From contig NC_134035.1 of NCBI RefSeq assembly GCF_964204645.1, positions 5,208,001 through 5,272,000 of the forward strand: a DNA stretch of 64,000 nucleotides. Reading direction: 5' to 3'. Positions 1 to 64,000 of this stretch are shown here, in pieces. Within the stretch, counting starts at the first letter, position 1; each line of letters opens with the position of its first letter. The notes under the pieces are model-generated. The model was given only the letters and a program-made list of their open reading frames with translations, ran no database searches and was not told the DNA's origin. This DNA is from Tubulanus polymorphus. Taxonomy: Eukaryota > Animalia > Nemertea. The position numbers and the translations under genes were made by a program.

Positions 1-1170
1 AACCTAGCAACGAACAGTTACCGCCGACGATCGCGAGCGGAGACTCGATCTCGCCGAGCCGACCGATCGCGATGGCATTCGCGCCATCTGGTGTCTGGAA
101 AATTTAAAAGTTTCGATACAACGATGAAAATGATTCGTCTAATTCCAAAAGCGCATCTCTAAGGATAATCGCTGCACTTAGCAATAATTACAATCAAGGC
201 ATTGTTCATGATAAAATATCTAAAATACAAGATACGAGATTGCAATTACTTACAAGTTTAGGGTAAAATCTTCGATAAGCGATCAAGTATATGTAGCACT
301 AGTCAGTTACCTAATCGTAGGTGGTAAGCTTTTATAATCGGATGGAGAAAATATCCGATCGTGAAACTAAACCACAGACAGGTTATTGACTAATGTATCA
401 ACAATAAGATTCCCAAAGTTGGATCACAAACATCTGATTCCTTTTCTGAATATCTGGGGCTGGTTGGTTAGGCCTAATAGTTAACCAGCGGATAGTTGAC
501 ATAGTGACAATTAAAGGAGTTTCAAGCACCTTTAAAAGCATTTTCCGCGGAAAAGGTTTTTAAGGAATTGAGGAGTCATAGGGACCCTGTGGATATGAGA
601 AGACTGACAGGGATTCCATGAATAATGTAATCAATGACCTGTCTGTAGTTAAGTTTCACAATCGGATATTTTCATGTCGGAATAAGCCCATCCAATTATG
701 AAAGTGATAAGGTAAATAATTAGCTGGTGCCGGTACTTTACTTACATCTCTGTAAAACAGATCGGTATTATTAGCGACGTCGTAGGCCAGTAAATTCGTC
801 TGCGTTCCGACCATCAGGATATCGTTATCGGATTTCGGATCGAGCGGGCCGGCGTTTATAGCGCTGACCGCCTGATTGATATTCAACAGACTGATGTCAT
901 TATCGCTGTTTGATTCGATTCGACCTCCCGATGACTGATTACGCGTGTGCGGGTTGTGAATGAAAACCTGAGAAAGTAGAAAACGAATTTATAGAAAACC
1001 GTACGATTCATTTTGAAGATGAAACTGAGCTTTTATTGGATGTTAAATACCTTTCCAGCAGTCGTAGCACAGGTTAGACACGGGTGGACTCCATCATACT
1101 TTCCTATTGTGACCATACGTTGATTTATTTTATGATTGAGTTTTAACGTGAAGATCGGAACCAGCGGCAT
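1..1170 (-). CDS. BBS2: Bardet-Biedl syndrome 2 protein, first three coding exons (1170-1051, 967-746, 94-<1); gene continues beyond the window start
   Basis: Spliced translation [40 protein letters not shown]|VFIHNPH...[13 protein letters not shown]...[21 protein letters not shown]|[14 protein letters not shown]...[11 protein letters not shown] matches the BBS2 N-terminus; GT-AG introns keep the frame. Confidence 0.95.
300..393. mobile_element. ~95-bp MITE, inverted copy of the 5221-5319 element; a third degenerate copy lies at ~632-723
   Basis: Reverse complement of 5221-5319; ends TAGTCAGTTACCT...AGGTTATTGACTA; degenerate 9-bp flanks atgtagcac/atgtatcaa. Confidence 0.7.
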
Positions 1171-1199
1171 GGTGATCAAAATAGGTGATGAGGGACGCC

Positions 1200-1285
1200 G
1201 ATTGCCCTAGCGAGCAAATAAGTAGGACCGACGTGAGACAGACAGGGGATGGATTTGTTCTGTTACTTTTTTGGCTCCTGGCGAC
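1200..1285. promoter_or_regulatory. Possible RFX X-box-like motifs just upstream of BBS2
   Basis: ATTGCCCTAGCGAG (~1201) and GTCGCCAGGAGCC (minus, ~1273-1285) partly match the X-box GTNRCC-N0-3-RGYAAC; ciliary genes are typically RFX targets; matches are imperfect. Confidence 0.3.
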
Positions 1286-1451
1286 AAATGAAACTTTCGA
1301 TCATTAATCATTTCGGTTTGAATTTAAAGATCAAATAAAACTGCATCTTCTGATTATACCTACCGACTATTTCTATCCTTGATTCGATCAAAATTCGACG
1401 AAATAAACAACTTTTCTGTTTCAGAGGAATTTGCAATTTGAACTGTCAAAT

Positions 1452-1838
1452 GTCGACCGTCCAGTGCTGCCCCTATATAGATCGTTAGCGGTAAAAGTTT
1501 GAACTAACATGTTCGTTTCCGGGCCACACAGAATTGCTACTGTGGCATGCGAGCAATGGTTCGCGCTGTCATTAATGATAATTGTATCATTCAATATAAA
1601 GATAAAATTAAGGGCATTTTCTAAATAATATTTGTCAGCTATTTCTACCGTCAAAGTAGAGGAATTTCCCATCTAAATCTTATATATCATAACCCGTTAA
1701 GTGCTGCCACTTTACAGATCGTTAGCGGTGAAAGTGTGAACTATTCTGTACCTGAAAGAACATACTGTGGCATGCGAGTAATAGATTAGTTCAGACTTTT
1801 GCCGCCATCGATTTATAAAGGGGCAGCACTTGACGGTG
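1452..1838 (+). repeat. Two copies of a ~145-bp hairpin element (1452-~1665 degenerate; 1693-1838 complete)
   Basis: Arms CCGTYMAGTGCTGCC...GGCAGCACTTGACGG with conserved loop motif TACTGTGGCATGCGAG. Confidence 0.75.
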
Positions 1839-2039
1839 AAGACCCTCGCTTATCAGGGTTTGATTGCCCCCCTTGGGGCGTGGTGATGATTTAGAAATTA
1901 CGACGACAAAATCTATTTGAAATAGCCCACAATTCTAAGAAGTCATTTTCGGCCAAACGTCTCGAGGATCTTTTAATAAGTCAACCAAAATGCTGGGTCT
2001 CTTACCCGACTTTACTCGCGACGGCTCCCACGTGCTTCA

Positions 2040-4200
2040 AACTTCCCGCCCCGTAAACTAAAGCCCTTCCTGTTGCCCTTCCCTCGACAGAACCGAAACC
2101 ATTGACCAATGATATGGCCAGTGTATAGTAATACCTTTAGAAATCATTGGAGCTTATTTTGTTATTGGTGATGCAGCCAATCATCGAGTATAGAATTTAA
2201 GAGGTCATTTAAAAACTGGTGGGCGCTCGTATAAGCCATCATTACACTTGAAAACCCTACAAGGTGCTGAACTCTGTCGCCGGATAAACACAGATAGGAC
2301 ACGTTTTAAAAGAAGCGATTTTTATCGAATTTTTGGCCCAAAACGCAACGAACTGATGATACAACTCGACTTTTAACTCAGGATACGGAATTTGAAGACT
2401 TCAATAATCAACTCTTATAAGAATTAATTGAATAAACTTTTCAATCTGGTTCATCGCGATACAAGGTTGCTGTAAGGTAGGTGGAACATTTATTCAATAG
2501 CGGCAGAAATTTATGTTTGGCTTATATTTAGGAAATATAGTTTGGTACGTTTAGGTCAGGTCAGGTCAGGTTAGGTCAAGTTACATTAGGTTAAGTCAGC
2601 TCAATCAGGTCCCTGAGGAATGAGTTAGGAGAGGTTATTTCAAAAAGTTTGTGGGTTAGGTCATGGACTATTCGGTTTATAGTCCATGGTTAGGTGTAAC
2701 ATTGACTTTGACGTTGTGACTTAGACTTGGACTCAACTTCTTGCAAAATACAAGCTTCACTATGGCGAGTAGAGCTAGTTTCGGACTTAAGACCCAACAT
2801 CAAATAGCGCGGGCCAGATGACACCTCAAAAACATCTCGACATACTTTACAGATACAACAGATAGCGACAGAAACAAAACAATGTACAACACTGTTACAC
2901 GTTGAAATTATTAAACTCCGTTTTTCACAGGTCACAGCTAGAATAACACCACTTATCTATAAACTAACAACACTAATCTAAACGCGTCAAATATCGCGCA
3001 AATTATTCTAAATATCAAGCCATTTTTAGGTTGAAGTCATCTCACGCTGTTTTATCTTTAGGTGGTCTCGCACCGTTTTTTTTTAGAAGTCATCTCGCGC
3101 CGTTTTATTTTGAAGTCATTTCGTGCCGTTTCATTATGAATTCATCTCACGCAGTTTTTTTTAGAAGTCATCTCGCGCTCGCGCTGTTTTATTTTGAAGT
3201 CATTTCGCGCTGTTTTACTTTGACGTCTGACGTTTGACGGGTTAATCTCGGTGAAATTGTTCAAAATTCTAACTTGTTTTTCAATTTCAGGATGATCAAA
3301 CAAGCAATGATTCTAAATATCGAGCCATTTAATTTGAAGTCATATCGCGCCGTTTTATGTTGAAGTCATCTCGTACCGTTTTATGTTGAGGTCGTCTCGC
3401 GCTGTTTTATTTTGAAGTCATCTCGCGCTGTTTTATTTTGAAGTCATCTCGCGCTGTTTTATTTTGAAGTCATCTCGCGGTGTTTTATTTTGAAGTCATC
3501 TCGCGCTGTTTTATTTTGACGTCATCTCGCGCTGTTTTATTTTGAAGTCATCTCGCGCTGTTTTATTTTGAAGTCATCTCGCGCTGTTTTATTTTGAAGT
3601 CATCTCGCGGTGTTTTATTTTGAAGTCATCTCGCGCTGTTTTATTTTGACGTCATCTCGCGCTGTTTTATTTTGAGGTCATCTTGCGCTGTTTTATTTTG
3701 AAGTCATCTCGCGGGGTTTTTTTTGGAGCTAATCTCGGTGAAAATTGTTACGAATTCTAACTCGCTCGATTCGAGCGATTTGTTTTTCAATTTCAGGATG
3801 GACTTTTAACACATTACCCGAACTGACCTACCAGAACTGACTACCGACCTTAACTGAGACTTCACCTAGAAGTTAATGATTGGTAAGTTCAATTCGGGTC
3901 CAGTTGCGCAGGTAAGAATTAGCATTGGGACTGTTTGGGAGTTTAATCATTGAACACGATAACATACATGGGAACAAAAACTTAACTAATTATCATAAAG
4001 AATTGTTGCTAAATGCTCATCTTCACTTCAGCATTTTAAGAGACATCACAGATGACTGCAACGTCACTCCAGCATCTTAGATTACTGCGTCTTCACTCCA
4101 ACTCCCAGACACAACACAGTTGATCGCATCAGTCACAGACATCACAACTGACCGCATCTTCTTTAATCGCTATAAGCGGCTGTTTGGTGTAAAATAAATT
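2040..4200 (+). ncRNA. Candidate spliced non-coding transcript divergent from BBS2
   Basis: GC box ~2045, CCAAT/ATTGG boxes 2106-2181, TATA-like ~2230, donor ~2472-2477, acceptors at 2930, 3290, 3797, donor 3883, AATAAA ~4193; no ORF. Confidence 0.3.
3031..3726 (+). repeat. 26-bp minisatellite (GAAGTCATCTCGCGCTGTTTTATTTT) in two blocks, 3031-3236 and 3335-3726
   Basis: Directly visible 26-bp period; about 7 degenerate plus about 15 homogeneous units. Confidence 0.95.
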
Positions 4201-4830
4201 GTATCAATTTTGATTCTTGTGTTCTATGTCTATATTCCTGATTCGGACCATGTCGCACCTTTTTGGACACTGTAGAAGATTAGAGGATTCAGACCATTAC
4301 AGGCCCAATTCTCTTGGACGGTGAAATTTAGGACGGTGAAAATTAGGATTCGAACCCTAGCCCATTCTCTTATGGACGCCGAGAAAAACCAGAGGATAAA
4401 CCTTGCACGCCGTTATATCTTTAGACTTTAAAATTCGAATCCTTGCAGGTGACTTGGACTTAAGGCAAGACTTGCAATACTTCAGGAATCGAACTTCTGG
4501 CAGCCAGTTGCTCAAAAGTTAGTTAAAGATAACCGACGATCTATACGTGACGATGTCCTTTTGCCAACTATCCCCTGATCGGTTAACCTATCTAACCAAC
4601 TTTTAAGTAACTGCAACCCTTGAATATTGGGATTTTCTACGCGGAAGTTGGACTACACCGTGAGTCAAGAAGATACGCCGAGTCTACGGGTGTCTGGAAT
4701 TAGTCATTTTTGGGTGGAAACACTCAAAAATATCATTGTTACTTCGAGGAGATACAAAACTAATTGATGACTTGGTAATTCGAATCACACGATACTAAAC
4801 GCAGGCGAAGGCCCGCTTATGAATGAAATT

Positions 4831-4975
4831 GACCGTCAAGTGCTGTCGCTATATAGACCGTGGGTGGTAAAAATATGAACTCGCTCGCGCTGTAGCATGT
4901 TACTGTGGCATGCGAGTAATATGTTAGTTCACCCTTATACCGTCAATGCTTTATATAGAGGCAGCACTGGACGGC
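4831..4975 (+). repeat. Third copy of the ~145-bp hairpin element; isolated loop motif again at ~4995-5012
   Basis: GACCGTCAAGTGCTG...TACTGTGGCATGCGAGTAA...GGCAGCACTGGACGG. Confidence 0.75.
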
Positions 4976-5220
4976 ATAAGTTTATTTTATTCTTACTGTG
5001 GAATGCGAGTAAATTCAATCTACATTTTACTCGGTAGATTGCCAATGAAATAGCATAATTCACATGAAACGTCCTTTCAATTTGGTTACTAATTTAGTTG
5101 ATTTAACCTATGAGATATCAAGGCTACTCGAATCTTAACTGATTTATCAGTAAATAGAATCCGATGATTCATTAGCGGTTCTTCCGAGGTTAAACTGCAG
5201 CAATGCAGCATGTCCCGTGT

Positions 5221-5319
5221 TAGTCGGTAACCTGTCTGTGGTTTAGTTTCACGATCGGATATTTTCACAAACCCATCCGATTATAAAAAGCTTACCACCA
5301 ACGATTAGGTAACTAACTA
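5221..5319. mobile_element. 99-bp MITE with 9-bp TSD (Mutator-like TSD length)
   Basis: Flanked by GTCCCGTGT at 5212-5220 and 5320-5328; imperfect TIRs TAGTCGGTAACCT / AGGTAACTAACTA. Confidence 0.75.
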
Positions 5320-5509
5320 GTCCCGTGTGAGGACCTGGGGCCTGTGACGGGACATCCTTGTCCCGTTACAGGTCCCGAAAAGTGAATGTATCTTGACAAG
5401 TTTGGTGCCAATGGTATTAGTTACCGTTTGTTAAGCGTTACACTGCAAACAAAAGTAAAACTGAAGGGGGCAACTTAATGGCCCTAGATCAATTATCGTG
5501 AGAGAATTC

Positions 5510-5745
5510 CAAGTGAGAGCACCCGATTCAACACACTGTCCCGTGAGAGGACCAGACTCAACACACTGTCCTGTGAGAGGACCCGATTTTAAATACTGTC
5601 CCGTGAGAGGACCCGATTCAACTTACTGTCCCGTGAGAGGGCCCGGTTTCAAATCTGTCGCGTGAGAGGGCCCGATTCAACACACTGTCCCGTGAGAGGA
5701 CCCATTTTAAATACTGTCCCGTGAGAGGGCCACTGTTTCAAATCT
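5510..5745 (+). repeat. ~30-bp minisatellite (CTGTCCCGTGAGAGGACCCGATTCAACACA), about 8 units
   Basis: Directly visible tandem units. Confidence 0.9.
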
Positions 5746-5845
5746 GTTTCGAGTTAACTAGTGTTTTAAACGTTTTTGAACCTTTTTTGCCAAGGTTAAG
5801 ACAGGGGGCATAGAACTTTAAATGGATCAATAATGATTAAACCTA

Positions 5846-5943
5846 GGGCCCGGTTTTATAAACCGGTATTCCTTTAACCATGGGGCTGATCCAATTGAGT
5901 TAACCCCCGGATTAAAGGTGATACTAGTCTATAAAACCGGGCC
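5846..5943. mobile_element. PIF/Harbinger-like MITE (GGCCCGGTTTTATA TIRs); copies at ~33502-33599 and ~53109-53248
   Basis: TIRs GGCCCGGTTTTATA/TATAAAACCGGGCC flanked by TAG...TAG. Confidence 0.7.
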
Positions 5944-6029
5944 TAGATGTTTTAGAAATAATCGTTTTTAGCAGTTGCATGAAACCATTGTAATTAGAAA
6001 TTGGCCGACGCAGAATTGTTTGATTTTGT

Positions 6030-9000
6030 GTGTCAACAAATTATATATTTTTCAGTTCAGAAGTATGCAAGTCGCATTTGATCAATGCCTTAGCGTCGCG
6101 TACGATTAACTTAACCACGACCGTGACGACCAGGACGTGACCAGATATACATTGTTAACTTGAATCAGTTGGAAATATATGCTGTCATACGGAAGACGTA
6201 TAGCCTTACGGTTTAGTTTTTGAGATTTCGGAATATTTCCTCAAAGGAGCTGCAACTAAAAAATATGGAATTTCTTTGGAATACGCGTTCATCTGAACTA
6301 TCAACTTATCGTTCACAGCTGGATAAACTGCAACGATCAGTCCGAACTCTTACCTTAGAATAATCGGCGAATGAATGCTCAATTTCGGTGAAGATGGTGA
6401 CGCTTAGAAATCTGTAAGGAATAATACCCTTGTGCAATATCGGAACATAATAATCAGATGGTGTATCGAACAATGCGCGTGTTCATTTGAATAATAATCA
6501 AACGCGATCGCTTTGAGATGAAACAATGACGTACGTTACATTACGAGCGAGATTGATAATTTATTTTCAAACCGCGGTTGTAAAGTGGATTCTTGTTTGT
6601 TGTTTGTAAAATGATTGCGCAATTAGGAAATGCTCTATTCCCCTGGCATTAACTCGAACGTCAAAATCCCATCGATCACATCTTGATAAAACTGCAGCAA
6701 TCAGTGTATGAATTGATGATATGACATAAACTTGTGTAATATCGGGATATAATAAGATACTCAGTGATTGGAATAATTATCAAGTGTAGTAATTAAAAAC
6801 GTTAATGAGATATTGTATATTTTCATTAATTCAATTGTTTAGCGTTGATAAAGACTGATTTATTCTATGATATCGAGGTGAGTCGGATTCATGTTTATTC
6901 TTCTTTAATTCATTCATTCGCGATTGACCATAAAAAAACAAATATATCATAATCAATATTTTGTATTAGTATTTCGTTGTCGTTATTGTTCTATTCACTT
7001 GCCAGTTCAAAATCGAGCCGAAGCCACCCCTTCTCCAGGGCGGGCACGGAGAGCAGCCTAGACGCGAGAACGGACCGATACTCGCTTGCCAGGGCAAAAA
7101 GGGGTCAAGAAAGGCCAAAAAACGCGGGACCGGACCAATACTCACTTGCCAGGGCAAAAAGGAGCCAAAAAGGCCATTTTCACCCTAGGAAAGGCAGCCA
7201 ATATGCGGGACCGGACCTATACTCGCTTGCCAGGGCAAAAAGGAGCCAAAAAGGCCATTTTCACCCTAGGAAAGGCAGCCAATATGCGGGACCGGACCTA
7301 TTCTCGCTTGCCAGAGCAAAAAGGAGCCAAAAAGGCCATTTTCCCCCTAGGAAAGGCAGCCAATATGCGGGACCGGACCTATACTCACTTGCCAGGGCAA
7401 AAAGGAGCCAAAAAGGCCATTTTCACCCTAGGAAAGGCAGCCAATATGCGGGACCGGACCTATACTCGCTTGCCAGGGCAAAAAGGAGCCAAAAAGGCCA
7501 TTTTCACCCTAGGAAAGGCAGCCAATATGCGGGACCGGACCTATTCTCGCTTGCCAGAGCAAAAAGGAGCCAAAAAGGCCATTTTCCCCCTGGGAAAGGC
7601 AGCCAATATGCGGGACCGGACCTATACTCACTTGCCAGGGCAAAAAAGAGCCAAAAAGGCCATTTTCACCCTAGGAAAGGCAGCCAATATGCGGGACCGG
7701 ACCTATACTCGCTTGCCAGGGCAAAAAGGAGCCAAAAAGGCCATTTTCACCCTAGGAAAGGCAGCCAATATGCGGGACCGGACCTATACTCGCTTGCCAG
7801 GGCAAAAAGGAGCCAAAAAGGCCATTTTCACCCTAGGAAAGGCAGCCAATATGCGGGACCGGACCTATACTCGCTTGCCAGGGCAAAAAGGAGCCAAAAA
7901 GGCCATTTTCACCCTAGGAAAGGCAGCCAATATGCGGGACCGGACCTATACTCGCTTGCCAGGGCAAAAAGGAGCCAAAAAGGTCATTTTCCCCCTAGGA
8001 AAGGCAGCCAATATGCGGGACCGGACCTATACTCACTTGCCAGGGCAAAAAAGAGCCAAAAAGGCCATTTTCACCCTAGGAAAGGCAGCCAATATGCGGG
8101 ACGGACCTATACTCGCTTGCCAGGGCAAAAAGGAGCCAAGAAAGGCCAAAAAAGGCGGATCCGGACCTCTAGAATGCGGCACCGGACCAATATTCGCTTG
8201 CCAGGGACAAAAGGAGCCAAAAAGGCCAATTTCCCCCAAGAAAAGCAGCCATGACGCGGGACCATCAGAAAGGAATGAATAAAACAATCATATCAATCTT
8301 TATGAAATACTAATTATTATTCTTTTGTTTATTTTGCATCATACAGGAATTAATTCAGAAAGAAGAAACATGAATCCGACATAACGTCAAGTTTGAAAGA
8401 ATTCATTAAATAAACCTTACGAAAAATGTCTCACCAAAGGTTTATTAATTAGCGATCACGTCATTGTACGATACACTGATTAACAGCTTATTGTATCCTG
8501 ATATTAGAACAAGTTTATATTTCTTGCAGTTATTCCAAATCGAACATCTATTATCATAAGTTTTTGAAATTCATGTTTATCCAGATGTGAACGGTGAGTT
8601 TGAATGGACGACAAATAGGAATTCAGCTTACCCCCAAGTCTGAAAACAGATTGATTCTAATTAACCTGGAATCATAAGGCTCACTAATCGCCTCACAAAC
8701 ATTTTATCAATAAGCGATCACACTTGATTATCCGATGATCATTGTTCAATACACAGACTATCAGCGTATTACATCCCGATTTTAGAACAAGTTTATTCTT
8801 TTAAGACTTCTTAAGCGTCACCGAAATCGAGAATCCAATCTACGATATCATCAGCTCTAACACTGATCGGTGCGGTTTATCCAGGTGTAAACGATGAATT
8901 CCAATTTGTCTTGTTGAGTCGCGAATTCCCGTTCCAGAAACCTACGTACGCATTTTCTTGCAGCTCCGGAGTCAATGTCTTTATTCTCCGCACATACATA

Positions 9001-9280
9001 CTGATAGTGCAGCATACAGATACGAACGACAGTTTTTTTAAGTCTGATTTAGTGAGTTCCAAAAAATTTGATCCAATGTATTTTCTCGCAGAGTCGATAT
9101 CCTAAATCTATACAAAACTGTACGTGTGTCTCGAATGACAGCCGATATATCTCTAACTGATGTACAGAATGTATATATAGGCTAATCACGTCCCGGTCAC
9201 GGTCATGGTTCCAGTTAGTCGTGCGCAACAGGACACTGTTCAGAAATTGCATAAATGAAAAATGTTTTTATTATGTCAAA
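6030..9280. mobile_element. Fold-back element: diverged inverted arms (~6030-7000 and ~8275-9280) around an 81-bp tandem array
   Basis: Colinear motifs shared in inverted orientation (e.g. ACCRYGACCGTGAC, TTTCGGTGA/GACGCTTA, GTCGGATTCATGTTT); no transposase ORF; termini not resolved. Confidence 0.65.
7060..8262 (+). repeat. 81-bp satellite array, about 14 units
   Basis: Unit ACTCGCTTGCCAGGGCAAAAAGGAGCCAAAAAGGCCATTTTCACCCTAGGAAAGGCAGCCAATATGCGGGACCGGACCTAT; 27-aa periodicity in the ORF track. Confidence 0.97.
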
Positions 9281-10062
9281 AAGTGTTTCAGAAAGAAATC
9301 ATCATTCCGAAATAGCGTTCCGCATCAGTAATTAGGGTTAGGGATATGAACCCCACCCGTCATTCGGTAATAGCAGAGCAAAACATGAGATGAATAGAAG
9401 AAAAAAGCTTTCCATTTCATTCGGTTTTCCAATGGACATGGGTGGTTCAAATTCATACGATCATTTATAGCAGAAATCTCTCCATTCTTGACAAACATTC
9501 ACAATCCAGAAATGAATGTTAGAGTTATTTTTTGCCTTAACAACGAATTCATTCCACACCATATCTAAAAGTCGACAAACCATATGATGGTCTTCATGAA
9601 CTGCGTATGAATGCACAAGGAGAGCAATCCTGTTAGAATCAAATCTGGCCTAATATAATTCACAAAGTGACATTATCATCATTTATTTACTTTTCATTTT
9701 CGTTCTTTATTATAAAAAATATATAATGGTATTTTTGTTTTTTATGCAACAGTATATACGTACGATCACAGTGGAAAAACACACATAAATCAGAGTTTTG
9801 CTTAAAGCCGTTATCTTAAAATCTGAGTTAGAGTTAACTCTGAACTTACAATTCAGGATCCAGTTCCACAGTTGTGAGTTAAGTTAAAATCAGTTCATTT
9901 TCAATGAGTCAAATCTTAACTCTGAACTGTGGAACTGGGTCCAGCTCTACAGTCCCGAGTTAGAGTTAACTGCGAAGTGATCGAACTCATGCGTCAAATT
10001 GCATCCCAATGAAACGATATTCTCTCGACGACTAATTCCTATGTTTAGAAATCGCTGTATCG

Positions 10063-10308
10063 TCATAGATACGTAATAGTCGTCGAGTTTGATGCTATCG
10101 AATTCCAACTCGAAATGATTTTCAAGTCATTCGCGTCGAAGCCACAGTCCGGAAATGAAACATCGGTTTCTGTCACCGACCGAGGGAGACGAGGGGTGTT
10201 GAAAGCCCGGTGCTGACCGGTCGGGTCGCTGTATCGTTTTTGAACGTTCGCGTCTCCGTTCGATATCGAATATATTCCGTCCTCCGATGGCTCGATGAAG
10301 ACTTTCCC
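10063..10308 (-). pseudogene. Duplicated fragment of the SLCO last exon (81 codons + stop), followed on the minus strand by a copy of its 3'UTR
   Basis: Translates GKVFIEPSEDGIYSISNGDANVQKRYSDPTGQHRAFNTPRLPRSVTETDVSFPDCGFDANDLKIISSWNSIASNSTTITYL*, versus 27649-27894 with 5 aa differences and no indel. Confidence 0.9.
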
Positions 10309-11054
10309 GGTGATACTGCTGCCACCCCGATACCACTGATACCAGTGATACTATGGTTCTATGGATGCTTTCGGCCCGTGTTGTATGCGGTCGTAGTGTT
10401 CTGTTCTCATTGTATTGTCCCATGACGCCCTCTACATAGCCGCCATCTTGAAACGGTGTTCTGGTACACCATCGAACAACCGGAATTTCCTTGCAGACAT
10501 ATCCAATATGGCTGCGCCCATGGATCATGGATAAGTTTTTCAAGTGTCGATTCAAAGATTCACGTGGTGTTTTCAGCTGTAAATAGCTGTTGAAACACCT
10601 TGAACTGATAGATTCAGATAATATCAGTGTGTATCACACGTCTTATGAATTGTAGCAGTGTTGTCACCTCATAACACTCGATAACGAAGCGTTCAAACTG
10701 AATATCGAAATCTTCCCGTCTTCCCGACCCGGCCCATACTCACACTGTCACTACTACACCGCCACTGGTGATCGTGCACCTGCTACTACACCAATATTAA
10801 TTATTTTTACCCAGACGACTACTGCTATGCTACAATAGTCTATGTGCAGCGTATCACCCCTTCATTGTCCTGTTTGTTTGAAAGTAAATCGTTGAAGCCC
10901 CATTTTAACCCCTTGCCAGGTGAATCTGCAAAAATAAACCATATGGATTACTCTAATTTGACAGCCTGCCATACTTAAGATAATAAAACATACTGAAAAC
11001 AGTAGTCAGTGTACTGTGTATTTACATGAGAATCGTATAATTGCCTAGTGAAAA

Positions 11055-14000
11055 ATGTTGACTGTTAAATCACGCATTCTCAGTCGACTGGTCAGCTGTA
11101 GACCTGTGGTCAGGGGTGGACCAAATGAACATAGATTTATCAGTCAATCTACAGTCGGTTGTAAGTTTACGTCGCGTCAAACCAGGATTCTTAATAGCGA
11201 ATGCTCGTACTTTTCTTCGGTGTCTATTCATAATCACCGGTTCATCGTTAAAGCTAGCTGTATTGATTTGAGCCGGCAGCCCGCGCGTTATTACTCGATC
11301 GCCGAGCGATTTTCGTTCGATAGAAATCCTCTAAAAACGTACGTTCGTCGTTTGATGGACGAATACTCGGCGTTGACGCGTAAAATGAAGCGGTTAGATT
11401 CGTACGGCGATCGCGAGCAGACGGAATTGTGCGAACGCCACGCCGACGTTCACCCGATAGCCGAACGCGTTATAGCTCTCGAGAAAAGACGATCGGATAT
11501 TCAGGAAATATCGAAAATGATGGAAGGTTAGAATTGGATAAATGATGATTATATCTAATATTTGATTAGGATTTTGTATTTTGATTTAGGCTATACAACT
11601 CTCCGTCTCCTTGATGACTCTATATTTCTGTAGTTGTGAGTGAAATATGACTTAAATTTTAGGATTGATAAAGAAGGTTCGTTGAGTAAACATGTTAAGC
11701 GGGTTTAGAATAAATAACGAGACAATGTAAGTTAACTATTTTTTTGACGCACAAGCTTTCACTACTTATGTATAGACTAATGTATAGAAGCTTCATCAGG
11801 TTCATTCACCTGATGAAGCTTCTATACATTAGTCTATACATTATTGGCAAAAGCTCGTGCACCAAATTAATAGTTAACCTATATAGGATTGATTAAGTTA
11901 GAATTTCATAGATATTGCTTCATTGTCAATGTTTAAATGCTTAAGTCAAATTTCAATTGATGACTGTCGAATTGGGTTCAGTTTAATAGAACTTCAACTT
12001 TGCTGTTTACTGGAACTATTAATTGAGTTATAACTAATGATTTTCTTTCATAGATTTGACTTCTCCTGAAGATGATGAAATGATGGAAAGTGCTCGAGAA
12101 GAAATTGATCAGTTAGAAAAACAATGCGACCAACTGAAACATGAGGTACAGTGAGAAAATTAAAAACCTGTCGAACTTCAATGAGGACTCCGTGCCACCA
12201 GCTATCCCGCTAAATGGCGTGCGTATCAGTGCGACAACCCTGTCCAAATCTAGTTCATTTTCAATAAACTTACATCTAGATTTTTAGCCTTCCTCATCAG
12301 AAATAAGGCAAATCACTCCACTTGATAAACTCAGATGATCTTAAGGTTCATATATAGGGTGAATTTTACTAATCACCATTCAAAGAATTTTGGAAATTAT
12401 GGATAGATTTTAAATTGAATCTGAGAAGAAATCCGGGAGTTGTTGTCTGAAAGCACACTAGCGAACTTGGTGGATCCTCGCTTGCCACAAGTGGAATCCT
12501 TGATTGCCACAGTCGAAAGTCCTCATTGATTCTAGCTTTGTAGCTTGAAAATCTAATTTCACACCAGGAAACTGTGAAAATTTAAAACCGCTAAAATATC
12601 AATATGTTTTCTGATGTTAGGTGTTGTTAATGCTAGTGCCGCCATCTAGATTGGATGAAAGCGACATTGTTTTGGAAGTTTCCGCCGGAGTCGGAGGTAA
12701 AGAAGCGATGATATTCACCGGAGAGTTGTTCGAAATGTATCAACAGTTGGCGGCGTGGAGAAAGTGGGCCGTCGATGTCATCGACTACGATAGAACAGAA
12801 TTAGGTAGGTCAGTAGTGATGTTTTAAGGGTATTATTCATCAAAGCGGATGCATCAGAAAAAAGAATACACCCCTTGAAGATGCACCTTTCATTCTAGTA
12901 ACACAAGGTTACCACTAATCTGGAAGTCAGAATTTTCTTTTCTTTAGTCAGGGACTTTTGTAAAAAAGATAAAAATCAGGAAGTCGGGGAAATAAGTTGA
13001 GATTGCTAGGTCATGCATAAAATCAAGAAGTTTCCGTCTATACCTTAATTGATTGGATTCTTAGCGAATCAAGTCAGAGAAAACAACATGCATATCGGAC
13101 AATAGTCAGGGAAAAAGTAAGTCAAATGAAAATGGCGCCACCCTTTAACAGTGTAGTGTGTAATTGCAGGAGGTGTCAGGAAAGCGAGTTGCGTGATTCG
13201 CGGACGCGGAGTTTATAAATATTTGAAATACGAGAGCGGAATCCATCGCGTACAGAGAGTTCCTGTAACCGAACGCACCAGTCGACTACATACGAGTACA
13301 GCTGCGGTAGCTGTTTTACCTACGCCTACTGAGGTGAGTTACGGCCGGAGCGTTACCGCGCAGATATTCGCGGCGTGAACTCAACGAGGCATCGATTCAT
13401 TTCAGATTGATGTAGTATTGAATCCTCGTGATTTGAAGATCGATACGTTCCGCGCGAGCGGTAAGGGAGGTCAGCATATTAATACTACAGACAGCGCTGT
13501 ACGCATTACACATGTTCCTACTAGTGAGTAGTCTTTCAATTTCTCCCCCCCCCCCCCTGATTGATAGGGAGGAGATGTCTGGAACCTGCTAATAATACAG
13601 GGATGAAAATCTTCCGACCATAGACGGATTTCCGACCTTTTCTAACATTTTCTTTATTCCTGAGAACAGTGTAAATCACCTCAATCGCTTTAATCACCTA
13701 AATCGCGGGCGTCACATCGGAGCGCTCCGTAGTTAGGAGTGCTCCTTAAGACGGTTTTCGGCAGTTATTAGCACAACTGTGGAGTCGGAGAAACCAATAT
13801 GGCGTCTCATTCAAAAAGCGGCTCTAATTCAGGTCCAAACTATTAACATTTTGACCAAAAGGAAGTAAGTTTTTTGGCTAAAAGTTACTGATTTTTGTTC
13901 CCCAAAAAAATTCTTTTTTTTTTGAAAATATTTTCCGACTTTTTCAATATTTTCAATGTTTTCATCCCTGTAATAATACCTGATGTGATGGTTTGATAGT

Positions 14001-14402
14001 TGTATAAAGAAAAAACTGCCGCAATTTTCTTTTTTTGTCGTAGATACCGTCGTCGAGTGCCAAACGGAACGTTCGCAGATAAAAAACCGCGCGACCGCGA
14101 TGAACGTGTTGCGTTCACGGATCTATCGAACTCAGTTAGAACGCGCCGAGCGCGAACGCCGGTCGCAGCGCAAACTGCAAATAGGTTCGGTCGATCGGTC
14201 GGATAAGATACGCACGTACAACTATCCGCAAGATCGGATCACCGATCATCGAATCGGCGAAACGGTCTATAACGTTCGCGAGTTCTTGAACGGCGGCGAA
14301 TCGTTGAACGCGATGATCGACGTTCTGCACGAAGAATCGAAGGCGGAAGTTTTACTCGAACGTTTAGAAGACATCGTCGAAGAGAACGAAACTAAATCGT
14401 GA
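11055..14402 (+). CDS. MTRF1L: Mitochondrial peptide chain release factor 1-like (mtRF1a); exons 11055-11526, 12054-12145, 12621-12804, 13170-13333, 13406-13523, 14044-14402
   Basis: Arg/Ser-rich presequence, [26 protein letters not shown] (PxT motif), [18 protein letters not shown] (GGQ), [16 protein letters not shown]; splice phases consistent. Confidence 0.93.
11731..11878. repeat. Intronic fold-back with a perfect ~34-bp inner stem
   Basis: ATGTATAGACTAATGTATAGAAGCTTCATCAGGT / ACCTGATGAAGCTTCTATACATTAGTCTATACAT with a short loop; degenerate outer arms ending GTTAAC. Confidence 0.85.
13598..13970. mobile_element. hAT-like MITE in MTRF1L intron 5
   Basis: TIRs CAGGGATGAAAA / TTTTCATCCCTG with exact 8-bp TSD TAATAATA. 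Confidence 0.85.
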
Positions 14403-15904
14403 CGCCGCGTGATTTTTTAAAGCCCTATGTTATGATTGTTTAGGAAGAATTTAGAGGTTAATCTGAAAGATTGTTTCGTTAAGTTTGAAGTTTCTAGGAT
14501 CTTTTGAAAGTTCTTGCGTCGTGGTTTCGAGATTTATGAAAAGATCAAGTTATTTCCATCAAAGTTATGCTTGGAAAGTCTTCAAACCTGATCCCTTCAT
14601 TATTTTTCATTGACGGTTCAGTGGAACCAGAATTCTTGTTACGAACATTTCAGAATTATTTTGTTTGAAAAGAAATTTTAATGAATTTAATACTGGATAA
14701 TGTGTGCAGACGTTTATTGTAATGATATTCCACTGTAGGCTGTTGTTGGAGTGACAAGAATTTTAAAAACAGAGCTGCCAACTCAATTCAACTGCCTGAT
14801 TTTGTTGCTATTCTGCCCCTAGAAACAGAGCTAATTTGTTTAATGCATACAGAAATGCGAAAGTTGTTACTGAGGGTCTTACCCCCTTGATTGATTACTG
14901 GTTAATTTGAACAGAAATGTGAAAGATGTTACTAAGGGTTTTACCATTGATTTGAACATTAATTTCATATTTTTCCCGGGGAAAAATTCAACTTGTTACT
15001 GATAGCACTTTTCAGAGATTGGTAAAAAATGATTACCCGGTAAATGTTTTTCATGGCGACTAAAATCAGAGAGCCCGGTATGTAATGTTCAACTGGTCTA
15101 GATTAAAAACAATCTGGAATTACCCATTTTCTTTGTATAGGTTAAAATTATTTCTTGAGATTGACTCATTACGAAAAGGAAATTCTATTTGATTAATTTC
15201 GGATTTCTCTGCGCGGCATAATGAGTTTCGCTTGTTAAACGCTTATAACGCGATTTCACTAAAATACCTACTGTCCATGCAACAATTGATTAGAATTTGA
15301 TTGACGCGTCAGACGTATAATGATTGTTTATGCCGTCTGAATGACGGGTTGGCTTTTCGAAAAAAGCGCCGTTTCTTTAAGAAAGTGACTCAGACTGGAA
15401 TAACTGGTCTACCACTTCGTACAATAGCGGGGGAGTGCGCCACACATTTGTGCGCATTCATTTCTATAGATGAATTTCTCATAGTAAATACGCATTACTT
15501 CAGCGCGACAACTCGACGGTTCAGAACGTAATCCATCATTCGTAGGACACAACGATTCTGTCTGAAGTGCCTTAGTAATAGCGTCCATAGCAACGGTTTG
15601 CTGCGCGAGGCACTCATTATTAGTCGCGCGGTTGATGACATTTTTTCAGCGGCTAACTGTGGATTTTTTTTAATATCCCGTACGGTGAGCGTAATGAGTG
15701 CATACAATAAAACCTTTTATAATGCAATAACAAGTTTTTTCGTGGAATTCTTATGACTTATTATTCGTGAATAGGGTTTCTCGACGATGATTACACTGCG
15801 CTTCCCGTGCGCTATTTTATTTTCGTCCAGAGCGAAGATTTCTTCAACTTGGACATCGTCAAGATTTTAGAAAGTGGAAAACGGACGTTACTACGAATCA
15901 GAAA

Positions 15905-18900
15905 ATGGCTTTCGCCGTAGCCGTACAGATGAGAAGATACTCATCAAAAGTCGGGCCCGTCACAGAACCGTCGTCTGCAGCGGCGGCAGCGGCGAACCGT
16001 AAGTACATGATTATGGTTTTATCGTCGTTTCGCGTGTTTTCTTAAAGTAGATTAGAATACTTTAAACACCGGCTCAATAATCGCTGGTTATTTACGACGG
16101 AATGAAAGGAATTGCTCGGCCGTTAAACAATTTTATAAAAAAATACAAAATATTATCACTATTTAAATACGCGATAAGAAAATTAAGGACTTATAGAATA
16201 GAATTTTTAATTCATATATATTTGGATGTGTATTTTCATTTTAAATTCGGATTGGTTTTTATTTGATAGTTTATTTTATTCAGTCTAATGAAAATGGATT
16301 TTCGACTAGAATATAATTAGAAATTCAGCGCTTTTTTACTTCTTAACTTTGGACTTTTTAAACATTCCTTTGATCAGGTTGATAACTGTTTTTTTTTTAA
16401 TCTAAAAATAAGGATTGACCCAATTGGTATTCATTTGATCAGTGGTAGATTTTGTTTATTTATGTTTTGGTCTCCCTTACTCACCCACCACATCTGCCGG
16501 TATCGAAACAGGGGGTTAATCAATCAATCATGATGATGGAAATCGATTTCTTCTTGTCTGTCCTTTTGCCTGTAATTGGACGCAGTCCAATAATTTCGAT
16601 ATTTAAGCTGTTAAGAATTATTGAAAATTGACACACTTATATTTAAATAGGGTCAAGGGCTAGTTCAGTGCAGTAATGTTGAATACTGAAGTGGGAAAAA
16701 TCGTTTTCAATGTTTTTGAATCGTTATTGGGTATATCAACTAACACCTTTCTGTCCGTACATCACGATCGAGTGAGTCTTTAACCAGGGGTTATAGTTTT
16801 ACGAAGTCAATCATCATCATTTTACTAAATCGTGAACTTATCATAAGAATGAGCAGGTTGTAATTTCGCTGAATCGTTGAAGTCATCGCGAATGAGAAGG
16901 TCGTCATCGTGATTTTACCGAATTGTTGAAATCATTTGAAAATGAGGTCGTCGACTAGTAAATAATGTAAACATAATTTTGCTATGTTTTTCGTACCTCG
17001 ATATACCGCTAAACTAAAACCGCCGTGACATTTGGATCTTAAAAAATTGGCTCCTTGCTGATTTTACATCATAGACACATATATTTCGGTCGAAAAATGA
17101 AATATGTTTCGGTTTATATATTTGCTAGTCGGATATTTTTCCGGTAATAATTACCGCGCGACAGCTGTGGATGGGGTTTAATATGAAGGATGTCGTATTT
17201 ATTCATGATATATCAGTTTCACTAATGTTCGTTGAAATTTGCGTTGTTGCGTACACGGCGTATCGGTTACCATCGATTTGAATACGAAAAAAAACCGTTT
17301 GATTTCGTAAGTAACTGCGTGGATCTGCGAGTTTTTGAGCCCTTGCTTATTTCGAGATACGGTAGCAGCTCTGAAATTTTCAAGAATAGCGCAACTACAA
17401 TTTCGTTCGTACGAGCGGCGACTATGTCGTAGGTAAAGATACTCTTTTTCGATTTTCTAATTCCGAATGCTGACGAGTAGGAGACTTATATCATATCGAT
17501 GATATCGTATGAATATGTGCACACATGTGCACTTTAAAGAACTCTCAGGTCAGCGTCGCCTGGCACACCGGCACACTGCTGATAAACTGTGACAACAATG
17601 TTTAATGATAATATACGTCAGACGGTGTCTGCGCGACTATCGAATCGAATCGGGACTATGTCTACGTGCGCTAGATAGGATTTCATAGATTTCAAAATTG
17701 ACGCTAACTTAAACAAAAGGTATGTTTGATAGGGTTTAATTTCGTGATATTTACCTAAGTCTGGCAGCATGTGTGAAATTGAATATGTATTTTAGTTATC
17801 GTCGAAGATCTTTTGGAGAAAAAAAAATTGTTTGCGCAATAAAAAGATATTTTTTCTTGTGTCTATAAAAGTGAGGTTGTACGTCACGTGATTTCACGGT
17901 GTTTAGTTCGTAATCTAAACCGTTCTATAGACAGTTTTAAAACTTTTATAAAGACTGTCGTCAATGCTTATGGAACACGCCTTCAATTGAATTCTAAAAA
18001 CGATGTATTGAATAGCTGTTGGTTAAGTACATGAGTACATGCACTTCAGTGTTTAATGAGTTCTATCTAGATTTGATTAGAATTCCAACAAAGAGATCAG
18101 ATTTTATAAACCCAGATCTATTCAGTCACTTCATCGTGGAGAGTTTTACTAGAATTACTCAGAAATTGACTTAAATCAGTTTATCAGTGATTAGAATTAT
18201 TTCCTGGAACAGGCTCATGCCGAGTGACGAACCCCCTAAAATTTTGCCCTTTCAAAAAGTCAGTGTCCAAAAATTTGGATCAAGATCTTTCGAAATTTGG
18301 GGACAATTTTCATGTTGTTTTTTTTTTTTCAAAATGAAAAGCAATCCATTCTCAAATGATTTATTCAGGTACCCGGGCACTTCATATTTTAGATCTGCCT
18401 TTTTTCAGTTTTTCAATAGAACGCACCCCTTTTCACGAAATTGAACTGCCCCTCAAAAGAACTCGGCATGGCCCTGTATGTTATTCGCAGTAATGACCCA
18501 GAAAACGATACCGACTTATCGCGCCTCTTACTTCTAATTCGGACGGTATAAATTATGATTCATAAATGTTATCTATTGCGCATGAATCACGGCTATTTAT
18601 ATTTGGTTCGGAACGGCGTCGGCACGAAAATGAAATTCCCATCCACCCACGAGTTAAAGCAAATACAGTCTCGGTGTTTATGCCGGTCAGTTTATGATTA
18701 ATGATGAAATTCAAACAAATGGTTGATAAACGTTTCATCATGCGGCGATTGCATCGAACGTTCAGCGCAGATTATTTCAGACCGTACTCAATTTGTTTGA
18801 ATGGATGTAATTACGAAGCGTGGACATCCGTTCACGCCAGATGTTTGGCCACGTACAGCTACGCATAATTCGCTTGATTCGGTTTCCGTAGTAACACGGC

Positions 18901-21900
18901 GACGATTGTTGACACTATTCGGGCGCTGTTATATTTTTGAATTGTGACAGTTGATGATCTAGCGCTATTCGGTTGGGTGAACATTGTTGCGATCACAGGG
19001 GCTCGTATCATAGTTGCAGGTAATGTAAAAATGATAATCTGTTAATCCAATGTATATAGTATATATAAAATAACGTTATTTTATATATACTATATACATT
19101 GGATTAACAGATTATCGTTTTTACATTACCTACAACTATGATACGAGCCCCTGTGGTTGCGATGATCGCTTAGCTGCCTAACGCACCATCTCATAACCCT
19201 GAATATACCTCAGAACCACAATCTATAGGGCCTAGCATACATTGACACTGCGATTGGAGACAACTAGTTGCCAGGCAGTTTTCGGCGCATGGGAGGAACT
19301 AGCTGAATACAAGTTGCTCCAATTTGTGAGCAAGCTTTACGACTGGTTAGCGTCCATCTAGCCAGTTGCCCATGTTCTACTTTTGAGCGACCAGTTACTG
19401 TCATATGCGTCGATGTGAGCGCTCCATAATCAACAACACGTGGTTGCAATTGACTAAAACAAAGCAATTTGACACGTGACATCAGATGCCCCCAAGAATA
19501 TTTGCTAGATAACACATCTCAGTTGCGGTTGATGTACGCGCTATGGACCTAGAGACTGGCATGAGCCATGCAGTTGCTGGTTTTTACTAGATTTTCGATG
19601 TGGATATGATCAGTTGCTAGTCCGATGTACGCTAGGCTTAAGAATACTCTCTTATTTTACTACTAGGATAGATCAGTTTTGATTATCGTTAAACAGATGA
19701 AATCGTTGTCCGAACGACTGCAGCGATTTCGGTAGCAAAAACCAGGACATTTGCGAATCTCCCTTATCAAGTATAATATTCTTCATCTGTCTATAATTTC
19801 ATGTAACGTAATTTCATCGGATTATGTCCAGTAGGATTTCTTTCGTGTACTCAAACTTTTCGAATGGAAATATTTTTTTCTTATTGACTTGTACTTTGTA
19901 GTCAAAGATAATGTTTGTCACTACGTAGCCACCCGTTGATTGATTACCTTGTATCGCTCACTCAGTAATCCAGTTTCTTACCCGACAGATTCGATAAACC
20001 CGTTTCAATGTTTTATCTAGACGTAAAACATTATTATTCCTTTGTATAAGCGCCGTTTGTTATCTCGACTTGTTGAGATTAACTTACACATCACTCGCAC
20101 CCGATATCTGTTGACATCCACTTTAACCGTCCCAGCCCCTGCCTTAAACAAACACACTTATACTTTATTAAAAAAAGTAGTCATATCACGTAATCTATTT
20201 CGGGACGAGAATTCCTTGACAATGACAATTGAATATCATCTGAGCCAACCATTTTTTATCTTATCTTAATGAAGTCTCATAAATCATCGTATGACCCTGG
20301 CCAACGACTGCCATTTTCTTGATTAGAAATGTTCTAAGTTAGAATTCGATTCTTTCGTTGAAAAGTTAGGTGCTCAAACTATTCGCAGTGTTCTTATCAC
20401 GCGTCGATAGAACGTATCTGATAAATTAACGTTGAAACCCAGCTCCGTTATCGAAGTTAATATTTACACACGACGCGTTGTCACTTAGCGGGTTTTTTTT
20501 TCCTACTCATTGCAGTTATCGACGCGACAGATGGTATAATTCGTTGCCACGACGACGATGACCGGGCAGACGTCCTCCGAGGTCGGATTCTAACAATGGC
20601 AGACGCGGAACGGACGACGACGACGAATGTCGGTCCGATTATCCACGTTCACGAAGACTCGTTATACTCCGATTGTGAACAGAAGGAGAACGGCGGTTTT
20701 ACGAACGAAGCGTTTACCGACGACAGTGGCTCGGCCGGAGCGTCGCGTGAACCGGGAGTTACCGCGACGGCTTCACCCGTCAAAAACCCGCCGACAAAAT
20801 GTGATAAGATTAATACTCGGTGCGGCTGCGGAAGCTGCACGCCGGATTGCATGCAGAAATGCGCGCATCCGATGTTATTCCTGGTGGCGGTAAGCGCGGT
20901 CGTGTTCGTGCAGTCGTTCCTCGCGTCCGGCTATCAGAACAGCGTCAACACGAGCGTCGAACGGCGCTTCGACTTATGGAGTAAAGAATGGGGACTCGTG
21001 TTGAGTAGTTACGACTTCACGGCGATGCCGGCGTCGATTCTCGTCAGTTTCTTTGCGGCGAAACGCAATCGCAGCCACTGGATCGGCTACGGCGTCGTGA
21101 CGCTCGCCGTCGGTTCCATCACGTTCGCGTTGCCTCATTTCATCGCTGGTCCGTACCGAGTCTCGACTGAGGCTGCGTCCGGCGTCGCGGCGAGAAACTC
21201 GTCGAATTTAGTCTGCGACGCGTCGTCTAAACGCGACACGAGCTGCGGAGAGAAATCGCCGGAGACCTGGGCATTGGCCATGTTGTGTTTGGGACAACTA
21301 ATCCTCGGACTCGGCGTCGGACCGCTTTACACGCTGGGACCGACTTATATATACGACAGCGTCAAACGCAAAGTCTATGGACTTTATATTGGTAAGATCT
21401 ACTTATCCTGACAAGGTGGCGCTACTGACCTGGAAACCTGGGAAATTCGGGGAATCAGAGATATCTAGAAAAATATTAGGGACAAACTCTGGGAATTTGA
21501 CAAATTTTGAAAAGAAAACCTGGAATTTGGATATGCTATTAACTATGCTTTTCTTTATCAATACATGATTCATTGATAAATGAATGAATTGCAACATTTT
21601 AAACCCAGAAATTTCGTTTGTTTGATCACATGGAAAATCAGGGAAAACTCAGGATTGTAAATAGGCAGAAAGTAGTCATCCTGTACAAGCTAATCCAGGT
21701 TAAAACAGTTTTACTATGTATTTAACCAATCCCTGATATTTGTAGGTATATTCTACTCGATGGTTGCTGTAGGACCGGCGTGCGGGTTTCTGGTTGGGGC
21801 AGCGTTGCTTTCATTCTACGTCGATCCCGGATTGAAGCCGGTTGGAATGACGGAGAGCGACCCGCGTTGGGTCGGCGCCTGGTGGGTCGGCTACGTCATC

Positions 21901-24900
21901 GTGTCCGCTTTATTGTTGCTGACGTCGATTCCGTTGTTTCTGTTTCCGAAGAAGTTACCGCCGCGACATTCGAAACGCCGATGGAAGGAAGTGTTCCCCG
22001 ACGAGGATGGGGATGACGGCGCCATTTTCGCTAATTTCGGCGACGATTGTAAAGGTAAGAAAATATAACACAAATGCAGCGTACGGTTTCATTTTGAAAA
22101 CTTGGGCCATAAGTACCCCGGTAGTAGATTTTCGATTTTTTCTTTTTCCCTTGATGCAAAGTTTAACCCATTAATCACTAACTGCAAACTTTAACCCATT
22201 AATCACTAACTCATGCTCTCTCCTCTCCATTATTTGAACCTGGTGACATTGTCAGGCTCTACCACAGCCTTACCCAGCAGACCAGGGACGAGCTGCACAG
22301 TCGTAATCTAAGTCCAACAGTGGTCTCACAGAATTGTTAGATTGACTATAGTACTATTTGATCTTCGACTGGTCTTATTTCTTAGCTTCAGGTGTGCAGG
22401 GCAGGCAGCTAATTGCAATAGTATTGGGGTTTAAATACCATCGAAGGACAAACGTCTCATGTTGTCATATTTTGGTCATATTAACATAATAACTCGCACC
22501 TGTTGCTTTTAACTGTAACTTTTTTCTAACGTTTTCTAAACATTTTGCAGGCTTTCCGCGAAGAGCCAGTCATCCTGTCATACGACAGGAGACTTGCTTA
22601 CAAAAACAAGATTTTCGGAAAAGTATGGAAAATAACATTTCTGCTGCTTGCGCGATCATCTCTTCATTATCTATTTCCAGAAAAGATCGGGATTCAGTTT
22701 CACAGTTCCGCAGTTTAGCGGTTAAATCATTTACCTATATGTAACTGTAGGGACAAATCCTGATCCATAACTGTGGAACTGGTTTCTATTTCCAGTTCCA
22801 CAGATGTTACATATTTTAAATTTCTGTGTTCTGATTGTAGTTTTAGATTGTTGTGAAACTCCGTAATTAGTTGACCTGAACTGCTCCATTTACATGACGC
22901 TTTATTCTTGGTGAAAGACATAACTTCGGGGTTTATTGGCAAAGCCATCTTTACTGGAAATAGTTTAACTCTGCAGCTTATTTGTTCGCAGCGATGAGAT
23001 ATTTTTGCTATCATAGCAAAGCAAAACATTTCACCTGGTTCGATAGTTAAAGATTTAAAGGGTATGCTTCTATAAATCTGATTAAGAACTCTTGCTTGCT
23101 TGTATCGTTATATCGTCGGGCCTGCTGGAAAAATATCTAGCGTGTTCTTTCATCTCTTGCTTTGTTCATTACGCCAAGTATCGCGATTCATAGAGTAAAA
23201 CGATATCCTTCAAAGTAGTGTTGGTTTTATAGACTAAGCCATGAAATTTATTTCTTGTATTTGGGTATAGTTAGCAATAAGTACCATGTGATTTTCATTT
23301 GTGTCATGAAAAAGTTTGAGAAGCTTTCTTGTGTAAAAGCAGTTAGGGTCGATGGAGAAGTATTGCTTGAATTTGGTTTGACTGCGGCTTAGAGTTTTGA
23401 ATTATTGTGCATGAAATACTGGGGCTAAGGGATGAACTAGAACCGGTATTCTGTCTATAAAACCAGTCACGTATGTGATAGATTTTGCCTTAATAACTGG
23501 TATTAATGCTTGTTATTGTGCTTATTAGCTTATTAACATGTATGAATACTGCGCGCTGTACAATTGTGAAGAATTGTATTTAAATACAACCAGTGGAAAA
23601 TGTTACAAGTGCCCCAGCTGTGACATTATATACTAAAGTATCAAAAAAATATATTTCTAGTTTTGTAATCGGCTTTTCCATTCATGACCTTATTATGAGT
23701 GTCACATGAAAAAATGTCTGTGACATTGTTTATCTGTTTATCATTAGCATATTTCCTCTGATTTTGGCTGATGTTTTGATACTTCGGTTGTTTCCTAGTA
23801 CTGTTATATTCCATAGACCGCCAATTTTTTCCATAGACCGCCAATTTTTTGCCCTTTTTTCATGGAAAAGTCTGATCCAAATTTCGTATTCACTGTGGCC
23901 TGGGATTGAACTATTGTGGTGTTAAGACTGAAAAAAAATCAATCGGACAGTCAAGGCAGGACCAGCCTGCAAATATCCTGGTTCTAGCGTCAATCTATGG
24001 ACCAGTCTTATGATTTAAAACAACTTAGGTGATGACTGCAATAGGGTCCATGTCTCTAGTTAGGTTCCACTAAAATTGGTGGTCTGGTAGTCAGCAAAAC
24101 CTTCCGAGCGTGCCCAGTCTGGTCCAGAATTTTCTGATACAGTGGCGCTGTTATGGGTTCAATTGTTCAAAACAGAAGTTGACCTAAACAAATTTCTTAT
24201 CATTTCTACTTTCAGATTTTCCTCGCGGTATAAAAGCGTTATTCACGAACCCCGTCTGGCTGTGTATAACGTTAGCGGCGGTGATGGAACGCAGTATAGT
24301 GTCGGGATTCGTCGCGTATGTCAGTAAATATCTTCAGGTCGAATTCCACGTTCCCAGCTCACAGGCTAACATCATGACAGGTAAATGTCCGATCGATTTC
24401 AGATGCAAAGTGACACACATGAAATGCCCAATGCTTTCTAGACTTAGTAAAGACTTAGGACTTCTACCATTCCCTTCTCCGCTGCTAGCAAATCAGACAA
24501 TCTTGGCTGCAAAGCAGAAGGATCAGCTATAATTGAACTCTATGAAACCAGATTGGTATTAACCATTGTTATGGTTATGATTTCTCGCTTAAAACTCTTT
24601 CTGTTTGAAAAACACTATGAATTTGTTGATCAACTCATACGCCATCTAACGTGATTCACCAAAAACGATCCTAACTCTCTATCAAACGAAGATACACAAT
24701 AATATCGCCAATGTTACGGTCGGTCGTATCATATCTTAGATTTTTTACGGATTTTCTTGCAGGTTTAGTGTTGATACCGAGCGCTTGTTTCGGTATAATA
24801 ATCGGCGGTATAATACTCAAACGACACCCGATGAGCAATTCGGCAATTTTCAAATTCATCTTGATTTTTGCGACGATATCGATGTTGATTGTGGTGGGTG

Positions 24901-27894
24901 CGTTTTTCGTCAAATGCGACGAGTTGCCGTTTGCCGGAATAACAATCAATCACAATGGATCGGGCAGGTCAGTTCTCGAGTTAACCTGACTTCTTCTAAG
25001 ATTGATACAATCTGTACCAGAACAGAGGGGGTATTTTTTAATTCACCATCTATCGTTTGAGTTAAGAAACTAGCCAACCGTACCAGTACGGTTTTGGCAG
25101 CCAAGTGATGGGAAATATCGAACGTACCAGTACGTGTTTGGCAGGCAATGAGTTAACGATATCAGGTTATAGCGTGGGCTCGTAGGACGTCGTAATATTT
25201 AACTATCGTAAAATGCTCGTAACATTTTATTCGTATTTCCACAGCATCGAAGCGTCTTCCATCAATGTCTCGTCGAGTTGTAACATCAACTGTAAATGTA
25301 ACACCCGTCATTATAATCCGGTTTGCGGTTACGATCAAATCACGTATTTCAGTTCGTGTCACGCCGGCTGTACCGATATAAATACAACCGGACACGTAAG
25401 TATCGTACAACGACCTTCGTAGCCTTGCGTCAAAAGCTTCGACATCAGCGAAATAATCCTGTATGCTGATATTGTAGAGTTATAAGGTATATTATCTAGT
25501 AGATCAATTGGATTTGAAATTGTATTGAAATGATCTTTAAATATAATGTTTTAGTATTTCACATTTAATTATCAACATTTTTATAGTTATATGTACAGGA
25601 TGTATATACACCCAGCATTTGTATTTAGTCAACTAATCTTTTTATCGACTTTCTTGTTGTCTAATTAACTGGTTAGCATCTGCTAATTATACACTAGTCT
25701 CATAAACACATGTCATCATCAACTTATTGAATAATTATCTGCAAATAGTTTTCATAAAAACCATTGGTTATAACTATAGATTTTCCTGCAGACAACAGCT
25801 ACAGACTCTGGTTCTATAATCTACTTGATAAAATACCCTATAATATATTCAAATCCAATCTCTATAATCTACTTGATGATAAACCCTATGATACTAGTCA
25901 GATTAAAACCCACTATACGTGTGTGTACGCAATTCAAAAGATTAGAAAGGAAATTCATTTGTCATTGGAATCAGGAGAAATCAGATGATTAGACGTATTG
26001 GACTCGGATCGGTCTTATTAACTTTTCTCCACGTCTGACAGTGGCTATTCTACTACAATGCTCTTAGGCTCTTCTCATAGTCTATACAATAAACATTTAC
26101 ATTATAGAACGCTTCTAAAAGAAACTTGTTTCTTCTATTTCAATTGTGTTGAAACGTGACAATAACTTTCATATTTTATCTATCAATTATGGGTTTTTCT
26201 TTGATATAAAGATGGTGGATAGACAGACAGTCAGTAAATACTCAACTAATTTCGGGTTATCTGTTTATTTCAGAGTTTTCTATCTTGTGGCTGCGTTCAT
26301 ACTACTATGGCTACTGCTGTTACCGGTAAATGCCCGAGTTCTTGTCAGATGTTGTATCCATTTCTAGTCATACTGTTCTGTATGGGTTTCGTAGCGTCTT
26401 TGTGCCAAAATCCTGCCTTGATCATTACTTTATCGTACGTATTTTTCTGTATAAGATGTATCAGCATTTACAGTGTTTACAGGTGATGTTGATGTAGATA
26501 TATGATTTTGTTTGATTTTGTAGGTGTGTTAAAAAGAAGGATCGCTCGTTTTCGCTAGGAATGCAAGATTCTGTCGTGAGATTACTCGGTAAGTATTTTA
26601 CACTTCTATGACCATTAATAACAGTGTGAATAAAATCGAATTACTCTCAATCTGGAATAAGAAACCCCTTGAAGGTTCGAGAAATTTATTTACTTCTAGT
26701 ACTGCCTCATTTGTTACTTGATAAGGAAACTTATAAATTATATCTTGGATTCTTTGAAGGAGTTAGACCTGAAATTTGAAATGGGCAAATTTGGCAATGC
26801 AAGGGAAGCAAGTGCCAAACATTGGTGGGGGTTCTGGCAGCCCTCCAACAGGATATTTAGGAAAAAAGGGGGCATTTAGTATCTTTATCAGAGCCTATTT
26901 AGATTTATTTTTCATCTTTTTCAAATTTTCTTTGCAAAAATGATTTGACCGGACTTTTTGGAGGGTGTATTCGAATTTTGAAGGGGTGGACCAGTCCACT
27001 CTTGTTCACCCCCTAAATCTGTCTAGTGATGTCATTATTCCAATTCGCTGCGAGCAAGGTTGATTGCATTGAATTACTAGATAAACTGTATGAATCCCTG
27101 TTCAATTTAAGCACCTTTGGCGCCATAGAGCATTTTCCTGTAATGCACCTGCGCTTATGGAGCTCATATAGTTTCTCCGATTTTGATTAATTTTCTCTGG
27201 AACAAAACACATCTAAAGAAACTTCTATTCAGACAACACTTACTAGAGGAGCACATCTGAACTGTTTTAATAGGATACCTGCACTATATAAAACTTATTC
27301 ATTATTATTATAACAATTCTTCATATGACGTGTCTTCTTGATACTAAAAATTTGCTCGTATTATTTTCAGCGTATATACCATCACCGATCTATTTCGGTT
27401 ATCTATTCGACGGTCAGTGTTTACTGCGCGAGGAGATCTGCGACGGCAGCGGTTCGTGTTGGGAATACGATACTAAACGTTTGCCGTACGCGATATTCGG
27501 CACGGTGATCGCGCTGAAATGCGTCGGTATCGTTTTCATCGCGTTGGGATGGATGTTCTGTCAACGTGAAGACCGACAGAACGCCGAACAAAAACAGTCC
27601 GCCGCCAACAGCGACAAGTCGGAACCGAGTGCCGTACCTACGCGAAACGGGAAAGTTTTCATCGAGCCATCGGAGGACGGAATATACTCGATATCGAACG
27701 GAGACGTAAACGTTCAAAAACGATACAGCGACCCGACGGGTCGGCACCGGGCTTTCAACACCCCTCGTCTCCCTCGGTCGGTGACAGAAACCGATGTTTC
27801 ATCTCCGGACTGCGGCTTCGACGCGAATGATTTGAAAATCACTCCGAGTTGGAATTCGATAGCGTCAAACTCGACGACTATTACGTATCTATGA
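15905..27894 (+). CDS. Organic anion transporting polypeptide (SLCO/OATP family); exons 15905-15998, 20516-21391, 21746-22054, 24216-24380, 24763-24967, 25245-25395, 26274-26434, 26524-26588, 27371-27894
   Basis: CGCGSCTPDC N-terminal motif, SVERRFDL, OATP signature DPRWVGAWWVG, Kazal-like CNINCKC...PVCGYDQITYFSSCHAGC, AYIPSPIYFG...D..C; all splice phases join in frame. Confidence 0.92.
18209..18476. mobile_element. hAT-like MITE family (CAGGCCCGTGCCGAG-type ends); related copies at ~33917-34020 and ~39924-40276
   Basis: Imperfect TIRs CAGGCTCATGCCGAG / CTCGGCATGGCCCTG and shared internal GAACTGCCCCTCAAAA. Confidence 0.55.
18994..19155. mobile_element. 162-bp spacerless palindromic MITE with 8-bp TSD (P- or hAT-like)
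   Basis: Arms pair through the centre AACGTT (19072-19077) with 2 mismatches; GTTGCGAT at 18986-18993 and 19156-19163; termini CACAGG. Confidence 0.9.
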
Positions 27895-29395
27895 CGCTAC
27901 AGCGATTTCTATACATAGGAATTAGTCGTCGAGAGAATATCGTTTCATCAGGATCCAATTTGACGCATGAGTTCGATCACTTCGCAGTTAACTCTAACTC
28001 AGGACTGTAGAGCTGGACCCAGTTCCACAGTTCAGAGTTAAGATTTGACTCAGAGTTGACTCATTGAAAATGAACTGATTTTAACTTAACTCACAACTGT
28101 GGAACTGGATCCTGAATTGTAAGTTCAGATTTAACTCTAACTCAGATTTTAGAACGGCTTTAAGCAAAACTCTGGGCTGGTGCTAACTTAAACCCAGTGG
28201 TTAATGTACTCGTATTCATAGTCAATTTAAGTTAAACACAAGTCTAAATACTGAACCGTGGGGTTGATTCAACTATTAACCATTCGGGTTTAAGTATTTA
28301 ACTTAAAACAAATGTATTTGATAACTAACTTCATTTTAGACCAAGTTAGGGGGTTGTTTTTTTTTAAAGAAAATCAAAAGCTTTAGAAACGGTTCTGTAA
28401 ATGTAAATGTTACTCCAATCCAGTTTGTTGTCAATATTTTAAAGTTAGCAAAATTATTGTATCTCACTCAAAGACTGGAATTGAGAACTGGATCCAGGGT
28501 TATTGAAAATCGAAATGATTTCATCTGAAAACCGTATTATGTTCCAACAGAATACAATCATTTATGATAGAGAATAGCTTTAATGCTCTGTATAAAAATG
28601 CGCATTTATCATATTCAGTTTTATAATCGTGTTTCGTAAATGAGCCAACAGATAATGATAGCTATAGACGAACACCAAATGTTAGTCATTTCATTGTTGT
28701 CGAACTTGCTAGCTAATAAGGGGGTCGAAGGATACCACTATGTCCCCTGTCCGAGGTGATCCAAAAATTTGAGCAGATGTGGGTTTAGCGTATTAAGCGT
28801 TTTCCGAGATATAATGATAAGTCCGGAAAGTACAATATAAGTCTGGAATGTTGCTGAAAGTTCAATATCCTGTATCCACGACGTGAAGCTTGTTATTTTT
28901 ACTTGCGCGTGAATTTCAATCTATTTTTAGCGACGTGAACAATGTGTGAAAGACGAATCATTGAATGAAATTTCTTCGGGAAAAAGAATTTAATTCATAA
29001 AAATCTGTGCATTACGTACAGTAGTTTCTCGCAGACGCCGAAACAGCGATCGATAAATATTTGAATTGTGGTTGATTTATATGATGGATATCACTATCAG
29101 AATAGTTTCAAACACAAAGCGGGAGGGTCGAGACCCTATTAACCCCCCCCTTGGAACCACCCCTGTCAGTATGCATATCTGTTGGTACTAGAATGATATA
29201 TGTTTGTTCAGTAGTACATGTATAAGAATACAATTATGAATGTGATGCCCAGTGTTAATGATGATTGTTGCAGTTGTTTTCTAAACGGAAAATTATTTTT
29301 GATCAAATTGTTATTGATTTATGTGTGTTTTTCCACTGTGATCGTACGTATACACTGTTGCATAAAAAACAAAAATACCATTATATATTTTTTAT

Positions 29396-29401
29396 AATAA
29401 A
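29396..29401 (+). terminator. Candidate SLCO polyadenylation signal AATAAA (mirrored at 9706-9711 on minus)
   Basis: AATAAA ~1.5 kb after the stop codon in an AT-rich context. Confidence 0.4.
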
Positions 29402-30839
29402 GAACGAAAATGAAAAGTAAATGAATGATGATAATGTCACTTTGTGATTTATATTAGGCCAGATTTGATTCTAACAGGATTGCACTCCTTGTGCATTCAT
29501 ACGCAGTTCATGAAGATCATCATATGGTTTGTCGACTTTTAGATATGGTGTGGAATGAATTCGTTGTTAAGGCAAAAAATAACTCTAACATTCATTTCTG
29601 GATTGTGAATGTTTGTCAAGAATGGAGAGCTTTCTGCTATAAATGATCGTATGAATTTGAACCACCCATGTCCATTGGAAAACCGAATGAAATGGAAAGC
29701 TTTTTTCTTCTATTCATCTCATGTTTTGCTCTGCTATTACCGAATGACGGGTGGGGTTCATATCCCTAACCCTAATTACTGATGCGGAACGCTATTTCGG
29801 AATGATGATTTCTTTCTGAAACACTTTTTGACATAATAAAAACATTTTTCATTTATGCAATTTCTGAACAATGTCCTGTTGCGCACGACTAACTGGAACC
29901 ATGACCGTGACCGGGACGTGATTAGCCTATATATACATTCTGTACATCAGTTAGAGATATATCGGCTGTCATTCGAGACACACGTACAGTTTTGTATAGA
30001 TTTAGGATATCGACTCTGCGAGAAAATACATTGGATCAAATTTTTTGGAACTCACTAATTCAGACTTAAAAATACTGTCGTTCGTATCTGTATGCTGCAC
30101 TATCAGTATGTATGTGCGGAGAATAAAGACATTGACTCCGGAGCTGCAAGAAAATGCGTACGTAGGTTTCTGGAACGGGAATTCGCGACTCAACAAGACA
30201 AATTGGAATTCATCGTTTACTCTTGGATAAACCGCACCGATCAGTGTTAGAGCTGATGATATCGTAGATTGGATTCTCGATTTCGGTGACGCTTAAGAAG
30301 TCTTAAAAGAATAAACTTGTTCTAAAATCGGGATGTAATACGCTGATAGTCTGTGTATTGAACAATGATCATCGGATAATCAAGTGTGATCGCTTATTGA
30401 TAAAATGTTTGTGAGGCGATTAGTGAGCCTTATGATTCCAGGTTAATTAGAATCAATCTATTTTCAGACTTGGGGGTAAGCTGAATTCCTATTTGTCGTC
30501 CATTCAAACTCACCGTTCACATCTGGATAAACATGAATTTCAAAAACTTATGATAATATATGTTCGATTTGGAATAACTGCAAGAAATATAAACTTGTTC
30601 TAATATCAGGATACAATAAGCTGTTAATCAGTGTATCGTACAATGACGTGATCGCTAATTAATAAACCTTTGGTGAGACATTTTTCGTAAGGTTTATTTA
30701 ATGAATTCTTTCAAACTTGACGTTATGTCGGATTCATGTTTGTTCTTTCTGAATTAATTCCTGTATGATGCAAAATAAACAAAAGAATAATAAGTAATAT
30801 TTCATAAAGATTGATATGATTGTTTTATTCATTCCTTTC

Positions 30840-32392
30840 TGACGGTCCCGCGTCATGGCTGCTTTTCTTGGGGGAAATTGGCCTTTTTGGCTCCTTTTGT
30901 CCCTGGCAAGCGAATATTGGTCCGGTCCCGCATTCTAGAGGTCCGGATCCGCCCTGGCAAGCGAGTACAGGTCCGGTCCCGCATATTGGCTGTCTTTCCT
31001 AGGGTGAAAATGGCCTTTTTGGCTCCTTTTTGCCCTGGCAAGCGAGCACAGGTCCGGTCCCGCATATTGGCTGCCTTTCCTAGGGTGAAAATGGCCTTTT
31101 TGGCTCTTTTTTGCCCTGGCAAGTGAGTATAGGTCCGGTCCCGCATACTGGCTGCCTTTCCTAGGGTGAAAATGGCCTTTTTTGGCTCTTTTTTGCCCTG
31201 GCAAGCGAGTATAGGACCGGTCCCGCATACTGGCTGCCTTTCCTAGGGTGAAAATGGCCTTTTTGGCTCTTTTTTGCCCTGGCAAGCGAGTATAGGTCCG
31301 GTCCCGCATATTGGCTGCCTTTCCTAGGGTGAAAATGGCTTGTTTGGCTCTTTTTTGCCCTGGCAAGCGAGTACAGGTCCGGTCCCGCATATTGGCTGCC
31401 TTTCCTAGGGTGAAAATGGCCTTTTTTGGCTCTTTTTTGCCCTGGCAAGCGAGTATAGGACCGGTCCCGCATACTGGCTGCCTTTCCTAGGGTGAAAATG
31501 GCCTTTTTGGCTCTTTTTTGCCCTGGCAAGCGAGTATAGGTCCGGTCCCACATATTGGCTGCCTTTCCTAGGGTGAAAATGGCCTTTTTGGCTCTTTTTT
31601 GCCCTGGCAAGCGAGTATAGGTCCGGTCCCGCATATTGGCTGCCTTTCCTAGGGTGAAAATGGCTTGTTTGGCTCTTTTTTGCCCTGGCAAGCGAGTATA
31701 GGTCCGGTCCCGCATATTGGCTGCCTTTCCTAGGGTGAAAATGGCTTGTTTGGCTCTTTTTTGCCCTGGCAAGCGAGTACAGGTCCGGTCCCGCATATTG
31801 GCTGCCTTTCCTAGGGTGAAAATGGCCTTTTTTGGCTCTTTTTTGCCCTGGCAAGCGAGTATAGGACCGGTCCCGTATATTGGCTGCCTTTCCTAGGGTG
31901 AAAATGGCCTTTTTGGCTCTTTTTTGCCCTGGCAAGCGAGTATAGGACCGGTCCCGCATACTGGCTGCCTTTCCTAGGGTGAAAATGGCCTTTTTGGCTC
32001 TTTTTTGCCCTGGCAAGCGAGTATAGGTCCGGTCCCGCATATTGGCTGCCTTTCCTAGGGTGAAAATGGCTTGTTTGGCTCTTTTTTGCCCTGGCAAGCG
32101 AGTTCAGGTCCGGTCCCGCATATTGGCTGCCTTTCCTAGGGTGAAAATGGCCTTTTTTGGCTCTTTTTTGCCCTGGCAAGCGAGTACAGGTCCGGTCCCG
32201 CATACTGGCTGCCTTTCCTAGGGGGAAAATGGACTTTTTGGCTTCTTTTGCCCCTTTTTGGCTCCTTTTTGCCCTGGCATGCGAGTATAGGTCCGGTCCC
32301 GCATACTGGCTGCCTTTCCTAGAGGGAAAATGGCCTTTTTTACTCCTTTTTGCTCTGGCAAGCGAGTATCGGCCCGTTCTCGCGTCTAGGCT
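30840..32392 (-). repeat. 81/82-bp satellite array, about 18 units, inside the second fold-back copy (~29825-33415)
   Basis: Reverse complement of the 7060-8262 unit, with array-specific variants. Confidence 0.97.
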
Positions 32393-34953
32393 GCTGTCCG
32401 TGCCCGCCCTGGTGAAGGTGTGGCTCCGGCTCGATTTTGCAAGTGAATAGAACAATAACGACAACAAAATACTAATACAAAATATTAATTATGATATATT
32501 TGTTTATTTATGGTCAATCGCAAATGAATGAATTAAAGAAGAACAAACAGGAATCCGACTCACCTCGATATCATAAAATAAATCAATCTTTATCAACGCT
32601 AAACAATTGAATTAATGAAAATATACAATATCTCATTGACGTTTTTAATTATTACACTTGTTATTATTCCAATCACTGAGTATCAGCTTATTATATCCCG
32701 ATATTACACAAGTTCATATCATCGATTCTTGCACTGATTGCTGCAGTTTTATCCAGATGTGATCGATGGGATTTTGACGTTCGAGTTAATGCCAGGGGAA
32801 TAGAGCATTTCCTAATAGCGTAATCATTTTACAAACAACAAACAGGAATCCACTTAACAACCGCATTTTGAAAATAAATGATATCTTATCAATCTCGCTC
32901 GTAATGTAACATAAAGTCATTGTTTCACCTCAAAGCGATCGCGTTTGATAACTATTCCAATGAACACGCGCATTGTCCGATACACTATCTGATCATTATG
33001 TTCCGATATTGCACGAGTTTATTCCTTACATATTTCTAAGCGTCACCATCTTCACCGAAATCGAGCATCATTCGTCAATTATTCTACGATAAGAGTTCGG
33101 ACTGATCGTTGCAGTTTATCCAGCTGTAAACGATGAGTTGATAGTTCAGATGAACGCGTATTCCAAAGAAATTCCATACATTTTAGTTGCAGCTCCTTTG
33201 AGGAAATATTCCGAAATCTCAAAAACTAAACCGTAAGGCTATACGTCTTCCGTATGACAGCATATATTTCCAACTGATTCAAGTTAACAATGTATATCTG
33301 GTCACGTCCCGGTCGTCACGGTCGTGGTTAAGTTAATCGTACGCGACGCTAAGGCATTGATCAAATGCGAGTTGTATACTTTTGATCTGAAAAATATGAT
33401 ATAATTTGTTGACACATAAAATCAAACAATTCTGCGTAGGCCAATTTCTAATTACAATGGTTTCATGCAACTGCTAAAAACGATCAATTCTAAAACATCT
33501 AGGCCCGGTTTTATAGACTAGTATCACCTTTAATCCGGGGGTTAACTCAATTGAATCAGCCCCATGGTTAAAGGAAAAGCGGTCTATAAAACCGGGCCCT
33601 AGGTTTAATCATTCTTGATCCATTTAAAGTTCGATGCCCCCTGTCTTAACCTTGGCAAAAAAGGTTCAAAAACGTTTAAAACACGATTTAACTCGAAACG
33701 CCCTCTATCGATTCTGTTCAAATTAAGAGAAACCCGTTAGATTGCAACACACCATCAAAAACTCTTTTTCACAACATAGAGAATATCAAATCTCCCAAAA
33801 TGTCATGGCCTTAAAATGCATGAATTCAAAACCTATTCGAAATTATTAGAAAAATATCACGGAAGAGTTGACATGGAACAGATAGTGGCGGGGTAGAAGC
33901 CCGTATAGCCTGACGGCAGGTCCGTGCCGAGGGGGTTCGGGGGTAGCGAACGAACCCCCTAAAAAGCGTCCTTTTTCTTGAAATAGAACTGCCCCTCAAA
34001 AAAGCTCGGCACGGGCCTAGACGAATATACCGCTGTGGGTTTGTCATTGATTCAGGTGGAACTAAACGCGATTTATGAGGGGATATAACTCTAAATAAAT
34101 GCACACTTTTGTATCATTTCGTAGTTGTGTAATAAGTTCAATTAGCTGAACCCTCTTTAATCAAGGGTATAGCGCAACTAAGTTTTTTTTGTTCGCTCGA
34201 ACCGTCCGAACCTCCGGACCACAGCGACGTTGGCGAATCGCAAAAACTAAGATAGGGAAGGCATTTGATAAAACGGACGTCGCATTCACAAATACGGAAA
34301 CAATTCAACGAACGAGTCTTATCTGAATACGGAATCTATCGAAAAAAGAAACTAATCTCAAGTCCAGAGAACATCACGAGGTTACAATGGAAGATTGCTA
34401 GTTCATGTTATTGATAGACACGTGCATTTTGTGCGCCATTATGCGTCATCAGGAAATTGATAAATCTTTTTCTTTCTTTATGCCTACGAATTTCTGCTGT
34501 CATTCAACGATACCCATCTTTAACTATCATCCCATCAACCGCTGCTGCCTATGACGTATTTTTAACGTGTATAAATCGGCAGTCAATTTCGACCACTCGT
34601 TCACAAACTGTTTCATCATGATGAGGGCTGTAACATATTTCTCGTTATTTCTGACGATATGCCTCGAAGGTACGTATATATAAACGGTACTCCGAAATCC
34701 GAAATGAATAGAATCTTGAATGGAATACAAAATCTATCAGACTTATAATTGCATCTAACACATTTCATACCGCCGCCATTAGGCTATCAACGTTGATTTT
34801 ATTATTCTTCATTTTCAAACTCATTCAAACAACTAAACTAAGGGGAAAATGAAATCCAGGTGATAATGCGTGTAGCGGCAAGAATGAGACGGCTAAACCT
34901 ATAATTTGAAAGTAAACTCTTATCTTAACTAATTGTAGTTATTGTTTCTATAG

Positions 34954-37900
34954 TTGAGTTGATTCTAGCTGCACCCAATAAAGACTTCATTGTCCAACTA
35001 GAAGATGGAGATGAGAGTATTGGTAAGAGTTTAGAAATAAGTTTTCTGCGGGAAATAGATTTTCAAAAAAACTTTTTAGACGCATTCTATTATATAACAT
35101 GCAGGTATATATAGGGAAAAAATAACTGTTTCTACTTGAAATATAAACGAAATAAGTATAATTAAAACTAATGCTTACAGAAACGACGATTTCCTTTTTA
35201 GATTGACTTTATAATCTATTTATTTTGAAAATTATTCTAAATGTCTTTAGCCGATAGTGAGATGGCCAGCATAGAGTCGGATCCTATGTGTTCTGGTAAT
35301 AAGTGTTCGGCATCCAAAGTGAAAATTGGCGACATGAACGTTCTTTCACTATCCGCTCCACAAGCGTAAGTGTAAGTTTAATTGGTATAACCCTAGGATT
35401 CGGTTTCCTGGATATATCTAATTAAATCTGTAATAAATCGAAATCAACGTTTCGTGTATAAAACCTTATAGCAGCGCATTTTATCAACACCAAAAGGTTG
35501 GCTAACAAACTGATGGCTGATAATTATGTAGTCGAACCGGACCAGGTTTATCTGCCGGCCCAGACTGCCCCGCCTTGTAACGTTCAAACAGGAGCTCCTT
35601 GGGTACGTTCGTAAAACTGCTTGGAATTACGGTTTTTAAGCGATAAAACTTCGTTAATTTTGACACGATTTATTGCGTATACAATGTCTATAACTTTAAG
35701 GGAATCGAAAGAACATCAGAACGGGATCTGGATATTGACGGGGTATACGAATACTCAGACGGTAAGATGATCCCTACTCCTATAATCGTTCGTTTATTTT
35801 TACCTATAAATCATTTTTCATTGATCCTAATAAATAACTTAATATTTACCCTTACAAACAACAATCTATGGTTATTATATAGTTATCATCCTAGTTAACC
35901 TTAACCTATAATCACCTCTTATTTCGGGTAGGACTCTGACATAGTAAAACTAAGCCATCACAGTCGTTGTCTACTATCCCCGGTGCCCTTCGTCCTGGCT
36001 TTGATTCCACTATGTTTAGACCCACTTCTCGATATCCATTCGTTATTCATCTTGATCTATAGCAAATACATAGAAAAATCATGTTTACGTTTGTTACACT
36101 CAGATCTCGGGGAAGGTGTCGATGTCTACGTTATCGACTCGTAAGTATAAATTGGAAATTCTTTCAAGAAATATTGTAAAATTTTATCGTAACTAGAACT
36201 GCAGGAAAATTTTCTGATTCTTCAGCGGAATTTTGACGACCCACGTTGACTTCCAGGATCCAGTAACGGGGATGAGTAGAGTTCGTTGGGTAAGAAAAAC
36301 ACGACGTATTAATAGAAAATATCATTAAAAACCTATTATCAAAGTATGTACATATTTTATCACTATATTCGATCTATTTTGTAATTCGCAGCAATGATGG
36401 TTCAATCTTATTTTAGGGTACAGATTTCGTCGACAAAAAGAATTCGCAAGAAACAGATTTTTTCGGACATGGCACCGGCATAGCAAGTAAGTTTTGTCTT
36501 GTATCACACTTATTTTCAAAAGCATTCTCAGTCGAAAAAAAACTGCAAATTTTTGCAAACCGATTATTCGTGTATATCGCTGTGCTTTGAAGTAGTAGCG
36601 TCGAGGGTGAAATCTTTGAATTGTTTGCTTCCTAAAAAGGTATCGCTATGGGAACGCAGTTCGGTTTAGCGAAGAGAGCTAACGCGGTTGCCGTACGTGT
36701 GTCAGACGAGAATGGCGTTGCCTTATCGTCATCGTTATTACGAGGTATCGGTTGGGTTATAGACGATCACGAGTCGAAACCCGATCCCAAAAAATCGGTT
36801 ATCAAGTGAGTACGGGCAATTATAACTACTAACCGCTATCTATCTAACTATCTTTTTACGGGACAAACTGACCAAGAATTTGCGCGCGTTTTTGTGACAT
36901 TAACATAGCGAATTTGTCACCTAATTTTTTACTTCTGATTTGAAATGTCTTCTGAAATACAGTGTGTCGTTGGGTGGACCGAGGTCGAATGTATTGAACA
37001 GGGCCGTACAGAAAGCGATTGATGCCGGTATTCTGTTCGTCGCGTCGGCAGGAAATAACGAAGCTGACGCCTGTGATTTCTCACCGGCCGGTGCGGTCAA
37101 TAGGTATCGAGCAAAGTTATTTCATCACTTATTCACATCTCCACTTGAAATTGTATAAGATGTGCTATGTGCACGACGCATTGGTCATATCGATATTACG
37201 AATGGTTTCCGAGGGCGTAAATCTGCCAACCTGTCTAATCTCTGAATTATTGTAGCATTACGACTGGATGCACGAAAATTGATGATGGTTTCTGCAATAT
37301 TACAAATTTTGGCGAATGCGTGAGGATTATGGCCCCAGGACGAGATATACCACTGGCGTTTATTCGTTCTGATACCGACACGGTTGAATTATCTGGTTTG
37401 TAGGCGCTTGAATTAAAACCCTTAGAATACGGCAATATCCCCTCAATGTACCGGAGTACTTTTGATGTAAAATGAGGGTTCCTCATTTGATGTTCATGTG
37501 CAGCCCTTTAAGTAACTAGGTCACGAAAATGTGCAAAAATAGCATTCTCAAAGTATAGTTCCAGACTGAAATCTATAATGTAATAATAATCATTTGAGAT
37601 ATTTGAGAGAACTCCTTGAAAGAAAGCGGCTTCGAATATTGTGGAAAACTCATTACCAAAACCATTTTAAGTACCCATGGCTTGTTGGTTATTATTTAGA
37701 TTAATTTTCGGTTACGGCTTTTACAGGAACGTCGTTTTCAGCGGCACATGTCGTGAGTATAGAATGTGTATAAAGCATTTGATTTTGAGAAAAATGCTGC
37801 AACACGTTATGTTTTGGTGAGATTAAATTTTGCTTCGTTATAGTCGGGAATGCTGGCGAAATACATCGGCGCGCAGTCGGAACCAGTGAGCCAATGTAGA

Positions 37901-38342
37901 GCCATCCAGTGGCTCCAGAACACGTAAGCGATTCATTCACGAAAAACCTCTGGAAAAAACATTTTTGGCACAAATTTGTGACATGCCCATCAGTTCGATA
38001 CGTATAATGGTGGTTATTCTGATATTTTCACAATATTTTCTGCTAACTGTTGGTTTTCCATTAATTAGTATTTTGGAGACTATTTTTGTATATTCATATA
38101 AAAATTAGACTTTAAATCTGTTCTATTTTGTCTTCGTGCAGCCTTATCCAGTTGCCTAGAAGATTCTACTTTTTTACGTGAACTACACGTTGTAAACACA
38201 TAGATATAAATCTATCTTACGAACGAAAAGCTTTTTTGTTTCTACTTGTTTCAGTGCTACGGTGGACAAGGTCAACGATCTTCCAGCCGAAACTCCGAAT
38301 CTACTTCTTTACAATGATTGCACCGGCGACGGCTGTCATTGA
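34954..38342 (+). CDS. Proteinase K/aqualysin-like subtilase (peptidase S8A) paralog 1; at least 13 short exons, first exon not identified
   Basis: Spliced motifs GAPW|GIERTSERDL, VDVYVIDS|GI (Asp), FGHGTGIA (His), ASAGN (oxyanion Asn), DACDFSPA, TNFGECVRIMAPG, GTSFSAAHV (Ser), TPNLLLY...*. Confidence 0.88.
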
Positions 38343-38707
38343 ACATATCCATCAAAGTCGTGATGTATTCTCGTTACAACACCATGTTGACGGGCATATT
38401 TCTACAAAACTATACTCTGTATAGGAGCAAAGCCTGAAGCTGGCCTAGCAAAAACTATAACAGAAACAAATCAAATTCGCAAAATACATGATTAAAAATC
38501 AAGGACATCTTGATAGCATCTACAAGAGAACTGTATAACACGCGGAGCATGCAAAATTGTACAGGTAGTCACACGTACAGGCAACTTCTAATAATTGGAT
38601 CACAAATTAGCTTTTAAATCGAATTAATCTTACGGCGAAATTTTGTCGTTTTGCATTAACGACGAGATATATAAGATAGGATTATGCCCGTTAACATGGC
38701 CGACCGA

Positions 38708-39265
38708 TGACGTCACGTATACGATTTATCCCGATCCGATCGTTTTACAAAGATCGTTTAATGGGATTGATTATCAATAAAATCATGGCTTCAAAAAGAA
38801 ATCGAGTTAAATTGTTGAATTTGAATACAAATCCAGGAATCTTGTTTTACGATTCAGAGAAATAGGCAAAACCCGCAATCTTACCTTTCACTTGAGGCAT
38901 TGGTTTCAAGGAAAAGTTCGCTCAATTTTCTCCAATCAGGGCCACGAGTGACGAGCGATCCTTCGAGACTGACCTTCACCTTCCACTGACGTCATCACTC
39001 CCGCGGCTAAAAGAGGTATAACATGCAATCTATTCAACTGATCTCATTGATATTTGACTGCGGGGATTTCGAAATGAAATAAGATTCTCAAACAGCCGTT
39101 GTTTTTCAAATTTTTATAAGATAATAGAAATAATAACAACGTTGCTTCGTGTCACGAATTTTCGATTATTCGGACGTCAAATGAGCCATTTGCATAAACT
39201 ACGCTGCTGGCCGTTTCCTTATCTTCGCTGTTTAATTGTTTCGTGATAATGTAGTTTCTATAAAA
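38708..39265 (+). promoter_or_regulatory. Probable promoter of subtilase paralog 2: CRE sites TGACGTCA (38708, 38987), GATA site (~39218), TATAAAA (39259)
   Basis: Exact motifs; TATA ~50 bp upstream of the ATG at 39310. Confidence 0.45.
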
Positions 39266-39309
39266 GCCCGGCTCCTTTTTTTATTCAATCTTACTCAAAA
39301 CTGGCAATC

Positions 39310-42300
39310 ATGAACAACTCCCTGTTGATCGTAGCTTTAGTAGCATGTTTATTTACGGGTAAGTAACTCGAAAGACAGTTCGCTTCGAAAGCAGATATTT
39401 TAGTTTTAAGTGTATTTATCAGTAAATCACGCCGACACATTTACCTACTCCTTGTTGTATACTATTGTTTATGACTTCGCATTAAATGATTTCCTAAGAA
39501 ATGTTTCCTACCGTTTTGAAGTCGGTCTGGTCTTCGGTAAGAATGATAAGGGCATTGGCCATTTTATTGTTGAAATCGACGACGGTCTTCCAGATGACGC
39601 AGGTAAGTTATTCGAAATAGATAAAGTATCTCCGTGATGTTTTTATCCAGAAACCTGCTGAAAATAAGCACGAACACTCGAATTATTCTTCCTATTCATC
39701 GATAGAATGAATGTTATCTGAATTAATTCGACTAGAAATAATTTCGCCTTGTCTTCCTTTCCGATCATCACGAAAGGGGATGAAATAAAAAATGACGAGT
39801 CGTGCCGAGGGAACAAATGTGAAACGCGTAAATTGGATATTGATGATATGAAAGTATTTGAGGTGAAGGGGCCAAAATCGTAAGTACCTATGCGTCCAAA
39901 TTTGCTCGTGATTGCTTAGCTCTCAGGCCCGTTCGCAGAGTCTACTTTAGGTGGCTGTATATTCAGATATGACGAAACTTATTTGACGGCAGAGCCGGCA
40001 ATAGCGAGCGCTATAGCAGGCGCCAAGCTCCCTGCGGGGGGGCCTCCCCATGAAACTTTTGCAAATTTGAAGCGTTTTAGAGACAGTTCCAGCAAATATT
40101 AGTAAATATTTCATATGATAAAGTCGCTGAAACACTATAGTGTTTCAGTGACTTTCAATTTATTGGATTACGCATTATAATGCGTAATCCAATAAGTTTT
40201 CTTTGACAGTGGAACTCAGGATCTTGTGGGGAGGTGTGTTTGCACCAAACGCAGCCCCTATGGGGTACGGGCCTGCAATCCTCGAAAAAAACAAAGTTAT
40301 TTTCGATCGTGCCTTAATATTCACACTTGTACTGACTTAAATTTAATGAAGGTTAAAAAACAAAAATCGTAAGGATTTCTACGTTGAAGAAGTTCAGGAA
40401 TTCAAGGCGACTGGATTTTCTTGCAAAACACAGTCAAACGCGCCGTGGGTACGTGCAATCTTGTAAACGTTCTGTTACTCTTTATAAACGTTTAAAGTAA
40501 AATTCGCAAACTGCTTTGAAAATTTCCAGGGGTTGGAAAGGATATCGAAACGGGATCTGGATATACAAGGATACTACAATTATTCAGAAAGTACGTTACA
40601 TGCGCTTTATTACAAAAATGTTATGAAAATCACAGTAACCGTATCACAGGGTTCGTTCCCTCTTGAGCATGTTATTGAAATGATAGCCGCGATCACACGA
40701 GCGTCGGACCAGGCTCGAGCCAAATTCTAACACGAGACAAATGATTGCTTTCATTTGCGACTGGTACCGGAATTGATCCCGCTTCGCTTTGTTTGAGCAT
40801 TTTTTAGTATCGAGTGAGTGGTTTGCGTGTGAGCGCACTCTCTAATTAGGCACGAGCCAAATGTGACCGCGGCTATCATCTAAACACGAGCTGCAGTTGC
40901 TGAAAAGTTGGTTAAAGATAACCGGTGGATAAATACCATAACGAACTTTCTATGTCAACTATCAACTGCTTAACTCACACTAACTTCTCAGCAACAGACC
41001 CAATATCAAAACCGGTGATATGAATGGGACGATACATTTATGCAAGTAGTAAATCAATAAATTTCTTTTTTTCAATTGAGTTTATTACTTTTTGTCTACA
41101 GATATCGGAACAGATGTTGATATTTACATCATCGATTCGTAAGTTGAAATGTATTAGTCGGCAATAATTCCAAACAGAAAGGATGAATGAGTCCGAGAGA
41201 CCACTCCCCCTTATGTACATCTGCTTGATTATCTCCTTTATACGATTAAAAATCATATCGAATATTATTCGCGAACACGCTTTCGTAGTTATCTATGCTA
41301 ATGTTTGTGTATAGAGATTTAGTTTTTTCTAATAATATTTTAAGAGGGATTCGTGCCAGCCACGACGAGTTCAAGGGACAAGATGGTGTCACTCGGATAC
41401 AACAGGTAGGGATTTCTCAAAATAGATGTTTGTTCGAGCACGGTCCACATATTTACAATTTGACTCCACGTTCAAATATATTGAAGTTCAGGCTCAGTTT
41501 CTAATATCTTTCTATTTCTATTATGTTTCTAATATCTAAAGATATCGTGTTTTAAAGGGAAGAAACTATGCCGATGATTCTCCTGATGACTATTTCGGAC
41601 ACGGAACCGCTTTGGCAGGTAAACAACTTGTCAAACAACTTGTTTCATTGATCGAAACCTCTATCATGCAGGCATGAGTCGATACACAATATCCGTGTAT
41701 GATGAATAAACGCGAGAAATCCCGCGATAATTCAGCAAAAAAAAACATATACATTTGAGCGACGATTCGGCTAAAAACTATTAGCCATCATCAAAGAACT
41801 TTGGCTGAATCATTATCATTACTAGCATAACGAGGAACGTGAGGAATTTTAAAAAAATACAAAGCGTTCCGAAACGCCAAAGTTTTCTGATCTGAGTTTC
41901 TCAGTATCTACACTGGTTTACGTACAATCCGTTTCCAGCTTGCTTTTCCAGCTGTTGCAGGAAACCGCTCGTCAAAACGCCTAAACATTGGGCCCCGAGC
42001 AGGAAATTACTGGCTGGAAAGGCGGTCGTGAAAATGTTTGCCGCGGCGGTTTCCAGCTCTGCCCCCAAAAACGCTCGCGAAAGCCAGCCTTAAGAACGAC
42101 GAAAATACCTCTTTCGCAAGAATCATTTCCTACGCACTTGAGTCACGTTGTCACCTATCTTGTTTACAATTACTTTTGATGAAAAACTATTTCGAAAACT
42201 TATCATATGTTTGATATTTCACACATTTCAGGTTCATAATCAATAAATAATCCAATTAACTAATACAACTAAATTAAAAATATAATTTCAATTACTTTCT

Positions 42301-44153
42301 CTGTGCTTTACTACTATTGTTTTCCGGTCTTCGTTTTTAATAACTTTAATCTGTGTATTCAACTTTTAATCATTCACTTAGTTCCTTTGTTACATTTCTG
42401 TATAAATATCTTGTCAATCCATTCTGATTCAGTACGCCTGATGATGATGGCTAAAAGCTTTTAGCCGAAACGTCGCTCAAATATATATATACATTTCTAT
42501 TCAAGAACTTGCATTTTTTTGCTTAAATATTGCGGGATTCCTCGCCTTTTTCTGCATACCCCCGTAACGCTTGCTTATTTCATACATATTATAGGCCTAT
42601 TTTGTGAAATAAGTAGCTTATTTCTTGCACGAATCATTTTTCTGATTGATTTCCGATCGTTCATTTATCAGGTATAGCTTTGGGTAGATTTTTCGGTGTC
42701 GCGAAAAACGCGAACGGGATTGCTGTGAAAGTGCTGGCCGCCGATGGTATCGGTTCAACGATATCGGTTGTATCCGGTATAGGATGGGCGATCAGAAACC
42801 ACAGAGAAAAACAGCGAAACAACCCAAACGTACAGAAGTCAATTATTAAGTAATATACGCGGAAAGGATTTCCTATTATCAAATTTTACTATTTCTTCAT
42901 CCTTCTCTTAAGCCTAAAACGGTTTGAATTGCTGTCCTCATTGAAAACATGTAGTAACCAATAGCAATTACACCAAATATTTTAGTTAAACTTTTTCGTG
43001 AAACTGGGCTCCAGAACCCGGTATATCACCGATGGTCCAAATTGGCCGGCGAAGCTAACTGACAAAATCTTAGTTTAAATAGAAAGTGTTTATGATCCAC
43101 CATTCTTGGTCAGGATATTTTTTTCTTTCGTTTTATCTCAGTTTATCAGTGGGAGGCCCGCAATCTAAGATTTTAGATAATTCGGTAAGAAAAGCGATTA
43201 ATGCCGGCATCGTTGTCGTAGGAGCGGCTGGAAACGAGAAGATGGACGCTTGTTCATATTCACCGGCGAGCGCCCCGGATATGTACGTACATTCTCTGAA
43301 AATCCGAAATATATCAAACCAACTATACCGGAGTATAGGCAGTGTATAATAGAATGTCCTAAAAATGTCAAGTTGCCCTGAGACCTTGTGCAAAAATAAA
43401 AAATATCAAACTGATACCCAAAAACTAAAAAGTTTAAATCAATAACCACCTGGCATCAAGTTTTAGAAAATCCCAATTTAACAAAATGTGACTGTTGGGA
43501 ACGAGAAACAACTAAAACGATGAATCATACGGAGCTCTTCTTTCTAGAATAAGCGTCGGTTGCAGCGATATTAACGATACTCTATGCCGTTTCACCAACT
43601 ATGGATCGTGCGTTACAATACTGGCTCCCGGATTAGACATCCCTTCAGCATCCAATGTTGCTGACGACCATTCTAGCTTTTGGGACGGTATGTATGTAAA
43701 ATTTCTCGGGGAGGAATAGAACCGAGATGAAATAACACTCAAATTACTGTTGTTGATTGTCTTATTGTCGTTGTTTTAGGAACATCCATGTCTTCGCCGC
43801 ATGTCGTAAGTATTATACCCGTCAACCTAATCGTTTTCACGACGAGTATTGTCTGATGTTTTTTCAGAATATTCACTTAAAATTGACGCTACAAAAATGC
43901 TTCCTCACAGGTGGGTATACTCGCAAAATACATGGGAGCGATTTCGGGATCGGTTTCACAGGACGACGCGAAAGAATGGCTGAAAACCACGTAAATATCA
44001 ACTATCTTAGCCAAATTTTATCAATTTCATCGCTTTTCCTATTTTCCATTTTTTTCAAATTCTAAATCTTTAAATTTCAGCGCCACAACTCTCGAATCCA
44101 TACCGGCAGATAAACCGAATTTATTGGCATTCAACGACTGCGAGTCAGCCTGA
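39310..44153 (+). CDS. Secreted proteinase K/aqualysin-like subtilase (S8A) paralog 2; 14 exons
   Basis: Signal peptide MNNSLLIVALVACLFT; NAPW|GLERISKRDL, VDIYIIDS|GI, FGHGTALA, GVAKNA, GAAGN, DACSYSPASAP, TNYGSCVTILAPG, GTSMSSPHV, KPNLLAF...*; intron positions match paralog 1. Confidence 0.92.
40680..40880. mobile_element. MITE with ATGATAGCCGCG(A/G)TCACA TIRs
   Basis: Terminal inverted match at both ends. Confidence 0.6.
41690..42555. mobile_element. Penelope-like remnant: inverted ends (41690-41795 / 42435-42555) carrying hammerhead-like motifs
   Basis: Inverted similarity; CTGATGA-(TGA)-TGGCTAAAAGCTTTTAGCC-GAAACGTC at ~42438-42474. Confidence 0.55.
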
Positions 44154-45244
44154 AGAGAATTTGCTGAAGTTTGCTGAAATTTGCTGAAGTTAAAGATTGC
44201 GGCAATTCCAAAATAAAAGATTTTCTCTAAATAAAACCGTGTTTGAATATGTTGCTCTTCACGACAGTCCCTGGATCCTTCCTCACAACACCCCTTTACC
44301 CGTGATCGTCCAACTGGCTAAAATAAAATGATACCTTGTTTCTCCTAATCGGCTGCTCATTTCGTAAACTATAAAAATTTGTAATCTGAGTTCATTTTCT
44401 ACAACTGTTACGGTTAGCTCGGGGTCCGGTCGAATCAACTTTCATTAGCGCAGCAGAAAAAAGAAGCAAGGTATGAATTTTCTAGCCTTACAAGAATAAG
44501 GATTGAAAAACTTACTTATCAGCAGAGGAATTACAACAGTCTTTCGTTCGTCCTGGTCCTACGTACCTTCTCTTCATAACCATGAATTTACATGAATACA
44601 GAAATCCGCTAGGCGTCAAGCTTTCTATCATTCTGGGGCCAGTTGCTCAAAGGTTGGTTAGAGTTAACCCGTGGAAAGTTGAGATAGTGACAATTAAAAG
44701 TTCATCGTTACTATGGTAATTATCCACTTTCGAGCAACTGGGTCCAGATGAACCACAGCCTTGTGTTTTCTATTGTGAATACTTCATGTATAGCCAGACG
44801 GGAAGCTAAACTTCAACAGTAGGAGAATACCTTCTGTTATTCCACTGATGCTGGTAAAGAATGAACTCAATTCTCTTTCCATACAGTCGTGTTCGTCACT
44901 TACAAATAACACGACAATGCGAGTTGAAGCTTATAGTTTGTTGCAGCAATATATTATCATATATTCAGTTCATTATCGTGACATCATACAAAATAAAGTA
45001 ATCCAGCTCTAAATTCTTAACAGTCAAAAATAAAACACAGCTATCAACATCATTTCAATCAACTGACTTACATGAACTCAATAGTTCCGACTCGAAAAGT
45101 TGGGGCTCATTTGAAAAATATCTATGATGCCAAGTGATGATTTTACGTCATTTCGAACATGAACTGAACGATGAAAGTATTTCTTTATGAAGGTACTTAA
45201 TGTTCAGTCAATTTACCCCACGTTACGTATTTCAGGGTGAAATA

Positions 45245-45421
45245 ATCTAAGAACCTCGTTATAACGAACTCGCATACAACAATTGATCGATTATTACAAA
45301 CCTAGAATTTTGTCCCAAATAGAAAAATTTCAATCATTTCATACTGGATAAAATGAAATATCGGTTATGACGAACATATTTTCTGGTCCGCCGAAGTTTG
45401 TCGTAACGAGGTTCCACTGTA
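45245..45421. mobile_element. Tc1/pogo (Tigger-like) MITE; a similar type lies at ~45961-46113
   Basis: GAACCTCGTTATAACGAAC ... CGTAACGAGGTTCCACTGTA; TACAGTAGAAC ... GCTCTACCGTA. Confidence 0.55.
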
Positions 45422-45745
45422 GTTTTTCATCATCGAAATGCAGGCAACAGAACACATTCTTACAGTTCTGCTACCATTACCATAATGAGTAGTCAACTAA
45501 AATGAGATAATTCGGTAGTAGCAACTGGTGAGAATGATAGCAGGAGCCAGTTGCTCAAAAGTTGGTTTAAATCGTCAGTCAACTATCCACTGGTTAACTC
45601 TAACCAATTCGCGAGCAACAGCAGCCCCTGCTGTTTAATCATGTGTTCAATTTACAAGTGTGGTTGATTTTTCCGAGTATTTCGTTCTGGCGTTTTTCGT
45701 AGAAACAAACAAACAAACTAACAAACAAACAAATATGCTTTAGAA

Positions 45746-45877
<132 letters not shown>

Positions 45878-46664
45878 CACATTGAGTAATGTCACATTTT
45901 TTTCCAACAAAGAATTAAACTACGCAAAGAAAAAACATGTTTCAGACTGCAAATACGAAATACAGTAGAACTTGTTTAATCCAGATGGCTAGGGACTGTG
46001 CAGATTTCTCTGAATTAAGTCAAATCTTAATTACGAATTCAATAATGATAGTTCACGTGGTTCCAGGTTAAATGGACCAGATACTTCATCTGAATTAAGC
46101 GAGCTCTACCGTATTACAACAGTTTTATACTTTTCAGAAAAAACGAATGAATTCTGAATCGAATTCCATTGATTTAGAATGTATGCCACACACTTCTGTT
46201 ATTTAGCGAGCATTACCACCTCAGACTCCCAGATTCAATATATACCTAACACTTCGACGTTTTACGTGCAATCTGTACAAACAATACATTTTCATTTTCA
46301 ACTGAAATTTCTCTTATATTCAACATAAAGTTTCTAGCACTGGAATACTCGCACATTGGAAACGTTCAATGCATAAATCTCAATTATATAGCATCGTCAT
46401 GTATTATAAATTGCATACAAAGTATACAGACAAAATTGTTCTGGATTGCGACCAGTTCCACAGTTATGAGTTGAAAATCAACGTTGAAGGTAAATCTAAC
46501 ACTAGAGTGTCAATTCGAATTCACAACTGTAAAACTTAGCTCAAACTTGACTTGTAGTCAAGGCATCGTACGTGGGGAAAAAACGGTTAAGTCAGGATTG
46601 AGGAAAACAAACACCGAGTGGCGAGAAGAGTTATCGAAACACTGTCCAGTGTTCGTACGTATTG

Positions 46665-49600
46665 CTACGTACAATCCATTTGTTGTTTCGTTACGATCGT
46701 TTCATCGCTGCTCGCACGACCGGCGGTGGCGCCTTCTGTCGTACTGATTTGCGAATCAACGACGTTGTCCTGTTCTGCTTCGTCATCGTCGATCGGTGGC
46801 TCCGACGCCGTCGGTGATGTGATCACAATTTGAACGGGAGATTCGCGAGACGGCATGTTCGCGGCTACAGCAGCAGCAGTGTCTAGTGTATTGTTATTGA
46901 TCTGATCAGACTGACTGTCCATCTAGAAAACATAAGCATCAACATCAATCAATTGTATTACAACATAATTTCTCATAGTCTCTGAATTCTTGTTATTCAT
47001 TAGCTATTCGCTATTTCCGCGGACCCAGTTGTTTTCAGTGGCATTGGAAGTGCACCGACTGCAGCGGCGAGCGGCAATAATTTACTGAATGACGTTTTTT
47101 TTTCCTTGGATACCACGTTTTTGAAGAAATTAAGTCTATTCGCCGCGGCAATATTAAGAATCTGTCCAAAATCGGCATTTCGCCGCAGCAATAAAACATT
47201 GCTTCCAACGCGCCTGGTTTTCATTCCCACTGTTTTGAGCCTCAAATACAAACTCACAACGCGAAGAAAATTGATCTGACACTATCGCTACTAAGGATTT
47301 CTAACTATCCGAACTCCCTACCCATGATCTAATCTTAATTAGTAATAAGTAGCAGTGGCCGCGACTCAGTGGTTGTAATAATTAGTCTCATGAAACCGGA
47401 GCCCGAAATACCTGATCTTGTTCCTCTTCCTCTTCCTGTATAGTCTCGTCGATACTCTGAGCGAACAGCTTTAACATCTCCGCGTGGCTGTTAGTCGTAT
47501 TCGCCGCAGTCGCCGCAGATGAGCTGTCCTCGTCTAGTACTGTATAACCGGGACCGACGCGTTTAAACGCGCCGTGACGCGTCGTAGACTTATCCACGTG
47601 ACTCGTGCGTACTTCCTCTAACGTGCGATCGTGCGTCGCCGGTTCCACGTCCATCACTTCCTCCGGATCCTCAACAATCGCGTCCGGGTGGAATTGATGC
47701 GCCAGCTCGTGGAATCGACCGGCCACACCCGCGCCGCCGCCGCGAGATTTCAACTCGTTACGCGGCAGCAAATCCTGCGGCATTCGAGTATCCTCGGTCA
47801 TCGAATGACCTTGACCCGAGAACGGAACGTGGTGATGTTGCGACACGCCGGAGCTGCCACTGGCGAGCGTATGAATATGTTCGTCGCTGTGACTCGCTGT
47901 AATATATCTCTGAGCAGCTTCCGTCAATAAACGGCCTTTTAACACTTTATCCTCGATGCCGGGTTCGACCGGGAAATGTCCGTGCGGCTCGAGACACAGC
48001 TCCAATCTCTCATCCGTTTTATTAAATCGGAAAACCTGTGCGATATCGAACAAAGAACATGTGAACGCAAATTCGAAAATTAAATCGAAATTTCTGGTAG
48101 CATATTCACCTTTCCAGGTAGAGTAGGGAGGGTACAGTGTTTGCCGTCTGCTAGTCCGAGGTCGCGTTCGACTTGTTGGTAAAACGGTCCACCGACTGAG
48201 AACAGATGCGGCATGCCTTGTACGTGAGTCCACAGATCGCGTCCAGCGAGAGTCGATAACAATTCTAATGATTTGATACTCATATCAATACTGTCTGTAG
48301 TTCCTTATGAAATACAAAAAAACATTCACATCTTTTACGAAAACTACAATTTGTCTCTAAGGCTACCTGCCAACTTCTATAAAGTACAATAGTACAATGA
48401 AATGCTTTTAGTAACATTCCGTTCAAAATTGAATGAAAATATTCTTCAAAATAGACAGTAATCAAAGGGGAAAAGACCCTCAGTAACATCTTTCATAATT
48501 CTACTCAAAACAGTCAGTAGTCGAGTGGGTAAGACACAACTTTCAAATTTCTGTTCAAAGCAAGCAGTAACCAAGGGGGAGGGAACCTCAGTAACATCTT
48601 TCAAATTTTTGTTCAAATCAATGAGTAATCAAAGAGGGTAAGACCCTCAGTAACAACTTTCATATTTTGTGCAAAACTCAATCAGTAATCAATGGGGTAT
48701 TTCTCAGGGAAAGTGAACATTATAGGATTTCTATAAGCGATAGAAGACTGGTGGTATGAGACAGACGGGTTTAACAAATATACAAACCTCGCACATTAGC
48801 CAACCGATCGAGGCCATCTAATAGTTGGTCGGCTGTATGACTGTGGGCGTCCGGTTCGAACATACCCCACGAGTGACGCGCAGGAGCGATCGGTTTCCGC
48901 AGAGTCGACGGGTTTAAACCTAAACAACAAATACACACTAACCGGTATATACACGTACAGCAGGGAACATCGCAAACTATGACATCTAAATAACATCTAA
49001 TAATATCATAAACAGTCAGTAAGCAGAAACATCGATTCATAAAGCACGTTACAGGTATTCAAGGATTTATCATTAGCTACAGCTCACCGGTATCTACGGC
49101 TAAATCTTGTTCCATTTTCAAGCTACGCGTCGGTGCCGGCACTTTTTTTATCTCGACGAGAATCTTATCGCCGTGTTTCAACGCAAGTGGTTTGCTTTCG
49201 TCGTCCGACGTCGGCGGCGTCAGATCCTGTGGCGGAAATCCGTAACGAACTCGCTGATTCTCGGCCGGAATGTTCAATTCTTTAGTAATTCGTTCTTGAA
49301 GCATCGAATACGTTAAATCAACGTCTAATGACAACATTACCTGAAAACGACAAGATAGAAAATACATCGAAACTTGGAATAGAAAACATGAAGGAACTGA
49401 TATAAGCAATTTAGGGTAAAAAAATTGATACCTTGTTTCTCATTTCTGCTGAGCCTATAAGTTGTACATCACTTTTTTTTAAATCATGATTTAACAAACC
49501 ATTACAAACCTGACAGCTATAGAAAGGAACTGATTAGTAATTCTATTGCAGTTTACAAAATGACCAGCCGATTAGGAGAAACAAGGTATCATCATTTCCT

Positions 49601-52600
49601 TTTAGCCTTAAACCATTATTTCCAATTCATTCTTCCATGAAAACTCAACCCAGGCCAAAATTACGGTAGATGCTAATTATAGAGGTGCAACGACTGAACG
49701 ATCTGAAACCATCAGGTGCCAGCCTCTTCCGTTTGAATTCTAGCCACACTCGAGTTTGTCGAGTCTCACCTGTCGACCGTCTGATGTTTGAATACGAATG
49801 CGTTTTTCACTTGGATCTCTGACAATAGGTGTCACTTTAGTCGGCGGCTGAGATATCGTCCCTTCCTTCATCTGTGTGAGAACATAAACAGTTAAAATCA
49901 ATGCGAATCATTTATGAAATCATTCGAAAATATACCAGAAAATATGAATTCTAACTCAACGACCCAGTTCCATAGTTTTGTATCAAATCTGATCTGACCC
50001 AAACTGCTAAGTTTCAATTGCAGATGAACTTATATTTCCACAACTCTAGTAGATCTAGACTCATTTATGAACTCGTCTAGAAAGTATAACAGAACCGCCC
50101 ACCCTGGTTCCATCCTGGTTTGAGTTTTGAGTCAAGACTGACTCTTACTGCTAGGTATCAATTGCTGATGAACTAATTTCCACTTCCAGTCAAATCTAGC
50201 AAACAACTCAGGTCTAACAAATCTGACGATGTGGGTGGGTACAAATTAAGAACTAGAGCCAAAACTGGCTAATGGGTGCAAGACTAGAGCTTTACCTTCG
50301 GTGAAGTTGGTCGAATTTTATCTTGTTTCGCGAGTTCTGCAGTTTTACGTTTTTGATTCAACGTCGCGTGAACTTCGACTTTACGTTTGACTAATCTTTC
50401 CGCATCGCTCATCGATAGTTCTTCTTTATGCAACGTTTTCTTCTACGAGAGAATGAAAAAAAAAAAATCTTAATTTTCTCTCATCCACAGACAACCTGAT
50501 GGCATTTCAACACTAACATGATTAAAAACCCTCGCGGTGGGCAAGAATATAATCATTCTCAAAATTAGAAATCTTCTTTAATTATCCGTACTTTTAATGA
50601 TAATTCATGAAAATATCTCAGGTAGTGTCTGCAGCAGATCGCTGTTACTTTCCTGTCAACAACAACTATTCAACAATCTAATCATCTTTCCAGTCACAAC
50701 AATCAGACCCGCCAACGATAATATGATTTGTAACCATGGTTACAACGAATGCCGGCTCTCGTGGAGGTGATAATGAATTGTGAATAGCTTCATTACGCAG
50801 TTAATGAAACCGAACGCAAACAAGTCACGAATGTTATTAGTATTTCCTTGGAAAACAGAATTTCATCAATGACTTAAAGATACGTTAATACGATTTGATG
50901 TGCGTAAACAGCTATTCAAATGGCAGACGGATTTATTGCATTCAGACATTTGCAGAATTCGATTTAAACTATATCAACACATTTGAGTTGAACGTATATC
51001 CAAACCTTATGTAAAAGTAAAATCCCACAATAAATAAATTGATAGCTAAAAAGTTTATTGAAATATTAGAAATATTTCGTGTGGTTGCTACCACCCTTCT
51101 TCAGTCTAAAATGAAGGGTTTTTAGATTGAAGAAGGGTGGTAGCAACCACATGAAATGACAAGAGAAATCCCACAATAATGAAGCCAAGATTGAAAAATT
51201 CTATATCAGAATGATTATATTTGAGGAGCGATGTTTCGGCTAACTGTTAGCCATCATCAGGCGTACTGAGAATTTTTCAATCTTGGCTTCGTTATTGTGG
51301 GATTTCTCTCGTCATCATCATACACGGATATTGTGTATCTTCTCGTCTGACCACACGAAATATTTCTTTAATTTTATAATAAAACTTTTAGCCGTCAATT
51401 CATTGATTCTGGGATTCTACTCTTATCGTTTTATCACGGATATTGTGATCCACAACTGATTCACTTTATATAACCATTATTAAGACGGTCCCAGAAGGTT
51501 TTAATCACAAAATCCTCGGTTATCAATACATATTGAATACGAAACATTCAGAAGAGACTGAAAAAATATTGACATGCCTCTTCCTCAACAAGACAGAAAT
51601 TATTTATCAATTTGTTTGCGAAGGCAATAATCTTACTAATGAGTCTTATCAATATCCTCAACGAGTGGATAAAGTGACACTATTATCGCCTAGTAACAGT
51701 AACAACTATATCTGTTTATTGAAAGAAGAAACTTTCAATCTGATAACAATGATTTTAGCATGTCAATTGTCAATATCCGCAATGAAGTGACGTTCTATCT
51801 ATTTCTACACCTAATATCATTCATTTCATTTATTCCCCTATCCTAATATCATTGGTTTTATGTATACCTTGTATTTAATGCATGGTATGCGTAAGCATCT
51901 GCAACTCCGTACGTCCAGAACCTGTGAGCGTGATGTAATCCGAAGATGATGTGTGTTTACTATGACTTTCCGTCAAAGATCGTTAATCATTTAAGAAGAA
52001 AATAACGCCTACACACGGCTTACATGATCACCGGTAAAAAACATGAAAACATCACCACCCATCCCCCCCACCACCATACTAATATTGACACGCTTCTTCA
52101 TTAATCTAATTAAATGATGAAAAGGTCAGATGACACCTGCGTGTCCATGAACGCAGACTCGTCAACAATTCCCATGCAGAAGGCATGGATGAGTGGATGG
52201 CATGAAACTAATCATGATAATCAATATAGTTTGGAAACAATCCAGAACGTTTGGTGACCATTCATTACGAAAAAGCTACAAACATAGCCACCTCCTAAAT
52301 CTCCCGACGACATCAAATGATCAAAAATGTTTACAACAGATCAAATACCATTCAATGAATGAAAGAGTTTTTACCCATAAATATTACAAGTTATCGCACT
52401 ACAGGTGAATCTGTAGAGTAGATTTGTGATAGTGATAGTAATCAAATTTCTATAGCGCCCTTTCCACTGATACAATGTTCAACAGCGTTTTCCATTAAAT
52501 TGGTATTAAAGAGTAAATTTATAACTATGACTTTAAAATTAAAACAGATTCCAACGAAAGTCCTCTTATCTGATCAAAATTCTATTTTTTCACGCTTTCT

Positions 52601-55600
52601 TTTAATGGTTTTGCATCATGCACTAGTGATCGATATGTTCAGAAATAAAACACGTATTCATTACATACCTTGGCACCGGTGAGAATAGTTTTCATGGCTT
52701 CATCTTTTTTCCAGTCATCGTTCGGTAACGGATGAGACACTCGTCGATTTGTACCGTCATCTTTAGACGCCGTTTTCAACAATAAGATATCGACCACTTT
52801 CTGTACGAGTCGTTCACTACCGAATTCACCTTTTTAAGCATATAGAAGGAAAACAATATAGAAAAATTTCAAGCTCGTCACCGTAATCAAAACAACTGAA
52901 ATTGCAGTCTTCAGAGACAGATGGAATGATATCTCCTATGTTTGTTTACTATAGACCTAGACGATGCTGTTATAAAATGCCAATAATATTATGTACACAT
53001 TAATCAAAGCAATGAAGAAAGAGACTCACTGACATGATGTAAAAATTTTTTTATGAAAGGCATTTTCACAATTCGAGGGGTATTTGAGGGGCCAAGGGCT
53101 AAAACTTTGGGCCGGTTTATAGACTATTATCATCTTAGACTATCATATAGACAGACTATCATTATTAACCCAGAGGCTTACTCAAATCATTTTCAATTGA
53201 GTTAACCCCGGGGTAATAAAGATAATACCAGTCTTTAAAACCAGCCTCAGGGGCCAGTTGCATAGTCATGGCTTAGACTTAAGACCAGTCTAAGACCAAC
53301 TTTGTTCTATAGCCAATCTAACAATCTAAGACCAGTCTCAACATTTAAGACCACTTTTGGACTTAAGTCACTGCTGTGCAACTAGCCCCTGAATTTGAGG
53401 GTTTTTGTACCCTCAAAATCGAATTTTGTAATTTGAAGTTTTTTTTTGGGGATTTGAAGGGTTGTACAGAATTTACTCTGATGATTTTTTCGAGAGAGAA
53501 TTTTACCTGGAAAATGTTTCTGTACGAGTTTCTGAGCGATATCGAACACGTTGCTATTCAATGACGGATTCGATTCAAACTGCCACCAATAAACTGTCTC
53601 TTCTACTTTCTCTCCGTTCCATTCTAAACTCACTTGATGCCTACAAATTCAATTATACATTTTTTGGATGAAATATCTATTATTCATTTCGAAATTATAA
53701 ATCTTAATTCATAGATGCAGCATTACAGGAAATTTACTGACCCACTCACTGGGTACCTCCTTATACGACCTATACCAATTCAAACATTTTCAAAAAACTT
53801 TGCAATGAAAATACATGGACTTTTTAATACCTACTTTTCAGGTAGATTGTCATACTCATTTCCATCCCAGAAATGTTTGAATCCACACTGACATTTAGTG
53901 TCAACCGCCGGGGTGGACGTATAATCACCATTAATATACTGTACACTACCATCGTGTTTTACCAGACGAACTTCTTGGCTATAACCAAAATACCAACAAG
54001 AAATATTTATTATAGGGGCGAATATTATCTCAACCTCGGTGCTTGATTGACTAGAATTGACTTGACCCTTTTTTATAGACATACTTAAGCGGTATGCCGG
54101 TTATTCAACACAATGGGTGGAATTTTTTAAAATTTTCAAATATTATCCAGGGGCCAGTTGCTCAAAAGTTGGTTAGAGTTAACCAGTGGATAGTTGACAT
54201 AGTGACAATTGAAAAATCATTGTTTCTATGGTATTTATCCGCCGGTTATCTTTAACCAACTTTTGAGCAACTGGCCCCAGCACTTTTGGGTATTGATTAA
54301 TCAGCACTGAAAGGGTTAAAATTTTGAGTTTAAGTATTGCACTTACCCGTGGCACCATCCACATCGAGTCAATTTACACCTCGATAATTCAGGCTCCAAA
54401 CAATCGGTATCCGGGTTATAGTTACAAACCAAACCTTAAAACGGAGCAATTGATGAACACATGCGCGACTTCATGCGAAAATAGCATATCGATGATTCAC
54501 GCAAAGCTTTTGAATCGTGAACGTACCTTGAACGGGAAACGTGTAGACTTTATTCACGTCGAGTTTAGTGAAAGTTTTCACCGCCGTTTGGTAAAGATGG
54601 CCGTCGCGAACGAGCCAACTTTTGTCGATTTGAAATTCGGTGATGGCGCCGCACGTCAAACACCGGTATAAACGACCTTCGGACACTGACCTTTGCGTCG
54701 CGTCCAATACATCTTCGGGACTAGCGAAAACTATTCCTAAAATATGTAAATTTCCAATCAAATTCAATCACAGGCAGATGATTTTGAGGATTTAATTTTT
54801 CTATTCTAATATCAGCTACCGGTATTTCGTTATTGTTGTATTTTATAAACAACAAACCTGAACTCTTGAATAGATATTGATGCACGTCTGCGACTAGAGT
54901 TGGATGAACTTTATGCGTTTCCATGAAAACATCTTCCATCGCTCGAACTAACTTCTGTATATACCTATCCTGTTAAAATAAATATTCAGATCATCGAATC
55001 CTGCAATTTCATTCATAAATATAGGCCTACCATAAAAATTCACTTTTTGCAAATGATTTTTATAATGGTATTTGGTACATATTTAAATCAGTAACGAATT
55101 GAAATATTTTCAGACACATTTTATGTGAAATACGTATAAATGAAAAACTGTTTCAACCTGTAAACTCTTTTCACCAGCTATCACGCAATTATTGTCACCG
55201 TCAAATTGTACGTATCTTGTAAGCTGGTCGCCGGACAAACCCCAAACTTGCGGTAACATCCATTGCGGAAGTTTTGGAGGAGGCCGGCCTGAAAAAAAAT
55301 TTCCGAAACAAATTATCGGATGGTCATACAAAAGAGCTTTGTCAAAACCCAAGACCAGTTTGAAAAAGTTGAATAGTTTGAGCTTGAACTTTTTACATTA
55401 AACCTGGAACTCAATTTGATTTACTGAAACGAAATTGATTCCCGTATCATGCCATTTACCTTTGACTCCGACCAGGGGAATATAATGATTACGACCAGGA
55501 CTACTCCACGCTATACACAGCGGTTTATTCAATACACCGTCTTTATCCTGACACTCGGTCGGCTCAACGAGACCCGGTAGAAATAAACCTAAAGCAGAAA

Positions 55601-57117
55601 ACTGAATTGACAACATCTGCATTACGTGATTCTGTTAGTCCTGTTTCTTGTATGTAGAATTCAACACATTTTATTCTAAACACCTTGTCCTTTTCTCAAA
55701 TAAAGATAAGCAAATAGACAGAATTAACCTATGTTTTTTTTATCTTAAAATAGGGATTGTCCCTGTTATTTATTTGGTTGGTAATTTTCGTTTGATTTTT
55801 TGATTGAGTGTCCCTTACAGACCAACCACATCTGCCGGGAGTGAAACAGGGGGTTTGGTTTTGAAATCTGATATCGAAGTACAGATATAGTTGTGTGATC
55901 GGCGGTCGAGTTAACAAAAGTTTTTTGTTTAAATCGAAGTACATAATTGGGTAATTCGGTTCCGGTTCATTCAAACATTCTTCCATTCTTTTTTTATGTA
56001 TCAGTATGTTTATCATTTATTCATTACTAGCCTATCATGTAAATCCATTAAGAATTCATTGTTCTTCGATAAACTGTTTCGAATATTTGTTTTAAAAGAC
56101 CAACTAAAACAGTTTACTCAAATTGATTCTTTGAAAAAGACAAACTGCTACTTCTAAATCGCGAGTCAGACTAGCCACGAGTTTTTTCTAATCTATCTCT
56201 TCATAAAATAACGTTTAAACAAAGTTAAAAATTCTAAACTGAACGGTAAATTTGAAAAATCAGCACCTACCCGAATAATCGCCGAAGTTGCGCAAACCTT
56301 GCAACGAATCCAACAGAATAATCGGTCGTTTCAGTACATTCGCCAGTCCGAATATATGAATATTACGCAATCCCAACGGTTCGCCGTCCAACGGCAGGAA
56401 ATCTGGTTTACACTCGTTAATAATCGTCTTCCACTCGTCGACGTCGATGAAATCGCGGAACAATTCGCGGTAGTCGCGAATCCTCGCGTTGAAGTGGAAG
56501 AAGAGATTCTCGCGCAGCGGGTGCCAGAACAACTCGCGACCGACGAGCGCGCGCGATATCGCGTGCACGAGACAGTGTCCGTCGCTGTCCGCGTGGATCG
56601 GTATCAGCCGATCGTCGTCGTCGTTGTATTTACGAATCTCGTTGAGGATGTCGTTCAGGTACGCGTTCGCCGTGACGTCGCGCCCGAACCCGACCGTCGA
56701 CACGTGCTCGGCGTCGATCTGGAACGCCCGGTTGCCGAGAACGGCGCAATCGAACATCTCGCCCTGACCCATCTCGCGGAGTAATCGCGCTGTGCCCGTC
56801 TGTTTGTCGACGCCGTACGTCGTGAAGAACGGAGACAGAAGTTTACACTGATAATTCGACAATCCGAGAACTTTCACCGATTCGACGCCTTTCTTCGGTT
56901 TGGTATTACTGAGTAGGATATTACGTAACATGCTACCGAGAGCCACTTCTGGATTGGTTATTTGTTCAATGTTTCTAATCGCTGATTGGTCGTGTCTCTG
57001 ACCGCAACTCGTGCACACTATACTCTGTTCCCATACGGGGAAATATAGTCGTGTTTTGCAGTGTTCATCCGGACACAACCCGTACATGATTTTTGAGTTA
57101 TCTTTAGTGCGACCCAT
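46665..57117 (-). CDS. VCPIP1: Deubiquitinating protein VCPIP1 (VCIP135); multi-exon, first coding exon 57117-56271, last 46922-46665
   Basis: GLCPDEHCKTRLYFP, GLSNYQCKLLSP, OTU DGHCLVHAISRALVGRELFWHPLRE, LRNIHIFGLANVLKRPIILLDS, SSPGRNHYIPLVG, FPGEFGSE, UBX-like RVRYGFPP, ELCLEPHGHFP, GPGYTVL. Confidence 0.95.
48395..48700 (+). repeat. ~55-60-bp degenerate tandem repeat (CAGTAATCAAAGGGG...ACCCTCAGTAACATCTTTCA), 4-5 units; two inverted relatives at ~14850-14950
   Basis: Recurring CAGTAACATCTTTCA motif. Confidence 0.7.
51020..51450. mobile_element. Nested Penelope-like inverted remnants in a VCPIP1 intron
   Basis: Inverted pairs 51020-51085/51350-51420, 51081-51110/51121-51150 and 51157-51200/51270-51315; motif at 51224-51270 shared with 42430-42480. 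Confidence 0.55.
51066..51109 (-). ncRNA. Minimal type I hammerhead ribozyme motif (Penelope-associated type)
   Basis: Minus strand TTAGA-CTGAAGA-A-GGGTGGT(AGCA)ACCACAC-GAAA-TATT-TCTAA: stem I, core, stem II, GAAA, palindromic stem III, UH site. Confidence 0.6.
54151..54277. mobile_element. PIF/Harbinger-like MITE, best copy of a family also at ~456-520, 4502-4620, 40891-41001, 44636-44746, 45545-45630 and 62630-62768
   Basis: TIRs GGGCCAGTTGCTCAAAAGTTGGTTA / TAACCAACTTTTGAGCAACTGGCCC with 3-bp TSD CAG. Confidence 0.85.
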
Positions 57118-58140
57118 CTCGATGTCAATCACCAATCTGCTCTACAAAGACAATCAAAAATTAGTTTGTACCGTATATCAATTAATGTCTATTAAATCCT
57201 TCCCTTTAGACTGTTCCTGGCCTCACACTTGCTCACAGGCATAGGCCTACTCATTCCGGAATTCAGAGCTGGACTAGCGGTCGGAGTTAACGGATGAAGT
57301 AACTTTTCAATTCTCTTTTGTCCGCCAGTTGGGAATGGTTGACTAGTTTTAAGGGGTATTTGAATTCGATTAAACAGATTTTAAGATTGTCTACTTTTTT
57401 CTCCTTTTTTGACAGTGACCAGCCTTGGGCCTAATCAGTGTGAAGTAAGTGTTTTGATGGTTGGAGGTGCATTACTCTCCTGCTGCAACAGCATTCCTGA
57501 CTGACTCTAGTCGGTGCCAATCATCATCATCTAGTCAAGACTAAGTTGTCCCCCGTCCTCATCGCCATCGCATTGCTAGGCCATTGCCACAGGCACTTGA
57601 ACATGAGCTTTGATAATGGAGAAATATCTAATGAATCACTAGTGACCAGTGACATGTTATTCCTACTTCGATCATCTGCCGTGTTTTATAATAAATTTCT
57701 CCATGATGCAACGCATGCCACTCGTCTACCTATACTTTAATACAGAAAACGTTCCTATCTCTGTAATGCTTAAATCTAACTGCAAGTAGTATCCGCACAG
57801 CCGAACACTGCCGACGATTTTCAAAGTTGGTTCCGAGGTGTGAATTTTCATCCTGAAATACGGCGCCCGTAATTTCAATCTTAGATGATTTTTAGAAAAC
57901 ATTGACAATGTTTTAGCACCGTTTAAGATTAAAGCTGGCAACAAGATTGATTTTTTTAAAAATTTGCCGTAAGTATGACCACCAGATGGCGTGGCATGCA
58001 CCCTCTGCCATCGATACTTGTATGCAGACTTAAGCATTATGGAGATATAACAGCGTTTCCTGCCTTTCTGTATGGAGTCAGATAAACGAGGGGCGCACAT
58101 CGGATCTGGGTGGGTAAAACTGATGCATAATTATTACGAA

Positions 58141-58531
58141 GTGGCTACTCATACGGACCCGTACGAATAATTCCGTAGGCTATTCGTACGCACCCGTCGG
58201 ATAACTCTGGAATTATGTGTACGGGAAGGTATAGGGTTAGGGTAAGGTGAGGCTATATGTAGTTAAAACATTCGACCGACTGTCAGCGAGCTCGGTGGTC
58301 TAGTGGAATGATGCTGCGCTAGTAATTTACTAGCCCGGGTTCGAGTCTCGCTCGATCCGCTATTTTTCTCTAACTCTATTCTCCACACTTTTCTTGAATT
58401 TTCTAAGTCGTGCACCTCTGTACGCATGCGCGGAGTTAATCGGCCAATCAGCGACAGTTATTAGCGTACAGATCCTAGTTCCGTACGAATAGCCTCCAGA
58501 GTAATCCGTACGGGTCCGTACGAGTAGCCAC
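58141..58531. mobile_element. TIR element (~50-bp TIRs) carrying an internal tRNA-like Pol III cassette at ~58286-58367
   Basis: TIRs GTGGCTACTCRTACGGACCCGTACG...; A box GGTGGTCTAGTGG, B box GGTTCGAGTC, T run. Confidence 0.75.
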
Positions 58532-58818
58532 AGCGTAGGCCCTAATTATTAAGTTGGCGAACCTGGCTGGTGGTGATTTTTTACCGTAGATTACGGTAAA
58601 TTCAATCATTTTCAACACAACAACAAGGTCAAAGCCTGTCATATTCAATTCAAGTGCCTGTGCCATTGCTCTCTCTCTGCTGCTCGCTCCCCTCCACCGT
58701 CTCCACTCCAGCTCATCCTCCTTTTCATTCAGCTCAAAAACAGTGCTACTGTAGTACTACTGGGACTATTTGCATTTATTTGCTATTGACACCAAATAAC
58801 ATAGGTTTTCACCCATAC

Positions 58819-58975
58819 CTTTAAAAAAACTGTTTCGAAATTGGTAGAAAATTATTGTTTCAAAAGCTTCCAAATGACATTTCTTCTCTCAGGTTTCAGA
58901 ATTTCTTCATGGGTTTTTCGCAATATTTTTACTTCCGCATTTGGCCCGTTGTAACGCGGCCAGTGATTGGCTGAA
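58819..58975 (-). promoter_or_regulatory. Probable VCPIP1 promoter and non-coding first exon
   Basis: Minus strand CCAAT (~58965), ETS-like GCGGAAGT (58931-58938), donor AAAG|GTATGG (~58818), acceptor TTTGTAG at ~57141 upstream of the ATG. Confidence 0.5.
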
Positions 58976-59202
58976 TATCAACTTGTAAACAATCCAACTC
59001 AATTCAATTTACACATATATTGCTTCACTGAAATGAAAATATTACGCATGAATCTGAGATCCAAAAACTACTCTGTTCACAATTACAACCAAAAAATAAT
59101 CCATGAACTCAAATTTATTTGAATACAATATGAATGTACGGGTATGCGATAGTGACATCTAGGATTAGGTTAATACACAAAATGGCGGCTGCCTATCAGC
59201 AC

Positions 59203-59275
59203 GGTCCTGTGGCCCAATGGATAAGGCATCTGACTACGAATCAGGGGATTCCAGGTTCGAGTCCTGGCAGGATCG
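59203..59275 (+). tRNA. tRNA-Arg-ACG: tRNA-Arg, anticodon ACG
   Basis: 73-nt cloverleaf GGTCCTG...CAGGATCG, anticodon loop CT-ACG-AA, GTTCGAGTC T loop, downstream T6 terminator. Confidence 0.96.
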
Positions 59276-61658
59276 AAATATTTTTCATTTTTTCCCACTC
59301 GAATAAATCTAATTTCGTGACTAACAACTACACGTACAATAATCATAACTTAAACCTCTGAAATAGTCCATTCTGACTAATAAAAAAGAAACTAAGAAAA
59401 TACCACTTTGTTATAACATACAATTATAGATTTATTTTCTTGTAAATCTTTTGATTCTTTATCAACAATATATATTTCTGTACATTATCGTTTTTACAAA
59501 CTAATATGATAAGTAACTTAATCTCAGGGTATTTAATTCATTGCTTTGTTAAGTGTTACATACATGATCCTACTTTTTAATTTATGAGATTGTTATGTGC
59601 AAATACATTATCTTCAAAGTATCAAGGCACTACCACAGGACCATTACTTCACAGACTGTTGAGTTAAAATAAGTGGCTTACAAGTGATGTGAGAATATGA
59701 CACTCAAACTTGAACGTCATTAATTAGGGTAAAACTAAATTGTTGAACTCGACCAGTAGTTCAAATAAGTCTCTGACCGATGATCCATTTCCTCCAAGTT
59801 TTTAAACACATTGAATCTAAACTTTGATTTCATATGGCATTTTACATTGTACCGGTAGCGAAATTAACAAACTTGATATAAATTTTCTAAATAGACTAAA
59901 AACATTTACAAAACCGAATAATTGGGAAAACAGAATATATAGAACATTAAAACATGATTGGCTTTTAAAAGAGCAGTCCAGAGGGAGTTAGAAAGTTTGT
60001 TACCAGTCAGCACCAAAAACTCCAGATCCACATTACAAATATTAAGCATAATAATTCTAATCTCAGCGTTGCATTAAAAAACAAATATATTCAGTTATTT
60101 ACATTTTTATAATAGAAACTCAAATTTTTCAATCGACCAAGTTGAATTATATTCAGTTGCTTTCAAAGTGAAATAATCAAGAAAACATCGTATGATCTAG
60201 ATTGATGTAAAGTTTGTGGATCTCAGGCAAAGAAGTTCGATTCATTTAATTCATAGCGCAACAAGGAATGTTTTTTTGCACAGTTGGTCAAAATTCACAT
60301 TATACCCATTGTTGTCCAATAATCATCGTAATAATGAAACTAAATAAATGCAATTCAATAAAGAAACACCTATATCTATATTTTGGCAAGGCTTTTTATA
60401 AAGTACGTATGCTGAATTACCATCGATTTTTCAAACGGCCCCTACTACTGAAACACGAAATACGTCGATAAATTCTTCAGGGAGACGAAAATGGCGGCTG
60501 ATTTTATCGTTTTCTCAGGTTTGCTTACATACTTTATAGATAGCGCACGCACATGCATTCAATCTGATCTCAGTTACCCGTCAGATAAAGAAAAAAACCC
60601 GTAAAATAAATTGTGCTTTTTCTGGCTGGCAGTAGTCAACGCGTCAATGAAATCGCAGCCATCAGTCACGGCCATTTCGACGACACGTCAGCTTGAGAAA
60701 TGAAATGAAAACTTTCTTTTTTCAGAAATTCAACTAAATTCAGTCAACCGCACAGGAAGAATAATGAGCAGAAAATCTCGGACAACAAGTATAGTACACA
60801 TATACCGTACTCTAGCAAGAATTCGCGCAGATTGAGCAAAAACACTGACCGACAAAAAATGTCTACTCTATTATAAAGAGATTATGTACATGTACACGTA
60901 ATATAAAACATTATAATAACGAGTCAATACAGAAAAATACACTTCTCTAACATCACTATATAATGATAACAATGATTCACAGGACACTTTACGCACTACT
61001 ATTAGAAACAAGTAAGCTCTTTGACGTGTGTAAAAATGGATATCAAAAATTCTCATAAAACTATCAGTTCTTTTGGGGGTACTCATCATTCATCGATTAC
61101 AATATCTTAAGTTCCTCCTGAATCCTAAAATAAGTCTTTTCGAGGACAATTCTTCTGATTTCGTTTTTCAAAAACCTTCCATTTTATTTAAAAAAAAAAC
61201 ACCTCAATTGAGCCGTTCTTTTATGCATGTATTCTAAATCCGAATTTCAAATGTTAAAATCATCCTAGCGAATGAGCTGCCATTAATAAGACGTGTGCCG
61301 AAACTCGCAGTGGGCACACGCTCACGCGCACACATCATTTACGGTAATTAGCACACAAATTTACAAAGCACCAAATCAATAATGAAGTAACTATACATGA
61401 ATTTACAGTAATTGCCCTAATTTTCAATACCTCCGTACAAAATCACATCTATTTACAGCTAGTACGATTAATTCAGGGTTATTTCATTTTTTTAATGATA
61501 CATCTTTGGTGGGATAATGAACAGGTAATCCACGATAGTTTGCTGCTGTGCATATTGAATGCAAAAGTTGAAACTGTGTGTCTGGGAAAATTCCCCGAAT
61601 GATAAATGCGTTAGTTAATAAACATGTAAGATGCTAGGAAGGGGGAGGGGGTAATATA

Positions 61659-62516
61659 CTATAAGGGCGTCTCAATCGGATTAAAATCAGTTGTCGGTCG
61701 GTCGTGTAATTTTTTGGATGGATTATTCACGAATATATTTTTGCTGTCGTGACGGACAGGCGGTGGGGGCGGAGTCTCGACGTTATTCTGTTTCGCGAGC
61801 GCTGCGGTCGCCGCTGCTGCCACTTCGAAATTATTCAACTTTTCCTCGGTTCCCGCCAACATCGACACACTCTCCTGTAAAAACACGGATAAACATATTT
61901 CAACGACGTTTCATCAATCAAAATAAAAATGAAGAGGGTGCTACTTTCTGCCCATTTACAAATCCGCAGTTTTCCTGATATTTTCTATGTGATTACAACA
62001 AAATTTCAACCAAAGTGAATATGAGGATTTTCTAGATTTAGAATCTTACATTCTTATCATTCTTTATCAAATCACGTAATGATTAAGAAACGCATTGATT
62101 TTATTCTCTGATTTTTCCAGGTTTTTTGTAAAATTTGTCAAATTTCCAGTTTTCCCTGATTTTTCAGAAGCAGTTTACCTACCTCGTTTTTATGATATTT
62201 GAAGAGTCGCGATTTCCACGGTTTCGTTTTTTTCGCTTGTTTCTCGAGTCCGAGATCGATTGTTTCCGAGCTCGTTTTCGCGTACGTCGGATTCGAAAAC
62301 GTCAACGTCGTCGCGTCGTTATCGTACGGCACCGACGCCCCCTGGTGGTGGTGGTGGCACTTCCGTTTCCACAACACGATGCCGATTACGGAGACGATGA
62401 GAACGGAGAATAAAACGACTCCGAGGATTATATACGGAATGTGCACTTTATCGGAGAGTTCACCGACAGCATCGACCGGTTCACATAAACCAGACTCGCG
62501 CATCTCTTTACTACAT
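61659..62516 (-). CDS. Last two exons (62516-62183, 61874-61659) of an LDL-receptor-related protein, LRP4-like
   Basis: Transmembrane segment IPYIILGVVLFSVLIVSVIGIVLW, stop-transfer KRK, TLTFSNPTY (NPxY) resembling LRP4 LTYSNPSY; upstream exons lie outside the window or were not found. Confidence 0.7.
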
Positions 62517-64000
62517 CTGAAAAAACAAACACAAAATACACAATATTTCTATTATATAAATCAATTAATTCTACAGGATGGCCACTTTTATTTGACTCCC
62601 TTTTTCCCTGACCTTAACCTGACATGCACAGGTCAGTGTTGCTCAAAAGTTGGTTAGAGTTAACCAATGGTTAGTTGACATATTGACAGAGTGATAATCA
62701 AAAGATCATTATTACTACGCTATTTTTCTACCAGTTATGTTTAACCAACTTTTGAGCAACTGACCCCATGTTGTTGATGTGCTAAGAACCCAATCAATTA
62801 ACACAGTCAAATAGGTAAGACATGGACGGAAACTGTTTGATTATACGCGCGATCTAGCGATCTCAACAAATTTCCCTGACTTTCCCTGATTTGAGCTATT
62901 TCATAAAATTCCTGACTTTTCTAAAGAAAATAAATTTCTCACAAAACAGGTACCGGGTTAAGGGGGTTATGAAGACCTTTCTAGATATGGCTAAAAGTAA
63001 TATTTTGATCATATATTGTTCAGATATTTTCTCTGGGTTTTATCCAGGAAGAAAGACACTCTAATTATTTGGATGGATATATGAAAGCTGTGGGTACTGG
63101 AGTGTGTAATGGGTAGTGTAGTGTGATCTGTGTGCATTTGTGGCCAGCACACAGATCACATTGTTCAATGGGGTTTGGTCCAGGACTCGCGAGATTTTCA
63201 ACAACACGGAAGTAACGTGTAATAAATGATGACTTGAATTGCATGACTACCTACCACCCCTCATTATTGTTGGAAAACTAAACGTTTGGCACTGACTAAA
63301 AATTAGTAATAACATTTTAGAAATGGCCAGAATTTTAACTTAGGTTCTATCTCATTTTTATTTTACAATTGCGATTGGTATAATTTTATTTTAAACGGCC
63401 GTTAAGGCTTCATGTTTCGTCTGCAATTCACTGCAAATAGTTACGCAACTACGCACATTTCAGTGTTTTTGGCAGCTGTACACTCAATCGGCACGGTTCG
63501 TGACTAGCTTCACTGCTGAATTATGATTAATTAACATCGCCATATCACATCAGCAACTTATATTGTGCCTTAAAACCCTAACAGCTGAAATAATTGAAAC
63601 GCACACACGATTTCTATCACTGAAAATTGAGAGAGTGGCCATGTTTGTGTTTGCTGCTTCGCGTAAATCCCGCACGGTGGCGCAACCGCGCGGAGTGGGG
63701 CAGATACGTCCAGTACTGGACCATAAGAGCGTACTGAATCCGTAAACTTGTGTAGTATCCCGGCCTAGCCTGTGCCATCCCGTGTGATACTAGTAGTATG
63801 TGCTGCATACATAGCCAGCCAGCAGTATGTTGTATACACTAGCTTTTGAGTAGGTCACACGCCAGTACGCTCAGCGAAAAGTGCGTATCTCTTACTTATA
63901 GATATTGCATTCGTGGAAATAGCGTCATTTGGAAGAGCAAAAGGCTGTCAGATAATAGAAAACATACATTTTGTGTATCCAAGTTTAAATGCTGTCATAT

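Follow-up and report, generated by a model that had tools for sequence, protein, structure and literature searches.

Inverted duplications and inversions

FoSTeS/MMBIR events and templated insertions are rearrangements that arise by microhomology-mediated template switching. On the human X chromosome, FLNA-EMD is flanked by 11-kb inverted repeats. Inverted duplications flank recurrent NAHR inversions, for example in humans, where inverted repeats mediate inversions that are polymorphic (PMC3961182). Inverted duplications are also found at the breakpoints of 17 of 29 Drosophila inversions, where their median length is 321 bp and none exceeds 1.9 kb (Ranz et al. 2007, PMC1885836). Sex-chromosome palindromes consist of inverted arms that are separated by a spacer, bear genes, are >99% identical throughout and carry evidence of conversion (PMC8327919, PMC8981503).

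The locus described here lies in a window of 64 kb, by which is meant the whole stretch of DNA that was analysed, and shares features with each of these systems. Like the inverted duplications that flank NAHR inversions, it has kilobase-scale repeats of 95-99% identity around a few intact genes, with signs of conversion from arm to arm, and its inversion would be balanced and gene-neutral. However, its arms are not as long and, beyond a 1.5-kb core, are less similar to each other, and, whereas the human inversions are polymorphic, it is known from one assembly of an invertebrate genome of 268 Mb. It resembles FoSTeS/MMBIR rearrangements in that a nearby segment appears to have been inserted inverted, with 2-3 bp of microhomology at each joint, an internal skip and replacement of the target, but this is a germline case, fixed or segregating in a wild animal, and it is read from the sequence after ~5% divergence. 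As in the sex-chromosome palindromes, inverted arms separated by a spacer show evidence of conversion, yet only 1.5 kb seems to be homogenised and the arms hold no intact gene. As in the staggered-break duplications of Drosophila (PMC1885836), inverted unique sequence including part of a gene is present at both ends of a segment, with non-homologous joints.

Structure of the inverted-repeat unit

Self-comparison of the window delimits a unit of 27,954 bp, made of a left arm of 4,564 bp (5746-10309, - strand in the orientation of the putative source), a spacer of 17,338 bp and a right arm of 6,052 bp (27648-33699, + strand). The earlier note had described the arms as reverse complements at these positions, and its coordinates prove exact. 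The arms align as three collinear inverted blocks (5746-8263 with 33699-31137, 8154-9792 with 30953-29315 and 9791-10309 with 28174-27648) and their ends are sharp. Their difference in length has two causes: a segment of 1,140 bp exclusive to the right arm (28175-29314) and the array of an 81-bp satellite, which has more units on the right (30951-32394, 17.8 units) than on the left (7124-8263, 14.1 units).

This locus is very probably a genuine segmental duplication, local, inverted and fairly young, that is to say an ordinary structural change belonging to an already known class. The arms are inverted on one chromosome and are 95-99% identical, within the size and identity limits of segmental duplications (at least 1 kb and at least 90%). 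Genome searches tiled across the arm in the 268-Mb assembly find the full-length arm at two loci only, and the arms include unique host sequence, namely the SLCO 3' UTR together with the tail of the last exon, and a unique stretch at 9243-9790. Neither a novel mechanism nor a new mobile element or regulatory switch comes to light here, and the two genes in the spacer are left undisturbed. The value of the locus is rather that of a clean and legible example of a local inverted duplication, in which a likely source and a likely copy can be distinguished, the joints carry microhomology and a probable conversion tract is bounded by heterologies.

Enclosed and neighbouring genes

The genes of the window were recognised by Pfam profile searches of exons taken singly, as separate ORFs. 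The contig is not human, given the 268-Mb assembly and a BBS2/MTRF1L/SLCO gene order that is not known from the human genome. On the left, the 5' exons of BBS2 (656-1179, - strand) lie head-to-head with the release-factor gene; the ORF 1033-1179 matches positions 1-22 of the BBS2_N profile and the ORF 656-886 its positions 50-98. The spacer holds an intact MTRF1L-like gene for a mitochondrial peptide-chain release factor (11055-14402, + strand), with PCRF matches at 12621-12827 and 13193-13378 and an RF-1 match at 14100-14402. It is followed by an SLCO/OATP transporter gene (20596-27894, + strand), with OATP matches on the ORFs 20596-21411 and 27325-27894. Apart from the end of SLCO, which is in the right arm, these two genes lie between the arms, in agreement with the earlier description of a unit enclosing MTRF1L and most of SLCO.

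The last-exon ORF of SLCO (27325-27894) spans the boundary of the right arm at 27648; it matches positions 503-545 of the OATP profile and continues past 27648 for 82 codons. In the left arm, the last 81 codons and the stop are found again (10063-10308, - strand), in a frame that is still open. The two tails differ by five amino-acid changes and by synonymous changes in six codons. The author's binomial estimate, with a 1:3 neutral expectation, gives p ~0.03 for six synonymous versus five non-synonymous codons. This synonymous excess suggests that the tail behaves as coding sequence and that the ancestral state is the one in which it runs on into the right arm. SLCO is the only OATP gene on contig C11. 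The copies of the arm interior found elsewhere on this contig were considered as markers of SLCO paralogues and rejected, owing to this single OATP gene and to the fact that the part they share is a repeat, element C.

Composition and copy number of the arms

The arm contains the last 81 codons of SLCO and its 3' UTR, unique DNA and an older repeat that contains the 81-bp satellite. Whereas the whole arm occurs twice in 268 Mb, some of its sub-parts (element C and MITE-like repeats of ~100 bp) are dispersed, which indicates that the arm is a composite host segment. Element C, whose left-arm copy spans 6009-9242, is this older repeat with a central satellite; it is nearly confined to contig C11, where copies that are 72-88% identical lie at 2.5, 3.2, 4.83 and 4.85 Mb and at other sites. 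The 1,140-bp segment exclusive to the right arm combines unique DNA with two small repeats, and this mosaic make-up rules out a single transposon insertion. Apart from satellite read-through ORFs and one that spans the left inner junction, the arms contain no ORF of at least 80 aa, and these exceptions are not credible genes either. Rfam and tRNA scans of the arms gave no matches.

Junctions of the arms

Both ends of the left arm adjoin fragments of dispersed transposons that belong to different, unrelated families, TE-A and TE-B. The outer end follows an internal fragment of TE-B (5379-5745, + strand), which is truncated on both sides, is ~90% identical to copies on many contigs and corresponds to the region ~350-720 bp inside the left end of the element (L036:2948-3316). 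This family has a subterminal array of 30/60-bp units (TRF array at 5513-5728), and the left outer junction interrupts the 30-bp array ~720 bp into the element. The inner end is followed by the terminal 173 bp of a TE-A copy (10310-10482, + strand), the interior of which is missing. This piece runs from the last 64-bp subterminal unit to the intact terminus (...GAACAACC); the left inner junction thus falls within that last unit and the terminus lies 173 bp beyond. An insertion of TE-A nested in TE-B, by which one deletion would explain both flanks, was rejected since no TE-B sequence was found beyond the TE-A terminus.

The three joints specific to the left arm all show microhomology of 2-3 bp: GT at 5745/5746, CCG at 10307-10309 and TG at the 1,140-bp skip. 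The right outer flank (33700-34700) is unique DNA in which neither TE-A nor TE-B sequence was found. A repeat bridging 33699/33700, which would prove ancestral continuity, was looked for there and not found. The flanks 10486-10700 and 33700-34700 are both single-copy in the assembly.

Identity profile of the arms

Without gaps, the arms are 95.1% identical in their outer part, 98.9% in the core and 96.1% in their inner part. The core is a tract of 1,529 bp (8264-9792, aligned with 29315-30843) without a single indel. It holds 17 mismatches in 1,529 bp, whereas the flanks hold 83 in 1,807 bp (p = 1.2e-9, Fisher test), and its edges coincide with heterologies, the satellite on one side and the 1,140-bp indel on the other. 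The contrast with flanks of ~95.4% identity suggests that conversion from one arm to the other has homogenised this core. In palindromes that gene conversion maintains, identity exceeds 99% along the whole arm; here only the core attains 98.9%, and the flanks remain at 95-96%.

Origin of the duplication

In the single assembly available, the right arm looks like the source and the left arm like the copy. The right arm is likely to be the source because the SLCO reading frame continues unbroken into it, and the left arm is likely to be the copy because both of its ends cut into tandem arrays of unrelated transposon fragments and because it is devoid of the 1,140 bp. A microhomology-mediated templated insertion or template switch (MMBIR/FoSTeS or templated-insertion repair) has, in our judgement, about an even chance of being the true origin. 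The event would have begun with a break or a stalled fork within the tandem arrays of two decayed transposons, amid the transposon debris that separates BBS2 from the release-factor gene. During repair, a nearby ectopic template located 17 kb downstream may have been copied in reverse orientation: the end of the last SLCO exon, the 3' UTR and ~5.8 kb of downstream intergenic DNA with the older satellite-bearing repeat. Such a single event would involve three switches primed by microhomology, one into the outer end of the block, one over the 1,140 bp and one back out within the SLCO exon, and the sequence formerly present between the two transposon fragments would have been replaced. The arms would afterwards have diverged by ~4.7%, while the 1.5-kb core was held to 1.1% by putative gene conversion. 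Several points speak against templated copying. The TE-B fragment is truncated on its other side too, which implies that truncated transposon pieces are common here, so that one of the junctions could pre-date the event. The 1,140 bp, too, could have been deleted from the left arm at a later time. Furthermore, the microhomologies, at 2-3 bp, are short and no longer than ordinary end joining would be expected to leave, and 4.6 kb is large for a templated insertion.

The unit had been seen in the earlier note as an inversion scar or a still-invertible cassette and not as two independent insertions, on the ground that the duplicated block includes host exon sequence. This ground holds, the block including SLCO coding sequence, and the arms are one duplicated host block; a scar is possible, but it is not favoured by the junctions, as both ends of the left arm cut transposon arrays at arbitrary internal points. 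According to the Ranz model, staggered breaks would have inverted 17-23 kb, so that the release-factor and SLCO genes would now stand in a derived orientation; one pair of breaks would have flanked the block of 4.6-6 kb, which fill-in would then have placed at both ends of the segment. This origin is rather unlikely, even though the architecture, in which ancestrally unique sequence with part of a gene recurs inverted on both sides of a segment, is that of Drosophila inversions (PMC1885836), one arm is continuous with the spacer (from SLCO into the right arm) as the model demands, and 10309/10310 is clearly a novel joint. Indeed, the model allows new joints only at 10309/10310 and 33699/33700, one for each arm, with the cut sequence continuing beyond the other arm. 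The remainder of TE-A should therefore resume from 33700, where it is absent; both joints of the left arm are novel and both cut transposon arrays. The model also needs the left nick to have fallen, by chance, just where TE-B is truncated, at 5745. The duplicate is also 2-3 times longer than the largest one of Drosophila (4.6-6 kb versus a maximum of 1.9 kb and a median of 321 bp; PMC1885836).

The remaining explanations have far less weight than templated copying. An assembly artefact, in which an uncollapsed or chimeric haplotype piece was set in inverted, is improbable: an arm divergence of 1-5%, indels and a difference in satellite length are within the allelic range of very heterozygous invertebrates, but a core diverged by 1.1% between flanks diverged by 4-5% is unlike two alleles. 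False assembly duplications are typically direct and located at contig joins. The 64-kb window holds no Ns or gaps. In addition, the joints of the left arm are clean, lead to different transposon fragments with microhomology and start the copy in the middle of an exon, and the flanks 10486-10700 and 33700-34700 occur once. It is still less probable that both arms derive from a transposon (composite, foldback, Helitron or Pack-type) which had captured or transduced the SLCO tail. Repeats do lie within the arm (element C and the MITE-like pieces), and the left arm sits between two transposon pieces whose ends face outward; but the TE-B piece has no terminus and the two families differ, so that 5379-10482 is not a mobilisable chimera. 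Dispersal of the whole arm at many loci, which the earlier note had named as the sign of transduction, is not seen, the genome holding two copies only. The earlier note's report of neither TSD nor transposase is borne out by the outer flanks, the left one ending in ...CAAATCT and the right one starting with GCCCTCTATCG, which have no direct repeat in common, and by the lack of a credible ORF in the arms. No TSD surrounds either arm or the 28-kb unit, and the arm ends (GTTTCGAG... and ...CTTTCCCG) show neither of the kinds of termini that mark Helitron or Pack-type capture, 5' TC ... CTRR 3' or element TIRs on both sides. On account of these absences and the two copies, a composite transposon, a foldback element, a Helitron and a Pack-type capture were rejected. 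In the same way, a retrocopy was rejected for the lack of poly(A) and the two copies. A programmed invertible cassette, acting as a shufflon-like switch of the SLCO 3' end, has almost no probability. The left copy of the tail does keep an open frame with five amino-acid differences, yet such a frame may persist by chance in a young duplicate with 11 codon differences; neither a recombinase gene nor specific recombination sites were found, and homologous exchange would rebuild the same gene structures, swapping at most five residues of the tail.

Potential for inversion

The arms are a plausible substrate for homologous inversion of the spacer and the unit may still be invertible, because the 98.9% tract suggests that sequence has been exchanged between them. 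An inversion between the arms would leave both genes intact and unchanged and would not therefore act as a functional switch. As inverted pairs seed later inversions, the locus could mark an inversion polymorphism in the species. Going further, the arms might be an active NAHR substrate, with a recurrent 17-kb flip of the release-factor and SLCO genes that is polymorphic in populations and a 1.5-kb core kept similar by ongoing conversion; this proposal is tentative and probably wrong, though not negligible. Were it true, the locus would offer invertebrates a counterpart to recurrent inversions of the FLNA-EMD type, as well as a natural, multi-kilobase templated inverted insertion of the MMBIR type whose three joints are legible.

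Architecture and Composition of the Arms

Self-comparison of the window, which covers C11:5208001-5272000, delimits a left arm at 5746-10309 (4,564 bp) and a right arm at 27648-33699 (6,052 bp), to the single base where the earlier note had placed them. The arms are reverse complements of each other, lie 17,338 bp apart and show abrupt homology limits at all four ends; the 64-kb window contains no Ns. Aligned, they resolve into three blocks in collinear order. The outer block pairs 5746-7123 with 33699-32395 at 95.1% identity; the core, which has no indels, pairs 8264-9792 with 30843-29315 at 98.9%; and the inner block pairs 9791-10309 with 28174-27648 at 96.1%. An 81-bp satellite lies between the outer block and the core, with 14.1 units in the left arm and 17.8 in the right, while the core and inner block are interrupted by 1,140 bp present in the right arm only (28175-29314).

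Four genome searches tiling the arm through the eukaryotic assembly (268 Mb, 77 contigs) recovered only two full-length copies, the arms themselves, rather than the many dispersed loci that the earlier note had named as contrary to its reading. Element C, a repeat of ~3.2-3.6 kb with the satellite at its centre, spans 6009-9242 in the left arm and 29865-33438 in the right arm, and is older than the arm duplication. Its diverged copies (72-88%) are nearly confined to contig C11, where they are spread over 0.35-5.24 Mb and include L043-L046 at 2.50, 3.23, 4.83 and 4.85 Mb. They were rejected as markers of SLCO paralogues, C11 having a single OATP gene. The length of the satellite unit is divisible by 3, and the satellite gives spurious ORFs of at least 400 aa. 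The arm further contains two pieces of ~100 bp (near 5846-5944 and 9847-9970) from small dispersed repeats, and neither 9243-9790 nor the SLCO tail occurs outside the two arms. The arm is thus composite host DNA that was duplicated as a single block, as had been proposed from the sequence; it joins a gene end and its 3' UTR to intergenic DNA carrying old insertions. ORF, Rfam and tRNA scans of the arms found no recombinase, structured RNA or tRNA. A transposon was rejected on TSD, TIR, transposase and copy number alike, the lack of a TSD and of a transposase having already been remarked on.

Probable Source and Copy

The SLCO reading frame, open in the spacer, carries on uninterrupted across the boundary of the right arm, which is therefore the probable source. 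The left-arm copy starts mid-exon; its tail (10063-10308, minus strand) has an open frame with no in-frame sequence upstream. Over 81 codons, the two tails differ by six synonymous and five non-synonymous codons, compared with a roughly 1:3 neutral expectation (p ~0.03 by our own binomial estimate). The tail therefore behaves like genuine coding sequence, and we read its continuity with the right arm as the ancestral state.

Left-Arm Joints and Origin of the Duplication

The left arm is bordered by fragments of two unrelated, dispersed transposon families. Directly to its left, a TE-B fragment (5379-5745) carries 30/60-bp subterminal arrays and corresponds to ~350-720 bp inside the element by comparison with full copies; it has no terminus, is cut mid-array and is truncated on its other side too. 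TE-B elements (e.g., L035-L038 on C1, C4, C5 and C9) are ~6.5 kb long; both ends carry 30/60-bp tandem arrays of kilobase length, which are inverted relative to each other. Their only ORFs of at least 150 aa, three of 157 aa spaced by 540 bp (L036:7168-8721), are probably array read-through, since they are located at the subterminal array. Directly to the right of the arm, a TE-A fragment (10310-10482) retains the last 64-bp subterminal unit and an intact terminus (...GAACAACC), the entire element interior being missing. TE-A elements (e.g., L023-L026 on C8, C2, C7 and C9) normally span 5-14 kb between inverted ends of ~175 bp (...CACCGAACAACC), and their long 64-bp subterminal arrays repeat part of the terminal region. 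TE-A is a non-autonomous element; copy L025 has no ORF of at least 150 aa. Short microhomologies are found at the outer joint (GT, common to arm and TE-B), at the inner joint (CCG, common to arm and TE-A) and at the left-arm joint of the 1,140-bp skip (TG). The right outer flank, which begins at 33700, consists of unique DNA in which neither TE-A nor TE-B sequence occurs, and no repeat was found spanning its boundary with the right arm.

The simplest reading of the left arm, held with middling confidence, is microhomology-primed templated copying. A break or stalled fork would have occurred upstream of the release-factor gene, in tandem arrays left there by decayed transposons, and repair would have copied an opposite-strand template 17-28 kb away. 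Each template switch (in, across the 1,140 bp, and out) would have been primed by a short microhomology, and the sequence formerly between the TE-A and TE-B fragments would have been lost. MMBIR/FoSTeS or templated-insertion repair yields such outcomes. The inversion scar proposed in the earlier note, i.e., a staggered-break inversion as modelled by Ranz et al. 2007 (PMC1885836), accounts equally for the overall architecture and for SLCO remaining continuous with one arm; we nevertheless consider it less likely. It predicts the TE-A interior from 33700 onward, where it is absent, and, with a single novel joint per arm, it requires the TE-B truncation at 5745 to match a nick by chance. This latter argument is not strong, because the TE-B piece is truncated on its other side too and broken transposon pieces are common locally. 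Arm size also weighs against the inversion, as the inversion-breakpoint duplications of Drosophila reach at most 1.9 kb (PMC1885836). An assembly artefact is very improbable: the joints to two different transposon fragments are clean and gap-free, the left copy begins mid-exon, the flanks are single-copy and the identity profile is uneven along the arms.

Probable Exchange between the Arms

Mismatches amount to 17/1,529 bp in the core vs 83/1,807 bp in its flanks (Fisher test, p = 1.2e-9), i.e., Jukes-Cantor distances of 0.011 and 0.047. The core is not a younger insertion, as it straddles the edge of element C; constraint is likewise ruled out, other copies of this element being merely 72-88% similar. 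The core is bordered by the length-variable satellite on one side and by the 1,140-bp heterology on the other. We infer that gene conversion between the arms homogenised it. Such conversion would imply that the arms pair, so that a crossover inverting the spacer could occur. This inversion would restore the same junction types, disrupt neither SLCO nor the release-factor gene and exchange at most five SLCO tail residues; it would not work as a switch. The closest known kinds are inverted low-copy repeats mediating recurrent inversions (PMC3961182) and the inverted duplications associated with breakpoints (PMC1885836). Strictly speaking, the arms do not form a conversion-maintained palindrome, the homogenised stretch being here just 1.5 kb. 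The pair is a tidy textbook case of an already known kind, without surprise for a specialist.

Genes in and around the Unit

Genes were recognised by exon-by-exon searches rather than spliced models. The spacer carries, both on the plus strand, the release-factor gene (PCRF and RF-1 exons, 11055-14402) and the OATP/SLCO gene, starting at 20596. In the final-exon ORF of SLCO (27325-27894), residues 11-53 match the end of the OATP profile and are followed by 136 further codons, the final 82 within the right arm. The protein ends in -T-Y-L (27883-27894), as does the left-arm copy, an ending that we take to be compatible with a class I PDZ-binding motif.

To the left of the unit, 5' exons of BBS2 (656-1179, minus strand) are arranged head-to-head with the release-factor gene. 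A small inverted repeat (298-393 / 5220-5321, ~100 bp, 89% identical) flanks this BBS2 region, and 15.8 units of a 26-bp tandem repeat occupy 3328-3737. To the right, two weak Peptidase_S8 exon matches (36940-37158 and 43086-43349, plus strand), below the Pfam cut-off and covering one profile region (114-180), may correspond to two tandem subtilase genes. An (AT)63 microsatellite lies at 45748-45874, VCIP135 at 49-57 kb on the minus strand, and a tRNA-Arg(ACG), called by both ARAGORN and Rfam, at 59202-59276 on the plus strand.
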